Assembly: GCA_963664115.2 (NCBI GenBank)
Contig: CAXWPJ010000012.1
Coordinates: 1-64,000 of the forward strand
Direction of reading: 5' to 3'
Origin: Terriglobia bacterium
Lineage (GTDB): Bacteria > Acidobacteriota > Terriglobia > 20CM-2-55-15
Length of the DNA: 64,000 nucleotides
The position numbers and the translations under genes were made by a program. Below are positions 1 through 64,000 of this stretch, one piece after another (the stretch's first letter is position 1; every line of letters starts with the position of its first letter). The notes beneath the pieces were generated by a model. That model saw only the letters and a list, made by a program, of their open reading frames with translations. It was not told the DNA's origin and made no database searches.

Positions 1-136
1 CCAGCTCTTGATGGGACACAGTCGGCTCAGCGATACCACGCTCTACCTGCAACTGTCCCGGCGCCATCTTCGAACCGCGCGCAATCCTCTGGATCAGTTG
101 AAGCTTTCACCTGTGGTTAAGGATCCAAAGAAGTGA
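1..136 (+). CDS. Tyrosine recombinase, C-terminal part (partial)
   Basis: QLLMGHSRLSDTTLY...KDPKK*, identical to the end of ORF 35350-36231. Confidence 0.9.
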   Translation, partial: QLLMGHSRLSDTTLYLQLSRRHLRTARNPLDQLKLSPVVKDPKK

Positions 137-1317
137 GCCGGCCACCCTTTGAGGTGGCTGACGTGATTCGCATCGTCGGAGACCGATTCCGACAACGGTA
201 TTTGAAAGCGCTGGCCTGGCCCCAGGTCAAGGTCCTCAACGCGATTACCCATTGCCGGACCGCCGCACTGGGCGGGAACCGGAAACGATGCGACCACTGT
301 GGCCACCAAACGCTGGTCTACCACTCGTGCCGGAACCGCCACTGCCCGAAGTGCCAGACCAATGCGCGGAACACCTGGGTCGAGAAACGGCAACAGGAAC
401 TGCTACCGATCGGATACTTCCATCTGGTCTTCAGCCTGCCCCATCAGTTGATCCCATTGATCTGGCAGAACAAGAAGGTGCTCTATGCGCTTCTGTTCCG
501 AACCAGTGCGGCGGCGCTGATCGAAGTGGCCCGAAACCCCAGGTATCTGGGCGGCGAGATCGGATTCCTCAGCATCCTGCATACCTGGGGACAAACCCTG
601 CAACGCCATCCCCATATCCACTGTGTGGTTCCCGGTGGCGGACTGTCCCCGGATCACGACCGGTGGATCCACTCCTCCCGGACCGACTTCTTCCTCCCGG
701 TCCAGAAGCTCAGCTACGTTTTCAGAGAAAAGTTTCTCGACGGTTTAGCCGAAGCCTTCGGAAACAAGACGCTCGTTTTCCATGGGGAGTGTCTGGAACT
801 GGCCACCGAATCCACCTTCGAGCGGTTCCTCGACGATCTGAAGGATCGGAACTGGGTGGTGTACGCCAAAGAACCATTCGGCGGACCCCAACACGTCCTT
901 CAGTACCTGGCCCGCTATACCCATCGGGTGGCCATCTCGAATCATCGCATCCTCGATGTCAACCAATCCGGCGTTACATTCCGCTGGAAGGACTATCGCC
1001 ACAATGGCCGTCCACGAACAATGACACTCCAACCCGAAGAGTTCCTCCGTCGATTCCTCCTGCATGTCTTACCGAAAGGCTTTCCCCGCATCCGGTACTA
1101 CGGATGGATGGCAAATCGGAAACGCAAGACGATGCTGGAACTCTGTCGGCACCTCTTAGGTCAGGAGTCCATCACCGAGCCGGAGTCCGAGGCGGGTGCT
1201 ACCCCACCGGCACCGTGTCCGATCTGCCGGGGACCGATGCGTCTGGTCGAGCGATTAACCGCGGCACAGCTCGCCGCTCTCGAATCAAAGGAGGTTCCAA
1301 TTCAGGATAGTGCGTAG
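133..1317 (+). CDS. IS91-family (HUH/Y2) transposase with N-terminal Zn-binding domain
   Basis: SCRNRHCPKC Zn motif, HPHIH HUH motif, YLARY; GTG start overlaps integrase stop (GTGA). Confidence 0.92.
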   Translation: MSRPPFEVADVIRIVGDRFRQRYLKALAWPQVKVLNAITHCRTAALGGNRKRCDHCGHQTLVYHSCRNRHCPKCQTNARNTWVEKRQQELLPIGYFHLVFSLPHQLIPLIWQNKKVLYALLFRTSAAALIEVARNPRYLGGEIGFLSILHTWGQTLQRHPHIHCVVPGGGLSPDHDRWIHSSRTDFFLPVQKLSYVFREKFLDGLAEAFGNKTLVFHGECLELATESTFERFLDDLKDRNWVVYAKEPFGGPQHVLQYLARYTHRVAISNHRILDVNQSGVTFRWKDYRHNGRPRTMTLQPEEFLRRFLLHVLPKGFPRIRYYGWMANRKRKTMLELCRHLLGQESITEPESEAGATPPAPCPICRGPMRLVERLTAAQLAALESKEVPIQDSA

Positions 1318-1782
1318 CCATCGACACTCAACAATTCCAGCCCAACGCGGTCGTCCAGACTGCATCGCCGAAGTGTGTCCAGACGCCAAAAACACGCGTG
1401 CTCAAGTGCCCTTTCGCTATATCCAACCCACCCCACTCGGGCGATCGACAGTGATTTTCCGCTACAACCACCCCCCACCATCACTGCGTCTCCCCGATTC
1501 AGCCTCCAATCCATGGATTGAAAACCCATAGGTCTTCTCGTTCCCGGCCGCGCCTGCGCCTCACTTCAAACCATTCTATCCGACATGCCCCGGCATCATT
1601 TTTTGTCACTGTCGGTGCCGGACCATCTCCGATACAAAACTGACGTTAGCCGGCAAGAAACAAGCCAACATTGGAACTTGGACGCATACTTGATTACACG
1701 GACGAGTCGCAAGCTTCCGGAAGGTAACTTCCCGGTCCTTGTAAGCGCGTTGCTTGAAACGAGACGAACCCTACGGCACTAG

Positions 1783-3631
1783 TCCCTGAACAAGCGTGAT
1801 TGACGAGGAAATGATAGTGCAATAAGAGCGGAAGTACCCGAAATGCCCCGTCTCCGTGCGAAAAAAACCTTGAACAGATTCTTCGGAAAAGGAGGCATTT
1901 CAGATGAACGATTATACGCGCAAGAACATGAGGAACCGCAAGCGGCGAATCGAACGTCGGCTTGGGGACCGGCATTGGACGGATCAGGTAGAGCCGATGT
2001 TTTCGGCGAGCAACATTCAGTACGAGATGGGAGAGCGGACGCGGGGCACATCGGTTGGTGGTATCGGGACGATGCAACTGGTGGCGCGGCGGACCGGGCT
2101 GATCGAAGCCATCGACAAGGGCGTGCATGTGTTGAAGCGGCACCTGCCGTATCACGAGTCGGATCACGTGCTGAACATCGCCTACAACGCCTTGAGCGGA
2201 GGAACGTGCCTGGAAGACATCGAACTGCGGCGCAACGATGCGGTGTATCTGGATGCGCTGGGAGCGCAACGGATTCCGGATCCGACGACGGCGGGAGACT
2301 TCTGCCGGAGATTCGAGGCCGACGACGTGGAGTGTCTGATGGAGGCAACCAATCAAGTCCGGCTCGGAGTCTGGCGACAGCAACCGGCGGCGTTTTTCGA
2401 AGAAGCGGTGTTGGACGCGGACGGGACACTGGCCGAAACCACGGGGGAATGCAAGCAAGGGATGGACGTGGCCTACGACGGGACGTGGGGATATCACCCG
2501 CTGATGATCTCGCTGGCCAACACCGCCGAACCGCTGTATCTGGTCAATCGTAGCGGCAACCGGCCGTCGCATGAAGGAGCCGCGGTCCGGTTCGACCAAG
2601 CCATCGCATTGTGCCGGCATGCGGGGTTTCGCCAGATCCTGCTGCGCGGGGACACGGACTTCAGCCAGACCCGGCATCTGGACGGATGGGACGACCAGCA
2701 GGTGGGTTTCATATTCGGGATTGACGCGATGGCGAACCTGAAGGCCCGGGCCGATGAACTGGAGCCGCGCCAGTGGAAGCGCCTGGAACGGCCCGCGAAA
2801 TACGACGTGGCGACCGAACCGCGCCAACGTCCCGACAACGTGAAGGAAGAGATCGTTCGGCAGCGCGGTTTCGACAATATCCGCTTGCAGGGTGAGGATG
2901 TGGCCGAGTTTCGGTATCGACCCGGAGCCTGCGATCGGGACTACCGTGTCGTCGTGGTGCGGAAGAATCTGTCGGTGGCCAAAGGAGAGCAGGTGTTGTT
3001 TGACGACATCCGGTACTTCTTCTACATTACCAACCGTTCGGATCCGGCCGACCAGATTGTGATGCGTGCCAATCAACGGTGCAATCAGGAGAATCTCATT
3101 GAGCAGTTGAAGAACGGCGTTCAGGCGTTGCGGATGCCGGTCGGAGATCAGACCAGCAACTGGGCCTACATGGTGATCGCGTCACTGGCCTGGACACTGA
3201 AAGCGTGGTTTGCATTGCTGCTTCCCGAAACCGGACGTTGGGGCCAAAAATATCAGGCTGAGAAGCAAACCGTGCTGCGCATGGAGTTCAAAACCTTCTT
3301 GAACGCTTTCATGCTTGTGCCGTGCCAACTCGTGCGCACCGGGCGGCGCATTCTGTTCCGGATCCTGGCCTGGAACCGGTGGTTGCCGGTCTTGTTCCGC
3401 GGGGTGGATGTGTTGCGTCAGCCTCTGCGATGTTGACCCGATCATGACTCTGAGCCCGGGCGATCGAGGTCCCGGTTTCTGTCAACCGTCCAACACCAGC
3501 GAGGCTGAACTGAAACAGATTCAACAGAAACTCGATACCTGGAACAGGCCATCCGGGAACGGGATTCTATGCCTCGAATTCTATCGGCGCGAACTGGGCC
3601 TCGGCGGACTGGTTATGCGCTTGTTTTGGGA
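1783..3631 (+). mobile_element. IS1380-family element
   Basis: Imperfect IRs TCCCTGAACAAGCG / CGCTTGTTTTGGGA, flanked by CTAG at 1779-1782 and 3632-3635. Confidence 0.8.
1904..3436 (+). CDS. IS1380-family DDE transposase
   Basis: 510 aa; LDADGT, GYHPL, LLRGDTDF, ENLIEQLK motifs. Confidence 0.88.
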   Translation: MNDYTRKNMRNRKRRIERRLGDRHWTDQVEPMFSASNIQYEMGERTRGTSVGGIGTMQLVARRTGLIEAIDKGVHVLKRHLPYHESDHVLNIAYNALSGGTCLEDIELRRNDAVYLDALGAQRIPDPTTAGDFCRRFEADDVECLMEATNQVRLGVWRQQPAAFFEEAVLDADGTLAETTGECKQGMDVAYDGTWGYHPLMISLANTAEPLYLVNRSGNRPSHEGAAVRFDQAIALCRHAGFRQILLRGDTDFSQTRHLDGWDDQQVGFIFGIDAMANLKARADELEPRQWKRLERPAKYDVATEPRQRPDNVKEEIVRQRGFDNIRLQGEDVAEFRYRPGACDRDYRVVVVRKNLSVAKGEQVLFDDIRYFFYITNRSDPADQIVMRANQRCNQENLIEQLKNGVQALRMPVGDQTSNWAYMVIASLAWTLKAWFALLLPETGRWGQKYQAEKQTVLRMEFKTFLNAFMLVPCQLVRTGRRILFRILAWNRWLPVLFRGVDVLRQPLRC

Positions 3632-3660
3632 CTAGTGCGATCCTCTAAGATTACTTCTTC

Positions 3661-4134
3661 ATGCTGAAGCGAACAATTGTCTATTTCAGTCTGTCATTCG
3701 GATTCAGCTGGGCCGTCTTTGCTGTGGCTTGGGGATTTGGGCTATTCCGTAACGGCGTTGGTCTGGCGGAAGGACCGTTTCTTTTCCTGTTCATGTGGGG
3801 GCCCGCTATCGGTGCAGTTGTGGCGACGCTTATGTTCGACCGTGCCCGATGGCGGGCGATCCTGGGCCTGAGCTTTACTCCTAATTGGTGGTGGGCTGGA
3901 TCCGCACTCGCCGCAGCATCACTGGTCTTGGGTGCAACGTATGCGAGCGCACTTTTGCCGAATGTGGAGTTGATCGGCGTGGAAGAGGGCATTGCCCGAG
4001 CGCTCGCAGACCAGCCGTCTCTAGTCGAAAACGCCCTGCCGCCTCTGCCTGTGTTGCTCGTTTTGTCATTCCTCGGCGGCGCGTTACTCAACGGAGTATT
4101 GACGCTCACTGAGGAACTTGGCTGGCGAGGATAG
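3661..4134 (+). pseudogene. Truncated CPBP (CAAX protease-like) membrane protein
   Basis: Hydrophobic helices; ORF stops right after motif 1 EELGWRG, and the His motifs are missing. Confidence 0.7.
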
Positions 4135-4202
4135 GAAAAATGAGAGCGCTTTCGCAATGAAGATCGTTCATCGTCTGGCATTTCATCGCTCGATCAAGGG
4201 GG

Positions 4203-4289
4203 AATACGACCGACGAGACCGCGTCACAGAGGATCAACATCGTCCTGAACTGGTTTGAAGAACTGAAGGAACGGGTGCCCCTGCCGTGA
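4203..4289 (+). pseudogene. Remnant C-terminal tail of a kinase-TolB protein
   Basis: Translates ...QRINIVLNWFEELKERVPLP*, matching the end of the kinase at 20624. Confidence 0.75.
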
Positions 4290-4346
4290 TGCGGTGTTCT
4301 TTTGCCCCAGCAGCCCTGAAATCCATTCTCACTGCCTGATAAATCC

Positions 4347-5588
4347 TGCCGGCTCAATCGGTCGATGCAACACATGCGTTAAATCGTTCGGCCGGAGTCT
4401 GAAACCCCAGCGTTTGACGAGGCCGTCTATTGAGCTTCGCTGCAATCATATCCAGATGCTGCTGAGAGTGAACGGATAAGTCTGTTCTTTTCGGGAAATA
4501 GTGTCGAAGCAGGCCGTTCGTGTTTTCATTCGAGCCCCGTTGCCATGGACTTCTCGGATCGCAAAAGTAGACGGCAATGTCGGTGGCCAGAGTGAACCGT
4601 TTGTGATCGGCCATCTCCAGACCGCGATCCCAGGTCAGTGATTCGTAGAGTTCCCTTGGTAGTTGATGCGCGTGTTCGATCAACGCGTTGATGACGGTTT
4701 CGGTTTTCTTGTTAGAAACTTTTGCCAGCATCACATAACGGGAGTGACGTTCGACCAGAGTGGCGATGTAGGAGTTGTTCGAACCCGCTATCAGATCCCC
4801 TTCCCAATGACCGGGGACGGCACGATCTTCGACCGAAGCCGGGCGCTCACGGATCGAGACCATGTCTTCGATTTTTCTCTTTCCATGGCCTTTCCGGCTC
4901 GCTTTTGCGGATCGGCGGATCGTGCGTCCCGAGCGCAGATACTGAACGAATTCTTTCTTCAAAGCCCCGCGGGCCTGGATGAAAAGGCTGCGATAGATCG
5001 TCTCGTGGGACACGTGAAGCGACTTGTCGTCCGGGTATGTGTACTTGAGCCACCCGGCGATCTGTTGGGGCGCCCAGTCGTCGGCCAGCTTCTCTTCAAC
5101 CAGTTGCCGTAGTCGCGGACACCGGGAAAGACAACACGGCTTCCGACGATGCGCACGTCCCCAGGCCCGCTGATCCGCAACCGACGCTCGATAGTTATCA
5201 TCGCCCCCGTTGCGGGCAATCTCCCGGCTCACTGTCGAAGGTGCACGACCGAGTACGAGCGCAATCGAGCGGATCGATCGTCGGGCTGCAATGCCTCTGG
5301 AAATCTCCTCGCGTTCGGCCAGACTCAGCGCCCGCGCCGAACGACAACGCGGGCGCGGCCGGATGCCTCCATAGACGGCCAGTTGCCCGTGAATTGTCGA
5401 TCCCCCTCGATCCAGTACACGTCCGATCTCTTTAGTCGATTTCCCTTCCTGCCACAGTTTCCATATCTTCACGACCTCGGCTGCTGTGAACCATCGCCGC
5501 TTCCTATACGTCTTCTTCTTTCGTTTCTTGGGCATACACTTCACCCCTCCTTTCATGTGAAGTGTTGCATTGACCCCTTGAGATCACC
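4347..5588 (-). mobile_element. IS30-family element
   Basis: 26-bp imperfect IRs ending in ATGCAACA; 2-bp duplication CC. Confidence 0.88.
4354..5535 (-). CDS. IS30-family transposase
   Basis: SHETIY, GHWEGDLI, WDRGLEM, PWQRGSNENTNGLLR; ATG at 5535 after GGAGG. Confidence 0.93.
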   Translation of the reverse strand: MPKKRKKKTYRKRRWFTAAEVVKIWKLWQEGKSTKEIGRVLDRGGSTIHGQLAVYGGIRPRPRCRSARALSLAEREEISRGIAARRSIRSIALVLGRAPSTVSREIARNGGDDNYRASVADQRAWGRAHRRKPCCLSRCPRLRQLVEEKLADDWAPQQIAGWLKYTYPDDKSLHVSHETIYRSLFIQARGALKKEFVQYLRSGRTIRRSAKASRKGHGKRKIEDMVSIRERPASVEDRAVPGHWEGDLIAGSNNSYIATLVERHSRYVMLAKVSNKKTETVINALIEHAHQLPRELYESLTWDRGLEMADHKRFTLATDIAVYFCDPRSPWQRGSNENTNGLLRHYFPKRTDLSVHSQQHLDMIAAKLNRRPRQTLGFQTPAERFNACVASTD

Positions 5589-5846
5589 CCTCTTGTCGGA
5601 CGTTGAGATTTCACAATTTCAGTCAGCATCAACCGACTCCATCGAGTCATTCCCAAAAAACCAACAACTTGAAACCAAAGCGGTCGCGAGTGGGCCTGAA
5701 GTGGATTACGTGCTGTCAGAGCCGTTGAAGTGCCCCAGGTGCGCGGGAGAGATTAGCGAGGAGACGTTGGTGGAGTGGGAATAAAAAGCGGCGGTGATCC
5801 CGGCGAACACGACGATACTTGGCCGGGTGCGTCCTACACACCCCGG

Positions 5847-6227
5847 CTAAGCGCTTGCGGGGCGGGCAGCCGCCATGCCCCCGACAGCTTCGGACTCGTC
5901 GGTCTCAACGTCGAAAATCGCACTCAACCGGGTGATGTCCAGCAACTCCCGAACTCTTTTCGTCGGATTCAGGAGTTTCAGTTGCCCCTGGTTGTTTTGA
6001 AGAGTCTCGTAAACCTCGACCAACGATTCCAACCCCCGGCTGTCGATGTAGTCGAGCTCCGCCATGTTCAATATGAGGCGGGGATCATCGGACTCGATGA
6101 ATTGTCGAACAGCTCCTCGAAACCCGTCGATCGTAGTTCCGCTCTGAAGACGGCCGGCCAAGTCCAAGATGGTTATGGGGCCAGCCTTGCGGATCCGGAC
6201 GGATAAGCGTTCCTTGGTCTCTTTCAT
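5847..6227 (-). CDS. STAS-domain anti-sigma factor antagonist
   Basis: LNMAELDYIDSRGL motif; GGAGG RBS before ATG 6227. Confidence 0.85.
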   Translation of the reverse strand: MKETKERLSVRIRKAGPITILDLAGRLQSGTTIDGFRGAVRQFIESDDPRLILNMAELDYIDSRGLESLVEVYETLQNNQGQLKLLNPTKRVRELLDITRLSAIFDVETDESEAVGGMAAARPASA

Positions 6228-6665
6228 TGCACCTCCTGGCAATCCGTGGCATCAGCCTTGCGGGCCGTTAAGGGCTTTGTGTGACACCCTTGAATATCAT
6301 AGTGAAATAGCCACGTCAGGTTTGTTCTGTCAAGTAAATACGGCACCGTAAGTCCAGTCAGGCTCTTCTTTCGTCAAGTCGTGGCCGAACTGCGTACAAT
6401 CTCCGCATGCCCCTCCCCATTTTCCGGTTTCAGGTCCCGGAATCCGCGCAGGGTAGTCTTCGCGATAGAGTGGCGCCCCGTTTCCAGAAAAGTTGACTTG
6501 CACAATCGCTGTTCCACACGGCAGTGCGGGCAATCAAGCCCCAATCGAAGCACGACAGTTTACGTTCAGAATCTTACGCATCCATTTGCTCTCCGTGGGA
6601 TTGGCTTGTCAGACTGCCGCTTCATCCAGTGGGTGATGTTCGCAAACAAGGGGTGATAGGGGCCA

Positions 6666-9600
6666 CTAATTCAACGGCCCTTTGATCACGCGAATGCGGT
6701 TGTTTCGCGTGTCGGAGATGAACACGTTCCCGGACAAATCGACGGCGACGCCTTTGGGGAGGTGAATGCTGGCTTCCGTTCCGACGCCGTTGTCGCCCGA
6801 AAAGGTCGAGCCCCCGTCGCCCGCGATTGTTTCTATGGTCCCAGTCTGAGAATCGACCCGGCGAATCCGGTTGTTCACGCTGTCGGCGATGAACAGGTTG
6901 CCGGCCGAATCTACTGTGACATCAAATGGTTTGCTCAGGAGCGCGTCGACCGCTCGCCCCCCGTCCCCGGCGAACCCTTCGAAAAACCCCCCGGTGCCGG
7001 CGACCGTCGCGGTTTCCAGCGTCGCCAGATCGATTTTGACGACGGTGCTGTTTCCGAAATCCGCCACAAAGAGCTGGTTGCGGAGTCTATCGATTGCGAT
7101 TCCCAAGGGGCCCTCACCCGCGAGGTTGTCGCTCAGGTCCAGGACCACGCTGGTGGCACCGGCCGTGTCGACCTTCATCACTTTATCGGTTATCGCATCG
7201 GCGAAATAAATGTTGCCGTTCGCGTCCAGGTTCACACTGACGGGTTGTGAGGAACCGAAATTTTCGCCCGCCACATCGACAATGGTGGTCAGAATTCCGG
7301 TGTTCACATTCACTTTCTGAATCTGGCCGGCCACAGTATCGGCGATGTAGATGTTCCCGCCGCTGTCTGTGGCGACATCCTCGGGAAATATCAGGCTGAA
7401 CTCCATGGCCGGCACGCTATCCATGAAACCGGAGCCAGCGAGATTCAGGGCACCGCGGCCCGCTAGGGTAGTAATGAGTCCGGTCCCCAGGTCGACCTTC
7501 CGGATTCGGCTCACGAATCGGTCCGCGATAAGGAGCGATCCATCTGGCGCGATTGTGATCCCGCCGGGAGAAAAGAGACGGGCCGCCCATGCCTGCTGGC
7601 CATCACCCAGGGGCAGACTACCGCCGGCATACTCCGTGACCTCGGTCGAGCTGTCGATCCTCAGTATTCTCGAGCTGAACTCACCCGTTCCCTGAGCGGG
7701 AGCATCGGAGACAAACAAGTCTCCGCTGCTGTCTACGGCGAGTCCTTTCGCAAACGTTGGGAATTCAAACTCACCCGACAGTACCGTCGTGACGAGGCCG
7801 TCCCCAAACCGCACGATACCCGCCGCCGCCACGAAAACGTCGCCTTCGGGCGACAGCGCCAGACCGAGCGGTTCCGAGATCCCGAATTCCGTCGCTATGC
7901 CGTTCGTCACCGAGCGCGTGGTGATGCGTTCACCGTTACCCAACACGGTGGAGATCACGCCGGTTGCATCGACCGTTCGGACGCGGAGATTGTCGGTGTC
8001 GGAAATGAGCAGGTTGCCGTCACGGTCCAGGCCAACCGCCCGCGGCCCGTTGAGACTCGCGCTGGCGGCCGGCCCGCCGTCCCCGGAAAAACCGGCGGCG
8101 CCGTTGCCGGCGACCGTCGTGATGATCCCGGTTTCCACATCCACTTTTCTGATGCGATGATTGCCGGTATCGGCGATGATCCAGTCGCCGTTCTGATCGA
8201 CCATGATTCCGAGGGGCCAGCTCAGACGTGCGACGACAGCCAGGCCCGCATCGCCGCTCAAGCCGAAGCTTCCGAGCCCGGCGACAGTACTGATCAGACC
8301 GGTCGACAGGTCCACCATCCGGATCCGATTGTTGCTGCTGTCGGCGATGAGCAGATTTCCTCTCCCGTCCAATGCCAGTCCCCAGGGCTTATTCAGCTTT
8401 GCGGCCACCGCCGGTTCCCCATCGCCGGAGAATCCCTCCAACCCCGTACCAGCAACCGTCAGGATGATTCCGGTTCGTCTGTCGATTTTCCGGATTCTGT
8501 GATCATCGGGATCGGCGACATAGAGGTCGCCGGTGGAATCGAAAGCAATGCCATACGATCTCCACAGGAGGGCGGACTCCGCGGCAGATCCGTCGCCCGA
8601 GAAAGAACTACCTCCGGCTATCGTCGTGATGTAACCGACGGGCAACTGATCCAACGAAACCGGCTCGACCAGCAACGCACTCTGGGTAAGCCCACCTCGA
8701 CCCTGGACCGTCAGGGTGGAACGTCCACTTGGAAGAGCGGGGGAGACAAACACCAGCGTCTGGCTGTCGACGAATTGGACAGCAATCGTTACGCCGGCAA
8801 CGAAAACCGAGGAATCCGGAGCAAAGTTCCGTCCCGTGATGGTCACCGTTGCACCGCCCTGGACGCTGATCTGTGGCGGGGTGATGGCGGTGATTTCGGG
8901 CTCGGCGAAACGGATCTCTTGAGCAACTCGGTCTGTCTCCGCAACCAACAGTCGACCGCTCTCGGTGATGGAAAGGCCGCGGGGGCTCTCGAAGGTTCCC
9001 GGCTGTGCGGTCTGGACCAGACTGCCATTTGTCAAAACCGTCCGGACGCTGCCGGATGTCCGTTCGCTGACGTGAATGTTGCCAAACGCATCGACGCTGA
9101 CACCTGTCGGCGTGGTGAAGTTGAGGGGAACACCCGCAATAATGTCGCTTGCCAATTTCGCGACCTCGGTCACTGCGGCAACGGAACCCGACGTACCCCC
9201 GGTCAGTGTTTCGACCAGTCCGGCTGCGGTCACTCGACGGATCAGCCCGTTCGCTGTGTCCGCGACGACGACCCGAATCTCTGGCGGGGGATCCCCTCTA
9301 GCTTCGCGGGCAAGTTGTTGCGCTGTGGTCTCCGATTCAATCGCGATTCCGGTGGGTTGGTTGAATCGGGCGTTGCTTCCCTGCCCGTCCGCTGAGCCGG
9401 GTTGCCCGGCGCTGCCCGCGATGGTTTCCACTTCTCCGGTCACCAGGTTGATTCTTCGGATCGTGTGGTTATCTTTGTCGGCGACCCACAAGTGTCCCCG
9501 GTTATCCAGCACCACCCCCTGGGGATTGTTGAACCCGGCCTGATCGGACGCACCGTCCAGACTGCCCGCCGTCCCGGTCCCCGCCAAGGTCGCGGATCGC

Positions 9601-10996
9601 CCGTTCGGTCCCGGTGCAATCGTCCGAATCACATGATTGGCCGCATCGCTGATGTAGAGATCTCCTCGGGCCTGATCCAGTGTCAGAAACGCCGGACTGG
9701 CAAACTCGGACTGGAGTCGCAGATCGTTCTTCAGTCCCGACCGTTGTCTCTGTCCCGCATACACCTCCGGGGTCTGCGACAAACTCTCGACCCGTACCAC
9801 GGTGTGATCTGCCGTCGAGGCCAGATACACCCGTCCAGCCAGATCCTGTGTGATACCGGTCCCGAACGCTCCCGACACGCCCGACTCGATCCCAACGACG
9901 GTGATCGTCGCCGTCGCCACGGTGTCTCCACTCTGAATCGTTAAGGTCGAAAAACCCCGCTGGTTCCCCGTAATCTGTCCACTACCGGTGATCGTCGCGA
10001 CCGTCGTGTCCAGACTCGTGAACGTGAAACCCATGTCGTCTCGTGCTTTGCCGGTGCTGTCGAGGGCCAGGATCCGTGGCCGGACCGTGTTGCCTTCGTT
10101 GATGGTGACTTCCGTGGTCGGGGCATTGGTCACCGAGTCCCGCAACGAAATACTCGACACCGTTCCGGCGTCTCCGGGAAACAATCGTTTCCCTTCGTTT
10201 CCTGCAAAGTCGAAGGTGAACTGGTCTGCGGTTTCTCCGGCCAACGGCACGGTCATCGGTGACCCGTTTGCTTCGTAGAACTCCACACCCACTTCCGACG
10301 CCTCACCGTTAAGGAACACCATCCGTGTCTCAAACCCGCTCCCGATGACAATCGTGGAAAACACTTTCATCGCTGCGGTCTGGGGTTGGGTCAGATCCGC
10401 TACCGGAAGCACTGCCATGATCAACTGCTCTCCCGTCAATTGCAGCGTGAGGGGTATCACCGCGACCGGACTCTGAATCTCAATCAGCCCGTTGTATCCG
10501 TTTACCATGCTGGGGAACAGGTCGTGGGCCATCTGTAACAGATGACCTCCGGGAGGAATCTCGCGGCTGACCCGCTCCTGTTCCTCTCCGAACCGGTTCT
10601 GGAGGATGAACTCCACCTCCACAGACTGGATCCCCCGGTGGGCTAGGGCCACCACGATCTGGCGCCCCCCGCTGTGGTCCACCGAAATCCGTGCCCGGGT
10701 GGTCTCCCGCGCCTCTCCCATGCCGGCCTCGGTCACCAACCCGTCTCCATTCCACAGTTGCACGACCGCGCTTGCCGTCGGTGTTGGCCCGACTTCCGGC
10801 GTCACCCGCGCATACCCCAGCGCCAGCGCATCCCCCCTCAGTTCGGCCCGGTACACCCCGTGCGGCGCGATCTGATAGGGTGCCTCCGAAGCCTGCCCCC
10901 CGTCCCAGTCCACCGCCATTGGAGTTCCGTCTGATCCTGCCAGCCGGATCCGACCGGAGACGCTCTCCTCACCCGGGTTGATGAGCATCAACTGGG
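6666..10996 (-). pseudogene. Large NHL-repeat (teneurin-like) surface protein with Ig-like and IPT/TIG domains, 5'-truncated by IS3
   Basis: Many AGxG...GDGG...PxGxAxD...IADxxNNRIR repeats; PEITAITP...VTITGRNF IPT motif; frame begins at the IS3 end and lacks a signal peptide. Confidence 0.8.
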
Positions 10997-11055
10997 TGTA
11001 CGTCGTCAGAATAATTCGGACAAAAAGACCATTTAGCTAAGAGACGGTTTTGAAG

Positions 11056-12080
11056 TTATACCACTCCAATCCTAAGGTTCTCGATTTTGCGTCGAGCCAG
11101 CGTTTTTCTTTTGATCTGGTCACGACGTGCAAGGATCTGCTGATCCCTCCCGAAGAACACGTCAGCCGGTGTCACGTTGTTCAGAGATTCGTGATACCGA
11201 TGGTGGTTGTAGTGTTCGACCCATTGCGCGATCGCCTGCTCAAGTTCCCACGGATAATAGTAGTGTTCCAACTTGACCACGTTCTTCATCGAACGGTGAT
11301 AGCGTTCGATCTTGCCCTGTGTCATCGGGTGATAGGGCGCACCCCGGGTGTGTTCCATACCACGACGTTGTAAATAGTCTTTGAGTTCGTGCGATACGTA
11401 GCAGGGGCCGTTGTCGCTCAACAATCGCGGTCGGTGCCGGACTTGTACTTGTCCGACATCTGTCGCCTGTAGTGCAACGTCCAGCGTGTCCTGAACGTCA
11501 GATGCGGCCATGGTTTGAAAGAGCTTCCAGGCGATGATGTAGCGAGAGTAATCGTCCAGCACGGTCGACAGGTAGTACCAACCCCAACCGACGACCCTGA
11601 AGTAAGTGAAATCAGTTTGCCAGAGTTCGTTCACACGCCGGGTTGGCTGCTGGAAGTGATCGCTGGCCGTCATCACGATGTATGCGGGACTGGTGATCAG
11701 GTCGCATCTCTTCAGAATCCGATACACGCTGGATTCGGAGATGAAGTAGTCCTGGGTGTCGGTGATCTGCCAGGCCAGTTCCCGCGGTGAGGCTTCCGGG
11801 TGGTTCAACGCGGTTTCGACCACCTGTTCCCGCACCGGTCCCGGAATCCGGTTCCAGCAGAAGCCGGGGCCGGAATGCCGATCTAACAAGCCGGCTGCGC
11901 CACGCTCTTTGTATCGTCGATACCAACCGTAGAACGTGCTGCGGGGGACGCCCAGCTCCCGGAGGGTCGCTGTCACCGACAACTCCGAGTCTTCCACCAC
12001 TCGGATCGTCTCCAGCTTCTCAGATCCCGATTGCCTCATATATCGATGCTCTCGGAGTCCGTTACGTTCAACGTTTTTTT
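11056..12080 (-). CDS. IS3 OrfB (integrase core, DDE), -1 frameshift fusion to OrfA
   Basis: WQTDFTY, LSDNG, GKIERYHRSMK. Confidence 0.88.
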
Positions 12081-12401
12081 CAGAAAACGATTCTTTAGCA
12101 GTATTTCGGCCACGACCTGCTTCAACTGATCGTTTTCCTGCCGCAACTCGGTGACTTCGCTCGATGTCGCTTCCCGCTTCGTGTCCCCAGCCAGCCGTTT
12201 CTTCCCCGCCTCCAGGAAGTCCTTGCTCCACCGGTAATACAGATTTGACGGAATCCCTTCGCGTCGGCACAGTTCTGCGATGCTCTCTTCGCCTCGCAAC
12301 CCTTCCAACACGATCCGCACTTTCTCCTCAGACGAGTACTTCTTGCGCGTCTTTCGACGAATCTCTCGTACCCGATTCTCTGCCGACACTTTCTCACTCA
12401 T
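12036..12401 (-). CDS. IS3 OrfA (HTH)
   Basis: RKKYSSEEKVRIVLEGLRGE..SIAELCRREGI. Confidence 0.88.
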   Translation of the reverse strand: MSEKVSAENRVREIRRKTRKKYSSEEKVRIVLEGLRGEESIAELCRREGIPSNLYYRWSKDFLEAGKKRLAGDTKREATSSEVTELRQENDQLKQVVAEILLKNRFLKKTLNVTDSESIDI

Positions 12402-12449
12402 TCGATCCTCCTTCAGATCGTTCTGATTAGAAAAGTGTCTCTTAGTTTT

Positions 12450-12977
12450 TTAGGGTATTTCGTACGAAATGCTCTGACGGGCTACACGCGTGGGATCATT
12501 TGTCGAATCCACATAAGTAGTGCCTGAAAGACCTACACCCGATATTTGAACTACGACTCCCTCTCCTCTCGTCATTGCAAAGTGATCCGATCCTGGCGGC
12601 TCGGTGTAGACGCTACCAGCTGGCAACTCCTTGAGGAGAGCCTCGTCAAACTCCTTCCCGTAGCCAAAAAACCACGTACCCGATACCACCGTGGCTATAC
12701 GGTCATCAGGATGCGAGTGAGCGTCGATTCTCGTATTGGGAGGAAGGCGAAGAAGCATGGTGTAGAGACCCGCTTCGGAAGGGTCACCGTGCAGAATGAC
12801 CGATTCGATTCCTGTCACGAGCGAGGTGCCCACGAGCGACGATCGGCCAGACGGCCACTGGACCTCGCTGGGCGTAATTCTTTTCTCAGCGTCTTGGGCT
12901 ACAACGTCCACACTGCCGATCAGAACAATCGAGACTGTCAACGCGGCCAGAACCGGCGTTCGCCAGAAAACGTGCAT
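12450..12977 (-). CDS. Secreted cupin-domain protein
   Basis: Signal peptide; HSHP...VVSG...PPGSDHF cupin motifs; last codons run into the IS3 end. Confidence 0.8.
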   Translation of the reverse strand: MHVFWRTPVLAALTVSIVLIGSVDVVAQDAEKRITPSEVQWPSGRSSLVGTSLVTGIESVILHGDPSEAGLYTMLLRLPPNTRIDAHSHPDDRIATVVSGTWFFGYGKEFDEALLKELPAGSVYTEPPGSDHFAMTRGEGVVVQISGVGLSGTTYVDSTNDPTRVARQSISYEIP

Positions 12978-13251
12978 TGCGTGACCCTCCCAAAACTCAA
13001 CGGCCCTACAGATTTGCCTGATCGCTCTTTAAGGGCCATCAAGAGTTGTAGAGATGGTATAGAACTACGGGATTAGGGTCAAAGGATGCGGTGCCCCAGG
13101 CTCCACCAGAGTCGTCTCACTGATCTCCATGAGGCAATGCGAACACTTCGGTGGGACGACATCGTGTGGCCACCGAGGCAATCGAGTCAGTGATCAAAAT
13201 CTATCATTTACCATCGAGTCACCTACCCGAGCCACACCCGCGGCAACCGAG

Positions 13252-14802
13252 TCACGCACCTCGCCTGACTCGATACCAACTCGCCCCACCGCCTCGATTG
13301 CATGTTGTTGATTTTAGGGGATGACTCGACGGACTCGGATGTTTCTGGGCTAGGAGCCCGTCCAAGTAATCAGTTTTTGAACTACCTGGAACTGCCGGGC
13401 GAGTTGTTCCGCCGAATAGGCCCGACACCTCGGGTTGATCTGGCCCGGTTACCGTGGAATCTGGAGATCGGATCGACGCGCCGGGCCCGAACGACACGGT
13501 GGCCGCCGCCAGCTTCAGGATATTGTGGGCCGTGCAGAGCAAGCTCCACTCGCCGGCGACCTGGGCTTGGCCTCGAAGAAGAAACTGTCGGAATCCTCGG
13601 GCCTGTTTGATCTGGCCAAAGACGGGCTCGACCGTCTGTTTCCTCAATCGATAGCGGGAGCGATGCCCGCCTTGTCTCAGTCGCTTGTACATCTCCCGTC
13701 CCCACGGCTGAAGTTTTCGCGCTGCCGTCCCTGGTGAAGCGTTTCCATGTTTGAGTTTGCCCGGTGCCACGTAGCCGCGGATTTGTCGGTACGATAGTTC
13801 TTTCAGATTGGCTTCGGAGAAGTACCCGGCATCGGCCGATAGTTCCTGTGCCTGTCGACCGTTGTTGTCATGGATCTGTTCGAGAATCGGAATCAACTCC
13901 TGCACGTCGCTGGCTTTGTTGGTCACTGTCTCGGCGACGATCACCTGGCTGTCTGAATCGACTGCCGCCTTTCCGTTGTAGGCCTGAGCGTATCCATCAT
14001 GTCCCTTCATGATCCGACTCTCCGGATCGGTGAAGTTCTTCTGTGACTTATCCGGTGGCTTTCCCAGCGGGGTCTTGGGTTTCCGTCCACCTCGGTACTT
14101 GGGTGGTGGTTTCCGTTCCTCTTCGGCCGCGGCTTCGGCTTCCAGTTCCGCTTTGGCCTGCCGGATCTTCTCTAAACGCTTCTGCTTGTTGGCCACCCAC
14201 TCGGGTAACTCATCCCCTCGCCGATCGGCTCCGTATTGCTCGTCTTCCGACCGATCGATCGCTTCGGCCTTCTCGAACCACTGGTCGACTTGCTGCGCCA
14301 ACTCCCGTTCGGCCTTTTTCATCCGTCCGTAGCTCATCGCCTTGTGTCGGGATGCATTGGCCCGCATCTTGGTCCCATCCAGCGCCACGTGTCCCATCCG
14401 CGCCATCCCTGCTTTCCGGCACAGCCGCAGCACCTGTCCGAACAACCCCCGTAGCGCTTCCAGATGCCTCTTCCGAAAGTTGTTCACTGTCCGAAAGTCC
14501 GGCGCGTCCATTCCCGCGATCGCCATGAAATCCACTCGCTCGATACACGCTCGGGCGATTCGTCGTGACGAATAAATCCCCCGACAGTAGCTATACAGCA
14601 CCAGCGCCGTCATCATTGCCGGATTGTAAGGCGGGTAGCCCCGTTCTTCCTGGTAGCTATTTTCGATCTCGCTCAGATCCAGTTCTTCCACCACCATGTT
14701 GCGTACAAAGTGCGCCACGTGCCCTTCCGGCACCAGATCCTTTACGTTTGGCGGAAACAGCACGCTTTGATTCACGTCCCATTCTCGAAAGGTTTTTGCC
14801 AT
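13252..14802 (-). CDS. IS1182-family transposase
   Basis: GYPPYNP, ALDGTKMRANAS, ADAGY, RKQTVEPVFGQIK; ORF runs past the right IR. Confidence 0.88.
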   Translation of the reverse strand: MAKTFREWDVNQSVLFPPNVKDLVPEGHVAHFVRNMVVEELDLSEIENSYQEERGYPPYNPAMMTALVLYSYCRGIYSSRRIARACIERVDFMAIAGMDAPDFRTVNNFRKRHLEALRGLFGQVLRLCRKAGMARMGHVALDGTKMRANASRHKAMSYGRMKKAERELAQQVDQWFEKAEAIDRSEDEQYGADRRGDELPEWVANKQKRLEKIRQAKAELEAEAAAEEERKPPPKYRGGRKPKTPLGKPPDKSQKNFTDPESRIMKGHDGYAQAYNGKAAVDSDSQVIVAETVTNKASDVQELIPILEQIHDNNGRQAQELSADAGYFSEANLKELSYRQIRGYVAPGKLKHGNASPGTAARKLQPWGREMYKRLRQGGHRSRYRLRKQTVEPVFGQIKQARGFRQFLLRGQAQVAGEWSLLCTAHNILKLAAATVSFGPGASIRSPDSTVTGPDQPEVSGLFGGTTRPAVPGSSKTDYLDGLLAQKHPSPSSHPLKSTTCNRGGGASWYRVRRGA

Positions 14803-14868
14803 GCACCTGCCTTCCCCCAACTCCCGGTCGGGGGCGGTCCAGCTTAAGGCGATTACTTGGACAGGCTC
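13354..14868 (-). mobile_element. IS1182-family element
   Basis: IRs GAGCCCGTCCAAGTAATC / GATTACTTGGACAGGCTC, flanked by CTAG on both sides. Confidence 0.85.
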
Positions 14869-14872
14869 CTAG

Positions 14873-16340
14873 TACTACTGTGTTACAAACGAAGCGGCCC
14901 ACAGAGCGGACAGCACGGGAGCTGCTGGATGAGGAATCGTGCGATGCGAACGCGAAGTGAGGCGATCGAGCACGGATTATGTCGCTCGGGCCGGATCCGG
15001 GGCTCCGCGGGGTTTGAAGTGTCTGGGGAGTTGGGGGACGGATAGTCCAACATGCGTGACAAATGCAGAGGGGGAAAAACGGTTCCGCTCAGCGACCAGG
15101 AACCCATAAGCTGCGATGCATAAAGCGCCATGGTGGTGAAATCCACGCCAGCCGCGACCTTCGTAATGGCCCAGTCCGAGTTCCTGCTTGAGTTCCTGAT
15201 AGTCGCGTTCGATGATCCAGCGATGCTTGGCCCGATAGACCAGATTTGAAAGAGAGGTATTGGTCCCGAGACTGGAGAGCCAGTATTGAACCGGTTCGGA
15301 TTCGGTCTTGGGCCATTCGATCAACAACCATTCTTCCGGATGGGGCTCGTGGCGCTCATGATCGCGATGAGCCGTGCGAATCCGGATTGCGGCGAAGCGG
15401 GAGCGCAACGTGTCGGCCGTGCCTTCGCGCCAGGACACGTTCTTCCATTTTTGTCGAGGCAAGGAGAGAGCCAGTTGTTTGACCGAAACAGGACGATGCT
15501 TCTTGTGACGCCTCAACAGCGTCGGCGGGCGCCCCTGGCCGGTCCACGACTTCTTGGGCAGGGGTTGCCGACCGGGCTCCCAGACCGAGGTCGAGGATTG
15601 GATGCCAACCACATAAGGCAGCCCCAGTGCGGTAATCGTCGCGCGAAACTTACTGTCGTTGCCGTAGGCGGCATCGGCCAACACGGGAGCCGTCCCCACA
15701 CCGTCCGCAATCGCCTGTCGGATTTGGTCCAGAGCAATCGCAATCTTGGTCTGGAATCCAACCGCGTCGGGGACACCGGTCTTCTTGCGGCGTTCGGCAT
15801 CGTTCGCCCAAAGCTTCGGCAGGTACAGCCGCCATGCCACGGGCAGACTCGATTTCGCCGTCGCTACCGACAGACTGACCGCCACCCGGCAGTTCTCCTG
15901 CTTGCCGACCTGTCCACAGTATTGCCGGGCCACACCTACCGAGTGGGTCCCCTTCTTCACGAATCCGGTGTCGTCGACAATCCACGATTCAATCGGACCG
16001 TGCGCTTCCATCCCCGGCAACGTCGACTCCCGGACTTGTCGCAATATGGCCGCATCCTCCCAGGGGGCATCCGCCACCAGGTGATGCAGCGACTGATGCA
16101 TTTGGCGCACATTATCCGGAGCCAATCGCGCCGCCATCGGTTCCACGCTCTTGCGCTTGATTGGCAGCAGCAATCCCTTGCAGTACCACTTCAGCGGTTC
16201 ATGACGGTCGGCGTGTCCGGCGGCCGACGCCAGGCGTTCCATATAGGCCGCAAAACGTTCTTCCTGAGTGCCTGGCGCCTTCGTTTTGGCGCTCATGTGC
16301 CAATGCTAACACAAGCTCGTCATTTTGTAACACAGTAGTA
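14873..16340 (-). mobile_element. IS701-family element
   Basis: Perfect IRs TACTACTGTGTTACAAA; CTAG at 14869-14872 and 16341-16344. Confidence 0.88.
14977..16296 (-). CDS. IS701-family transposase
   Basis: IVDDTGFVKKG.HSVGVARQYCG, LADAAYG, RWIIERDYQELK. Confidence 0.92.
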   Translation of the reverse strand: MSAKTKAPGTQEERFAAYMERLASAAGHADRHEPLKWYCKGLLLPIKRKSVEPMAARLAPDNVRQMHQSLHHLVADAPWEDAAILRQVRESTLPGMEAHGPIESWIVDDTGFVKKGTHSVGVARQYCGQVGKQENCRVAVSLSVATAKSSLPVAWRLYLPKLWANDAERRKKTGVPDAVGFQTKIAIALDQIRQAIADGVGTAPVLADAAYGNDSKFRATITALGLPYVVGIQSSTSVWEPGRQPLPKKSWTGQGRPPTLLRRHKKHRPVSVKQLALSLPRQKWKNVSWREGTADTLRSRFAAIRIRTAHRDHERHEPHPEEWLLIEWPKTESEPVQYWLSSLGTNTSLSNLVYRAKHRWIIERDYQELKQELGLGHYEGRGWRGFHHHGALCIAAYGFLVAERNRFSPSAFVTHVGLSVPQLPRHFKPRGAPDPARAT

Positions 16341-16351
16341 CTAGCTGCGAT

Positions 16352-17062
16352 TTCTCAATGTCCGGTCGAGTAGACCCGGGGAATTTCACCCCGAGTCCCC
16401 CACAGAACCGTGCTTGAACCTCTCGATTCACACGGCTCTTGCCAGCCGTTCGCCGACCACCGGTGGGGGGCCGACACCCGATGAATCCGGCTCCTCCCGC
16501 TTGCGCGGTTGGCCAGTTCCAAAGAGCGAGCTGGCTCATCCCCTTCGCTCCCCTCCCATTACAAGAGGTTCATCACTACTACAGGATGATCCGCCCCTGA
16601 ACTCCGCATCCGTACTCTCGCCCTCGTGGTTCTGGCCACTTGTGGCTTCTCCGTTAGCATCGAAGTTCAGGTTCCCACGTTCCGCTCAACCGCCTCTTGG
16701 TAAGCTCAGGCCACCTCTCATGCCGGAGGCCACTCCGCCCGTAAACAGGTTCCGTCGGAGCTCGTCCCGCAGTATCTTCTCCCTGCGGTTTTGGCCATCG
16801 TCTTTAAATTTTTGACACTTCAACAGTGGTTCCCTTTCGGTCCTCTTCTTACCAGTCACCTGACCCAGTCATCGCCGGGCCTTTTCCTTCTGCGCTCACG
16901 ACCATGGCTTTTGACCACAGCCGCCAGAGGTGGTTTGAAACCGACGCCTGTACGCCGGCTCCGAGGGGCCCTCCCTCATCAGTTGAGTAGTTACGCACTC
17001 GATGACCTTGCGGCCCCCGAGCACTCGTGGCACACAGAAGATGATTTGTCAGGACTTGACCT
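16352..17062 (-). repeat. dif-like site S2, interrupted by group II intron
   Basis: TTCTCAATGTCCG|intron|AGAA-GATGAT-TTGTCAGGACTTGACCT on + strand. Confidence 0.8.
16365..17035 (-). ncRNA. ORF-less group II intron, copy 1 (671 nt)
   Basis: 5' GTGTG; domain V GAGCCGTGTGAATCGAGAGGTTCAAGCACGGTTC with CCG/CGT triad region; domain VI ending CTACTCGAC; no RT ORF. Confidence 0.88.
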
Positions 17063-17068
17063 TCGAAA

Positions 17069-17385
17069 TCAGGGCACCGGCACCCGTTCCTTCAGCTCCT
17101 CGGTCCAGTTCAGGACGACGTTGATTTGGGGGAGGGCTGCTCCGGCAGTACCCGTACCATCTAAGGGGAGCGCGACGAGAAGTCGTTGGTCGTCGGGGGG
17201 TAACGGCGTAGTTTCTATACGCCCCTTGCACATAGAACCCCTGGATCGGGAGCGGACGCTCGGTTCCAAATGCAAACGGACCATCGGTTGTAATATCAAC
17301 AGCCGCCAACTGCCCATTGGGTTTCAAGAAGAATAGTTCATCCCCATCGGCTGACCACTGAGGATCTTGTCCTTCCTCCTGGTTG
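17069..17385 (-). pseudogene. 3' remnant of kinase-TolB gene (frameshifted)
   Basis: PQWSADGDELFF...YAVTP / DDQRLLVA...INVVLNWTEELKERVPVP* in two frames. Confidence 0.75.
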
Positions 17386-17571
17386 CTAAGTGATTTTTGT
17401 ACCTTCAACTTGTAAGGCGGCGACCAGCACCAACAGCGAACAAAAAAATTTCAAAAAAAGAGCAAGTAGGTGTAGTTTTTCAGGTTTAGGGTCATGATCA
17501 ATACGGACCGAGAAGCTGTCGACTCCCGGCGATGCCTGCGATTGCTAGAGCTGACCGAACAGGGGGAATAG

Positions 17572-18621
17572 ATGTCGGAGCCCAAGCCTGGCGAGGTCAC
17601 CGCATTGCTCGAGGCCTCGAACAACGGCGAGCAGCAGGCTCTGGACGAGCTAGCCCCGCTGATGCGGATAAGTAAAACAAGCGGGGTTCCGAGTGCCGGG
17701 GGGTGGCAAGACGCAGAAGACCATGGGCGATCTCGGCGTGGCGAGAGCTTGAGAGCCAGCCTCGTTACGATTGCGCTCCTAGCTCCGTTTGGGGGCCTTT
17801 CAGCCCAGACGCCGGAACAGCCATCGGCAGATCCGATCGCGATCGACGTCATGACGTTCAACATCCGGACGTCGCTGGGCCGCGACGGTGAAAACGTATG
17901 GCCGAACCGCAAAGAGCTGGTGGCGGAGACGATCGAGCGCTTCGACCCGGACATCGTGGGGCTACAAGAGGCGCTGTCAGAGCAGATCGATTTCCTCGAG
18001 ACCGAGCTACCGCAGTACCGCTGGGTGGGGGTCGACCGCGGGCTGAATGGCGGTATCGGATTGAGCGAAGCCACGCCCATCTTCTACAGATACGAGGAGC
18101 TCGTCCCCATCGAGTCGGGCACGTTCTGGCTGTCGGACGACCTCGGTCCTCCGTCTCGCCGTCGTCGAGTCTCGCGGATCGTCACCTGGGCACGCTTCCA
18201 TCATTTGGCGACCCGCCAACAGATCTACGCGTTCAACACCCACTTCACCCTACGTCGCGGTCAGCGGCAGGTCGAGTCGGCAGAGCGCATCAACGAGCGT
18301 GTCGCCGCACTACCACCCGGAAGCTCGGTGATCGTCATGGGGGACTTCAACGCCGTCGCCGAGTCGAGCAGGACGTGGGAGGTCGCGACGAGCCAGGGTC
18401 TGCGCGACGCGTGGCTGATCGCTGGAGAGCGGCGTGGTCCGCCCCTGACGTCGAACGGCTTCGGTCCCCCGCCCGAGGGAAGGGAAGGTCGGATCGATTG
18501 GGTGCTCGTGAGCGACCCGATCGAGGTGCTTGCCGTCGCCACGATCGTGCACAGCGCCGACGGTCGGTACCCATCGGACCACTATCCCGTGCTGGCAAAG
18601 CTCCTCGTTCCGCCGGGCTGA
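17572..18621 (+). CDS. Endonuclease/exonuclease/phosphatase-family protein (true start probably ~17749)
   Basis: MTFNIR, GLQE, NTHF, GDFNA, RIDWV, SDHYPV motifs; signal-like segment at LRASLVTIALL. Confidence 0.85.
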   Translation: MSEPKPGEVTALLEASNNGEQQALDELAPLMRISKTSGVPSAGGWQDAEDHGRSRRGESLRASLVTIALLAPFGGLSAQTPEQPSADPIAIDVMTFNIRTSLGRDGENVWPNRKELVAETIERFDPDIVGLQEALSEQIDFLETELPQYRWVGVDRGLNGGIGLSEATPIFYRYEELVPIESGTFWLSDDLGPPSRRRRVSRIVTWARFHHLATRQQIYAFNTHFTLRRGQRQVESAERINERVAALPPGSSVIVMGDFNAVAESSRTWEVATSQGLRDAWLIAGERRGPPLTSNGFGPPPEGREGRIDWVLVSDPIEVLAVATIVHSADGRYPSDHYPVLAKLLVPPG

Positions 18622-18906
18622 GCGGCCCGCTCGCCCCGCCATCTGGACGCGATCGCTCCCGCTGGCCGCTGGGGGAACGTCGTCTTGCGGTGCCGTTGGC
18701 CCTTAGAGGCCGTTTTCCCAACGGTTGGCTCCCCGCGCGCAAATTTCCATCATGGCCCGGAACAATACCGTTCCAATTTTGAGGCCGAAGATACGGGTGC
18801 AGTCGACTAGCTACTCACCTTGCAACCTCTAGTCAGTCCTGCTGAATATATTTGCCGGAGAAAGCAGACAGGAGAGTTACGCCTACTTGACAGAGGAGTC
18901 CAGATA

Positions 18907-18926
18907 CAGGACTTGAGAATGGATAT
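18907..18926 (-). repeat. Half/degenerate dif-like site
   Basis: CAGGACTTGAGAATGGATAT matches the arm and flank at 36562-36581. Confidence 0.5.
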
Positions 18927-18989
18927 TAGGGGTAGAGAAGAACGGACGGCCTCCTTCGTGGCACGTGAGGCCGAGACAGACCGAATCTC

Positions 18990-19006
18990 CTTAACTTGAT
19001 AGTGCC
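18990..19006 (-). mobile_element. Isolated IS6-like terminal repeat
   Basis: CTTAACTTGATAGTGCC vs GGCACTGTCAAGTTAAG at 38736. Confidence 0.55.
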
Positions 19007-19152
19007 CGTCCTCCCGATGACAAAAACTTAAGCAAATCTTCAGTCAACAAGCCTTCGACGTCCCACTACAATCTTTCCCGTAAAACACGGAAGAGTTCAA
19101 TCATCGTGCCGGCTCTGCCTTATTCAGGCTTGGCAATAATGAGGAGAATGAT

Positions 19153-19332
19153 TTGGCTGAGGACCTGTTGGAGCTGCAAGAAGCTGTGGAACTGCTAAAG
19201 AAAAGGGGTCATGCGGTCGGTCAGTCATTCCATAACAATGAGGGAATACTGTACGTCGAAATTGACGGTAAGGAATTACCAGCGTTAGATGTAATCCGGC
19301 TTTCACAGAAACCGCCGCGTACACGAGAATAG
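19153..19332 (+). CDS. Small hypothetical protein (59 aa), not in ORF track
   Basis: GAGGAG at 19141, TTG start, MAEDLLELQEAVELLKKRGH...RTRE*. Confidence 0.5.
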   Translation: MAEDLLELQEAVELLKKRGHAVGQSFHNNEGILYVEIDGKELPALDVIRLSQKPPRTRE

Positions 19333-19474
19333 GACTACAGCCCGCTGAGGCTCGAGAAATCACTCCTACCTTCCCACCAACGTCTTCTCCTCAACCTCCC
19401 GAAAGCACTTCGGGCGCTTCGCGGGCTCCGGGGGCAGGCCACGTCGAATTAATAGCAGGGTTCAGGTATTACAG

Positions 19475-20199
19475 TTCTCAACGTCCGGTCGAGTAGACCC
19501 GGGGAATTTCACCCCGAGTCCCTCACAGAACCGTGCTTGAACCTCTCGATTCACACGGCTCTTGCCAGCCGTTCGCCGACCACCTCACGGTGGGGGGCCG
19601 ACACCCGATGAATCCGGCTCCTCCCGCTTGCGCGGTTGGCCAGTTCCAAAGAGCGAGCTGGCTCATCCCCTTCGCTCCCCTCCCATTACAAGAGGTTCAT
19701 CACTACTACAGGATGATCCGCCCCTGAACTCCGCATCCGTACTCTCGCCCTCGTGGTTCTGGCCACTTGTGGCTTCTCCGTTAGCATCGAAGTTCAGGTT
19801 CCCACGTTCCGCTCAACCGCCTCTTGGTAAGCTCAGGCCACCTCTCATGCCGGAGGCCACTCCGCCCGTAAACAGGTTCCGTCGGAGCTCGTCCCGCAGT
19901 ATCTTCTCCCTGCGGTTTTGGCCATCGTCTTTAAATTTTCGACACTTCAACAGTGGTTCCCTTTCGGTCCTCTTCTTACCAGTCACCTGACCCAGTCATC
20001 GCCGGGCCTTTTCGGGCCTTTTCCTTCTGCGCTCACGACCATGGCTTTTGACCACAGCCGCCAGAGGTGGTTTGAAACCGACGCCTGTACGCCGGCTCCG
20101 AGGGGCCCTCCCTCATCAGTTGAGTAGTTACGCACTCGATGACCTTGCGGCCCCCGAGCACTCGTGGCACACAGAAGATGATTTATCAGGACTTGACGA
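19475..20199 (-). repeat. dif-like site S3, interrupted by group II intron
   Basis: TTCTCAACGTCCG|intron|AGAA-GATGAT-TTATCAGGACTTGACGA. Confidence 0.8.
19488..20172 (-). ncRNA. ORF-less group II intron, copy 2 (685 nt)
   Basis: Near-identical to copy 1 apart from a 4-nt and a 10-nt insertion and a few substitutions. Confidence 0.88.
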
Positions 20200-20290
20200 T
20201 CACTGAACCTCAGCGGCCGACTGCTCACTCAACCTTTGTGCGTAGTTGAGATGTCTGCGAACATAGCCTGTATTAACGGGAGAATCAGAC

Positions 20291-20545
20291 ATGAGTATTG
20301 ATCCTGTTCCCAAGATGTCCCCTCTGTGCCAATCCTTAACGAGAGACGGTCACACAGTGCAGATTGAAATCTTTCAAGGTGATTCCGGTAAGTGGATTCT
20401 CGAAGTCGTCGATCAGGTGGGCAATTCTACGGTCTGGGACGATCAGTTCGACACCGATCAACAGGCGTTGGATGAATTGCACAGGACGGTCGTGGAGGAA
20501 GGCATCGAATCTCTCATTGGTCTACCTTCGGATCGCGTACATTAG
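20291..20545 (+). CDS. Small acidic hypothetical protein between two dif-like sites
   Basis: 84 aa, GGAG RBS; WILEVVD.GNSTVWDDQF. Confidence 0.7.
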   Translation: MSIDPVPKMSPLCQSLTRDGHTVQIEIFQGDSGKWILEVVDQVGNSTVWDDQFDTDQQALDELHRTVVEEGIESLIGLPSDRVH

Positions 20546-20577
20546 GCTCTGGAGCGAGGTAAATCCACACAACCCGA

Positions 20578-20617
20578 TTCTCACGGTCCGCGAAGATGAT
20601 TTATCAGGACTTGACCT
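20578..20617 (-). repeat. dif-like site S4 (intact)
   Basis: TTCTCACGGTCCGCGAA-GATGAT-TTATCAGGACTTGACCT. Confidence 0.8.
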
Positions 20618-20623
20618 TGAAAA

Positions 20624-23257
20624 TCAGGGGATCGGCACCCGTTGCCTCAGTGCTTCAATCCAGTTTAGGACCACGGTGATGGTGTCGCTTCCGGATTGCG
20701 CCGGAATCGAGAACAAAAATCGCTGACCATCGTCCGAAGCTTCATAGGGATGCCTCCCGGTGGCGGACGGCACAGAGAATAGTGCCTCTCCCTGGCCGAG
20801 GGAAAATGATGGCGCGTAAACAACCGATACGGCTGTCAACATACCGTCATCTGCAATGTAGAACAGTTCGTCACCATCGTCTCGCCAGACGGGCGCGGAG
20901 CCACCCGTTCCGGAAACTGGAATGGGAAAACTGGAGGTCGGAAACGCGTTGACGTACACCTCGGCCCGTCCCGATTGGTCGGAGGTGTATGCAACCCAAT
21001 TTCCGTCGGGCGAGAAAACGCCCTGACTTTCCTGAAACTGCGAACTAATGTAGGGAGTGGGCTCACCGTTTTGCTGCCCATCCGCCATCGGGACGCTCCA
21101 GATGTCGCCGCCGTCCAGATACAGCACCCAGCGGCCATCACGCGACCAGTCCATCGGCCAACCGCCATTCGCTACCAGATCCACCAGAATCTCGTCCGCG
21201 CCCGGTGCTGCAGTCACATAAAGGTCGAATGCCCCCCGGCGATTGGAAGCAAACACAATCTGTTCCCCGCCTGGAGACCACACGGGGACCAGATCCCCAT
21301 CGGTACCGAAGGTCCATGGCTGGGCGACTCCGCGCGAGATGTCGAGCTCCCACACATCGTTCGTCACGGCCGTGCCGACTAGTGATGTTCGATGCATCGC
21401 AACACGCGTTCCGTCGCGGGACAGGCGAAATCCATTGTAAATGCCCGGGGGGCCAACAGTGTCCAGCACAACACCGCTCCGGTCTAACCAGGCAAGCTGG
21501 TCGTCTCCGGACACCTGATATGCGAGGATGCCGTTGTCAGACGCAGAAAATAACACTGGAATCGTGCCACTGAGGTTTCGGACTTGGTCAGCTACGTCCA
21601 AAACAGGCCCCGTCAATTCGAGTCTATCGGGATCGAACCTTTGCGCCACCAGCGTCGTACCGCGCCGAAACAAGAGATAGCCGCTTTCGGAAGACACGTT
21701 GGACGGGACGTACGTTGCCGTGGTGAGGTCAGGAAGAAGTTCGATGGTTTCGCCGCCGTCGACCGAACCCACGCGGAGCCCCCCGCTGGCGGTGGCCTCA
21801 CGGTAGGTGAAAAGGAAATGCCGACCGTCCGGCAAGAACCATGGATCGCGGGGAGCCCTTCCGAGACCGGATAACCTCAATGGCTCGGGAGGCGTCTGGC
21901 CGGCTTCGTCCACCTGGTAGATTGCTCCAGGGCCGCTAAAAACGATCACGCCATCGTCGTTCCACGTTGCACCGTTATTAGCACTCAGGTCACGGATGTT
22001 GGCCACGAATGAAGTCGGGCCACCCGAGACAGGGGCTGTCCTTATCGCGCCATCCGCCAAAAAGCCGATCCTCGTGCTGTCCGGCTTCCAGAACGGTTCG
22101 CTGGCTCCTTCCGTGCCGGGCAGTGGACGCGCTTCGGGTGAGTCGAGCGCCTGCACCCAGAGCCGACGGTTCCCACCGGATATAGCAAGCCCACCGGATA
22201 TAGCAAGATAGCGGCCGTCAGGAGACAGCTTGAACCGGACTGCGCCTGAGAAAACATCCGGAACGGGCACGGTGAAGCGCACCATCCGTTGATCACTCGG
22301 ATCTTGACGGAAGTACACCAAAGCTAGAGCTGCCAAGGCGATCAGAAGTATTACAGCAATGGACCACGCAATGCGCGAAGAGCCGCTTCTCACCGACACG
22401 GAATCTGATTGAAGGGCAGTCGTTTCGCCTTCCTCGATCGTTAGCCGAATATCGCCGACCGCCTGCCATCGCCTGCGCGGGTCTTTGCGCAAACATTTTG
22501 CAATGATCGACCGAACGCCGGCAGGCGCGCGTTCCAACGCCGGAGTCCCAGCGATCACGGATGCGAGGATCTCCGGTGGGGCGTTACCCGGGAACAGCTT
22601 CTCGCCGGTCGCCATTTCATACAGCACGGCCCCGAAGGCCCACACGTCGGAGCGATGATCGACGGGCTTGCCGGTGGCTTGTTCAGGAGACATGTAGGCG
22701 GCCGTTCCCAAAAGCACGCCCGCCTCGGTGGCCGCCATACTGAGGGTGGGAGAGTTCGACAGACTGGCATTCCCTTCGTCACCCGCGAACGCTTTCGCTA
22801 ACCCGAAATCCAGCACTTTTACTTTTCCCTCAGGCGTTACCTTGATGTTCGCGGGTTTGAGATCCCGATGGATAACGCCCTTTTCGTGGGCGGCTTCGAG
22901 AGCCTCTGTGATCTGGAGCGCCAGCTTCAGGGTTTCTTCGACGGGGATCGCACCGCGCTTGATGTGATCGGCAAGCGTGTCGCCTTCGACAAGTTCCAAG
23001 ACGAGGAAGTGCGTCCCGTTGTCTTCTTCAAACCCGTGAATGGCTGCAATGTTCGGATGGTTGAGTGATGCCAGCGGCTTCGCTTCGCGTTCAAAACGTG
23101 CGAGCCGGTCGGCATCCTTCGCAAACTCTTCAGGCAGGGTCTTAATAGCGACTTCACGCCCGAGCTTCGTATCCCGCGCACGCCACACTTCGCCCATTCC
23201 ACCCTTACCCAAGAGCGTTGAGATCTCGTAGTGACCGAGTTTGGTGCCAAGTTCCAT
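20624..23257 (-). CDS. Hanks-type Ser/Thr protein kinase with TM helix and TolB/PD40 beta-propeller
   Basis: GKGGMG, VAIK, HRDLKPANI, DFG, YMSPEQ; TM at IAWSIAVILL; repeated SPDG/WSxDG blades. Confidence 0.93.
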   Translation of the reverse strand: MELGTKLGHYEISTLLGKGGMGEVWRARDTKLGREVAIKTLPEEFAKDADRLARFEREAKPLASLNHPNIAAIHGFEEDNGTHFLVLELVEGDTLADHIKRGAIPVEETLKLALQITEALEAAHEKGVIHRDLKPANIKVTPEGKVKVLDFGLAKAFAGDEGNASLSNSPTLSMAATEAGVLLGTAAYMSPEQATGKPVDHRSDVWAFGAVLYEMATGEKLFPGNAPPEILASVIAGTPALERAPAGVRSIIAKCLRKDPRRRWQAVGDIRLTIEEGETTALQSDSVSVRSGSSRIAWSIAVILLIALAALALVYFRQDPSDQRMVRFTVPVPDVFSGAVRFKLSPDGRYLAISGGLAISGGNRRLWVQALDSPEARPLPGTEGASEPFWKPDSTRIGFLADGAIRTAPVSGGPTSFVANIRDLSANNGATWNDDGVIVFSGPGAIYQVDEAGQTPPEPLRLSGLGRAPRDPWFLPDGRHFLFTYREATASGGLRVGSVDGGETIELLPDLTTATYVPSNVSSESGYLLFRRGTTLVAQRFDPDRLELTGPVLDVADQVRNLSGTIPVLFSASDNGILAYQVSGDDQLAWLDRSGVVLDTVGPPGIYNGFRLSRDGTRVAMHRTSLVGTAVTNDVWELDISRGVAQPWTFGTDGDLVPVWSPGGEQIVFASNRRGAFDLYVTAAPGADEILVDLVANGGWPMDWSRDGRWVLYLDGGDIWSVPMADGQQNGEPTPYISSQFQESQGVFSPDGNWVAYTSDQSGRAEVYVNAFPTSSFPIPVSGTGGSAPVWRDDGDELFYIADDGMLTAVSVVYAPSFSLGQGEALFSVPSATGRHPYEASDDGQRFLFSIPAQSGSDTITVVLNWIEALRQRVPIP
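22172..22207. repeat. 18-bp in-frame tandem duplication in kinase (LAISGG x2)
   Basis: CCCACCGGATATAGCAAG twice. Confidence 0.8.
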
Positions 23258-23354
23258 GTTTAAAGTGTGTCGCCGAAAATGCCGTCAAAAACTCGGTAAA
23301 GGATACTAAGGCAGGAAGTTAGGCGCTATCAAATTCTCAAGTCCTGAGAAACGA

Positions 23355-24603
23355 GGTGGTCTCAACAGATCGATGCAACACTGTACCTAAAAGGAGGAGG
23401 TGGAGTGTATGCGTAAGAAACGACGGAAGAAACAGAGTAAAGACCGGGTGCGGCGAGGCTACACACTCGCCGATATAGACGAGGTGTGGATTCGCTGGCA
23501 GCGGGGAGAGAGTCTGAAAGCGATCGGACGTGTGTTCGGAAAGGAGGGCTCTTCGGTTTATGGTCAGATCGCACCGTATGGTGGAATCTGTCCCAGGACA
23601 CGATGCCGCTCTAAGCGGGCGCTGACCCTCGCCGAGCGTGAAGAGATTTCCCGAGGCATTGCCGCCAAGGGATCGATCCGTTCAATTGCCGCCTCGCTGT
23701 CGCGTGCACCCTCCACAGTCAGTCGGGAGATCGGTCGCAATGGGGGCTATGATAACTATCGAGCGTTGGAGGCGGATGAACGCGCATGGGAACGGGCTCA
23801 CCGCCCGAAGAGATGTCGACTGATCCGCTATCCCAGCTTACGCGGGATCGTCGAAGAGAAGCTCCGGGAGGATTGGGCACCGCGACAGATTGCGGGTTGG
23901 CTGAAACGCGAATATCCAGACGACGAGTCACTTTACGTGTCACACGAAACGATCTATCGCAGCCTTTTCATCCAGGCCCGCGGGGCTCTGAAGAAAGAAC
24001 TGACACAGCATCTACGGACCAAACGCACGATTCGCCGGTCCCGGCATGCCAGTCGCAAAGGCCGGGGTGGCGGGCAGATCCCGGATCTGATATCGATCCG
24101 TGAGCGCCCGGCTTCGGTTGAAAATCGCGCGGTCCCCGGACACTGGGAAGGGGATCTCATAGCGGGTTCGAACAACACCTACATTGCGACATTGGTCGAA
24201 CGTTTCTCCCGGTACGTGATGCGGGTGAAGGTTCCGAATAAGGAAACCGAAACCGTCATCAACGCGCTGATCGAACACGCAGACAAACTCCCGACCGAAC
24301 TCTATAAAACACTGACCTGGGATCGCGGATTGGAAATGGCCAATCACAAACGGTTCACTCTGGCCACCGACATTGCCGTTTACTTTTGCGATCCGAGGAG
24401 TCCCTGGCAACGGGGTTCGAACGAAAACACGAACGGTTTGCTCCGACAGTATTTCCCTAAAGGTACGGACTTGTCGGTTCACTCACAGGAGCATTTGGAT
24501 ATGATCGCAAGGAAGCTCAACGGGCGACCTCGTGAGACGCTGGACTTCGCTAATCCGGCAGAGACATTAAACGCAGGTGTTGCTTCGACCGGTTGATCTG
24601 AAT
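23355..24603 (+). mobile_element. IS30-family element (diverged from the first copy)
   Basis: 26-bp imperfect IRs; 2-bp duplication GA. Confidence 0.88.
23409..24596 (+). CDS. IS30-family transposase
   Basis: Same motifs as 4354-5535. Confidence 0.93.
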   Translation: MRKKRRKKQSKDRVRRGYTLADIDEVWIRWQRGESLKAIGRVFGKEGSSVYGQIAPYGGICPRTRCRSKRALTLAEREEISRGIAAKGSIRSIAASLSRAPSTVSREIGRNGGYDNYRALEADERAWERAHRPKRCRLIRYPSLRGIVEEKLREDWAPRQIAGWLKREYPDDESLYVSHETIYRSLFIQARGALKKELTQHLRTKRTIRRSRHASRKGRGGGQIPDLISIRERPASVENRAVPGHWEGDLIAGSNNTYIATLVERFSRYVMRVKVPNKETETVINALIEHADKLPTELYKTLTWDRGLEMANHKRFTLATDIAVYFCDPRSPWQRGSNENTNGLLRQYFPKGTDLSVHSQEHLDMIARKLNGRPRETLDFANPAETLNAGVASTG

Positions 24604-24726
24604 GACATTGTCGGACGTTGAGAATTGGCGAGCTTCGAGTGTCGCCGTAAACAATTGAAAAAGAATGAGATAAGGTCCATTGGAGGCCAATCGAGGGACG
24701 GTAAGCGAAAGTAGGGCGGCGATGAG

Positions 24727-24852
24727 TTACACGTCGAAGGTGTTGCCTTCTCTGTGATTCCCTCTGAAAAACCGGTTGTAGCCCTCTCTGCCAACCATGC
24801 CGACGATGTACGCGGCAATGACAGCCGAGATCAAGAGTTCGGTGATTTCCAT
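24727..24852 (-). CDS. Possible 41-aa single-TM peptide
   Basis: MEITELLISAVIAAYIVGMVGREGYNRFF...DV*; weak RBS. Confidence 0.3.
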   Translation of the reverse strand: MEITELLISAVIAAYIVGMVGREGYNRFFRGNHREGNTFDV

Positions 24853-24994
24853 GTGCGGATTCTATGGAGGGGCCGGAACGGAGCCAAGTTGACAATACCA
24901 TTAGCCGGATAGCTGGGGGCGGATCGTGCCAAAACATCTAACGCTCGAGTGCTCTGCCCCTGTCCTGGCACTCGCCAGTCAGGGGCAAAGAACC

Positions 24995-27088
24995 CTACTG
25001 AACCTCAAAAGCCTCCGGGACGTGAAAGGTCAGAACCGCGTTCAGAGTCTTATCGGTGACGATGACATTCTGATGCTCTATATCAAGCGCCACCCCCCGC
25101 CCGTCCTTCAGCACCCCATTGGGACCGCCGATGGTAAAACGGGGAGGCACTTCACCGTCGTCATAGACACTCCAGACACCCACGTAATCGAGGGCGTCGT
25201 GTCGGTCTCCACCGCTGATCTTGACGAAGATCATTCCGTTCTCTGAATTGATTGCCATCAGGCCGGTGCCCCTCCTGCCCACATCCTGAGGCACGGAAAT
25301 CACTCCGCGCGGTTGGGCTCTTCCTGAGGCCGTTCGGTCATAAATATGCAGTTGCGGGCCTCCTGAGACAACCAGTAGATTACGGACCGGATCGACGGCC
25401 ACCCGACCGGGCGTCTTGTCCAACTCCAGGATGCGCATGGGTGCGACATCCCCATTCGCCTCCCTCGGAAAGACCAGTATCCGGTTGTCACCGTGTCGTC
25501 CTGGAACGTAAATCTCGTCGTGGACCGGGTCCACCGCTACCGCATGTGTGTTTTTCAACTGCGTGCTGGGTCCCATTATTGTTCGAATCGGCGCCACGTC
25601 TCCGTCTGCATCGCCACTGAAGGTAAGGATGGCGAATGCAAAGAACTGAGGCACGATGATCTCGTCATGAATCGGGTCGTAGGCCATATCATGCATGGTC
25701 CGGGTAAAGAGCGTGTTCTGACCCGCGATTTCCCGTGTGGGCTGTGCTTCACCGTTCGCCAACCTGGCGAATGCCGCAACTTGCGGATGGCCCACTCAGT
25801 TGGCGACGAGAAGCTGGTCCCGTTTGGAATCGTAGGCCACCGTGTGGGCATTGCTCAGCATGGGCGACGGAGTGTCGGCCGGCCCGCTTCTGATCACCCT
25901 TTTCGGGGTTGCATTTCCTTCTGCGTCCAATTCGAAGACCGTCGCCGAATGACTTCCGAAGTTGGCCACCCAGAGCTCGTCATTCTCCAGGTCAATGGCG
26001 ATGCCGGTTGGATTCCGGATCATGGTCAGAGGGCCGCTGATCACCCGTAGAGGAGCCACATCCCCGTTGGCATCCGCGCTGAAGACAATGACTGAGTGCC
26101 CGGTGTCATTGGCAACAAAGATCTCCCCGCGATCGGGATGCACTGCCAGAGCGGTCGGCCAGTTCATCTGAGTCCTTGGGCCCTCAATGACACGCAATGG
26201 TGCGGTGTCTCCTTGAGCGTCCTTAGGGTAGACCGTGATTGAGGGAGGTTTAATCTTTCCTGATCCTGCGAAAGCACGGGCACGTCCGACCGGAAAATCG
26301 GATCGGTTGTGCCGGTCGTCGCCACCCCCGCCTTCTGACAGGGGCGGCCTTTCGTTGTAAGTGCCCCAGTTGGACACGAAGATTTCATCCCGCCGGGTGT
26401 CCAGGGCAATTCCATGAGGATCCGCCAACTGAGTGCTGCTGCCCTGAAGGATTCGGATAGGGCTATCCTCATCTTTGGCCTCTTTCTCGAACACCACCAC
26501 AGCGTGATCGTCTTGAATCGTGAGAAACAGCTCCTGCTCTTCTTCGTCGACCACCACTGCGAAGGTCGTGTGGGGAGTCCTCAACTTGCGCTTGGGCGCA
26601 ACGTTCCCCTCGGCGTCCCGGCCAAAGACCGGCATCCAGTTCATGGTGTCGTTATTGATTCCGTAAATGTCGCCGCTGGCGGGATCAACATAGACGCCGC
26701 AGGCATACTCAAGAAAAGTCTCCTCTCCCCCGATGATCCTCTTGGGTTCCGTCAATGTTGCCTGCGGAGGAGTATTGGAGAGGCGGTCATAGACAACCAG
26801 ATTGGAAACATTCTCCTCCGCGATGACGACTTCGTTACGGATCGGATCGACCGCAATACCCGCAAAACCGAAGTAGCGGTCCCTGACTATGGAGATGGGC
26901 TCCCTGTTCGCCACCGCTTCCCTGACTTCTTCGCTGGGGCGGGGTGGAGCCAGTGTTGTGCGGTCTCCCTGAGACTGCGGAGCAGTCGGGCCGGATAACA
27001 CCAGGCCGGTCGAAACCAGAAGGGCCGGAAGGAAGAGCAGTAACTTCTTCGGGCGGCGGCAGAATGAAGAGATCCAGCGAGCGGTCAT
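24995..27088 (-). CDS. Secreted multi-blade beta-propeller (NHL/YncE-like), paralogue A; in-frame TGA at 25796-25798, putative selenocysteine
   Basis: ORFs 25796-27088 and 24995-25795 are in the same frame, separated only by TGA; repeated PxRxIxGPxTxLxxPxGIAxD blades on both sides. Confidence 0.7.
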
Positions 27089-27676
27089 GATTGTTTGCCT
27101 CCTGTCTTGCGGTAGTCGTGCCGACTATTCCTCTAAGAGTATAGTAGGGGCATCAAGAGCGGGGCTCAAGCGGAATCGAACAGCGTGCAGGCTGGAACTA
27201 ATTTGCCTATCCCGGCCGAATCCTGAATCTGTCGATAGCGGTCAATCAGAATGATGCTGACGGCGAACACGGGGCGGATCAACCGGGACCAGGAATTATT
27301 GCGGGACCGTAGAGCCGCCAGTCGGTCTGACTATCCGGGCGCTGGATCGTGGGAACACATGGCCTCGGCGGCTTCGGTCTCGGGCGCGACAGGAACGATC
27401 TGCGAACGCCATTTCGCCACCGGCGCTGCACAGGGATGCGGGCGATGGTACTCTCTGTAATTCTTGTTCGTTCTTCATGAAGTGTGGGTATACTGGCCGC
27501 AACAAGAGAGCATTCACAACTGAAAGTCACGTTCTGAAGCGGTTCTCCGGCAGGGAGGCCCACCTCATTTTGTCTTGGAGGGCACACGTGGCGTGGCGCC
27601 TGGGCAATGGATTGGAACCGGGTCACAACTGGACAACTTTCGATCTATCGATCGCATGCAAAACTGAGGAGGAAAT

Positions 27677-30600
27677 ATGGCAGCTACATGGAATTGCTTC
27701 TTGAAGTACCTACGACCTTTGAAATTCAGCATCTACACACTGATTCTGCTCCTGACGGTGACAACGGGAACGGCTTCGGCCCAGCTGACATCGGGCACGA
27801 TCACGGGGACCGTTACCGACGAATCGCAGGCCCTCATTCCCGGTGTCGACGTAACCGTCACAAACCCGGCCACCGGGCTGACGCGCGATCTCGTCACGAA
27901 TGAGGTCGGACGTTACGAAGCCCCGAATCTGCCCATCGGCACCTATGAAGTGACGGCCGCGCTGCCCGGTTTCGGCACAGCGATCCGACAGGGTGTCGCA
28001 TTGACCGTCGGGCGGACGGCCGTCATCGACATTGTCCTGCAAGTGGGCCAGGTGGCCCAGACCATCGAGGTCCAGGCCGACGCGCTCATGGTCGAAACGA
28101 CACAGGCAACCGTCGCACACCTGATCGACCAGCTGGAAGTCGAAAACCTTCCGCTCGTTAACCGCGACCTGACCCAACTCGCTTTTTTGCAACCCGGCAT
28201 CCTGAAGGTTGGCAGCTCGGGCGACCAGGGCGTGTTCAGCGGGATGGGTGACAAGTTCAGCGTGGCCGGCGCTCGCGGCACGCAAAACCTGTTCCTGCTC
28301 GACGGCGTGTCCAATCAGGACTTGTCCGGCAATGCCCAAGGCGTTTCCGGTGCCCTCATGGGCGCCGAGACGGTGCAGGAGCTCCAAATCATCACGAACA
28401 ACTACTCGGCGGAATACCGCAGCGCCGCGGGCGGCATTGTCAGTGCCGTCACCAAATCCGGCACGAACGAGTGGCACGGCTCGCTTTTCGAGTTTTTCCG
28501 CAACGAGGCCCTGAATTCCGAAAACTACTTCGACAAGGAATTCGGGAATCCAAAGCCGAGATTCAGACAGAACCAGTTCGGTGGCTCCGTCGGCGGGCCA
28601 ATCATAGCGAACAAGTTGTTTTTCTTCGGCAGCTATGAGGGATACCGGCAGGAAAAAGGCGAAACCGACACCGTGAACGTCCCGAGCCTGAACGCGCGCG
28701 CGGGGAGGTTGGCCGATGGTACGGTGGTTGACATTAACCCTACGGTGCTGCCCTACCTGAATCTCTACCCGGTACCCGGGCAGGGAAACCAGATTGTCGA
28801 AGACCTCGGCGACCGGACGCTGATTGCCGGCACGCGGCTCGAGCCCGCGAACAACAACTTCTTTCTCACTAAGCTTGACTACGAGGTCAATGCCGATAAC
28901 AGGATCTCGGGAACCTACAACTTCGACAAGGGAGATCGATCGCCCCTTGGCCTTCTTGCGGACACGAACGCGCAGGGAATAACCAGTCGAAAGCACCTGC
29001 TCGGAACCAAGTGGACGAGTGTCCTCTCCAGTAACTCGGTCAACGAATTCAACTTCAGCTACGCCGATAGTGAGCCCGGGGGCGCCATCCCACTGAGCGA
29101 CCGCGATTTCGAAGCAGAGGGACTGATTTTCCGCGAGAACCGGACGAAGATGGGCCAGATTGCGATCTCCGGCGGCTTCAGCAGCATTGGCTACCGCGTG
29201 GATCCATCATATTACCGGCAGCGGACCTACACTCTAAAGGACGGCTTTTCCCTGATCCGGGGTGACCATTCGTTTCGGGTGGGGGGCGAGTGGACGTATT
29301 TCAACTACAACATGGAGTCGTGCAGTCGTGGCTGCAACGGCATCTTTAGCTTCAGGAGCATGGAGCATTTCCTGGAGGGCATTCCGCGGCGATTCGAGGT
29401 GATGCTCCCGGGTGGGGACAACAAGCTCCGCGATATGGGCCAGCACCTCCTGGGGCTTTACTTCCAGGATAACTGGCGGGCCACGGACACGCTCACGTTT
29501 AATTTAGGCGTGCGTTACGAAACGGCCAGCGTCCCCACCGAAGTGGATAACAAATTCTCCAATCTGGAGAATTTCTTCGCCGACGAGGTCACCTTGGGCG
29601 TTCTCTATGACAATCCAACAAAGAAAGCTTTCAGTCCGCGTGTCGGTATCGTGTGGGCGCCGAATCAGAACACCTCGATCCGTACCGGCTTCGGTATATT
29701 CTACGAGCACCCCATGCTGTACAACATCCGGACAGCGCTGCAGGAGCTGCCGCCTTTTACGCAGGTGGGCCGCATCGATGACCGCCGTATCCGAAGGGCC
29801 ATCGGTGAGGAGATCGACTTCCCCAATGCCTTCTCTACACAGATCGACCAGGCGAGCGCCCGGACGAACATTCGCACTTTCCAGAAGGAACTGGACCTGA
29901 CGTATATTTACCGCTGGAACCTCACCATACAGAGACAGTTTGCGAACGATTTTATGGCATCGGCGGAATATACAGGATCGCGCGGCCTGCATCTCTGGAA
30001 CCAGTCGTCCGCAAACCTCAACCGATGGGAGGGTTGGCCGGAACAGCCGCCGCCAGGCACGGACAAGTTCTTCCCCGAGGGCAGCGATTCAATTAATCCG
30101 AACTTTGGAGAAATGCGGTTCCAAAGCACGGCCGGCAACGCCTACTACCACGGTGGAGCCTTTGCGCTCCAATACCGGCCGACTACGGGGCCTCAGTTCA
30201 GCGCGACTTTTAACTATTCGAAGGCCATTGACGACGGTTCCGGCGTCACCAGCGGTGGCGATGAACTGCAGCAGTCCCAGCGTGGCATGTATCTCTGGGA
30301 TTTTGACAAAAAACGAGGCCTGTCATCCTTTGACATTCGGCGGTCGTTCACGATGAACGGCACGTACGCGCTTCCGTTTGGCGACCAGCTGACCGGTCCC
30401 GCGGGCGTCATCGGCCGAGGTTGGCAGCTCAATGGCGTGGCGACGGTGTCGGATGGGTATCCCGTGTCTGTGCGCGAATCCAGCGGTGATCAGGAAGATC
30501 GCATCGGCGATGATTCTGATTTGCGGCCGGACCTGATTCCCGGCGGGCACACGAATTCGACCGGCGATCCCAACCGTTGGGTCGATGTCTCGCAGTTCAC

Positions 30601-30883
30601 ACCGACGAGGCTCGGATACTTCGGCAATCTGGGGCGTAACACGGTGACCGGTCCGGGTCTGGTGAACGTGGATCTCTCGTTCTTCAAGAACACCGATCTC
30701 TCTGAGAGCACGAGCCTCCAGTTCCGGGTCGAGACGTTCAACCTGTTCAACCGCAACAACTTCGCAACCCCGGATGACATGAACGCCTTCAGAGACGGGG
30801 AGGTGAATCCAAACTTCGCCCGTATCACCCGAACGCAGACACCCGCGCGGTCGATTCAGCTGGGGTTGCGGTTCACCTTCTAG
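27677..30883 (+). CDS. TonB-dependent receptor with N-terminal carboxypeptidase regulatory-like domain
   Basis: Signal peptide; GTITGTVTD, LPLVNRD, TKSGTN, NQFGGSVGGPI, C-terminal QLGLRFTF. Confidence 0.92.
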   Translation: MAATWNCFLKYLRPLKFSIYTLILLLTVTTGTASAQLTSGTITGTVTDESQALIPGVDVTVTNPATGLTRDLVTNEVGRYEAPNLPIGTYEVTAALPGFGTAIRQGVALTVGRTAVIDIVLQVGQVAQTIEVQADALMVETTQATVAHLIDQLEVENLPLVNRDLTQLAFLQPGILKVGSSGDQGVFSGMGDKFSVAGARGTQNLFLLDGVSNQDLSGNAQGVSGALMGAETVQELQIITNNYSAEYRSAAGGIVSAVTKSGTNEWHGSLFEFFRNEALNSENYFDKEFGNPKPRFRQNQFGGSVGGPIIANKLFFFGSYEGYRQEKGETDTVNVPSLNARAGRLADGTVVDINPTVLPYLNLYPVPGQGNQIVEDLGDRTLIAGTRLEPANNNFFLTKLDYEVNADNRISGTYNFDKGDRSPLGLLADTNAQGITSRKHLLGTKWTSVLSSNSVNEFNFSYADSEPGGAIPLSDRDFEAEGLIFRENRTKMGQIAISGGFSSIGYRVDPSYYRQRTYTLKDGFSLIRGDHSFRVGGEWTYFNYNMESCSRGCNGIFSFRSMEHFLEGIPRRFEVMLPGGDNKLRDMGQHLLGLYFQDNWRATDTLTFNLGVRYETASVPTEVDNKFSNLENFFADEVTLGVLYDNPTKKAFSPRVGIVWAPNQNTSIRTGFGIFYEHPMLYNIRTALQELPPFTQVGRIDDRRIRRAIGEEIDFPNAFSTQIDQASARTNIRTFQKELDLTYIYRWNLTIQRQFANDFMASAEYTGSRGLHLWNQSSANLNRWEGWPEQPPPGTDKFFPEGSDSINPNFGEMRFQSTAGNAYYHGGAFALQYRPTTGPQFSATFNYSKAIDDGSGVTSGGDELQQSQRGMYLWDFDKKRGLSSFDIRRSFTMNGTYALPFGDQLTGPAGVIGRGWQLNGVATVSDGYPVSVRESSGDQEDRIGDDSDLRPDLIPGGHTNSTGDPNRWVDVSQFTPTRLGYFGNLGRNTVTGPGLVNVDLSFFKNTDLSESTSLQFRVETFNLFNRNNFATPDDMNAFRDGEVNPNFARITRTQTPARSIQLGLRFTF

Positions 30884-30940
30884 CAGCAGGGGTGGTGGCG
30901 CTCCAGAGCGCCATTACATCAAAGCGCAAGTGTGGCTGCC

Positions 30941-30974
30941 GTACGACCCAAATCGGTCCCGATTTGGGTCGTAC
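30941..30974. repeat. Perfect 16-bp-arm palindrome (REP-like)
   Basis: GTACGACCCAAATCGG-TC-CCGATTTGGGTCGTAC. Confidence 0.75.
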
Positions 30975-31058
30975 AAGTCGCGAGCGAGCGGGCAGTCCCG
31001 CTAAGACACTCTTTCTCGAACAGACACTCTCCAATTAAACCGCCATATGGTAGGGCGC

Positions 31059-31189
31059 GGTACTGTCAAGTTAAGCTATTTGTTGGCGTTCCCGCCGCAA
31101 TCTGCCACGTCTAAGTCATTGATTCTTGGTCTTGGCTCCAGCAGAATCTGTCCCTAAAATGGACGGGTTCTCCTTAACTTGACAGTACC
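31059..31189. mobile_element. 131-bp IS6-derived MITE
   Basis: Perfect 17-bp IRs GGTACTGTCAAGTTAAG, matching the IS6 end at 38736. Confidence 0.7.
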
Positions 31190-31373
31190 TCCCGCTCCAG
31201 AGTTCCAAGCAGGTCCGACATGGGACTGCTTGATTGGAAGGTGAAATCGCGTCTATGTCCGTCCATCGTCGACAAAGAGCGTGCAATGAACCCGGCTGAA
31301 GATATAGCATTGAATGGACGAGTCTAGAAGAACGTCTCACACGCTACTAACGAAGATAGCCACGGAGTTTAAA

Positions 31374-33569
31374 ATGATTCCTTGCAAGCCCCGGTCATCG
31401 ATTTTCGCTCGGAAAACGGCAGTGCTCACTATCTTTGCATTCTTGGCGACGATAGGAATTTTCACCGCTGGCGGGAGCCCGCAGCGATTGGAGCGAACAC
31501 AAACTTTTGGAACAGACCGCCTCCTATCCTTGGAGACTCTGCCGCAAGCGAATGGGGCGTTCTACCCTTCGGTTCCGGTCGGCGCATCCATAAACCTGTC
31601 GGCGGCGTTCGAGCAATCGGCGGTGCCAGCAGGCGAGGAGACGGCTTCCCGGGATCCGCTCCGGGTGATCCGCGATCCTTACCCCAGCTTCAGCTCGGTG
31701 GTGGTCGACATGGAGCGCGGTGAAGTGGTGGCGGGCGACGAGAACCTGTTCCAAGTCCTGGTGTACGACCGGCTTTCGAACACTCCGCCCCAGGCGACGC
31801 TGACCGAACCTCGTCGAGTGATTGCGGGTGATCAGACGGGACTCGAATTTGTTTGCGGCATGCACATGGATCAGTCCACGGGAGATATTTACGTCATTAA
31901 CGCCGATACTGCGGCGCAGATGCAAGTGTTTACCCGCTCACAGGAGGGCAATGTGCCGCCCTCGCGAGTGCTGAACACCGGCCACCGGATCAGAGGACGC
32001 GGCATCGCCGTCGATTCGGACAACAGAGAACTCTTCCTTGCCAGCCAGCACAACGCCGCGCTTGCGGTTTTCCGCCTCGATGCCGAGGAGAACGAACTGC
32101 CGATCCGCCTGCTCCAGGGCGACCGAACGCGACTGGCCAACCCTCATGGGATTGCTTTCGACAGCCAGAATGGCCTGGTCTACGTCAGCAACCATGGACA
32201 GGTATCGAGTCGGCCGGTGCGGGAGGCGGTGGAAGACCGGGACGACGTGCAGCCCAACGTCCCCCTGCCAAGAAGTATGGCGTTGCCGGGATCAGGCCGG
32301 TTCCTGCCGCCGTCGATCAACGTGTATCGCCGTACCGCCAGCGGCAACACACCGCCGCTGCGCGTGATCGAAGGACCCAGGACGCAGTTGAATTGGCCTG
32401 CGGGAGTTGCGATCGACGAGCGCCGAGGCGAGCTCTATGTCGCCAACGACACCGGTAATTCGGTGCTGGTGTTCCGCGCGGATGCATCGGGCGACGTGGC
32501 GCCTATCCGCGTGATCGAGGGACCCAACACTAAATTGGATGCCCCCGGGGGCGTGTTCCTGGATACCCGGAACAACGAACTTTGGGTCTCCAACTACGGG
32601 AATCACTCGCTGACCGTTTTCGCTCTCACAGCGGACGGCGACACCGCACCGCTCCGGCTGATCAGAAGCGGACCGGCCGACAGCCCGGCGCTGATGATCG
32701 GCAATCCGGGCGCTGTGGCCTATGACACAAAACGGGAAGAGATTCTGGTACCCAACTGAGTGGCCCATCCGCAGATTGCGGTATTCGCCAGGCTGGCGGA
32801 GGGCACAGATGGAATGACTCGAAGGATTGAGGGACAGCAGACTTTGCTGACCCGGACCATGCACGCGATCCACTACAACGAAGTTCGTGACGAGATCGTG
32901 GCGCCAAATCAGTTTGCGCAGGCCATCCTGACCTTCCGCGCCTCGGCCGTTGGGGAGGAACCGCCGATCCGTGTCATACAGGGCGATCGCACCCAGCTGG
33001 AAGGGTCGTCGGGCGTCGTAATCGACACCAAACACAACGAGATTATTACGGAGCGCAAAGTCTTCCCGATTGACGCGGACGGCAACGTCCCGCCGAGCCG
33101 AACGCTCGAGTACTCGGTCAGTGCCGTCGACATGGACAACGATCTTTACATCGGCACGCGCGGACGTGACGGCGGAACCCAGCTCATGATCTTTGACCGC
33201 AACTCTGACAGTGCCGAACCGCTGCGGGTCATCAGCGGACCGAGAACGATGTTGGTCAATCCGAGGAGGATTCGAGTCCACAATGGCTGGATCCTGGTCG
33301 CGCACGACGGGATCCAGACTGACAATCCAAACAACCTGTCTTTTGTCGGGATCTGGAGCGTCAACGACGAAGGCAACGTCCCGCCCCGCTGGACTTATGG
33401 TGGACCCAACGAGATGCTCGATAAGCCCCGCGGTGTCGATGTCGACCCGAAGCATCAAACAATCATCGTGACTGACAAGACGTTGAACGCTGTGTTGACG
33501 TACTATGCGCCGGAGATTTTCGGAGAACCCGGAACCGGGAGCCGGCGGGTTGAAGAGCCGGCGGATTGA
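31374..33569 (+). CDS. Secreted beta-propeller, paralogue B; in-frame TGA at 32757-32759, putative selenocysteine
   Basis: GGAG RBS then ATG 31374; ORF continues in frame after TGA (VPN*VAHPQ); colinear with paralogue A. Confidence 0.7.
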
Positions 33570-34168
33570 TCAGAGCACGCCGACCGCGAGTCGGCATTGG
33601 TGCCCGTGGAGGTTCTCTGGCGGGCTTGAGCGATTGCCAGCAATATGAAGTGTCCGGTCCTCGAGGATCCCCCGACTGGATCAGGAGGCCGTCGAAATGG
33701 TTCGCTCGTACACCTCCACGTAACGCGTGACGATCTTCACGCGACAGAATTTCACAATGCGCGTGCCCGCGGCCCGCCCCATGCCCAAGCGCAGTTCCCT
33801 GTCGCCCAACAGAGGATCCACAGCTGCCTGTATTATTTAACGTCAGTTTTGTATCGGAGATGGTCCGGCACCGACAGTGACAAAAAATGATGCCGGGGCA
33901 TGTCGGATAGAATGGTTTGAAGTGAGGCGCAGGCGCGGCCGGGAACGAGAAGACCTATGGGTTTTCAATCCATGGATTGGAGGCTGAATCGGGGAGACGC
34001 AGTGATGGTGGGGGGTGGTTGTAGCGGAAAATCACTGTCGATCGCCCGAGTGGGGTGGGTTGGATATAGCGAAAGGGCACTTGAGCACGCGTGTTTTTGG
34101 CGTCTGGACACACTTCGGCGATGCAGTCTGGACGACCGCGTTGGGCTGGAATTGTTGAGTGTCGATGG

Positions 34169-35353
34169 CTACGCACTATCCTGAATTGGAACCTCCTTTG
34201 ATTCGAGAGCGGCGAGCTGTGCCGCGGTTAATCGCTCGACCAGACGCATCGGTCCCCGGCAGATCGGACACGGTGCCGGTGGGGTAGCACCCGCCTCGGA
34301 CTCCGGCTCGGTGATGGACTCCTGACCTAAGAGGTGCCGACAGAGTTCCAGCATCGTCTTGCGTTTCCGATTTGCCATCCATCCGTAGTACCGGATGCGG
34401 GGAAAGCCTTTCGGTAAGACATGCAGGAGGAATCGACGGAGGAACTCTTCGGGTTGGAGTGTCATTGTTCGTGGACGGCCATTGTGGCGATAGTCCTTCC
34501 AGCGGAATGTAACGCCGGATTGGTTGACATCGAGGATGCGATGATTCGAGATGGCCACCCGATGGGTATAGCGGGCCAGGTACTGAAGGACGTGTTGGGG
34601 TCCGCCGAATGGTTCTTTGGCGTACACCACCCAGTTCCGATCCTTCAGATCGTCGAGGAACCGCTCGAAGGTGGATTCGGTGGCCAGTTCCAGACACTCC
34701 CCATGGAAAACGAGCGTCTTGTTTCCGAAGGCTTCGGCTAAACCGTCGAGAAACTTTTCTCTGAAAACGTAGCTGAGCTTCTGGACCGGGAGGAAGAAGT
34801 CGGTCCGGGAGGAGTGGATCCACCGGTCGTGATCCGGGGACAGTCCGCCACCGGGAACCACACAGTGGATATGGGGATGGCGTTGCAGGGTTTGTCCCCA
34901 GGTATGCAGGATGCTGAGGAATCCGATCTCGCCGCCCAGATACCTGGGGTTTCGGGCCACTTCGATCAGCGCCGCCGCACTGGTTCGGAACAGAAGCGCA
35001 TAGAGCACCTTCTTGTTCTGCCAGATCAATGGGATCAACTGATGGGGCAGGCTGAAGACCAGATGGAAGTATCCGATCGGTAGCAGTTCCTGTTGCCGTT
35101 TCTCGACCCAGGTGTTCCGCGCATTGGTCTGGCACTTCGGGCAGTGGCGGTTCCGGCACGAGTGGTAGACCAGCGTTTGGTGGCCACAGTGGTCGCATCG
35201 TTTCCGGTTCCCGCCCAGTGCGGCGGTCCGGCAATGGGTAATCGCGTTGAGGACCTTGACCTGGGGCCAGGCCAGCGCTTTCAAATACCGTTGTCGGAAT
35301 CGGTCTCCGACGATGCGAATCACGTCAGCCACCTCAAAGGGTGGCCGGCTCAC
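34169..35353 (-). CDS. IS91-family transposase
   Basis: Protein identical to 133-1317. Confidence 0.92.
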   Translation of the reverse strand: MSRPPFEVADVIRIVGDRFRQRYLKALAWPQVKVLNAITHCRTAALGGNRKRCDHCGHQTLVYHSCRNRHCPKCQTNARNTWVEKRQQELLPIGYFHLVFSLPHQLIPLIWQNKKVLYALLFRTSAAALIEVARNPRYLGGEIGFLSILHTWGQTLQRHPHIHCVVPGGGLSPDHDRWIHSSRTDFFLPVQKLSYVFREKFLDGLAEAFGNKTLVFHGECLELATESTFERFLDDLKDRNWVVYAKEPFGGPQHVLQYLARYTHRVAISNHRILDVNQSGVTFRWKDYRHNGRPRTMTLQPEEFLRRFLLHVLPKGFPRIRYYGWMANRKRKTMLELCRHLLGQESITEPESEAGATPPAPCPICRGPMRLVERLTAAQLAALESKEVPIQDSA

Positions 35354-36231
35354 TTCTTTGGATCCTTAACCACAGGTGAAAGCTTCAACTGATCCAGAGG
35401 ATTGCGCGCGGTTCGAAGATGGCGCCGGGACAGTTGCAGGTAGAGCGTGGTATCGCTGAGCCGACTGTGTCCCATCAAGAGCTGGATCGTGCGCAAGTCG
35501 GTCCCGGACTCTAGCAGGTGGGTCGCGAAGCTGTGCCGTAGCGTGTGCGGACCGATCCTCTGGGTCAGACCCGCACGCTGGGCGGCCCCATGAACGGCAT
35601 GCCAGACCACCTTGTCCGAGATCGGAGCATCCGTGCCCCGGTGTCCTGCACTGCTGTGAAACAGATAGACCTCGGGCTTTTTCAATAACCAGTACCCCCG
35701 TAACGCTTCAAGCAGATTGCGACTCAACGGGACATCCCGGTCCCGACGCCCTTTCCCGTCGCGGATATGCACCAGCATCCGTTCACTGTCGATGTCGGCC
35801 ACCTTCAACACGGCGGCTTCGGCCCGTCGCATCCCGGTCCCGTAGAGCACCATCAGGATGGCCCGGTGCATCGGACTCAATGCGGCTTGGATCAACCGGC
35901 GGACTTCAGACGGACCCAGGATCGTGGGTAGTTTCCGCGCACTCTTGGGCATGGGCAGATCATCCAGTTCCAGATCCGCACGTCGCAGCAGCACCTTCTT
36001 GTAAAGGAATCGTATCGCCGAGGTCCGCATCCCGACCGTACTCGCCGCCAGCTTCTTTTCGGTCAGTAAGTACAGCTGAAAACGCCGTACCTCCTCGGCT
36101 CCCATCAAGGCCGGAGACTTGCCGAAGTAATTCGCGAATTGTTCGACTGCCAGAATGTAGCCACGACTCGTGGCCGGGGAATAGTTCCGTCGCTGGAGTT
36201 CCTCCAGCATCCGTTCTCGTAGTTGGGTCAT
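35350..36231 (-). CDS. Tyrosine recombinase with N-terminal SAM-like domain
   Basis: YGTGMR, GKG, HTLRHSFATHL, GH, catalytic Y. Confidence 0.92.
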   Translation of the reverse strand: MTQLRERMLEELQRRNYSPATSRGYILAVEQFANYFGKSPALMGAEEVRRFQLYLLTEKKLAASTVGMRTSAIRFLYKKVLLRRADLELDDLPMPKSARKLPTILGPSEVRRLIQAALSPMHRAILMVLYGTGMRRAEAAVLKVADIDSERMLVHIRDGKGRRDRDVPLSRNLLEALRGYWLLKKPEVYLFHSSAGHRGTDAPISDKVVWHAVHGAAQRAGLTQRIGPHTLRHSFATHLLESGTDLRTIQLLMGHSRLSDTTLYLQLSRRHLRTARNPLDQLKLSPVVKDPKK

Positions 36232-36427
36232 AAGACACCTCCTTATGACCGCTACTTTATGGGACAGACTCTATCTGCTGTACGCCGACTCCGAGCGCCT
36301 GCGGCTTAGTTCTAACCCCCTAACCGGAATAGTGGCTCTTGCTCAAGGACCCAGTCGCCTTTTGGGGAACCTGAAATGATCCGGGCAACGGTTACTCCCG
36401 AAAAACGCCGTTTCGTTTACCGATCCG

Positions 36428-36461
36428 ATCTCAACAGCCCAGAATTCGGCTTCTGTCAACC
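36428..36461 (+). repeat. Variant dif-like site with XerD-like second arm
   Basis: ATCTCAACAGCCCAGAA-TTCGGC-TTCTGTCAACC. Confidence 0.4.
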
Positions 36462-36534
36462 AGCCCTAGCTTTAGAACGAGTGGGTTGGAAGCAATAATT
36501 GGAAGCATCCAGATCAAACGCGCCATGCCGAAAG

Positions 36535-36574
36535 ATCTCAACGTCCGAGAAGATGATTTGTCAGGATTTGAGAA
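36535..36574 (-). repeat. dif-like site S6 (intact)
   Basis: ATCTCAACGTCCGAGAA-GATGAT-TTGTCAGGATTTGAGAA. Confidence 0.82.
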
Positions 36575-36607
36575 TGGATATCAAGGCTGTTGAGGCTAGA
36601 AACTTGT

Positions 36608-37150
36608 CTACGGGACCGGCACCCGCTCCTTCAGTTCTTCAAACGAGTTCAGGACGATGTTGATTTGAGGGCGGGCGGTCTCGGTTTGTTCAGTGGGAAT
36701 GGTAATCAGGAATCGCTGGCCGTCTGGCATGACGTCGTACTGTCGACCAAGCATGATAATCGAAATCGGAAGAACTTGGGGATTACTGAATTCGAACGCT
36801 GGCGTCGTACGGACAGCAACCGCAACTAGCTCAGAACCCCTCCGATAGAATAACTCCGTTCCATCCCTAGACCAGATTGGATCGTCGGCTCCGCCGCGTG
36901 AAATCTGATGGATTCCTCCAGCCAGCGGAAATGGCTGGACAAATATCTCCTCACCAGCCCCTTGGTTTCCGCCTCTTGCAGATTCGTAGGCCACCCACTG
37001 CCCTGCTGGTGAAAACGCGGCAACGTCTGATCCCTCTTCAGCTATAAGGACCTCGGTCGTGTCGTCGTCCAGATGCAATATCTCGATATGATTTAGGGTA
37101 CTGAGCGCAAGATCCTGACCATCGGGGGTCCATGAGGTCGGGATGCCATT
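36608..37150 (-). pseudogene. 3' remnant of kinase-TolB gene
   Basis: FSPAGQWVAY...PIWSRDGTELFY...INIVLNSFEELKERVPVP*; no kinase domain upstream. Confidence 0.78.
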
Positions 37151-37353
37151 TACTTCTGCTGTCGTTAAGCGTTTCGGTGCACAGATCGTGAAACTGGATT
37201 GGAACGGCGTGGTCCTGGGGGTGCTGGGAGAATTCGGGCGAAGGCCTGGGCGAGTTTGGCGAAGCCCACTATCTGACCGTGGACAGCCAGCAGAGTATCT
37301 AAGCGGCCGACGTGGTCAACCGCCGGGTCCAAAAATTTCTTCGGCGCTGACTC

Positions 37354-37740
37354 CTAAGGTATCGGCGCGCCGTCCCCTCGCGTGACCCCGCTCCCCGGGC
37401 CGCGAAGATTAACAGCGTATCCGTTGTTGGCCGGGTGGCCTTTCACGACAAGCTCTTCGCCAGGGGTGAAGGTCTCGGGCGAGAAGCCCAGCCGGCGCAT
37501 AGAGGCCACCCCGGACGCGCCGAAGGTGACCGTCCATATCGATCTCTGGCCGTCCTCCTCTCCGGCGATCTCCACGCGAAGGATAGGGTGCGGGTTCACG
37601 AAGTACCATTCGGTGACGGCGCCCCGCATCTCGACCACGCGCGTCTCGTCGAAGAGGTTGCGTTCGCTGTGGTGAGCCGCCCCGGGAAGGGTCAGCACAA
37701 ACATCAACGCTGCTGCTGCGACTGCCGCATCGACTTTCAT
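37354..37740 (-). CDS. DUF6152-like secreted protein
   Basis: Signal peptide then AHHS...FD...G.VTE...NPH. Confidence 0.75.
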   Translation of the reverse strand: MKVDAAVAAAALMFVLTLPGAAHHSERNLFDETRVVEMRGAVTEWYFVNPHPILRVEIAGEEDGQRSIWTVTFGASGVASMRRLGFSPETFTPGEELVVKGHPANNGYAVNLRGPGSGVTRGDGAPIP

Positions 37741-37779
37741 AGCTCTACCTCCTTGGAACCGGCGGCATACCGGTTCCGC

Positions 37780-38568
37780 CTATCTTTCGCGAACAACCGG
37801 TGGATCCTCCGGGTACTTCGAGGGGAAGACCGAGAGGATCTCCTGCGCGGCCTCGGAATTGCAATTCCAGGGCAGGGTCAGGGGATTATCGCTCCGCTCG
37901 GACTCGACAACGAACTCGATAGGCTCCACGAGGAAGACAGGATCTTCAGTTCTCACCTCGCGCCGCAGCCTGTCCCCATCTAGTGAGTAACGCTCCGTAA
38001 CGCGTTTCTGCGTCGACGACGGTACGTTGAAATCGCTATCGAGCCCTGCCGGATCGAACGCAAACCGCGTCGTCTCGACGATGAGCTGATTTCTCTCATA
38101 CCGCCCGGTCGAATATCCGGACGTAAAGAACTCGTTAACGCGCGGCTCCGGATGAGCGTGGCCTTCCAGCCAGACCGTACGCACGACGTCGTCCTTCTCA
38201 TAGGTCAGAATCACGCGGTCCGCCAGTTGACGGATCTCGAAAAGGTACGGGTCGGTAAACAGGTGCGGGATGGGCGTGGGCCAACAATCATATTTCGGAG
38301 CTGCAACCTCGTCGAACGCGGCCCGGAAAGCCTTCGCTCGGGCCGTCAGCGCGGGGTGATCGGGCCCAACGGAAGTGCATTGGTTCGGCCCGACACACAG
38401 CCCACGGTTCCAGACCCCGTCCAGCCCGGAAATTGCAGAGGAGCGCTCCTGTGACAGTCCCGGCCCGGGAGCCCCCAGAAGTGTCAGCAGAAACAGACAG
38501 AGCGCAATAGCAAGTCGCTTGGGCATCGGGCACCTCTTGGATCCAATTTCCTCAGGCGAGGATGCCAT
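37780..38568 (-). CDS. Secreted hypothetical protein, paralogue of 61366-62253
   Basis: LDGVW, C.P, GYSTGRYE...LIVET, VTERY, EDP motifs shared with that ORF. Confidence 0.75.
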   Translation of the reverse strand: MASSPEEIGSKRCPMPKRLAIALCLFLLTLLGAPGPGLSQERSSAISGLDGVWNRGLCVGPNQCTSVGPDHPALTARAKAFRAAFDEVAAPKYDCWPTPIPHLFTDPYLFEIRQLADRVILTYEKDDVVRTVWLEGHAHPEPRVNEFFTSGYSTGRYERNQLIVETTRFAFDPAGLDSDFNVPSSTQKRVTERYSLDGDRLRREVRTEDPVFLVEPIEFVVESERSDNPLTLPWNCNSEAAQEILSVFPSKYPEDPPVVRER

Positions 38569-38735
38569 AACCCTACCCGAACTTTCAAAGAATATAAAAC
38601 TGCAGTACCTACTTCGCCTTGATCTCGGACGCGATCTTGACGCCTTTTTCCGGGATTCTCTGCCAGGGCGGCTTGGGTCCCCAGAAAATCACCGTCATCA
38701 GGTAGAGCAGCCATCGGGCCAGCCAGGACCGGGAG

Positions 38736-38998
38736 GGCACTGTCAAGTTAAGTGGCGCAATGCAGACGGATGCGATCGGTGTCGGCCCAACCGAAACGGA
38801 TTCTGAATCACTCCATGAATGTGCAGGAATCGCTGGGCCTGCTCTGCTGATTTGAAGCGTCGTATCAGTCAGTCGTTTCCTCCCCCGCGTCGGCTGATGC
38901 GAGACCTCGGCTCGATTGTTTGCGTATCGGTTGGTGTCATGCGTCACAGTGGGCATGACTTCTCGATGCGCGACACGGTAACTTCCCAGCTTGTCGGT
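38736..38998 (-). pseudogene. IS6-family transposase remnant with terminal IR
   Basis: TDKLGSYRVAHREVMP...NNRAEVSHQPTR; IR GGCACTGTCAAGTTAAG. Confidence 0.8.
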
Positions 38999-39123
38999 GC
39001 ACTCACAGGAGTATCTGAACCAGGTTGCGCGCCAGATCAACGAACGGCCCCGCAAGACGCTGGACTTCGCTAATCCGGCAGAAACCTTAAACGCAGGTGT
39101 TGCATCGACCGGTTGATCCGAAT
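38990..39123 (+). pseudogene. IS30 3'-end remnant followed by half dif-like site S7 (39128-39144)
   Basis: LSVHSQEYL...RPRKTLDFANPAETLNAGVASTG*, IR, then CACA-TTGTTGGACACTGAGAA. Confidence 0.8.
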
Positions 39124-39340
39124 CACATTGTTGGACACTGAGAATTAAATTGGTTCAATCAGGTCTGTTCAGTCGAGGTTTACTTGCAGTTGGGGTACTT
39201 AGCGGTCTCCAGGTCCATAAAGTCCACCATGCGTCTCTGCGGGTGACTTTCTGGTGAGTCCAGCCGGACGGGATTGCAGCAACGGGGTACAGCAGAGCAA
39301 TCCGGGCTCGGTTGTTTCCGCTCCGGGTATCGAATTGTAT

Positions 39341-39619
39341 CTAAGCTGAGGTGGCAGTCGTGGGAGCAGGCGCCATGACGTTATAGATCCAGGCAAGGAT
39401 CAAGCCTCCTATGAAGCCATCCGCAAAACCGTATAGGGTTCCGATGATCACCTGCCCGAACGATGAGGTGGCAGCATAACCCGGGTACACCGACGCAAGC
39501 AGTTCGAGGAAGGCGCTGCCGTAATCGAGCCAGATCAAATTGGCTATGCCCACGAAGAGGATGGCCCCTCCCCAAGCGATTCCGAACGTAAACCCCAAAG
39601 CCTTGTTATCGAGTCTCAT
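39341..39619 (-). CDS. Small membrane hypothetical protein
   Basis: 92 aa, two hydrophobic helices, GGAGGAG RBS. Confidence 0.75.
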   Translation of the reverse strand: MRLDNKALGFTFGIAWGGAILFVGIANLIWLDYGSAFLELLASVYPGYAATSSFGQVIIGTLYGFADGFIGGLILAWIYNVMAPAPTTATSA

Positions 39620-39804
39620 TGCTCCTCCTGATTAAATCAGCAACTTCACGTCACGAATTCCTTCTTTCGGATTTCCTACTCTCGAAATTACGGCACCCTC
39701 ACCTGCGTTGCAACACTGTTCGTATCCTCTCACCGAACAAAGTGTGGAGCATGAGTCGCTGGAACGGCCGCAATACCTCCCATCGCGTCCGCCGTAACGC
39801 TTCA

Positions 39805-42018
39805 CTAGAACCTGTGCGTGTAAACCAATTTCGTGGCGAGGCTGCGGTCGAGTGTTGTCAACCGGTCACCGGAATCCAACGAATTGTTCAGCCACACGAG
39901 GTATATGTCATTACCCGGCGTCAAAATCCATCGGAAGCGGAACTGCCAACCGAGAATGCGACTCACCGAATCGTACTGAATGTTGTTCGAGATCGACATG
40001 AAAGGGCTGAACTGTGCATTGATCACAGCACGGAGAGTCTTTGTGGAGAAACTTCCCTCGGTAAGCTCAACCCGGTTGAACGAGGCACTCAAAGCTGCAA
40101 ACAGTCCGGGCCGTGGTCTCAGGTTCAAATCGGCGGACAACTCGCGACGGTGCCCGGAATAAAAGGTACCGAACGTGGCGTTGGCTCCGCCTGAAATTTT
40201 TCTTCGAGCAGCCGTACTGACGCTGAACCTATAGCGCGAGTAATTGTGTTCAGATCCGGCGGGAAGGATAATTCCACCGCCAATTCGGAAATCTCGCTGC
40301 AACTGTTCATATGTTCGGGAGACGATAACACTTACCCTTTCACCCGAATGAAAGCTGACATCCGCTAATGAGAAATAGTAGCTGCGTTCGACCCATTTGC
40401 CTTCGGTATCGTCAGTAAAGAAGTCCGCACGCAGCAGGCCCATGGTAACCTGGCGAACCCAAGGGTTGTTGCTGGGACGGGGACGGAACTGAATGCGGGG
40501 GGTCAGTTTCCGGTAGTCGTTTCCGTCCAAAAAACCGACCGCCGGGTCGGCATTCCGCTGGATCACGCGATAAAAGGTATTGAAGATCCAACGATCGTTG
40601 GGATAATCCACGCGTACCCCGTAAGCCGCGTTGTCGCCATCGTTCACCCCATTCGGTGTCTTCATGTAGTAGCCGACGAATCGCAGGTTCTGAGATCCCT
40701 GGAACCGCGACGTGGCGATCTGAATGTCTGCGCCTATGGTGTGGCGATCCGGAAGATTCGACTCTCGCGTCGCGCGCCGCGTGTATATCAGGCCCGCGTA
40801 CGATTCGCTTAAGAAACGACGTTTCGATCGGAAAACAGTAAAGTCCTCACCCAACACCTCGCCTGCTCTGGCCGTACGGACCTGCAGGAAACCCAAATCA
40901 AAATTGTCGACGCTCCCGGTCAGCTTCCCACCGTAGTCGATTTTCTGGGGTTGTCCGCCTTCGGTGAGGCCGATGCGTCGTGAGAAGAACGCACTCAAGT
41001 TGCGCGACGGATCGCGCGAAAAATCGAAGTTGCCCGCACCTTCGAGAAAGAAATCGCGCTTCTCCGGAAAGAAGAGTCGAAAGCGAGTGAGGTTCACCTG
41101 GCGGTCGTCGACTTCGGTTTGCGCGAAATCCGTGTTGAGGGTGAAGTTCGCCTTGAGCTGCGGCGTCAGGTTGTAGAAGATGTCGAGACCGGCATCTCCC
41201 TGGGTGGTGGACCCAATATCGCGTCCCGGTGAATCGGTGTAGGTTCCGATCAGATAGGGTTTGATATCCAGACCGAGCCCCTGGGTCACGCCATTGATTC
41301 CTTCAATCCGGCCCGCTGCAGGCAGGCTTAAGAGACCCTGGTTGAGACCCCATCCACTCCATAAGCTCTCTTCGTTCTTGCGTCGCACCGTGCGTTGAAA
41401 GTTGGCGCCCCAGGCTTGGGCCTGAGGGTCGAAGTTCAACGTGCGGAAAGGAATCTCGATTTCAGCGGTCCAGCCTTGATCGTGACGCGTGACTTGAGCC
41501 ATCCAGATCCCATCCCATGCCCGATTCTCTGTCATGCCGAAACCGCCGCCGCCCTGGGCCGGTACCAGTTGCGCATCGCCCATGGCGCCTGCCGGATTGA
41601 TCTCGAAGAAATAGCCGCTGGTTTGATCGTAAAACGGGTCGAGCATCCACATGAAACGGTCGTCCGCGGACAGGGCTCCATCACGGACCATTTGATTGCC
41701 GAGCAGGCCGTTCGGATCGGAATCGTAGAGTTCGACTCCGATATACAGAATGTCGCTATTGAAGACGACCCGAATCTCCGTCCGCTCGGTGGCCGGCGTG
41801 CCGGTCTCAGGTTCGGATTGCCTGAAGTCGGTGGTGGGTTCCCCGCGTTGCCATGCGTCTTCGTCCAGGCTTCCGTCGATCGTGATCTCCTCGCCGACCT
41901 CCAGGCGAAGGGCGCGGAGCACCGGCGTATCCCCGATCACCGTCACTTGGGACGCGGCGCTGGCAGCTCCGGGAAACACGGACCCGGGGATCAAAAGAAA
42001 GGCGAGCCAGTGCTTCAT
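39805..42018 (-). CDS. CBM9-like/DUF5916 outer-membrane protein
   Basis: IDGSLDE.AW, NTDFAQTEVD...NLTRF.LFFPEKRDFFLEG, terminal F; start at MKHWLAFLL. Confidence 0.8.
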   Translation of the reverse strand: MKHWLAFLLIPGSVFPGAASAASQVTVIGDTPVLRALRLEVGEEITIDGSLDEDAWQRGEPTTDFRQSEPETGTPATERTEIRVVFNSDILYIGVELYDSDPNGLLGNQMVRDGALSADDRFMWMLDPFYDQTSGYFFEINPAGAMGDAQLVPAQGGGGFGMTENRAWDGIWMAQVTRHDQGWTAEIEIPFRTLNFDPQAQAWGANFQRTVRRKNEESLWSGWGLNQGLLSLPAAGRIEGINGVTQGLGLDIKPYLIGTYTDSPGRDIGSTTQGDAGLDIFYNLTPQLKANFTLNTDFAQTEVDDRQVNLTRFRLFFPEKRDFFLEGAGNFDFSRDPSRNLSAFFSRRIGLTEGGQPQKIDYGGKLTGSVDNFDLGFLQVRTARAGEVLGEDFTVFRSKRRFLSESYAGLIYTRRATRESNLPDRHTIGADIQIATSRFQGSQNLRFVGYYMKTPNGVNDGDNAAYGVRVDYPNDRWIFNTFYRVIQRNADPAVGFLDGNDYRKLTPRIQFRPRPSNNPWVRQVTMGLLRADFFTDDTEGKWVERSYYFSLADVSFHSGERVSVIVSRTYEQLQRDFRIGGGIILPAGSEHNYSRYRFSVSTAARRKISGGANATFGTFYSGHRRELSADLNLRPRPGLFAALSASFNRVELTEGSFSTKTLRAVINAQFSPFMSISNNIQYDSVSRILGWQFRFRWILTPGNDIYLVWLNNSLDSGDRLTTLDRSLATKLVYTHRF

Positions 42019-42106
42019 CGTGGAGCAAGATAACATGTCTCTCCACGACCCGAAATTGAACGAGTTATGCTTGCGGGCATGGCGGCGTTGGCATGCGAGC
42101 CTCAAT

Positions 42107-42874
42107 CTAAACAAAAGCCGGAGAGATATCGGCGTCGTCTTTCTGGAGTTTCGAATCAAAAAGCGAATATGGATTGACGTTGGCCAGAGCTGCTGTAACC
42201 GATTCAGGCACATCGACGTAGTCTTCGCTCATCTGTTTCAAGAAGGCACGAATGTCCTTGCGGGGCCCCTCCTTTTCAGCGCAGACACACCCGATTTCCA
42301 CCAGATCGTCCTGCTCCACATATCTGCACGTGAGTTCCTCGGAAACGAACACCAGGGGCCGGATCACGCGCATGGAACCTTTCCGCGATTCGGCTACCGG
42401 TGGCAGGGCGGCGATCCGGCCGTTGAATAAAATATTCCTGATCAAAGCCTCGGCGCAATCGTCGGCCGTATGACCCAAGGCCAACGCGGTGCAGCCCAGT
42501 TCTGATGCGACCTGATACAGCGCACTTCTCCTGTTCCGGCTGCACACATCGCAGCCATGTGCAACACCGTTGCCGACCAGAGCGAGAGTTCTCGGTTCGT
42601 CCCGGAGAATCCAGGCTATCCCCAGTCGTTCAAATCGCTCTTTGAGTCCTCCGACAGGTTCGGTGAATTTCCCCTGCTCCAGCGTTACCGCCACAATCTC
42701 AAAGGAAAACGGCGCAGGCCCACGGTAGGCCGCAAGTGCGTGCACGAGACAGAGGCTGTCTTTACCCCCGGAGACACCCACCGCAACTCTGTCGCCACTG
42801 CGAAGCATAGAGAACGTGCCCATGGCACGGCCGATCCGATCAAGGACCTTTCTTTGGATCTCTGTATCGTTCAT
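42107..42874 (-). CDS. ttcA: tRNA 2-thiocytidine biosynthesis protein (PP-loop)
   Basis: SGGKDS, CDVCSR.RR, LGHTADD, VIRPL. Confidence 0.8.
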   Translation of the reverse strand: MNDTEIQRKVLDRIGRAMGTFSMLRSGDRVAVGVSGGKDSLCLVHALAAYRGPAPFSFEIVAVTLEQGKFTEPVGGLKERFERLGIAWILRDEPRTLALVGNGVAHGCDVCSRNRRSALYQVASELGCTALALGHTADDCAEALIRNILFNGRIAALPPVAESRKGSMRVIRPLVFVSEELTCRYVEQDDLVEIGCVCAEKEGPRKDIRAFLKQMSEDYVDVPESVTAALANVNPYSLFDSKLQKDDADISPAFV

Positions 42875-42886
42875 GATTGTTCCTGT

Positions 42887-44185
42887 CTATTTCGGCTTGC
42901 TGCGGTCCTTTTTCAGTCCCGTGACGCGGGCAGCTATCTCACCCTCCCGCACCACGACATCGATGTCCGCTCCCAATGCGACATCCCGGGTAGACCGGAC
43001 AACGGCTCCGTCGGTGGTTTTGCAGACCGCATATCCGCGTTCCAGGACAGCCAGCGGACTCAAAGCTTCCAGAGTCTCCGTCAGCGCTCGAAATCGTTCC
43101 TTCGAACCCTGCACCTTCATCCGGATTGCGGTCGAAACAGAAAGCTGCGCCCGCTCCAGACCGTTGGCACGCGATGAAAAAAAGCGGCTTGACCGTGCAA
43201 ACCGTTCCAGGCGGAACACGCCCTCGTCCACGCGCTGCGACAACTGGCGCACCCGGTGTTCGGCCACGACAAATCCACGCCCACCGGCACGCTCTGCTAG
43301 AAAACGATGGAACTGCGACAATCGGTATTGGAGGGCGGCGGTGATCCGGCTCTCGGCGGTCTCCAGCCTCTCAAGCACTTCCCTTTTCGACTGAACCACC
43401 ATCTCCGCAGCGGCGCTCGGTGTGGGTGCACGTTGATCGGCAACAAAATCACTGATCGTAAAGTCAATTTCGTGGCCCACTGCCGAGATGACCGGCTTCT
43501 CGCATCTGAAAATGGAGCGCGCCACACTTTCGTCGTTGAACGGCCACAGGTCTTCGATCGAGCCGCCACCACGTGTCACGATGACGACGTCCACGTCGGA
43601 AGCGCTGAGATAATCAATCGCTTCAACAATCTGGGGCGCGGCTTTATCGCCCTGAACGTCGGTCGGGTAGATCAAGATGTCAATCGCGTCGTGCCGTCTC
43701 TCTAAAACGGACAGGATATCCCGAAGTGCCGCACTTGTCGCGGATGTCACCACCCCGATACTGGACGGATGTCGCGGTAAGGCGCGCTTACGGTCCGTAT
43801 CGAAAAGTCCTTCCCGGTTTAACTTTTCTTTCAGACGATCAAAGGCTTCCTGGAGGGCACCCCGTCCGACGGACTCCAGAACCTCCACAATGATCTGATA
43901 TTCTCCGCGCGCCTCGTAGGTACTCAAGCGGCCACGGACACGGAACGACTCACCATTTTGGGGCTTGAATCGCAAATACATGGCCGCGTTGCGGAAACAC
44001 ACTGCCGGAATTTGCGAACTCTGATCTTTGAGGGTGAAGTAAATATGGCCTGCGGCCGAACGGCGGAGGTTGGACACCTCGCCTTCGATCCAGACGTCGG
44101 TGAACTCGCGCTCAACCAGGTCTTTGATGCGGCGACTGACTTCGCTGACCGTGTATATCTTCCGCTGCCCCGGACGGGTCTCCAT
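42887..44185 (-). CDS. xseA: Exodeoxyribonuclease VII large subunit
   Basis: GEVSN, GHIYFTLKD, RGGGSIEDLW, GHEID. Confidence 0.95.
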   Translation of the reverse strand: METRPGQRKIYTVSEVSRRIKDLVEREFTDVWIEGEVSNLRRSAAGHIYFTLKDQSSQIPAVCFRNAAMYLRFKPQNGESFRVRGRLSTYEARGEYQIIVEVLESVGRGALQEAFDRLKEKLNREGLFDTDRKRALPRHPSSIGVVTSATSAALRDILSVLERRHDAIDILIYPTDVQGDKAAPQIVEAIDYLSASDVDVVIVTRGGGSIEDLWPFNDESVARSIFRCEKPVISAVGHEIDFTISDFVADQRAPTPSAAAEMVVQSKREVLERLETAESRITAALQYRLSQFHRFLAERAGGRGFVVAEHRVRQLSQRVDEGVFRLERFARSSRFFSSRANGLERAQLSVSTAIRMKVQGSKERFRALTETLEALSPLAVLERGYAVCKTTDGAVVRSTRDVALGADIDVVVREGEIAARVTGLKKDRSKPK

Positions 44186-44211
44186 AGGGGTTCCCTTTGG
44201 ATTCGAAGCCC

Positions 44212-45264
44212 TCAGGCGACGGTAATATCTTCCGCCAGGTAGACATCCTGAATTGCGTTCAATAACTGAATGCCTTCGGCCATGGGGCGCTGGAAGGCTT
44301 TCCGCCCGGAGATCAAGCCCATGCCCCCGGCCCTCTTGTTAATGACAGCCGTCGTCACAGCTTCCTTGAGATCACTTTCACCGCTGGAAGCGCCTCCGGA
44401 GTTGATCAGCCCCGAGCGTCCCATGTAGCAATTCGCAACCTGATAGCGCGTGAGATCGATGGGATGATCCGATGTCAGATCGGAATACACCTTCTTATGA
44501 GTCTTACCGAAATTCAGCGCCGTGTAACCTCCGTTGCTCTCCGGAAGCTTCTGCTTGATGATGTCGGCTTCAATCGTCACACCGAGATGGTTCGCCTGGC
44601 CGGTCAGATCCGCCGCAGAGTGATAGTCCATGTCCTTCGTCTTGAACTCCGCATTTCTCAGGTAGCACCAGAGTATCGTGCACATCCCCAACTCGTGCGC
44701 GTACTGAAACATCTCGGTGACCTCCTGCAGTTGCCTTGCTGATTCGTCGGACCCGAAATATATGGTCGCACCCACACCCACAGCACCCATATCAAATGCC
44801 TGGTCGATACTCGCAAACTGGATCTGATCGAAGTTATTGGGATAGGTCAGAAACTCGTTGTGGTTGAACTTCATGATGAACGGGATTCTATGGGCGTATT
44901 TCCGCGCGACAGCACCTAGAACTCCCAGCGTTGATGCAACCGCATTGCAACCACCCTCCATCGCGAGCTCAACGATATTAGCGGGATCGAAATACATAGG
45001 ATTCGGAGCAAAAGACGCACCCGCTGAATGCTCGATACCCTGATCAACCGGCAAAATGGACACATAGCCTGTTTGGGCCAGTCGCCCCGAACCAGTCAGC
45101 GTTGCAATACTCCGTAAAACACGAGCAGGCCGATCAGAAAGTGCGAACACTCGATCCACAAAATCCGGCCCGGGCAAATGCAGAGATTCTTTAGGGATGG
45201 TCTTGCATTCGTGTTCGAGCAGCGCTTTCGCGTCACCACCAAGTATTTCTTGAATCTTGCCCAT
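44212..45264 (-). CDS. fbaB: Class I fructose-bisphosphate aldolase
   Basis: [35 protein letters not shown]. Confidence 0.93.
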
Positions 45265-45335
45265 GATGTAGTCCTCTGTGCTTAAAAAAGTCTGTCGTAG
45301 TGCAGGGATGCTCAGAATTATAGCGAAGTTTCTCT

Positions 45336-45554
45336 CTAACGCCGATTGATTGCCATCAAGATCAAACTGATGATGACACTCAGAAGAATCGATGTACCCA
45401 AAGGAAAGTAGAACGAAAAGTTATCCCGCTGAAAGCGAAAGTCCAGGGGCAGACGGCCGAAGCGAAACGGCAATCGCTCGCTATAGGTGAGCGCGAGGCC
45501 GAACACAACCATGATCGCGCCAAATATGACAAGTGCCCGCCCCAGTTGCGTCAT
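45336..45554 (-). CDS. DUF2905-like small membrane protein
   Basis: GRLP.D...[12 protein letters not shown]. Confidence 0.75.
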
Positions 45555-45608
45555 ATGCGAGCATCCTCGGGCCGTGACCGGCCCTACTGCAGGCCCAGTG
45601 CGTTACGT

Positions 45609-46022
45609 TCAGGCAAGCTCCAGACGCCCGAAGAAATAAGAAATCTCAAAGTTGGCCGTTTCCGGCGCATCCGAACCATGAATCGAATTGCGTTCGATAT
45701 TGGTCGCGAATTTCTTTCGGATCGTTCCCTCGTCTGCTTTTGCTGGGTCGGTCGCGCCCATCAACTTGCGCAATCGCGTGATCGCGTCCTCGGCTTCCAG
45801 AACCATTACGACCACCGCACCTTCCGTCATGAACTCGACCAGGCTTGAGAAAAACGGACGTTCGCGATGGACGGCGTAGAACCCTTCCGCTTCTTCTTTT
45901 GAAAGGTGGACCATCTTGACAGCCCGGACCTTAAGTCCTGCGTCTTCGATCATGGCGATCACGGCACCCGAGCGACCGGCACTCACCGTGTCCGGCTTAA
46001 GAATGGTCAGGGTCTCTTCCAT
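45609..46022 (-). CDS. ndk: Nucleoside diphosphate kinase
   Basis: ILKPD, FYAVH.ERPFF, NSIHGSD. Confidence 0.96.
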   Translation of the reverse strand: MEETLTILKPDTVSAGRSGAVIAMIEDAGLKVRAVKMVHLSKEEAEGFYAVHRERPFFSSLVEFMTEGAVVVMVLEAEDAITRLRKLMGATDPAKADEGTIRKKFATNIERNSIHGSDAPETANFEISYFFGRLELA

Positions 46023-46023
46023 G

Positions 46024-46896
46024 CTAGGAAATTACCTCTTCGATCGCGGCGCCCATGTCGGCGGGACTTCGGACAACATGGATACCGGCCGCTTCCATTG
46101 CTTTCATCTTTTCCTCGGCCGTCCCCTTCCCGCCAGCGATGATTGCTCCGGCGTGTCCCATCCTCCGTCCGGGCGGCGCCGTCTGGCCGCAAATGAATCC
46201 CACAACCGGCTTCTTGACGTTCTCCTTTACGAACGCGGCAGCATCCTCTTCCGCGTTGCCTCCAATTTCGCCAATCATGACGATGGCTGTGGTTTCAGGA
46301 TCTTCGTTGAACAACCCGATCGCATCAATGAAGTCAGTACCGATGATAGGATCTCCGCCGATACCAATACATGTGGATTGGCCAATGCCCCGGACCGTCA
46401 ACTGACCCACCGCTTCGTAGGTGAGCGTCCCGCTGCGCGAGACCACACCGACGTGGCCCTCGAGGTGAATGTGCCCTGGCATGATCCCGATCTTGCACTT
46501 ATCCGGAGAGATGATGCCCGGGCAATTCGGTCCGATCAGACGGGTGGACTCTCTGCCCTCCAGAAATTTCATCGTCCGTATCATGTCGAATGTCGGCACA
46601 CCTTCGGTTATGCAGACGACGAGTTCGATTCCAGCATCCGCGGACTCCATGATGGCGTCTGCCGCAAACGGAGGTGGAACGAAAATCACGGAAGCGTTCG
46701 CGCCCGTCTTCCGGCGTGCCTCGTCCACACTGTTGAAAACGTCGATGCCCTCATGCTTCGTTCCCCCCTTTCCCGGAGTCACGCCGCCTACGACATTGGT
46801 TCCGTACTGAACCGCTTGAGACGTATGAAAGCTTCCCTCTCGACCCGTTATGCCTTGAACGATCAACCGTGTCGATTTGTCGACCAGAATACTCAC
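46024..46896 (-). CDS. sucD: Succinyl-CoA synthetase alpha subunit
   Basis: [21 protein letters not shown]. Confidence 0.96.
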
Positions 46897-46913
46897 TGAA
46901 TCTTCACCCTTAA

Positions 46914-48071
46914 TTATTTTGCGGCTGCAACAACCTGTTCAGCTGCATCTTTCATGTCCTTAGCCACAAGGAAATTCAGACCCGAGTTCCGCAGAATTTC
47001 CTGCCCCTTTTCAACGTTCGTCCCTTCAAGGCGAACAACAACGGGAACTTTTATGCCCATCTTCTTAGCCGCCTCGACAACGCCCGCCGCCACAATATCG
47101 CAGCGCATGATGCCTCCGAAAATATTAATCAGTACAGCCCTGACGTTTGGGTCGGACAGGAGGATGTTGAACGCGTTCTCCACTTGTTCGGCTGAAGCGC
47201 CCCCGCCGACATCCAGGAAGTTCGCCGGGTTCCCCCCGGCGAGTTTGATAATATCCATCGTCGCCATGGCCAACCCGGCACCGTTGACCATGCAGGCAAC
47301 GTTTCCGTCGAGCTTGATGTAGTTGAGACCGTACTTACTGGCTTCGATCTCCGAGGGATCCTCTTCGTTCAGGTCCCGGAGTTCAGCGATATCCCCATGT
47401 CGGTGTAAAGCGTTGTCATCAAAGGTCATCTTGGCATCCAGCGCATAGACCTGGTCATCGCCGGTCACGAGAAAGGGGTTGATCTCCGCCAGCGAGGCAT
47501 CCGTGTCTTCGAAGGCGCGGTAGAGCGCCATCATGAACTTCGATGCGTCGCGCACGAGCTTGGGATCCAGGCCCAATCCGAAGGCCACTTTGCGTGCCTG
47601 GAAGGCCTGGAGACCGAGGCCCGGCTGTATCCATTCCTTCAGGATACGTTCGGGAGTCTTGGCGGCCACCTCTTCGATATCCATCCCGCCTTCGGTGGAC
47701 GCCATCAACACGGGCAAGCCGGCCTGGCGGTCGATCACGATGCCAATGTAAAGCTCCTTCCGGATGTCGAGACCTTCCTCGACGAGGACTGTCTCGACTT
47801 TACTCCCTTCCGGACCCGTCTGATGGGTGACCAACTGCATCCCGATGATTTCGCGCGCCAGTTGTTCGGCTTCCTCGGGGCTGCGCGCCAGCTTTACGCC
47901 ACCCCCCTTGCCGCGGCCACCGGCATGAATCTGCGCTTTCACGACAACCGTTCCTCCCAAGCGTTCGGCTATCGCCCGCACTTCGGTCGGGTCGCTGGTG
48001 ACTTCTCCGCGGGGGATCCGGACCTTGTAGCGATCCAGGATCGCTTTCGCCTGATGTTCATGAATCTTCAT
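46914..48071 (-). CDS. sucC: Succinyl-CoA synthetase beta subunit
   Basis: [30 protein letters not shown]. Confidence 0.96.
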
Positions 48072-48166
48072 CGATCGTCTACCTCAGTAATAGTCGCGGT
48101 CACAGATCAAACTCGTAACTTTACGGAACTGGCATGGTCCGTGTCAACGGAGGGGAAAAGGGTGGA

Positions 48167-48240
48167 GGAAGGGGACGGACACTTCATGCAACATTGGTAG
48201 CCTGACGATTGTATTTCGGCTGAAGTGTCCGTCCCCTTCC
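48167..48240. repeat. REP-like hairpin element, copy 1
   Basis: GGAAGGGGACGGACACTTCA...TGAAGTGTCCGTCCCCTTCC. Confidence 0.75.
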
Positions 48241-48257
48241 TTCCCCGCCCCCTTCCA

Positions 48258-49667
<1,410 letters not shown>

Positions 49668-49863
49668 GAGCTGACTCCTTTGAAATAATCGAAGGCCGGA
49701 CGGCACTCGGGGACCGCCCCACCATTATCCAGCATTTTAGCAACCATGTCCGTTTCCCGGACCCGCCCGATACTACGGCGGGCAGCAACGGTCCCCGAAA
49801 GGGCCCACGCGCCTATGCTACAATTCAGCCGCTCTATTTCGGGCGATTCAGAGAGCTTAAGGG

Positions 49864-51186
49864 GTGGAAGTGATTGAAAAAGATGTCTCTATCGAGCCTG
49901 CCGAAGGAAAACTTGGCGTCCTCATACCCGGTCTCGGTGCGGTCAGCACTACCTTCATTGCCGGCGTCGAAGCCATTAAGAAACAGATCGCTCAACCTAT
50001 TGGATCTCTGACACAACTCGGCACCGTCCGCTTGGGAAAACGGACCGATGACACGGTGCCGCTCATCCGGGACTTCGTGCCCTTGGCCGGGTTGGAAGAC
50101 CTGGTCTTCGGGGGTTGGGACATTTACGAAGACAATTGCTTTGATGCCGCGTCGAAAGCGGGAGTTCTGGAGCCACAACTCTTAGACCAGGTGCGGCCCG
50201 GGATCGAGCGCATCGTTCCCTGGAAGGCCGTGTTCAGCCGCGACTACGTCAAGAAGCTCGATGGCAAGAACGTCAAGACCGGTAAAAGCAAGATGGATCT
50301 TGCCGAACAGGTTATGGCCGACATCGACGGCTTCAGCGAGGCCAACAACCTGAAGCGGATGGTCATGATCTGGTGTGGTAGCACCGAAGTGTACATGCAG
50401 CCCGGACCCGCGCATCAGACCATCGAATCCTTCGAAACAGCCCTCCGGAATAGTGATCCGGCCATCGCGCCCAGCATGGTTTATGCCTACGCCGCACTGT
50501 CTCGCGGCATCCCGTTTGCCAACGGAGCTCCAAACCTGACCCTCGACGTACCGGCTCTCGTTCAATTGGCTCACGACAAAGGCGCCCCAATCTGTGGTAA
50601 GGACTTCAAGACCGGACAGACGCTGCTGAAAACGATTATTGCGCCCGGCTTGAAGTCGCGCATGATCGGGCTGAACGGATGGTTTTCGACGAATATCCTG
50701 GGAAATCGGGATGGCGAGGTTCTCGACGATCCGGAGTCTTTCAAGACGAAAGAGGAAAGCAAACTGTCGGTGCTGGATCAGATATTACAACCGGACTTAT
50801 ATCCCGAACTCTACGGAAACTTCACTCACAAGGTCCGCATCAATTATTATCCGCCACGCGGAGATAATAAAGAAGGCTGGGATAACATCGACATATTTGG
50901 CTGGCTGGGACGTCCCATGCAGATCAAGATCAATTTTCTGTGCCGCGACAGTATCCTGGCCGCGCCCATCGTGCTGGACCTCGTACTTTTTCTCGACCTG
51001 GCCAAGCGATGCGGAATGCGCGGGATACAGGAGTGGTTGAGTTTTTACTTCAAGAGCCCGATGTCTGCGCCGGGCCTGTACCCGGAACACGACCTCTTCA
51101 TCCAATCGATGAAGCTGAAAAACACGCTCCGTTATTTGCGTGGAGAGGAGTTAATCACGCATCTCGGCATGGAGTACTACGACTGA
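49864..51186 (+). CDS. ino1: Myo-inositol-1-phosphate synthase
   Basis: GLGAV, GKDFKTGQT, NILGNRDG, DSILAAP, SFYFKSP. Confidence 0.92.
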   Translation: MEVIEKDVSIEPAEGKLGVLIPGLGAVSTTFIAGVEAIKKQIAQPIGSLTQLGTVRLGKRTDDTVPLIRDFVPLAGLEDLVFGGWDIYEDNCFDAASKAGVLEPQLLDQVRPGIERIVPWKAVFSRDYVKKLDGKNVKTGKSKMDLAEQVMADIDGFSEANNLKRMVMIWCGSTEVYMQPGPAHQTIESFETALRNSDPAIAPSMVYAYAALSRGIPFANGAPNLTLDVPALVQLAHDKGAPICGKDFKTGQTLLKTIIAPGLKSRMIGLNGWFSTNILGNRDGEVLDDPESFKTKEESKLSVLDQILQPDLYPELYGNFTHKVRINYYPPRGDNKEGWDNIDIFGWLGRPMQIKINFLCRDSILAAPIVLDLVLFLDLAKRCGMRGIQEWLSFYFKSPMSAPGLYPEHDLFIQSMKLKNTLRYLRGEELITHLGMEYYD

Positions 51187-51285
51187 GAAGGGCGGAACTA
51201 AATTATTTGCTCGCCCAAAACGCACACAACCGTCCATAATTGAGCAAGGTAGGTCGATCGAAGATTTCCCAGGACGAAACTTGAG

Positions 51286-52314
51286 ATGAAATCGAAAGTA
51301 TTGCTGCTGACAGCCCTCGCCTTTCTGTTCGTTTCCCCCAACCCGGCAAGCGCTCAGGAGTTTCAAACCAAAGCTGAGTATGATGCCTATATGGCGCTCT
51401 ACAATGAAACAGCCACCGGCACCAAAGTCGATCTTGGAGAGACTTTTGTTGCCGAGTACCCGGAGTCGGAGGCCGCTCCAATCGCCTACCAGATTCTGGT
51501 TGCGACACACTTCAGCGAAAGGAATTGGCGCGGCGTTGTCGATGTGACCGAGCGTTTCGAGAGAGCCTTCCCCGGTAGCGACGCAGGGACCCAGTCGTTT
51601 ATTTACCGGCGCGCAATGGCCTCCGCTCAGCAAACGAGCGATTCGGAGAAAATCATCCAGTACGGGGAACACATCCTGGACCTGGACCGCACCGACCTTG
51701 GCGCGCTCTTGACTCTGCCTCCGGTCATACTGGACAGCCTTCCCGCTTTTGGCGGCGGCCGTGAGAGGGGTCTGGCACGATCGTTCGAGCTGGCCAACCG
51801 TGCACGTTTGGGTGCCCAGACGACCTATCCGCGCCCGAGCAACGACCCACAAGCGAACACGCAAAGAGTGCAGGTTTTCTCAAGCATCCACATGTCTCTG
51901 GGGACAGTCCATTTCTTGCGGGAAGACTATGACCGCGCGGTTCAGGAATACGAGACGGTCCTCAGTTTTGACCGTCAGCATCCGCTGGCCTACCTGCAGA
52001 TTGGATTGGCGCGTCAGTACCAGGCGGCTCGCAGTTCCCGCCTCCTGCAGGAAGCTGCGGGAGACACCCTGACCGAAGCTGACGCCTTACCACCGGAGGT
52101 TGCGGCATTGGAACAGGCCGTCATTGCCAGCACTGATCTCGCGATGGACTCACTGGCAAAGGCCGTTTCCCTGGGAGGTCAAGCCGCCAATCAGGCCCGG
52201 ATCGAACTCGAACGGCTCTACCGAAACAAGAACGAAGACTCGCTGGAAGGTCTGGACGAGTTTATCGAGACAAAACAGGCCGAACTCTCAGAGGGAGAAA
52301 CCGAAGAACGATAG
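51286..52314 (+). CDS. Secreted TPR-like protein
   Basis: Signal peptide; helical repeats (LG.VHF...DYDRAVQEY). Confidence 0.7.
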   Translation: MKSKVLLLTALAFLFVSPNPASAQEFQTKAEYDAYMALYNETATGTKVDLGETFVAEYPESEAAPIAYQILVATHFSERNWRGVVDVTERFERAFPGSDAGTQSFIYRRAMASAQQTSDSEKIIQYGEHILDLDRTDLGALLTLPPVILDSLPAFGGGRERGLARSFELANRARLGAQTTYPRPSNDPQANTQRVQVFSSIHMSLGTVHFLREDYDRAVQEYETVLSFDRQHPLAYLQIGLARQYQAARSSRLLQEAAGDTLTEADALPPEVAALEQAVIASTDLAMDSLAKAVSLGGQAANQARIELERLYRNKNEDSLEGLDEFIETKQAELSEGETEER

Positions 52315-52339
52315 GTACGATCATCGCTCAATCGTTACA

Positions 52340-52369
52340 GGCGGCCTTCCCCGGGGAGGGCCGCTTTTT
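52340..52369 (+). terminator. Intrinsic terminator
   Basis: GCGGCCTTCC-CCGG-GGAGGGCCGC-TTTTT. Confidence 0.7.
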
Positions 52370-52384
52370 AGTTGGAACTTTGGG

Positions 52385-52451
52385 AGGGGACGGACACTTC
52401 ATGCGATGTGGCGTCCTGGCTAGTGTATTTCGGCTGAAGTGTCCGTCCCCT
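52385..52451. repeat. REP-like hairpin element, copy 2
   Basis: Same 16-bp IR and a related loop as 48167-48240. Confidence 0.75.
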
Positions 52452-52459
52452 TCAGGATA

Positions 52460-52984
52460 TTAGGGAGCAGGATTTGTTTCGTGGCAAGTCAGACAGGTGA
52501 CGGTCCCCCTCAGCTTGGCGCTCGCTCCATAGTCGTCACTGTTCAGCCGCCCGACCCATTTACGCATCAGGTCGGCCATGAATTCAGGATTGTTTTCAAA
52601 GGTGGCAACCAAGGGGAGACGCTGCTTCGGGATATTCGCGAAGTTGACCTGTCCGGAAACGTGACAATCGGTACACCAAACGCGGCCATCGACAGGATCG
52701 ATCAATGGAGAGCTCCAGTCCGGATTCGGATTCCGATTCGCGGGAACGCTATAGAGAGCTTCGACCCAGGTATGCATGAAAAACGCTTTGACGAAAGGCG
52801 GCGCATCGGCCTCTTCACCATCTTCACCCCCAGTGAAAAACTCGGGCATGGCTAAGGGACTGGCCAGGGGTGCTTCCCGTAGAGGCATATCTTCCAGACG
52901 CGACCCATTACTGATGCGCTCAATGTTCTGGTTGCAGGCCGCGACAAGCAGAACGAAGACAGCAGAAAGAACCCTCAGTTTCAT
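52460..52984 (-). CDS. Diheme c-type cytochrome, probable lipoprotein
   Basis: LVAAC lipobox; CTDCH and CLTCH. Confidence 0.75.
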   Translation of the reverse strand: MKLRVLSAVFVLLVAACNQNIERISNGSRLEDMPLREAPLASPLAMPEFFTGGEDGEEADAPPFVKAFFMHTWVEALYSVPANRNPNPDWSSPLIDPVDGRVWCTDCHVSGQVNFANIPKQRLPLVATFENNPEFMADLMRKWVGRLNSDDYGASAKLRGTVTCLTCHETNPAP

Positions 52985-53130
52985 AACTACGGTATTCTAA
53001 CAGAGACAGGGTTGAAGACAGGTCTCGATGTAAGTCCGGGCATGGCAGGACAGTCCGGCCGAGGGTGGGGCCCACAACCGGGATTGCCACCCTAGCAGGC
53101 TCTTCGCCCCGACCCCGAAACGAATTCATC

Positions 53131-53682
53131 ATGATCGACAGACGGACATTTTTCTCAGGCTTCTGGAAACTCGGGCCTCAGGTTCATCGGACCGTAGCGG
53201 ACCGCAAAACGCGTTACAAAGCTCTCGAAGTACACGTTCAGATCCACTTGCTCCCAAACGACTTCGCCCTGACCGAAGCGGAAGAATCTTATCTGTGGGG
53301 GCGTGTCCGCTCCCTTCTCGAGCGGACCGACGACAAGAATCTCTTTTCTACGGACATCACCAGACAATTAAGCCGCTTGGTCGAGGACATCCTCGAACCA
53401 TTGCGCATGTCCAGTGAGGAAGTCACTCCAAACAGACAGCCTGCCCCACTGCGTCAGGCGGCAATAGAAAAAGTAACTACCTTTCTAAACAATGTGTCTG
53501 AGCCAGAGATCGAAGCGTTAAAAAACAGATTCTCCCTGGCAAGTCGGGCCGATCTGGAAAAACACCTGCGGCAGGAAATCACAACTTGGATAGATGCAAT
53601 GGAAGACAGCGAGGTACTTAAACACGATTCCTTCAGCATCCAGGATCCGGTGTTCGCGCATCTCCGTGCCCTACGTCCGTAG
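53131..53682 (+). CDS. Hypothetical protein
   Basis: Open frame starting MIDRRTFFSG; no family recognised. Confidence 0.55.
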   Translation: MIDRRTFFSGFWKLGPQVHRTVADRKTRYKALEVHVQIHLLPNDFALTEAEESYLWGRVRSLLERTDDKNLFSTDITRQLSRLVEDILEPLRMSSEEVTPNRQPAPLRQAAIEKVTTFLNNVSEPEIEALKNRFSLASRADLEKHLRQEITTWIDAMEDSEVLKHDSFSIQDPVFAHLRALRP

Positions 53683-53744
53683 TGCGCTTGCAGACGGCTC
53701 CCCGGCCCTGCTAGACTTCTTCGCCTATGCCTTCGTTGAGAGAG

Positions 53745-53850
53745 TCAGCGTAGTCCCCGGCCCCTTGGAAAGGTTACCGAGTGTCGCAGGCTTGGGCCCA
53801 ACAACAGGCCTTTCGAAGCGCCGCGGCCTTCTAAAGCGCTGCGGCTTTTG
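53745..53850 (+). ncRNA. Candidate structured small RNA (resembles the Acido-1 motif, from memory) with terminator
   Basis: Hairpins CCTT-GGA-AAGG and AGGCTTG...CAGGCCT; GCCGCGGC/GCTGCGGC-TTTT terminator; TTGCAG-18-TAGACT promoter at 53688-53717. Confidence 0.5.
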
Positions 53851-53910
53851 AATAAGCTGTCAAGCTCACCATCGATGGGACAGGGTACTAAGGAAGGGAA
53901 AGCGAATTCC

Positions 53911-54243
53911 ATGCGTGCGTCAATCCTCAAGAAATACAAGAAGATTCTCGTTGGCAAGAGAGAGGAGATCGCATCCTCGCCAGACCGCTCTACTGTAGCC
54001 GACGAAACCATGCGAACAGGTGACTGGGTCGATCATTCCAGCCAGGAAAACGATCTTCATGTAAATCTGGCACTGAAACAGACCGATACGAAGCTAGTTC
54101 GCGCTATCGAAGACGCGCTCCAGCGGGTGGATCAAGGCACATTCGGCATCTGTATGGATTGTGACGAACCGATTGCTGAAGTCCGCCTGGTCGCCGTCCC
54201 CTGGACCCGGGTGTGCATCGACTGCAAAGAAAAGCAGGACTAG
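53911..54243 (+). CDS. TraR/DksA-family Zn-finger regulator
   Basis: DWVD, GTFGICMDC...RL.AVPWTRVCIDCKE. Confidence 0.88.
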   Translation: MRASILKKYKKILVGKREEIASSPDRSTVADETMRTGDWVDHSSQENDLHVNLALKQTDTKLVRAIEDALQRVDQGTFGICMDCDEPIAEVRLVAVPWTRVCIDCKEKQD

Positions 54244-54404
54244 ACGCAAGACCTCATCCGACTAGACCTTATCCCACCACAGCGCCGGCGATCCGCTGCC
54301 AGTTTTGAGCCCAGATGGCGAGTAAGGGAAGCGACTCTTACAGAAGTTGATCATCGGAAGCCCACTATCTCTAATTTTTGTACCCTTTCCGACGCCGACC
54401 GGCC

Positions 54405-54917
54405 TCAGCTTTTGGAGCTTCAGCCTGGCCGTCTGTCCGGCAGATTGTCACCATCAGAAAACACCGATGGAATCGGGCAACCGAGCGAATCCGCCAACTC
54501 CTTCGCGATCGTATTAAGCGCGGGTTTGCTGAAACCGAAATCGGCCATGCGAACCCTCCGCTCGCTATCTATCAAGTAAAGGGTTGGAACATAGTGTACT
54601 TCGTAAGAAGACGACACCCGATAGGGGTGTTCATCGATGACGACCGGGAATTCGAGTTTATATTCGGCGATAAAGCGAAGAGTTTCCGTGAAGTCGTCCT
54701 GGGAAATTCCCCAAATTCGGGGATTTTTATTCACGGTCAAACCGCTGAAAATATTTTGGATGAACGGAAACGTTAACTGAGAGGTGGGGCAGGAACTCTT
54801 ATAGAAGGCCAGCGCTATGGGGCCGGACTGAATCGCTTCCGAGAGTTTCAGCCGCGCGCCATCGGGCGTCTGCAACTGGAATTCGGGTGCAATGATTCCT
54901 TCTTCGAGGTGATCCAT
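54405..54917 (-). CDS. Redoxin/TlpA-like thioredoxin-fold protein, possibly extended through TGA 54420-54422 (Sec)
   Basis: APEFQL, FYKSSCPTS, GISQD, VPTLYLID; ...RRPG-TGA-SSKS-TGA. Confidence 0.75.
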
Positions 54918-55136
54918 ACTTGTTTTTCTATCCCAAAGCGTTTAAATACTTTGGACTTGTGCCGCAGTCGATATAATAACCCACGCAGATTCGTGGTCTA
55001 AGTCTTGGATCAAAATGTGAACCCGGTGGCCCGCAATTTCACAGCCCGACCTGGAGATTACGTCCGACTGACTCAGCATGTTACCTAGAAGTTTGGCGGC
55101 CTCCGGACGTCGAGCTGGTAAAGGACATAAGGACCC

Positions 55137-56335
55137 ATGGCGAAAATCGATGCTTTCTTTAATTTGATGAACGAAACAGGCGCGTCGGACCTTCATTTAG
55201 TTGCAGGGTCCCAGCCCATTCTCAGAGTCAGTGGAGAGTTAGAGCGTGTCAAGTACGACCCACTGGACGGCGATGAACTGAAGGCGATGCTCTATGAGAT
55301 CGCGCCCGAATTCAAAGTCAAGATCTTTGAGGAGACCGGCGACGTCGACTTCGGATACGAAATCCCGGGAGTCGCCCGCTATAGGGCAAACTTCTTTAAC
55401 CAGGCGCGTCGGACCTTCATTTAGTTGCAGGGTCCCAGCCCAGAACGGTCAAGTACGACCCACTCGCGATGCTGAAGGCGATGCTCTATGAGTCGCGCCC
55501 GAATTCAAAGTCAAGATCTTTTCACGTCGGCAGAGTCGCCCGCTATAGGGCGTCCACGATTTTGTTCAGGCCGTCCTGACCGCAATTGGGGCTCCCGCCT
55601 ATCCTGACGAAGTTCGCCATGCTCCACAAAGGATTGATACTCGTCACCGGCCCTACGGGTAGTGGCAAATCGACCACCCTGGCCGCCATTGTGGACCATG
55701 CGAACAAGAATCGAAAGGATCACATTTTGACCGTTGAGGATCCGATCGAGTTCGTTCACGAGAGCAAGAATTCCATCGTCAATCATCGTGAAGTCGGCCT
55801 GCACACGAAGTCGTTCGCCGCCGCGCTCCGTGGGGCCTTGCGTGAAGACCCCGATATCATTCTCGTCGGCGAGATGCGCGACCTGGAAACAATCTCGTTG
55901 GCAATAGAAGCCGCGGCAACCGGTCACCTCGTGTTTGGAACCCTCCATACGCCAAGCGCCGCCAAAACGGTAGACCGCGTGATCGATGTTTTTCCAGCCG
56001 GCCAGCAGAACCAGATTCGAAACACGCTGTCGGAGGCTCTTAAGGGTGTCGTCGCACAGAACCTGTTCAAGCGCATCGATAAAAAGGGCCGCGTTGCCGC
56101 GCTGGAAATCCTTGTCGTAACCCCTGCGATTTCCAACCTGATCCGTGAGGCAAAGACCTTCCAGATCCCGGGCATGTTGCAGGTGGGTAAGAAATTCGGC
56201 ATGCAGACACTCGACGACGCCATTATGGGCATGTTGAACAAAAAGATCATCAGCCCGGAAGACGCGTACAATAAAGCAAACGATAAGAATAAGTTCCGGC
56301 CGTTACTCAAGAATCCGCCTGAAGAATGGCAGTAG
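55137..56335 (+). pseudogene. pilT: Type IV pilus retraction ATPase PilT, disrupted in this sequence
   Basis: [30 protein letters not shown]; interrupted at ~55400-55570 by a degraded self-copy. Confidence 0.8.
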
Positions 56336-56401
56336 TGATTTTTGACCACGCGTGAAGCGCGATGGGGCTCGAATCTCTCGTGTTTTTGGAGTAGATGGAC
56401 T

Positions 56402-57564
56402 ATGAGAAGAGCCGAAGTTGATTACATTCTCGGTACTATGCTGGACTTCGACTCCGGAGTCTCGGATCTGAACATTACGGCGGACAAGCCGTTCCAGGTC
56501 GAAACGTCCGGTGAACTGGTCAAAGTGGATATTGATCCACCGATTGAAAAACTCACGCCGTTCCAAACCGAGACTCTGGCCCTCAATCTGATCAACAGCA
56601 GCCGCCGACTGACCAGCGACCTTCTAAAAACCGGCTCCTGTGACCAGTCGTATTCTCTGGGCCAGAAGGCCCGCTTCCGCGTCAACATCTTCACCCAACG
56701 CGGCCACTACACGATCATCCTCAGAAGATTATCGACTGAAATACCCTCGTTGTCGCAATTGAACCTTCCTCCGGTGTTTGGAACGATGGCCAAGGAAAAA
56801 ACAGGCCTAGTTCTGGTTACTGGAGCAACTGGTAGCGGTAAATCGACCACGCTGGCTGCGTTGTTGAATGAATTCAATGAGACCAAGTCGATTCATATCG
56901 TCACGCTAGAGGACCCGGTCGAGTTCGTCCACCCCCAGAAGAAAGCGACCTTCAACCAACGTGAAATGGGAGGCGACTACGACACCTTCGCCTCCGGACT
57001 CCGTGCCGCCCTCCGCCAGGCGCCGAAGGTCATTCTCGTCGGCGAGATGCGCGACCGGGAGACCGTCGAGATCGGCCTCTCGGCCGCCGAAACGGGACAC
57101 CTTGTGCTGAGCACATTGCACACAATCAACGCCGGACAAACGATCAACCGTATCGTGGTATGTTTGAGCAGGAAGAGGAAAAGCAGATACGCATCCGGCT
57201 GGCCGAAACGCTGAGATGGATCGTCGCTCAACGGCTTCTGCCTAAAGTAGGGGGAGGCCGCGTGGCCGCGCTTGAGATCATGGGCAGCAACCTGCGCACC
57301 CGGGACTCGATCGAGCATGGAGAGTCTGAAGGCAAAACTTTTTACGAGATTCTCGAAGCTTCAGCCTCTTTCGGTTGGAAGAACTTCGACATGACAATGA
57401 TCGAGTTGTTTGAGGAAGGTGTCGTCACAGAAGAGTCGGCGCTGCTCTATTGTACGAGCAAGGGCGTCACCTCCCGGGGTATCGACAGGGTCAAGAAAGA
57501 ACGGGGCGAGGATACGAGCGGGGTCACTGGCTTGAGTATGGACGTAGAATACGGGAAGAAATGA
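56402..57564 (+). CDS. pilU: PilT/PilU-family ATPase with a 1-nt frameshift near 57158
   Basis: [20 protein letters not shown]; continues as MFEQEEEKQIR in another frame. Confidence 0.72.
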
Positions 57565-57565
57565 T

Positions 57566-58030
57566 ATGAGTAGCGAAGACAACGAAATTGTAGAGATTGG
57601 AGATAAGACCGCCCTGATTTGTGACGACGGACCTTTAGCAAATGACCTCAAGGCCACACTGCAAGAATTGGGGTTCAAGTGTCACACCGCAGAGGCAGCG
57701 GACCGGGCGATCGAGCGCATGAAATATACTGCTTACGATGTCATCGCAGTCGCTGAGAACTTTGCGGGATCAACCCTTGAAACCAACGGGGTCATCCAGT
57801 ACCTGGCTCCCCTACCGATGGCGCAACGCCGGAACTCCTACGTGGTCGCGGTGGGAGATTCCTTCCGAACTCTCGACGCCATGCAGGCCTATGCGAATAG
57901 CATCCACCTTGTCGTCAATCCGACTGATGTCCCCAACCTCGGGGCAATCCTGAAAAAGGGTCTCGCCGACTTCGAACTCTTTTACAGGGTCTACAGGAGT
58001 GTTCTGGTGGAAACGGGAGAAGTCGCGTAA
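57566..58030 (+). CDS. Hypothetical protein (receiver-like fold possible), co-transcribed with pilT/U
   Basis: 154 aa, starts 2 nt after the upstream stop. Confidence 0.7.
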   Translation: MSSEDNEIVEIGDKTALICDDGPLANDLKATLQELGFKCHTAEAADRAIERMKYTAYDVIAVAENFAGSTLETNGVIQYLAPLPMAQRRNSYVVAVGDSFRTLDAMQAYANSIHLVVNPTDVPNLGAILKKGLADFELFYRVYRSVLVETGEVA

Positions 58031-58048
58031 GGACTTGGAAGACCACTG

Positions 58049-58420
58049 CTAGCGGTTTTCGAAAGCAGCGGCGTGTTGGAACTCTCTGCGATATGCGATG
58101 TCGGTAATTAGCGGGATATCGATTTCCACCGCGTAGGTTACCGTAAGCCCGAGAATCGCCTCGTCGTCCTGGACGTCAAACCTGATTGTCTCTGTGGGTA
58201 TTTTGAGCTCACGGGCTTTAGCGCTAACCAACTGCAGCAGGTCATCACTGCTCCGCTCCTGCGAACCCGCCAATTGGACGGCGAACGCGATGTATTCCCC
58301 GAATTCATCATCGCGCATGACAGCACTGATGTAACCCGACGCCAGGTAGGTATAAAAGACCGCGACGAACAACCAGAGGAAGAGAACGATGCGCGCGCGC
58401 CCTGCTTTCTCTTTCTCCAT
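58049..58420 (-). CDS. Hypothetical single-TM protein
   Basis: N-terminal G.ARIVLFLWLF helix. Confidence 0.6.
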   Translation of the reverse strand: MEKEKAGRARIVLFLWLFVAVFYTYLASGYISAVMRDDEFGEYIAFAVQLAGSQERSSDDLLQLVSAKARELKIPTETIRFDVQDDEAILGLTVTYAVEIDIPLITDIAYRREFQHAAAFENR

Positions 58421-58469
58421 TGTTGTGTTCCCCAAAAGCTCCGTGTCGGTGTTTCGCTGGAACGAAGCT

Positions 58470-58772
58470 CTAAGATTCGTCAGACTCTGATTCTAAAGAC
58501 TGACCAAAATCAAGCTGGCCGGAATTTCCATTCAAAGATCGAACGAATTCCAGTACGTCTGTTTTCTGCGGTCCCGAAAGTTCTTTCAGCCCGTCCATGA
58601 TCTCGATGAGCGTCCGGTCCCGGGATGAACCATTGCGGGAAGAACTGCGGGAAGAACTGCGGGAAGAACCGTTGCGACGACCGTTTCCGTTCAGCTTCAT
58701 CAGCCGCTCGAAATGCTCGTCAATTCCGTCCAGAAAGTCATGATCCATGACCACGGTACTCCATTCACTCAT
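58470..58772 (-). CDS. Hypothetical protein with low-complexity Ser/Arg insert
   Basis: 12-bp unit TGCGGGAAGAAC x3 at 58634-58669. Confidence 0.5.
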   Translation of the reverse strand: MSEWSTVVMDHDFLDGIDEHFERLMKLNGNGRRNGSSRSSSRSSSRNGSSRDRTLIEIMDGLKELSGPQKTDVLEFVRSLNGNSGQLDFGQSLESESDES

Positions 58773-58829
58773 TATCGAACAGGGACATCAAACGTTCAAA
58801 AACCCGATCGAAACCCACCCGGGCCACCG

Positions 58830-59015
58830 TCAGGTCTTGAGGCGAACATCGTCTTTGGGACATACCCAGTACATGCCGCCCGGCATGCGTGCCGATTTGA
58901 TCACTTTCGTAGCGATCATTGGCGTTTCACACTGGGGACAGGGCTTAACAAATCCACCCGTCCTGTCCTTGCCGAGGCTGGCGCGAGCCGTCTTACTGAG
59001 TTTTCCACCTGCCAT
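58830..59015 (-). CDS. Small Zn-ribbon-like protein
   Basis: CPQC...WVCPKD, 61 aa. Confidence 0.6.
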   Translation of the reverse strand: MAGGKLSKTARASLGKDRTGGFVKPCPQCETPMIATKVIKSARMPGGMYWVCPKDDVRLKT

Positions 59016-59125
59016 ATTACTTTCAAGCCTCCGATACTCTCAAAGTCGCTAACTACCAATGATAACTGAACTTCGCCGCAACCGCTAATAAATGGGGAGG
59101 TGGGATCGTGCGCCAGGTCGTTCGT

Positions 59126-59713
59126 TCAGAGGTCCTGTTTGAACGAGGGGCGACCCAGATTCTGGAACTCCTCCGGTGTATCGACGTCCACCAATATTCC
59201 GGGATCGTCAACGACCACTTCCAGAACGCGTTCCGGCCTGGCATCGACGATAAGATTCGCTCCCCTCTGGGGCGAAAGCCCGAGTACTTCATCCAGCGGA
59301 ACCCGGCCAAAGAGAGCAGGGTGACCGCGACGTCCATTCCGAACGGGCAGGACAATAGACTCTGCTGATGCCTGGCTTCCCAGCTTTTCAACCGTGTCGC
59401 GCGTGACGAGAGGATGGTCGACGAGAAAAAGCATCGCTGCAATCGCGTCATCGGGAAGCACTCGTATCGCTGCCTGGAAGGACGTCGTCATCCCTTCTTT
59501 GTAGTTTGGGTTGTAAATCCATTCGGGAATCTCGATCCTTTCCAGGATCGCGTCCCTGTCGTGGCCGAGAACCACGATCGGGCTTCGAATCGAAGATTGA
59601 GCGATTGTGCTAAGAATGCGCTTGAGAAAAGTTTGACCCTGGTATTCCAGGAGAGCCTTGGGCTGACCCATCCGTTCTGACTTTCCTGCAGCGAGAATGA
59701 TAGAGCTTATCAA
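59126..59713 (-). CDS. MobA/MocA-like nucleotidyltransferase
   Basis: ILAAGKSERMG.PKALL, LVDHP, GHP, DVDTPE. Confidence 0.88.
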   Translation of the reverse strand: MISSIILAAGKSERMGQPKALLEYQGQTFLKRILSTIAQSSIRSPIVVLGHDRDAILERIEIPEWIYNPNYKEGMTTSFQAAIRVLPDDAIAAMLFLVDHPLVTRDTVEKLGSQASAESIVLPVRNGRRGHPALFGRVPLDEVLGLSPQRGANLIVDARPERVLEVVVDDPGILVDVDTPEEFQNLGRPSFKQDL

Positions 59714-59717
59714 TGGG

Positions 59718-60524
59718 TCAGTGGGTCAGTGCGTAGACGACGAAGTTGATAGCCAGCCGGTAGGCGAAGCCCGAGAAGTAGTTGGGATACTGAGGGTGAT
59801 CGGCATGCTCATAAGCATCGCCTAAATCCGTATTGTGGTTGATCACAACCATGAGCCGGCCCATGTCATCCCAAATTCCCTTGCAATAGGCCTCAAATCC
59901 GTCCTGTTCGACGACGATGCCGTTGAAGATGTAATTCAGGCTCGGTACCTGTACGAGTGCATCAATATCGTAAACGGTGTGGAAAATTGGATGATCGCCC
60001 GGGATGTCCTTGATCTCTGCACCCGGAAGAATCTTCTCAATCTGAGCTTCCATATTGCGCCACTCGAAGCTCCCCCAAAAGTCGTCGAGAACCCAGAAGC
60101 CGCCGCGGTTCAGATACTCCCGCATGATAGCCGCATCGGCGTCGCTCAACACCATCTGGCCCGGCTCGCTCGTGTAGAGGAATGGATACTGAAATAATTC
60201 CGGGTCGTTCAGCGGAACCACACGCTCATGGTCCGCAATGCTCACGTTCGAAAGCCTCTGAAGTCCCATGATCAGTTGGCGATCGGACTTCGGCCAATCC
60301 GTGTACCAGTTCTTGATGTAATGGGGGATCATGCCGTTGTAGACGAGTCGAGCAAATACAAACTGGTTCGTCCGCCCTGAATCCTGGACGATGCGCTTGA
60401 CGTCTTTGTAGTTTCCCTCGTAGTAAAGCTGGGGCTGGTCGGGAAAGGAATCGTATTGGCCCAGCAATCCCGAGGCAAACAACAGGCCGACGACGATAGA
60501 CAAGACGACTCGTGGGCGGGTCAT
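59718..60524 (-). CDS. DUF4159-domain protein
   Basis: WYTDWP.SD, YPFLY.SEPG, GGFWVLDDFWG, NTDLGD, terminal YALTH. Confidence 0.8.
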   Translation of the reverse strand: MTRPRVVLSIVVGLLFASGLLGQYDSFPDQPQLYYEGNYKDVKRIVQDSGRTNQFVFARLVYNGMIPHYIKNWYTDWPKSDRQLIMGLQRLSNVSIADHERVVPLNDPELFQYPFLYTSEPGQMVLSDADAAIMREYLNRGGFWVLDDFWGSFEWRNMEAQIEKILPGAEIKDIPGDHPIFHTVYDIDALVQVPSLNYIFNGIVVEQDGFEAYCKGIWDDMGRLMVVINHNTDLGDAYEHADHPQYPNYFSGFAYRLAINFVVYALTH

Positions 60525-60814
60525 CCGCCCTCCTGCACTTGCACCTGAGGACCCAGATACAGGGTCCTCAAAGTGTAGTAAACGGGAATCAAGAACATCA
60601 CCAGCAGTATCAGAGCGACCACACGCAATACCACCTTCTTGAACGGATGCTCCCCGACTGCGTCATCGATTGGATGAACATCGGCGTGGTCTTCGCAAAA
60701 GTCGTCTCCAGGAAAAGCTTCCCTGTCGCACTGCTGACCGGACATGTAGAGATGTAGGCAACGTTCCATGAGGTCGATACGGTTATCATAAATAGAACCG
60801 ACAGACATCTTCAA
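60521..60814 (-). CDS. Small membrane protein with C-x9-C-x10-C-x2-H pattern
   Basis: Overlaps the next gene (ATGA); C-terminal TM helix. Confidence 0.55.
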   Translation of the reverse strand: MKMSVGSIYDNRIDLMERCLHLYMSGQQCDREAFPGDDFCEDHADVHPIDDAVGEHPFKKVVLRVVALILLVMFLIPVYYTLRTLYLGPQVQVQEGG

Positions 60815-60816
60815 CG

Positions 60817-61302
60817 ATGAAACGACTTATTCGACCCGCGCTACCCGACGATTTCGCAACTCTTGTAGCCATTGATCAGAACTGTTTCGAAGAAGACGTC
60901 GCCTACGATGCATACGAATTAAGATATTTCATGTCACAAAGCAGTGCGACGACTCTTGTCGCTGAAGTGGATGGAGCCATAGCCGGGTTTCTATTGTTTG
61001 AAATCAGAGGGGCTCAATCCGGGGCCACCCTGGCCACTCTGGTCACTCTGGACGTTACAGACATCTACAGGAACGCGGGAATCGGCTCCGCGCTTCTAGC
61101 CCACTCTGAAGAACTACTGGCAAACCACCACACTACCTGTTACCGATTACAGGTTGACACGACCAACAGCGTAGCCCTTGAGTTCTACAGCCGACGCGGC
61201 TTCCAAGTCGTTCGTACGCTCCGGCATTATTACCCTAACGGCGCGGACGCTTATCTTATGGAAAAACGGCTTGGTGCATTGACCTGCGTGCGTGAGGGTT
61301 GA
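60817..61302 (+). CDS. RimI-like GNAT acetyltransferase
   Basis: LDV...YRNAGIGSALL, N..ALEFY.RRGF, HYYPNGADAYLM. Confidence 0.82.
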   Translation: MKRLIRPALPDDFATLVAIDQNCFEEDVAYDAYELRYFMSQSSATTLVAEVDGAIAGFLLFEIRGAQSGATLATLVTLDVTDIYRNAGIGSALLAHSEELLANHHTTCYRLQVDTTNSVALEFYSRRGFQVVRTLRHYYPNGADAYLMEKRLGALTCVREG

Positions 61303-61365
61303 CGCCCTGAGCGTTCCGATTCCCCGCCAAAGCCGCACCCGCCACGGGAGATTCTGCGCCGACAA

Positions 61366-62229
61366 CTATTGATCTGGACTCGCCCCCGATCCAAAGAGCG
61401 CGGGATCGCGAACCGTCAGATTGAAACTATCCACCTCGTTCATCGGCGCACAGATCGCTTCGGTAATGCCGGAGAACAAGCCTTTCCATCCGGAATAGTT
61501 ATAGGATTCGGGTGGCTCACGCGTGAAGGTCTTCGGCCGGATCTCGGTCCAGGGAGCGGTATAAAACGTTGGGTCATCAATAGTCAATCGAACTTCTATG
61601 GTATCTGCATCAATCCGTTTGATGCGCTCTTCCACCCGCGCGTGGAGACTGAGAGGATAGGCTCTGCTCTGATCGGCCCAGGCTCTTTCATCCAGCCCCA
61701 CCGTATTGACAACGAGTGTGTCTCCCTCCCATTCACCAACGGAGTGCCCATACCACGCCGGCCCGAGGTCATCGAGGTTCTCACCCGTGGGCAGGTCCCG
61801 GCCGTCAAGCCAGACTTCACGGAGCGTTCGCTCCCACTGGAACAGTTGCAATATCCTGTCTCCGACTTGCAGAAATTCTACCGGTTCGTTTTCATCGTAA
61901 ACGAGACGTGGGAAACCCTGGGGGTTACAGGCATAGATCGGGTCGTTGGAAAGCGCCGGAGAACCCGCTTCACGGTCGGTGAGTCGCGCACCATGCAGCA
62001 GGGCCCCTTCCGGCGTCATCGGAGGTGCGGGTTCGACCCCACGCCCTTGGGTCAGGCGCCAGATTCCGGACAAATCGCGTGGGTCGAAATCCTGCCTCGC
62101 CGAGCCTGCCTCACCTGCAGGTCCGCGCTCTGGAAGCGGAACTGCCGCGGTTCCACTCACGGATGTCATGAAGGCGATGAAGAGCATGGACGCCAGGAGA
62201 GGCGCAAAAGGGACGAAGCGAACTCTCAT
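61366..62229 (-). CDS. Secreted hypothetical protein
   Basis: DLSGIW, CNPQGFPR, WYGHSVGEWEGDTLVVNT, IDDP. Confidence 0.75.
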   Translation of the reverse strand: MRVRFVPFAPLLASMLFIAFMTSVSGTAAVPLPERGPAGEAGSARQDFDPRDLSGIWRLTQGRGVEPAPPMTPEGALLHGARLTDREAGSPALSNDPIYACNPQGFPRLVYDENEPVEFLQVGDRILQLFQWERTLREVWLDGRDLPTGENLDDLGPAWYGHSVGEWEGDTLVVNTVGLDERAWADQSRAYPLSLHARVEERIKRIDADTIEVRLTIDDPTFYTAPWTEIRPKTFTREPPESYNYSGWKGLFSGITEAICAPMNEVDSFNLTVRDPALFGSGASPDQ

Positions 62230-62299
62230 TTGATTGATCCTCCCGCCGATCAAAGGTTTACGTCACAAGGTTTCCAATCATGCTGAACGCTGACAACCA

Positions 62300-62794
62300 T
62301 CAATTCTTAACTTCCCTTGCAAACAACGGTCTGAGTTTCTGGTAGGACACCGCGAGATCTTCGGGCAACACGCGCGTTTCTCCTGTTGCGGTCATGAAAT
62401 TCACATCAGCACACCAACGTGGAACGACGTGGAGGTGCAAGTGGTCGCGAACGCCGGCGCCGGCGCATTCTCCAATATTCATCCCGATATTGAAACCCTC
62501 CGGACGGTACACCTCTTCCAGGATACGGACCGCGTCACCCGACAAAGCCATCATCTCGTTCATCTGCTCCGAATCGGTCTCGGAAAGCCTGGCGCAGTGA
62601 GCGTAGGGCACCACCATAAGGTGACCTGTGCTATAGGGGTACAGGTTCATGATGACGAAATTGAATCGGGCGCGGAAGAGCACCAGCCGTTCTGTGTCGT
62701 CGTCGGGCAACTCGCCGATACAGAATACACAGCTCTTGGAGGCGGTGGTGGAAGACACATAGGCGTACCGCCACGGACTCCAGAGTAAATCCAT
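62300..62794 (-). CDS. HIT-family hydrolase
   Basis: CVFC, NLYPY..GH, HLHLHVVPR. Confidence 0.9.
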   Translation of the reverse strand: MDLLWSPWRYAYVSSTTASKSCVFCIGELPDDDTERLVLFRARFNFVIMNLYPYSTGHLMVVPYAHCARLSETDSEQMNEMMALSGDAVRILEEVYRPEGFNIGMNIGECAGAGVRDHLHLHVVPRWCADVNFMTATGETRVLPEDLAVSYQKLRPLFAREVKN

Positions 62795-62808
62795 TTCCAG
62801 CGCTGCCG

Positions 62809-63129
62809 CTAAAAGCTGGGTGGGGCGGCGGGAGGCTCAACGACCGGATCGGTCTTCGGGTTGATCAGATCCTTGAGCTCTTTGCTGGGCTTGAAGTAAG
62901 GTACGCGCTTAGCCGGCACCTCGACTTTCTCGCCGGTCTTAGGGTTCCGCCCAACACGGGCGTTTCGCTCACGAACCCTAAAGCTTCCGAAACCCCGTAC
63001 TTCAAGTTTGTCGCCGGCTCTGAGAGCCTTGATCACGCTCTCGAATAGGGTATCCACGATGACTTCCGAGTCCTTGCGTGTCAGGTCGGTTACCCGAGCC
63101 ACTTCTTCAACCAGGTCTGCCTTGGTCAT
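62809..63129 (-). CDS. ihfB: HU/IHF-family DNA-binding protein (IHF beta-like)
   Basis: MTKADL, EVRGFGSF, GRNPKTG, FKPSKEL. Confidence 0.85.
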   Translation of the reverse strand: MTKADLVEEVARVTDLTRKDSEVIVDTLFESVIKALRAGDKLEVRGFGSFRVRERNARVGRNPKTGEKVEVPAKRVPYFKPSKELKDLINPKTDPVVEPPAAPPSF

Positions 63130-63154
63130 TACCCTTTAACTCCTTACCGTTATT

Positions 63155-64000
63155 TCACTTCCACAAGTACTGAAATCGCATATGCGACTCCGCAACCCCT
63201 CTGTTGAAGGGAAGGATGCGCGAAATGTCGCCGGTGAAAACATCGAGCAGTGTTACGCGTTCCTGTCGGAGCTCAATCAAACGTGGCTTCCCTTCGATCC
63301 CGGCAAGCCGTGCCGTCAGATCGATCGCATCCTGCAGGTTCCCAGTTTCATCGATCATGTTCAAGTCTTTAGCCTCTCGACCCGTAAACACTCGCCCATC
63401 CGCAAACTCGCGGACCACGTCGACATCCAGATTGCGGCCCAAAGCCACAGCCTCCACAAACTGGTCGTACATGTCGTCGATCAGCCCCTGGAAATACTCC
63501 CTCTCCGAAGCGGTCAGGTCCCGGGTCGGTGTACCGGTATCTTTAAATTCCCCGCTCTTCAGGATGATGTTGGATACGCGGGCCCATTCCAACAACTCGC
63601 CATAGTTCAACCACTCGGCAATCACGCCGATGCTACCGACAATCGTGCCCGGACTGGCAAGAATCTCGGCGGCGGCGCAGGCAATGTAATAGGCGCCTGA
63701 TGCTCCAACCGAAGACAAGTAGGCAACGACCACCTTTCCTTTATCTTCCCGAAGGCGTCGAACTTCAGCATAAAGTTCTTGAGAAGTTGCAACCCCTCCA
63801 CCCGGCGAATTGATGTTGAGCAGAATGCCCCGGACGGACTCGGAATCTTCATACCGCTTCAACTGATCCAGAAGCATCCGGGAATCGGTCAATTCCCCGT
63901 CTATGTTGACAACCTGAATGCGATCTCCGAAAGCAAACTCGCCGCCGTCGCCCGAACCAATCGTCACGACCAGGGCTGCTACTGTCACCAGGAAAAGCAC
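63155..64000 (-). CDS. sppA: Signal peptide peptidase SppA (5' end outside window)
   Basis: INSPGG, ASGAYY, GSIGVI, KSGEFKD, DGRVFTG. Confidence 0.92.
   Translation of the reverse strand: MLFLVTVAALVVTIGSGDGGEFAFGDRIQVVNIDGELTDSRMLLDQLKRYEDSESVRGILLNINSPGGGVATSQELYAEVRRLREDKGKVVVAYLSSVGASGAYYIACAAAEILASPGTIVGSIGVIAEWLNYGELLEWARVSNIILKSGEFKDTGTPTRDLTASEREYFQGLIDDMYDQFVEAVALGRNLDVDVVREFADGRVFTGREAKDLNMIDETGNLQDAIDLTARLAGIEGKPRLIELRQERVTLLDVFTGDISRILPFNRGVAESHMRFQYLWK

Follow-up and report, generated by a model that had tools for sequence, protein, structure and literature searches.

Accessory DNA in a Terriglobia genome is arranged as rows of gene modules swapped at a dif-like repeat, likely by a dedicated Xer-like recombinase and not an integron integrase

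Sites, inserts and genes in the window

The DNA analysed here (the window) is a 64-kb stretch from a Terriglobia bacterium in which copies of a dif-like repeat are accompanied by inserted elements, remnants of a kinase gene and one intact kinase gene. The features are as follows, with the site classes C and A referring to the spacer between the two arms.

4326..5609 (+): class C site with spacer ATCCTC, interrupted by IS30 at 4347-5588, which lies between the left arm (4326-4342) and the right arm (5593-5609)
4354..5556 (-): IS30 transposase (NF033563) of the spacer-inserted element
16352..17062 (-): class C site, spacer ATCATC, whose right arm is interrupted by a group II intron that lacks an ORF (16365-17035)
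17069..17317 (-): remnant of the kinase C terminus that stops just short of the left arm at 17062
18907..18919 (-): part of a left arm, broken off by an IS110/IS1111-type element at that element's left end; the element is truncated in the window and 1.46 kb long where whole
19475..20199 (-): class C site split by the second group II intron copy (19488-20172)
20200..20577 (no strand): small module flanked by direct repeats of the class C site and containing an 84-aa ORF at 20291-20545 (+) that matches no Pfam family
20578..20617 (-): class C site, intact, immediately following the stop codon of the kinase gene
20624..23257 (-): intact 877-aa Ser/Thr kinase carrying a beta-propeller
23303..23332 (-): sigma-70-like promoter, predicted from a consensus match alone, in the stretch that separates the class A site from the start of the kinase gene
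23334..24624 (+): class A site with spacer ACGACA, oriented opposite to the array and split by IS30 (23355-24603)
33838..36311 (-): IS91 element located in the array, with its own tyrosine recombinase (35350-36231)
36394..36461 (+): two related but decayed copies of the site, with ACGCCG and TTCGGC as spacers, absent from the initial annotation
36535..36574 (-): intact class C site
36608..37150 (-): remnant of the kinase C terminus, upstream of the left arm at 36574
38990..39144 (+): remnant of an IS30 end, then a right arm at 39128-39144, the last site before the core genes

The motif is present at every position given in the initial annotation, and the supposed pairs of sites (4326/5609, 16352/17062, 19475/20199 and 23334/24624) turn out each to be one site split by an insert: IS30 (NF033563) in the first and last, with a 2-bp target duplication, CC or GA, in mid-spacer, and ORF-less group II introns (RF00029 and RF01999) in the other two. 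Because these pairs are single split sites, the consensus proposed there finds a single match at three or fewer mismatches, as against none in 100 shuffles. Several independent elements specialise on the site. The annotation was right that the core half of the window lacks sites (no arm scores past 39144), that the small ORF lies between direct sites, and that the intact kinase lies between inverted ones, the class C site at 20578-20617 (-) and the class A site at 23334/24624 (+).

Site architecture, spacer classes and module exchange

A scan of the whole genome to which the window belongs (G000) recovered 163 intact sites, with none in the reversed-genome control, and 149 orphan half sites (494 half-site matches versus 18 in the control). 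The strict 6-bp spacer reported from the window holds for the great majority, being found in 146 of the 161 left arms that have a right arm 0-15 nt away. The core of the site is a 28-bp sequence of 11-6-11 geometry that is found class-wide and lengthens to 17-6-17 within this genus. One arm has an inserted base relative to the other, 46% of sites have G at position 33, and sites are homogenised beyond 28 bp, with near identity over ~34 bp. The distribution is not the even, REP-like spread that had been named as an argument against a cassette system, as 144 of the 163 G000 sites lie within 6.5 kb of another (random mean 57, maximum 74), and arrays of these sites span more than 400 kb of one chromosome. 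Placement by replication strand was considered and rejected: by inspection there is no strand bias, and arrays use both strands relative to GC skew. Comparison with the true dif shows it to be separate from the repeat, since G000, which has xerC and xerD, carries a single canonical dif at C2:108120.

The spacer had been described as variable in sequence, but it is mostly fixed (ATCATC in 123 of 163 intact G000 sites) and falls into two classes defined by its first three bases, C (ATC or GTC) and A (ACG), with a minor GTCGGC class also present in G000. Neighbouring C-C sites point in the same direction in 72/74 cases in G000, 50/52 in G002 and 27/27 in G003, and A-C neighbours are opposed in 32/32, 19/19 and 17/17, respectively; in other genomes the counts are 10/11 and 17/17, with 6 further pairs having other spacers. 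Both the 28-bp core and the two-class rule are present in other Terriglobia families, where, with the seed spacer excluded, 24 of 25 spacers start with GTC or ACG and end in 12 distinct last triplets. Segments between G000 sites are direct in 97 cases and inverted in 57.

The accessory DNA consists of rows of gene modules swapped at the repeat. The median length of the 97 direct G000 modules is 1463 bp, and 46 of 96 have one ORF; the longest ORF is on the site strand in 49 and on the opposite strand in 29, with no ORF in 18, and modules carry their own promoters and genes facing either way. Remnants of one kinase gene terminate about half of the modules, and many modules have a shell made from the two ends of this gene, which is intact in the window. 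Two modules, of 692 and 1327 bp, each recur between different neighbours, their copies being more than 99% identical. Among low-copy, near-identical repeats in the arrays, 17 of 40 ends fall inside a site in both copies, with sites making up ~3% of array bases; three of these ends are intron copies and three are IS110 sitting in one site, so that 11 remain. Recent swap pairs, in which one flank is at least 97% alike and the other unrelated, number 13 among 155 G000 sites (these are non-independent, and G000 has segmental duplications), 0 among 107 G002 sites and 0 among 66 G003 sites; the candidate recombinase gene described below was not found in G002 or G003, and the contrast counts in its favour.

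Breakpoints had been expected in the spacer. They do fall inside the site, but they are not confined to the 6-bp spacer, as the inner arm positions are unlinked from their own flank in the swap pairs: of 9 pairs that share a left flank, 4 differ at position 15, and of 8 that share a right flank, 5 differ at position 26. Fixed crossovers, whether attC-like at one outer position or Xer-like in the spacer, are each contradicted by some swap pairs. Read-run joints at sites, which include an IS30-free form of 23350-24605 in three of four runs, come from short contigs breaking at the 34-bp core, with sides of 20-35 letters and possibly a paralogous origin, and are therefore not counted as evidence. 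When G007 and G017 are compared at an empty site, the loci diverge ~180 bp before it. The in-site breakpoints and the clustering support the earlier proposal that the chromosome carries a cassette system built on a non-canonical dif-like site.

The candidate recombinase and alternative readings

It seems likely that module swapping is carried out by a dedicated Xer-like recombinase and not by an integron integrase. The best candidate is an intact Xer-like tyrosine recombinase gene at G000:C5:52189-53139, on a contig other than that of the window, which lies between two inverted class A sites and whose catalytic R, K, H, R, H and Y are invariant across 11 aligned relatives. Near 46 homologous genes (~220 bp) there are 10 site-like matches in 21,041 bp, compared with 10 in 98,640 bp farther away (p=0.0009); the surroundings of other tyrosine recombinases gave 7 in 42,000 bp. 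A motif search blind to the G000 sites recovered the same motif (score 133 at 41 loci, versus 50 on 33 control loci). A clear adjacent site is missing at most C5 homologues, and the closest relatives that have one carry arms nearer the minor GTCGGC class of G000 than classes C and A. With only five candidates scored per genome, C5-family genes occur in 7 of 32 genomes with a GTCGGC-spacer site and in 48 of 369 without, which is not significant (p=0.13). An unlinked recombinase, the last of three options in the initial annotation, has become the leading one, even though the C5 gene was not found in G002, G003, G004, G761 or G519, of which four are site-rich, and is broken in G001. We give about an even chance to the view that the repeat is a module border and the double-stranded target of the C5 recombinase, acting alone or with host XerC; the gene could also be mere cargo.

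It is possible, if on balance unlikely, that the host enzymes XerC and XerD run the same cassettes, using a site whose XerD arm is degenerate in the manner of integrative elements that exploit Xer, with the C5 recombinase as cargo or helper. XerC and XerD are the sole tyrosine recombinases orthologous across G000, G002 and G003. Furthermore, the right arm of the repeat is XerC-like: it shares a mean of 9.2 of 11 bases with the best-matching Terriglobia dif XerC arm (277 sites), 8 of 11 with that of G000 itself, and nearly equals the XerC arm of one family, f7. The attP of TLC phage is reported to be a poor XerD substrate that still recombines (PMC9226527). Against this, none of the 277 sites from the genus and only 2 of the 76 from across the class have an arm within two mismatches of the XerD arm, which is conserved in 100 of the 201 Terriglobia genomes searched; a dif search in five distant genomes returned no more than the control. 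The left arm of the repeat is nevertheless strongly conserved, which implies that something binds it, and host Xer recombination would account neither for the site beside C5-family genes nor for the lack of recent swaps in G002 and G003.

Alternatively, a recombinase might have made the sites long ago, the modules now being shuffled by homologous or slippage recombination over the ~34 bp of near identity, and by the many insertion sequences. The differences at positions 15 and 26 do show crossovers extending past the spacer, and the arrays are crowded with IS copies, but we consider this very improbable, as it leaves unexplained the strict rule of class and orientation across families, the conserved 11-6-11 geometry and the existence of several independent site-specialised elements.

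There is still less reason to regard the site as a single-strand hairpin, either REP-like and served by a RAYT-type Y1 nuclease or attC-like and served by an integron or IS91-borne integrase, an idea that we find very unlikely. The site can be folded with bulged bases, a RAYT-like clade is common to all five genus genomes with one copy 300 bp from a site, three related IS91-integrase elements lie inside a left arm, 4 of 7 window-type IS91 ends lie 25-32 bp from an arm, and pair 7-34 has a small pairing excess (237 versus 228, p=0.001), but the four most variable pairs do not covary (for 15-26, 103 paired versus 102.9 expected, n=277), fold z-scores run from -1.3 to +0.8, the outer stem is missing in other families, the Y1 genes of G001, G002, G003 and G004 have no site nearby (the G004 copy is broken), the G000 integron integrase gene (intI) is 105 kb from the nearest arm, and no integron integrase was found in G003, G004, G007 or G017. 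The RAYT-like gene was rejected as a partner, the gene flanks having no common site, and the marks of a REP/REPIN-RAYT system, namely cognate repeats beside RAYT, a conserved hairpin and a spread between core genes, were not seen.

Two further enzymes were set aside. The window integrase (35350-36231), which the initial annotation had offered as a cassette enzyme, was dismissed because it is part of an IS91 element, with six identical copies each accompanied by an IS91 transposase, and has no orthologue in site-rich G003. Serine recombinases were rejected, as none of the three in G000 is linked to the arrays; the arms may bear some likeness to resolvase half-sites.

Comparison with known systems and a proposed mechanism

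In print, dif modules are almost solely those of Acinetobacter, which are run by host XerCD and without single excision. There, 11-6-11 dif-like pdif or xrs sites bound one or a few accessory genes (PMC13141974, PMC12907356, bioRxiv 2022.12.17.520857, PMC11705084). The Terriglobia repeat shares with pdif the 11-6-11 sites, chromosomal arrays, governance of pairing by the spacer, site-specialised insertion sequences and one XerC-like arm, and module exchange with breakpoints in sites is common to both. The pdif layout suggested by the initial annotation does not carry over, however. Whereas pdif sites alternate and single pdif modules are non-excisable, the Terriglobia modules mostly lie between direct same-spacer sites, and the XerD arm is lacking. 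Other differences are the ~160 intact chromosomal sites, as compared with 22 in the Acinetobacter case described, the two-class rule set by three spacer bases, and a candidate enzyme of its own.

The difSL (XerS) and difH (XerH) sites also have arms that differ by one extra base (PMC5357621), and the C5 site likewise adjoins a recombinase gene, yet such a site is absent at most homologues. Those sites are described as single-copy and for dimer resolution, whereas the repeat is multi-copy and separate from canonical dif and XerC/XerD; moreover, the C5 protein scores 60 bits against the XerS profile, with a cut-off of 267. CTX and TLC undergo one strand exchange with limited homology, the junction being resolved by replication (PMC9226527); like the repeat, they have a degenerate XerD-side arm, and their single strand exchange is a precedent for the mechanism proposed below. 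Unlike CTX and TLC, which integrate at dif, the Terriglobia sites lie at a great distance from it and recombine among themselves.

The system would be integron-like gene shuffling built of different parts. Integrons, among them attC clusters that lack an integrase, have co-oriented rows of sites with singly excisable modules, their arrays may outlive the enzyme, and their sites are targets of IS110/IS1111 elements and group II introns. The Terriglobia arrays are similar in their directly repeated sites, in having about one gene per module and in being targeted by the same two kinds of element, and they would likewise have modules that can be excised one at a time and arrays that can outlive the enzyme. 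They differ in having no IntI beside the arrays and module genes with their own promoters in both directions, where integron cassette genes are promoterless and all face one way, and, relative to attC as its features are generally understood, in a short site of fixed length with no hairpin covariation and no conserved attC core.

We propose that a segment flanked by class C sites in direct orientation would be cut out by the enzyme in circular form and could then be inserted wherever another class C site is present. Homology may be checked at the three spacer bases beside the left arm, in which case an inverted class A site could not pair with class C and the arrays would stay unflipped. If the enzyme exchanges one strand pair only, the Holliday junction being resolved elsewhere in the near-identical arms, this would explain both why inner arm positions are unlinked from either flank and why sites are homogenised beyond 28 bp. 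In this genus, foreign DNA might replace the middle of a site-bounded kinase module to give a new module, with the kinase promoter, start and last codons remaining as its shell. Tentatively, and short of even confidence, we suggest that Terriglobia possess an integron analogue that uses a recombinase family of its own on double-stranded dif-like sites, with direction set by a code of three spacer bases, excision of single modules from hundreds of chromosomal sites, arrays that outlast a departed mobile recombinase module, and cassette birth by the hollowing and refilling of a site-bounded kinase gene.

The origin of gene cassettes is an open question for integrons, and the kinase shells suggest an answer that can be put to the test. 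If the C5 recombinase is the enzyme, a tyrosine recombinase family that is very large (7,948 of 8,000 scored candidates) and has no assigned role would gain a function, and its short site, with a spacer code that can be read, would make a new tool for site-specific recombination. A search of openly accessible articles returned no description of such sites in Acidobacteriota; here a dif-like site divides over 400 kb of a single chromosome into modules in direct repeat, and it is found again in other families of the class. Viral contigs gave no exact match to the site, and metagenome contigs gave 11.

The site family and its layout

The repeat is real and beyond chance: a matrix scan of the source genome (4.9 Mb, 12 contigs) recovers 163 intact dif-like 17-6-17 sites (left arm, spacer, right arm) as against none in the reversed genome, on top of which there are 149 orphan half sites. 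The spacer measures 6 bp in 146 of 161 arm pairings and is ATCATC in 123 of the 163 intact sites, 144 of which lie within 6.5 kb of another (random placement: mean 57, maximum 74). In the window, the motif is present at each position where the initial annotation had placed it, and the core half is indeed free of sites, with no score past 39144; the four entries given there as pairs of positions are each one site with an insert. Two of these carry an IS30 at the exact spacer centre with a 2-bp duplication, the other two an ORF-less group II intron in the right arm, and only two sites in the window are intact. The main features are:

20578-20617, minus strand: intact site
36535-36574, minus strand: intact site
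16365-17035 and 19488-20172: ORF-less group II intron
20624-23257: kinase
33838-36311 and 1-1648: IS91 element with its own tyrosine recombinase

Two main classes are distinguished by the three spacer bases adjoining the left arm. Class C sites (ATC) share one orientation in 72 of 74 neighbouring pairs and class A sites (ACG) are opposed in 32 of 32, a rule kept in the fetched regions of two congeners (50/52 and 19/19 among 107 sites in G002; 27/27 and 17/17 among 66 in G003); a further, minor class is decayed and has GTCGGC as its spacer. Of the stretches between arms in the source genome, 97 are direct modules, with a median of 1463 bp. Another 29 have a left arm at each end, and 28 have a right arm at each end, 21 of these being linkers without content, 17-19 or 108 bp long; 40 more segments have broken sites. 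At G000:C2:320059, C12:509720, C6:136336 and C9:934271, the outermost part of a class A left arm is duplicated in short tandem copies together with 5-7 flanking bases.

All four remaining genomes of the genus contain the 34-bp form (9, 79, 41 and 1 copies), as do two sister-genus genomes with one copy each; in total, 7 of the 41 genomes searched have it. The 28-bp core is broader: a GTCGGC-spacer pattern matches 32 of 401 Terriglobia genomes versus 6 with a backward control, and at positions that the pattern does not specify the sequence agrees with the source-genome consensus. Two genomes of another family (G761 and G519) hold arrays laid out in this way, among them C/A pairs at a distance of 57-58 bp; in such arrays A and C sites are opposed in 17/17 cases and C sites direct in 10/11, and among spacers other than the seed the first three bases are GTC or ACG in 24 of 25, with 12 forms of the last three. 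Those relatives that have names are Terriglobia (Acidobacteriota).

Modules, crossover position and kinase cargo

The same left flank is joined to unrelated right flanks at different sites, and vice versa. Among 40 low-copy repeat ends inside arrays, 17 lie within a site in each of the two copies, where about 3% would be expected, and 11 are left once three intron and three IS110-related ends are set aside. Modules of 692 bp (C2:317264-317955 and C12:161232-161923) and 1327 bp (C2:264297-265623 and C6:43763-45089) each recur at >99% identity with different neighbours at both ends. The site is very probably a module border of the tyrosine-recombinase type, and the arrays, as read from their sequence, appear to be a shuffling system with a clear grammar. 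The outermost three bases on each side move together with the flank. Variable positions farther in do not: position 15 is unlike in 4 of the 9 pairs that share a left flank, and position 26 in 5 of the 8 that share a right flank. A crossover fixed in the spacer is not by itself a sufficient account of this. Of the potential base pairs, the four with the most variation show no covariation and one with less variation has a small pairing excess; we read the site as double-stranded.

Cargo is varied (590 ORFs, counting transposases, in 395 clusters), and its dominant gene encodes a Ser/Thr kinase that carries a beta-propeller. Kinase N-terminal starts number 47, most of them broken off at various codons along the gene, and C-terminal remnants at the DNA level number 102, 67 of them with a left arm directly behind. 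A kinase tail precedes 70 of the 131 class C sites, and the shares in G001-G003 of the same genus are similar; class A sites lie in front of the predicted kinase promoter, and some copies are internal deletions with start fused to end. Many modules, we infer, are refilled kinase shells; arrays of other families have no such shell. Across the family (about 47 loci genome-wide) the N-terminal 60 residues agree at 85-97% and the last 14 are conserved, with a middle 30-45% alike; the ends adjoining sites are homogenised. Part of the kinase stretch is present in sequencing runs labelled sponge metagenome. Elsewhere in the window, 6666-10991, 25796-27088 and 31314-32759 encode NHL-repeat proteins, one of 1441 aa, and 24995-27088 and 31314-33569 appear to be paralogous genes in inverted arrangement on either side of a TonB-dependent receptor.

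Elements inserted in sites

Integron attC sites are targets of IS1111 elements and group II introns. Here, all 25 IS30 ends found sit at the spacer centre, one IS110 element adjoins the spacer with 8/8 left and 7/7 right ends, a second, IS110/IS1111-type element has 11/11 left and 8/9 right ends in an arm, and the group II intron occupies one position in 3/3 copies, as compared with 1/25 for an IS3/IS481-like control; these families were picked since they were first noticed at sites, and the control likewise. The ORF-less intron (~670 nt) interrupts the same base of the site in its two window copies and at G000:C12:563816-564490. A different, RT-bearing intron (G000:C11:21207-22529), whose 3' flank resembles the outer end of the left arm, might mobilise it. 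The IS91 element has six identical copies in the genome, and of 7 ends, 4 are separated from a site arm by 25-32 bp; another three elements, related to it, lie inside a left arm. An IS110-like transposase (G000:C12:167990-169126; 122 bits, family cut-off 140; weak TIGR-Tas match) belongs to an element whose 15 ends found all adjoin the spacer; the site would be expected to be encoded in the element's bridge RNA.

The candidate enzyme and known systems

We give about even odds to a dedicated recombinase, for which the candidate among 27 tyrosine recombinase matches in the source genome is C5:52189-53139, a 316-aa Xer-like protein with catalytic residues intact in the alignment, scoring under all NCBIfam cut-offs, whose gene is flanked by two inverted class A sites. 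Around relatives of this gene (46 loci, two duplicates dropped), site-like motifs number 10 in 21,041 bp nearby versus 10 in 98,640 bp farther off, a blind search near them recovers the same motif, and the exact spacer context AAGTCGGCTT occurs four times near and never far; in another genome (G007) a relative adjoins two full kinases and a site. Recent swap pairs number 13, not mutually independent, in the source genome, where the gene is present, against none in G002 or G003, whose site-ended near-identical repeats are insertion sequences except for one 337-bp pair at 97%. The majority of the relatives have no clear adjoining site, a gene of this type was not found in G002, G003, G761 or G519, and co-occurrence of gene and site by genome is not significant (7/32 versus 48/369, p=0.13).

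That the host XerC/D act on the sites is the less probable reading, although they are the only ones of the 27 with orthologues in both G002 and G003, and the right arm is near to a XerC arm: not one of the 277 sites comes within two mismatches of the XerD arm with either of its arms, and the XerD arm is itself conserved in 100 of 201 genomes. Shuffling by other routes is more doubtful still. A single canonical dif is present in the source genome (C2:108120) and is conserved among relatives. The two arms of the module-border site differ by an inserted base, and this trait is described for difSL and difH in the available part of PMC5357621. A second dif-like site, one that does have a true XerD arm, lies either next to the main dif or at a distance from it in G021 (C40:65648-65739), G017 and G002; these are possibly integrations by Xer-exploiting elements.

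In its working the system resembles Acinetobacter dif modules and the integron and, by membership tests, belongs to neither. From the accessible portions of the respective papers, pdif arrays have alternating sites, with C and D modules moving in pairs (PMC13141974), xrs cassettes are reported as non-excisable (PMC11705084), a chromosomal island with 22 sites is on record (PMC12907356), xrs are targeted by IS1202-family elements (bioRxiv 2022.12.17.520857), and both one-strand exchange resolved by replication and poor XerD arms have precedents in phage attP sites (PMC9226527). The accessible portions of PMC3025954 and bioRxiv 542381 hold no description of this site or recombinase family, and a literature search of openly accessible texts gave no report of such sites for Acidobacteriota.

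A RAYT-like Y1 gene stands in two and a half tandem copies at G000:C10:490039-494639, adjoined by a tRNA-like remnant as well as by two genes resembling a toxin-antitoxin pair; its clade is common to the genus, at a different location in each genome. At G000:C9:714590-715759, an integron integrase-like gene leads a row of short co-oriented ORFs, probably a separate, ordinary integron.

Follow-up and report, generated by a model that had tools for sequence, protein, structure and literature searches.

Our analysis indicates that two paralogous loci in the window, a 64,000-nucleotide stretch of DNA from a Terriglobia bacterium, are very probably each a single gene with an in-frame UGA that is decoded as selenocysteine (Sec) by SelB and tRNA-Sec. 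Copy A (positions 24995..27088, minus strand; stop TAG at 24995-24997), delineated by translation, Pfam and an AF2 model, encodes a predicted 697-aa exported double NHL-propeller protein whose predicted selenocysteine codon, U431, lies at 25796..25798. Copy B (31314..33569, plus strand; stop TGA at 33567-33569), delineated by translation, Pfam and alignment to copy A, has its predicted selenocysteine codon, U482, at 32757-32759. With the TGA read through, translation of copy B gives 751 aa when begun at the first ATG and 731 aa when begun at the second (31374); the lengths of the two copies fit the ~697-aa and ~731-aa Sec proteins proposed in the first-pass annotation. The junctions are ...QLLVAN-TGA(25798..25796)-VGHPQVAAFARLA on the minus strand and ...EILVPN-TGA(32757-32759)-VAHPQIAVFARLA on the plus strand. 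Each frame contains exactly one internal stop and is otherwise intact, over 697 and 751 codons, and the alignment of the two proteins, which are 49% identical (320/649), crosses the TGA uninterrupted. Thus, both the coordinates and the alignment column bear out the original description of each apparent gene pair as one frame with a single TGA at the same position. The sharing of this column is far beyond chance, as the same column recurs in 13/13 paralogues of the source genome and in 96/104 family genes.

We characterized the codon at this site across the family. Among 104 distinct family genes for which DNA was available, 96 had TGA, eight had TGC or TGT and none had TAA or TAG, and spacing and frame around the site never varied. 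Two further family genes, the matches lacking TGA at the site in an order-level search, carried Cys codons (TGC and TGT). In the best 120 protein database matches, Cys occupied the column in all 57 proteins of at least 600 aa, and 62 of the 63 shorter proteins stopped one residue short of it. On a tree of 146 rows, 16 Sec/Cys switches were required, at least 13 of them forced by well-supported branches. The alternation between TGA and Cys that the first-pass annotation had named as support for Sec was therefore found among homologues (96 TGA and 8+2 Cys codons), and the patterns it had named as contrary, namely splits by TAA, TAG or out-of-frame junctions and fused homologues with a residue other than Cys, were absent from the 104 genes and the 57 fused proteins, respectively.

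These data bear on whether the TGA could instead be a true stop, such that each locus is a two-gene operon or split gene whose second piece is translated from a GTG by termination-reinitiation, with the pieces perhaps assembling. Gene callers do split the genes there, as the 62/63 short database entries reveal, and elsewhere in the window TGA acts as an ordinary stop. Moreover, GTG directly follows the TGA in 86/95 genes, so a stop followed by a restart could be read from the sequence by itself. However, we found no Shine-Dalgarno-like motif ahead of the codon that follows the TGA, consistent with the first-pass observation that the downstream halves lack a ribosome-binding site, and a break at this position would cut within one propeller blade. 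The lack of TAA and TAG among the 96 genes, the fixed spacing and frame, the Cys in 57/57 fused proteins and 10/10 DNA sequences, the 13 or more TGA/TGY switches and a bSECIS-type hairpin under synonymous constraint that is relaxed in Cys forms also argue against a true stop, which we consider very unlikely.

The hairpin is one of two that lie just 3′ of the TGA in both copies, as had been described. Hairpin 1, a conserved spacer hairpin, is CCGCA-AGU-UGCGG in copy A (25774..25786, minus strand; -5.3 kcal/mol, loop 13-14 nt after the UGA) and CCGCA-GAU-UGCGG in copy B (32769-32781, plus strand). Hairpin 2, the predicted bSECIS core, is UUCGCCA-GGU-UGGCGAA in copy A (25755..25771, minus strand; -8.2 kcal/mol folded alone, apical loop 30 nt after the UGA) and UUCGCCA-GGC-UGGCGGA in copy B (32784-32800, plus strand; -7.6 kcal/mol folded alone). 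Bacterial SECIS elements are defined by an apical loop of 3-9 nt, a stem of 4-16 bp, G in the first two loop positions, a location 16-37 nt after the UGA and a minimum free energy (MFE) of -7.5 kcal/mol or lower (PMC13188914, section 5). Hairpin 2, with its stem of 6-7 bp, a loop of the form N-G-[G/U]-N-N and a distance of 30 nt from the UGA, conforms to all four bSECIS criteria in 87/96 Sec genes, including copies A and B; G is at loop position 2 in 96/96, and the MFE is -7.5 kcal/mol or lower in 87/96. Hairpin 1 was rejected as a SECIS element because it is too near the UGA and too weak by itself (-5.3 kcal/mol). Thus, the earlier proposal of SECIS-like hairpins holds for the second hairpin but not for the first.

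Single-sequence folds of the region after the UGA had z scores of -0.1 to -1.9 relative to shuffles, a stability gain that is not significant, and for copy B the lowest-energy fold predicted differs from the hairpin. Since these folds were not significant, we moved the RNA argument to constraint at synonymous sites. In Sec genes, the hairpin codons were nearly fixed: CCG at codon +4 (96/96) and GCG at +7 (95/96), both in hairpin 1, then TTC at +9 (95/96), GCC at +10 (93/93), AGG at +11 (91/94) and GCG at +13 (96/96). AGG was used in only 4/96 and 5/94 genes at two other conserved Arg columns, and codons flanking the hairpin positions had 1-2.4 bits of synonymous entropy. All six hairpin codons were canonical in 86/96 Sec forms compared to 2/8 Cys forms, and the hairpin codons were also degraded in two extra Cys-form DNA sequences, making a Cys-form sample of 10 sequences, most of which are close kin. 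Thus, hairpin 2 is under RNA-level constraint that is relaxed in Cys forms. As the stems are almost invariant, there is essentially no compensatory covariation. Rfam detected no SECIS family in the window at gathering thresholds, only group II introns. To our knowledge, Rfam contains no bacterial SECIS model, so this result is uninformative either way.

The genome also encodes the machinery for Sec insertion, another point on which the first-pass annotation had made its proposal depend. We found selA, selB, selD and one tRNA-Sec (selC) in the source genome. The selD gene itself contains a TGA, and its UGA is followed by a hairpin of the same shape, with 7 bp and a GGA loop. TGA-bearing genomes lacking the sel genes, which would have been a contrary sign, were not the rule: SelA was present in 12/13 carrier genomes of the order and was not found in the remaining one, G410, which is 81% complete. 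The Sec reading rests on sequence and model data, and decoding is predicted.

Alternatively, a suppressor or allo-tRNA, or a reassigned code, might place one of the ordinary amino acids Trp, Gly, Cys or Ser at the UGA. This reading draws on Acidobacteria having been reported to carry unusual allo-tRNAs that are possible suppressors (PMC5389517), and on two oddly long tRNAs in the source genome. The anticodons of this long pair are GUU and UAC, while the sole UCA anticodon among the 52 tRNAs found is that of tRNA-Sec. Further, we checked 15 ORFs of the window, namely the two downstream halves and 13 that match Pfam, and TGA terminates 7 of them, including copy B; TGA is an ordinary stop elsewhere in the source genome. 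Since strict alternation with Cys together with a SelB-type hairpin is a signature of Sec and not of general suppression, we regard decoding as an ordinary amino acid as extremely improbable.

Copies A and B lie within a three-gene cassette bordered by mobile elements: an IS30-like transposase on the left (23400..24596, plus strand; HTH_38 and rve) and, on the right, an IS91-like transposase (34169-35353, minus strand) and a tyrosine recombinase (35350-36231, minus strand). Many transposases occur within the window. In such an insertion-sequence-rich region, with IS30- and IS91-type elements at its flanks, both copies might be decaying pseudogenes and the shared TGA inherited damage. The chance of this is close to negligible, since each copy has one internal stop in an otherwise intact frame, the copies share the site despite being only 49% identical, 96 genes drawn from numerous genomes and metagenomes retain the site, and the residues around it include invariant ones.

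To return to Sec-containing proteins, we examined what the fused genes would encode. Both copies matched the Pfam families NHL (PF01436; 43.7 and 59 bits, cut-off 20) and Lactonase (PF10282; 42.3 and 36.2 bits, cut-off 21.7). An AF2 model of copy A (pLDDT 91.7, pTM 0.89) consists of two tandem six-bladed NHL propellers, 12 blades in all. Residues 69-389 superposed on the TRIM2 NHL domain (7qrv_A) with Z 29.1 and an rmsd of 2.3 Å over 251 residues, and six-bladed NHL domains gave Z 28-29 over model residues 69-389 or 69-402. A Foldseek search of the PDB returned only generic tandem WD/propeller proteins (TM ~0.3), and a PDB sequence profile gave only repeat-level matches (best E 9e-6); neither suggested a function. 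The N-terminus of copy A has a basic stretch followed by a hydrophobic stretch, as expected from the signal peptides assigned earlier to the upstream halves, although this is a sequence reading within a low-confidence part of the model (residues 1-41, pLDDT <50). The product would thus be an exported protein with two six-bladed NHL β-propellers.

In the model, strands 425-430 and 437-441 of a single blade flank the TGA position, in agreement with the earlier placement of the TGA mid-blade. Blade 7 opens the C-terminal propeller, and Sec would occupy the top-face loop that connects the second strand of this blade to the third. The top face of a propeller is the usual ligand-binding side of such enzymes. 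Invariant residues cluster around the TGA site, and the several conserved histidines noted from the two copies proved to be H225, H380, H466 and, mostly, H434. The conserved Cys of the EYACG/EFVCG motif fared less well, as it is not invariant family-wide, being present in 67/82 Sec forms and 22/64 Cys forms (82% versus 34%). We considered this Cys as a resolving partner of Sec, a role that the data do not support, because the association vanishes once kinship is controlled: in 13 independent Sec/Cys contrasts, ~3 were concordant, none opposite and 10 unchanged (p ~0.25).

The explanation that best accommodates these data is that SelB and tRNA-Sec decode the UGA, guided by the hairpin 30 nt downstream, and that Sec may serve as a catalytic or metal-binding residue in a putative site shared with the invariant N413, R423, H434, R463, T464, H466 and Y470. 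Sec and the conserved residues could thereby form a redox or metal site. Failure of Sec insertion would release the 430-aa N-terminal propeller. The recurrent exchange of Sec and Cys in one loop, seen by sequence comparison, points to the putative active residue of what would be an enzyme family.

The genes resemble other bacterial selenoprotein genes with an intragenic bSECIS, of which E. coli fdhF is the prototype, in having a UGA with Cys homologues, an intragenic 3′ stem-loop with the same 6-7 bp stem, N-G-[G/U]-N-N loop and 30 nt spacing, and selA, selB, selC and selD in the genome (PMC13188914). The differences are that the propeller family is neither a thioredoxin-fold protein nor a molybdopterin enzyme, adds a second conserved hairpin between the UGA and the SECIS core, and is multiplied, with 13 copies here and 20-34 matches in congeners. 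It shares the NHL repeat with the six-bladed propellers of TRIM2/TRIM71, NHLRC2, SOQ1 and peptidyl-alpha-hydroxyglycine alpha-amidating lyase, and the folds superpose, but it has two propellers in tandem (12 blades). None of these relatives is known to place a nucleophilic Sec or Cys in a loop of a blade. The PF10282 score above gathering, and the JGI label "DNA-binding beta-propeller fold protein YncE" carried by many members, recall YncE and seven-bladed lactonase-type propellers; the copy A model, however, matches six-bladed and not seven-bladed domains. Since scores for the NCBIfam equivalogs were also far below cut-off, both for YncE (NF052280; 20.7 and 18.9 bits versus 400) and for 6-phosphogluconolactonase (NF008258; 38.4 and 25.2 bits versus 370), the database names YncE and lactonase are unsupported.

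Between copies A and B lies a gene for a TonB-dependent-receptor-like outer-membrane protein (27677..30883, plus strand) with CarboxypepD_reg and OMP_b-brl_4 domains (PF25183, 9.6e-166). PF25183 receptor genes, of which the source genome has ~35 in 4.9 Mb (42 matches), directly adjoin 6/13 of its paralogues; because this association was counted on tandemly duplicated cassettes, the counts are not independent. In other genomes, where we surveyed the largest 126 of 147 flanking ORFs, the association was weaker (OMP_b-brl_4 receptors, 11/126). The same 126 ORFs included SAM methyltransferases (9, all in one clade), NMT1-like binding proteins (7), amidohydrolases (6) and metallo-β-lactamase fold proteins (4), and no single conserved operon partner was found among them. 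We also considered whether the neighboring receptor is a Sec-containing TonB receptor of the FCYXU type, but no match above cut-off was detected in the source genome. The propeller protein likely acts in the cell envelope with the neighboring TonB-dependent outer-membrane transporter.

The family is large and belongs to soil Acidobacteria. In addition to the 13 paralogues in the source genome, congeners contain 20-34 family matches per genome, and the family is matched in ~1,400 of the stretches stored in the JGI metagenome collection. In a sample of Acidobacteriota genomes, 2/401 matched at 1e-30, a figure that derives from scoring two candidates per genome and is not an estimate of distribution. 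The 2026 catalogue of 119 selenoprotein families and subfamilies contains no propeller, NHL or lactonase entry (Table 1, PMC13188914), NCBIfam has no model for the family, giving only matches far below cut-off, and propeller, NHL and lactonase terms are absent from the BSepDB and deep-Sep supplements that were available. Our literature search returned no relevant report of a propeller, NHL, YncE or lactonase selenoprotein. Thus, the suspicion that these propellers had not been described as selenoproteins was well founded: the family is missing from the selenoprotein catalogues checked and is very probably a new selenoprotein family.

Gene callers cut these genes in two at the TGA, and the halves then carry the unsupported names "YncE" or "lactonase"; soil metagenomes therefore contain hundreds to thousands of incorrect entries. 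The list of selenoproteins, in which small thioredoxin-fold proteins predominate, gains a large exported β-propeller. Soil Acidobacteria would devote Sec to at least 13 paralogues of a single family, which alters estimates of how large selenoproteomes are and of the demand for selenium in soil. The pairing with TonB-dependent transporters is a lead to the substrate. A more speculative possibility, to which we give perhaps one chance in a few, is that soil Acidobacteria possess a selenium-dependent envelope system of repeated two-gene cassettes, in which a TonB-dependent outer-membrane transporter accompanies an exported double-propeller enzyme with catalytic Sec on a propeller face. This would be new selenoenzyme chemistry on a scaffold that is neither thioredoxin nor molybdopterin. 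With 13 to ~30 copies in each genome, and with no formate dehydrogenase containing Sec found in the soil Acidobacteria examined here, the family could be the main reason for retention of the Sec machinery in these mostly aerobic soil bacteria, and it might place them among the most selenoprotein-rich bacteria known.

Each of the two propeller genes is called as a pair of open reading frames under translation table 11. Copy A, on the minus strand, consists of 25796-27088 (430 aa) and 24995-25795 (266 aa), and copy B, on the plus strand, of 31314-32759 (481 aa) and 32760-33569 (269 aa). Read-through of the TGA joins each pair into a single frame with exactly one internal TGA, giving products of 697 aa with selenocysteine (Sec) at position 431 (U431) for copy A and 751 aa with U482 for copy B. 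These proteins are 49% identical across 649 residues, and the alignment is continuous through the TGA. When re-read from the DNA, the sequence flanking the TGA and the two stem-loops just 3′ of it (hairpins 1 and 2) were as the first-pass annotation had described them in both copies, and the observation of two genes broken by a shared TGA is confirmed.

The proposal that this TGA encodes Sec was supported by what relatives carry at the same column. Among the 120 best database proteins, all 57 of at least 600 aa have Cys there, and 62 of the 63 shorter ones end one residue before it; these short entries are truncations by gene callers. At the DNA level, we collected 104 distinct family genes from the window's genome and from 16 loci in genomes and 80 in metagenomes, after removing four regular-expression matches outside the family. 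The codon at the site was TGA in 96, TGC or TGT in eight, and TAA or TAG in none. A FastTree phylogeny of 146 rows (82 Sec and 64 Cys) requires 16 changes of state, at least 13 of which are forced by well-supported branches. A sampling caveat applies: the Cys rows are mainly database proteins and the Sec rows DNA-derived.

The genome that contains the window (4.89 Mb in 12 contigs, 97% complete) encodes SelA, SelB, SelD and tRNA-Sec, the machinery whose presence the first-pass annotation had left to be checked. The tRNA-Sec has the anticodon UCA and scores 71.6 bits; it is the sole UGA reader among the 52 tRNAs detected by ARAGORN. TGA also serves as an ordinary terminator: of 15 window ORFs checked (the two downstream halves and 13 ORFs matching Pfam), seven end in it, copy B among them. 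SelD carries its own in-frame TGA. Across the whole genome, we detected no Sec-type formate dehydrogenase alpha subunit: no match exceeded the TIGR01553 cut-off and none had an in-frame TGA. The uses of the Sec machinery in this organism seem to include SelD and the propeller family. Separately, two tRNAs of this genome are oddly long, an Asn GUU tRNA of 92 nt (contig C2, 821483-821574) and a Val UAC tRNA of 88 nt (contig C9, 543440-543527). They may be akin to the allo-tRNAs reported from Acidobacteria (PMC5389517).

Comparison of the 96 Sec genes revealed that synonymous variation collapses over the first 13 codons after the UGA. Codon +4 is CCG in 96/96 genes, +7 is GCG in 95/96, +9 is TTC in 95/96, +10 is GCC in 93/93, +11 is AGG in 91/94 and +13 is GCG in 96/96, while flanking codons have a synonymous entropy of 1-2.4 bits. 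AGG occurs in just 4/96 and 5/94 genes at two other conserved Arg columns. The frozen bases build two stems, CCGC/GCGG in hairpin 1 and UUCGCC/GGCGAA in hairpin 2, whose loop is AGGUU. In 81/96 genes both stems are completely paired, and all 96 have G at position 2 of the hairpin 2 loop. Since the stems are almost invariant, there is no real covariation, and single-sequence folds of the region after the UGA were not significant.

Both hairpins had been called SECIS-like, and this description held for one of them. Compared with the bSECIS model given in PMC13188914, hairpin 2 agreed in stem, early G in the apical loop, spacing from the UGA and minimum free energy (-7.5 kcal/mol or lower) in 87/96 genes, including both window copies (-8.2 and -7.6 kcal/mol). 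By that model, hairpin 1 did not qualify: it reaches -5.3 kcal/mol, its loop lies 13-14 nt past the UGA and 16/96 genes lack G there. Downstream of the selD UGA, this genome has GUCCAGG-GGA-CCUGGAC, a stem-loop identical in shape to hairpin 2. All six codons were canonical in 86/96 Sec forms compared to 2/8 Cys forms (Fisher 1.2e-4, with kin non-independent), and in two extra Cys genes the two stems are disrupted by GCA and TCG/TCC changes. Judged from these sequences, synonymous constraint is relaxed in the Cys forms.

The window's genome contains 13 paralogues, all with TGA at the same column; one counted with two TGAs has the site TGA plus a normal TGA terminator. In an order-level search (35 genomes, one family; carrier threshold E 1e-40 or better), 13 of 35 genomes carried the protein family, and matches numbered 20, 30 and 34 in three of the genus's four remaining genomes. 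TGA was present in all but two of the 150 matches listed, the exceptions having TGC and TGT at the site. SelA was found in 31 of 35 genomes of the order and in 12 of 13 carriers; the lone carrier without a SelA match is 81% complete. Named relatives come from metagenome-assembled genomes of Terriglobia, Acidobacteria, Bryobacterales and Solibacteraceae. A metagenome scan gave 612 pattern matches, from which 535 stretches encoding relatives were obtained, and we estimate ~1,400 such stretches in the whole collection.

At the protein level, the Pfam models NHL and Lactonase (PF10282) exceeded their cut-offs and NCBIfam held no model for the family; identity as YncE or 6-phosphogluconolactonase was not supported, as the NCBIfam equivalogs scored far below cut-off. 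An AlphaFold2 model, built from a 53-sequence alignment with U replaced by C (pLDDT 91.7, pTM 0.89), has 12 four-stranded blades after 41 disordered residues. With VIA-align, residues 69-389 or 69-402 matched six-bladed NHL domains, including those of NHLRC2 and SOQ1, the best match being TRIM2 (Z 29.1, rmsd 2.3 Å, 251 aligned residues), and other six-bladed enzymes aligned across ranges spanning 52-697. Because of these aligned ranges, the protein is predicted to fold as two six-bladed propellers. In the model, Sec431 falls between strands 425-430 and 437-441 and therefore in the loop joining strands 2 and 3 of blade 7. Conservation within the family peaks around it (N413, D420, R423, N430, U431, V432, H434, P435, R452, R463, T464, H466, Y470 and D475), and H225, W373 and H380 are conserved elsewhere. 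The conserved residues around U431 may form one site. The Cys that the first-pass annotation had singled out (C130) is present in 67/82 Sec forms but only 22/64 Cys forms, and its apparent tracking of Sec vanished after control for kinship.

A TonB-dependent-receptor-like gene (27677-30883) lies between copies A and B, and IS30- and IS91-type elements bracket the trio. Such a receptor directly adjoins 6/13 paralogues in this genome, which has only ~35 of these genes (42 matches); these neighbour counts are non-independent because the cassettes are tandem duplicates. A DUF5916 protein adjoins two of the 13. Outside this genome, such receptors made up 11 of the 126 flanking ORFs, and no universal partner gene was found among the 126. 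One receptor gene beside a paralogue (contig C9, 1073173-1075684, minus strand) consists of two overlapping ORFs with two TGAs within the match; it is probably a frameshifted copy and not an FCYXU-type Sec receptor, for which this genome gave no match over the cut-off. Ser/Thr kinases fused to PD40 (WD40-like) repeats occur near paralogues at two loci (20624-23257, minus strand, in the window and L129:1480-4194 on contig C10). At another locus, a DUF3179 (PF11376) ORF just downstream of a paralogue (L128:9047-9751, contig C2 ~360046-360750) covers only profile positions 68-231. DUF3179 is listed among the known selenoprotein families, with the motif UxxC/T (PMC13188914), so an in-frame TGA may separate this ORF from its N-terminal part. 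The receptor neighbours tentatively suggest an envelope role tied to TonB-dependent uptake.

Elsewhere in the window, two IS91-type transposase ORFs of 394 aa (133-1317, plus; 34169-35353, minus) have identical Pfam scores and are probably inverted copies of one element. Between them lie ~33 kb that hold the propeller cassette as well as numerous further IS genes. Two apparently ORF-less group II introns of ~610-630 nt (16365-16977 and 19488-20114, both minus), with transposase genes around them, each match RF01999 (D1-D4) and RF00029 (domain V/VI) above gathering thresholds. A 1441-aa protein (6666-10991, minus) combines an IPT/TIG domain with numerous NHL repeats and an NHL domain of the teneurin type; it differs from the propeller family and lacks an in-frame TGA.

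Of the 119 families and subfamilies of prokaryotic selenoproteins catalogued in a 2026 review, none is a propeller, NHL or lactonase protein (PMC13188914, Table 1). These terms are absent from the main texts of deep-Sep, PMC13188914 and BSepDB and from their supplements (that of BSepDB possibly incomplete), and no description of such a selenoprotein was found in open full-text literature. Taken as a whole, the evidence makes it very probable that the TGA is read as selenocysteine. Novelty lies in the protein family, in its fold class and copy number, and not in the recoding mechanism, which is canonical.
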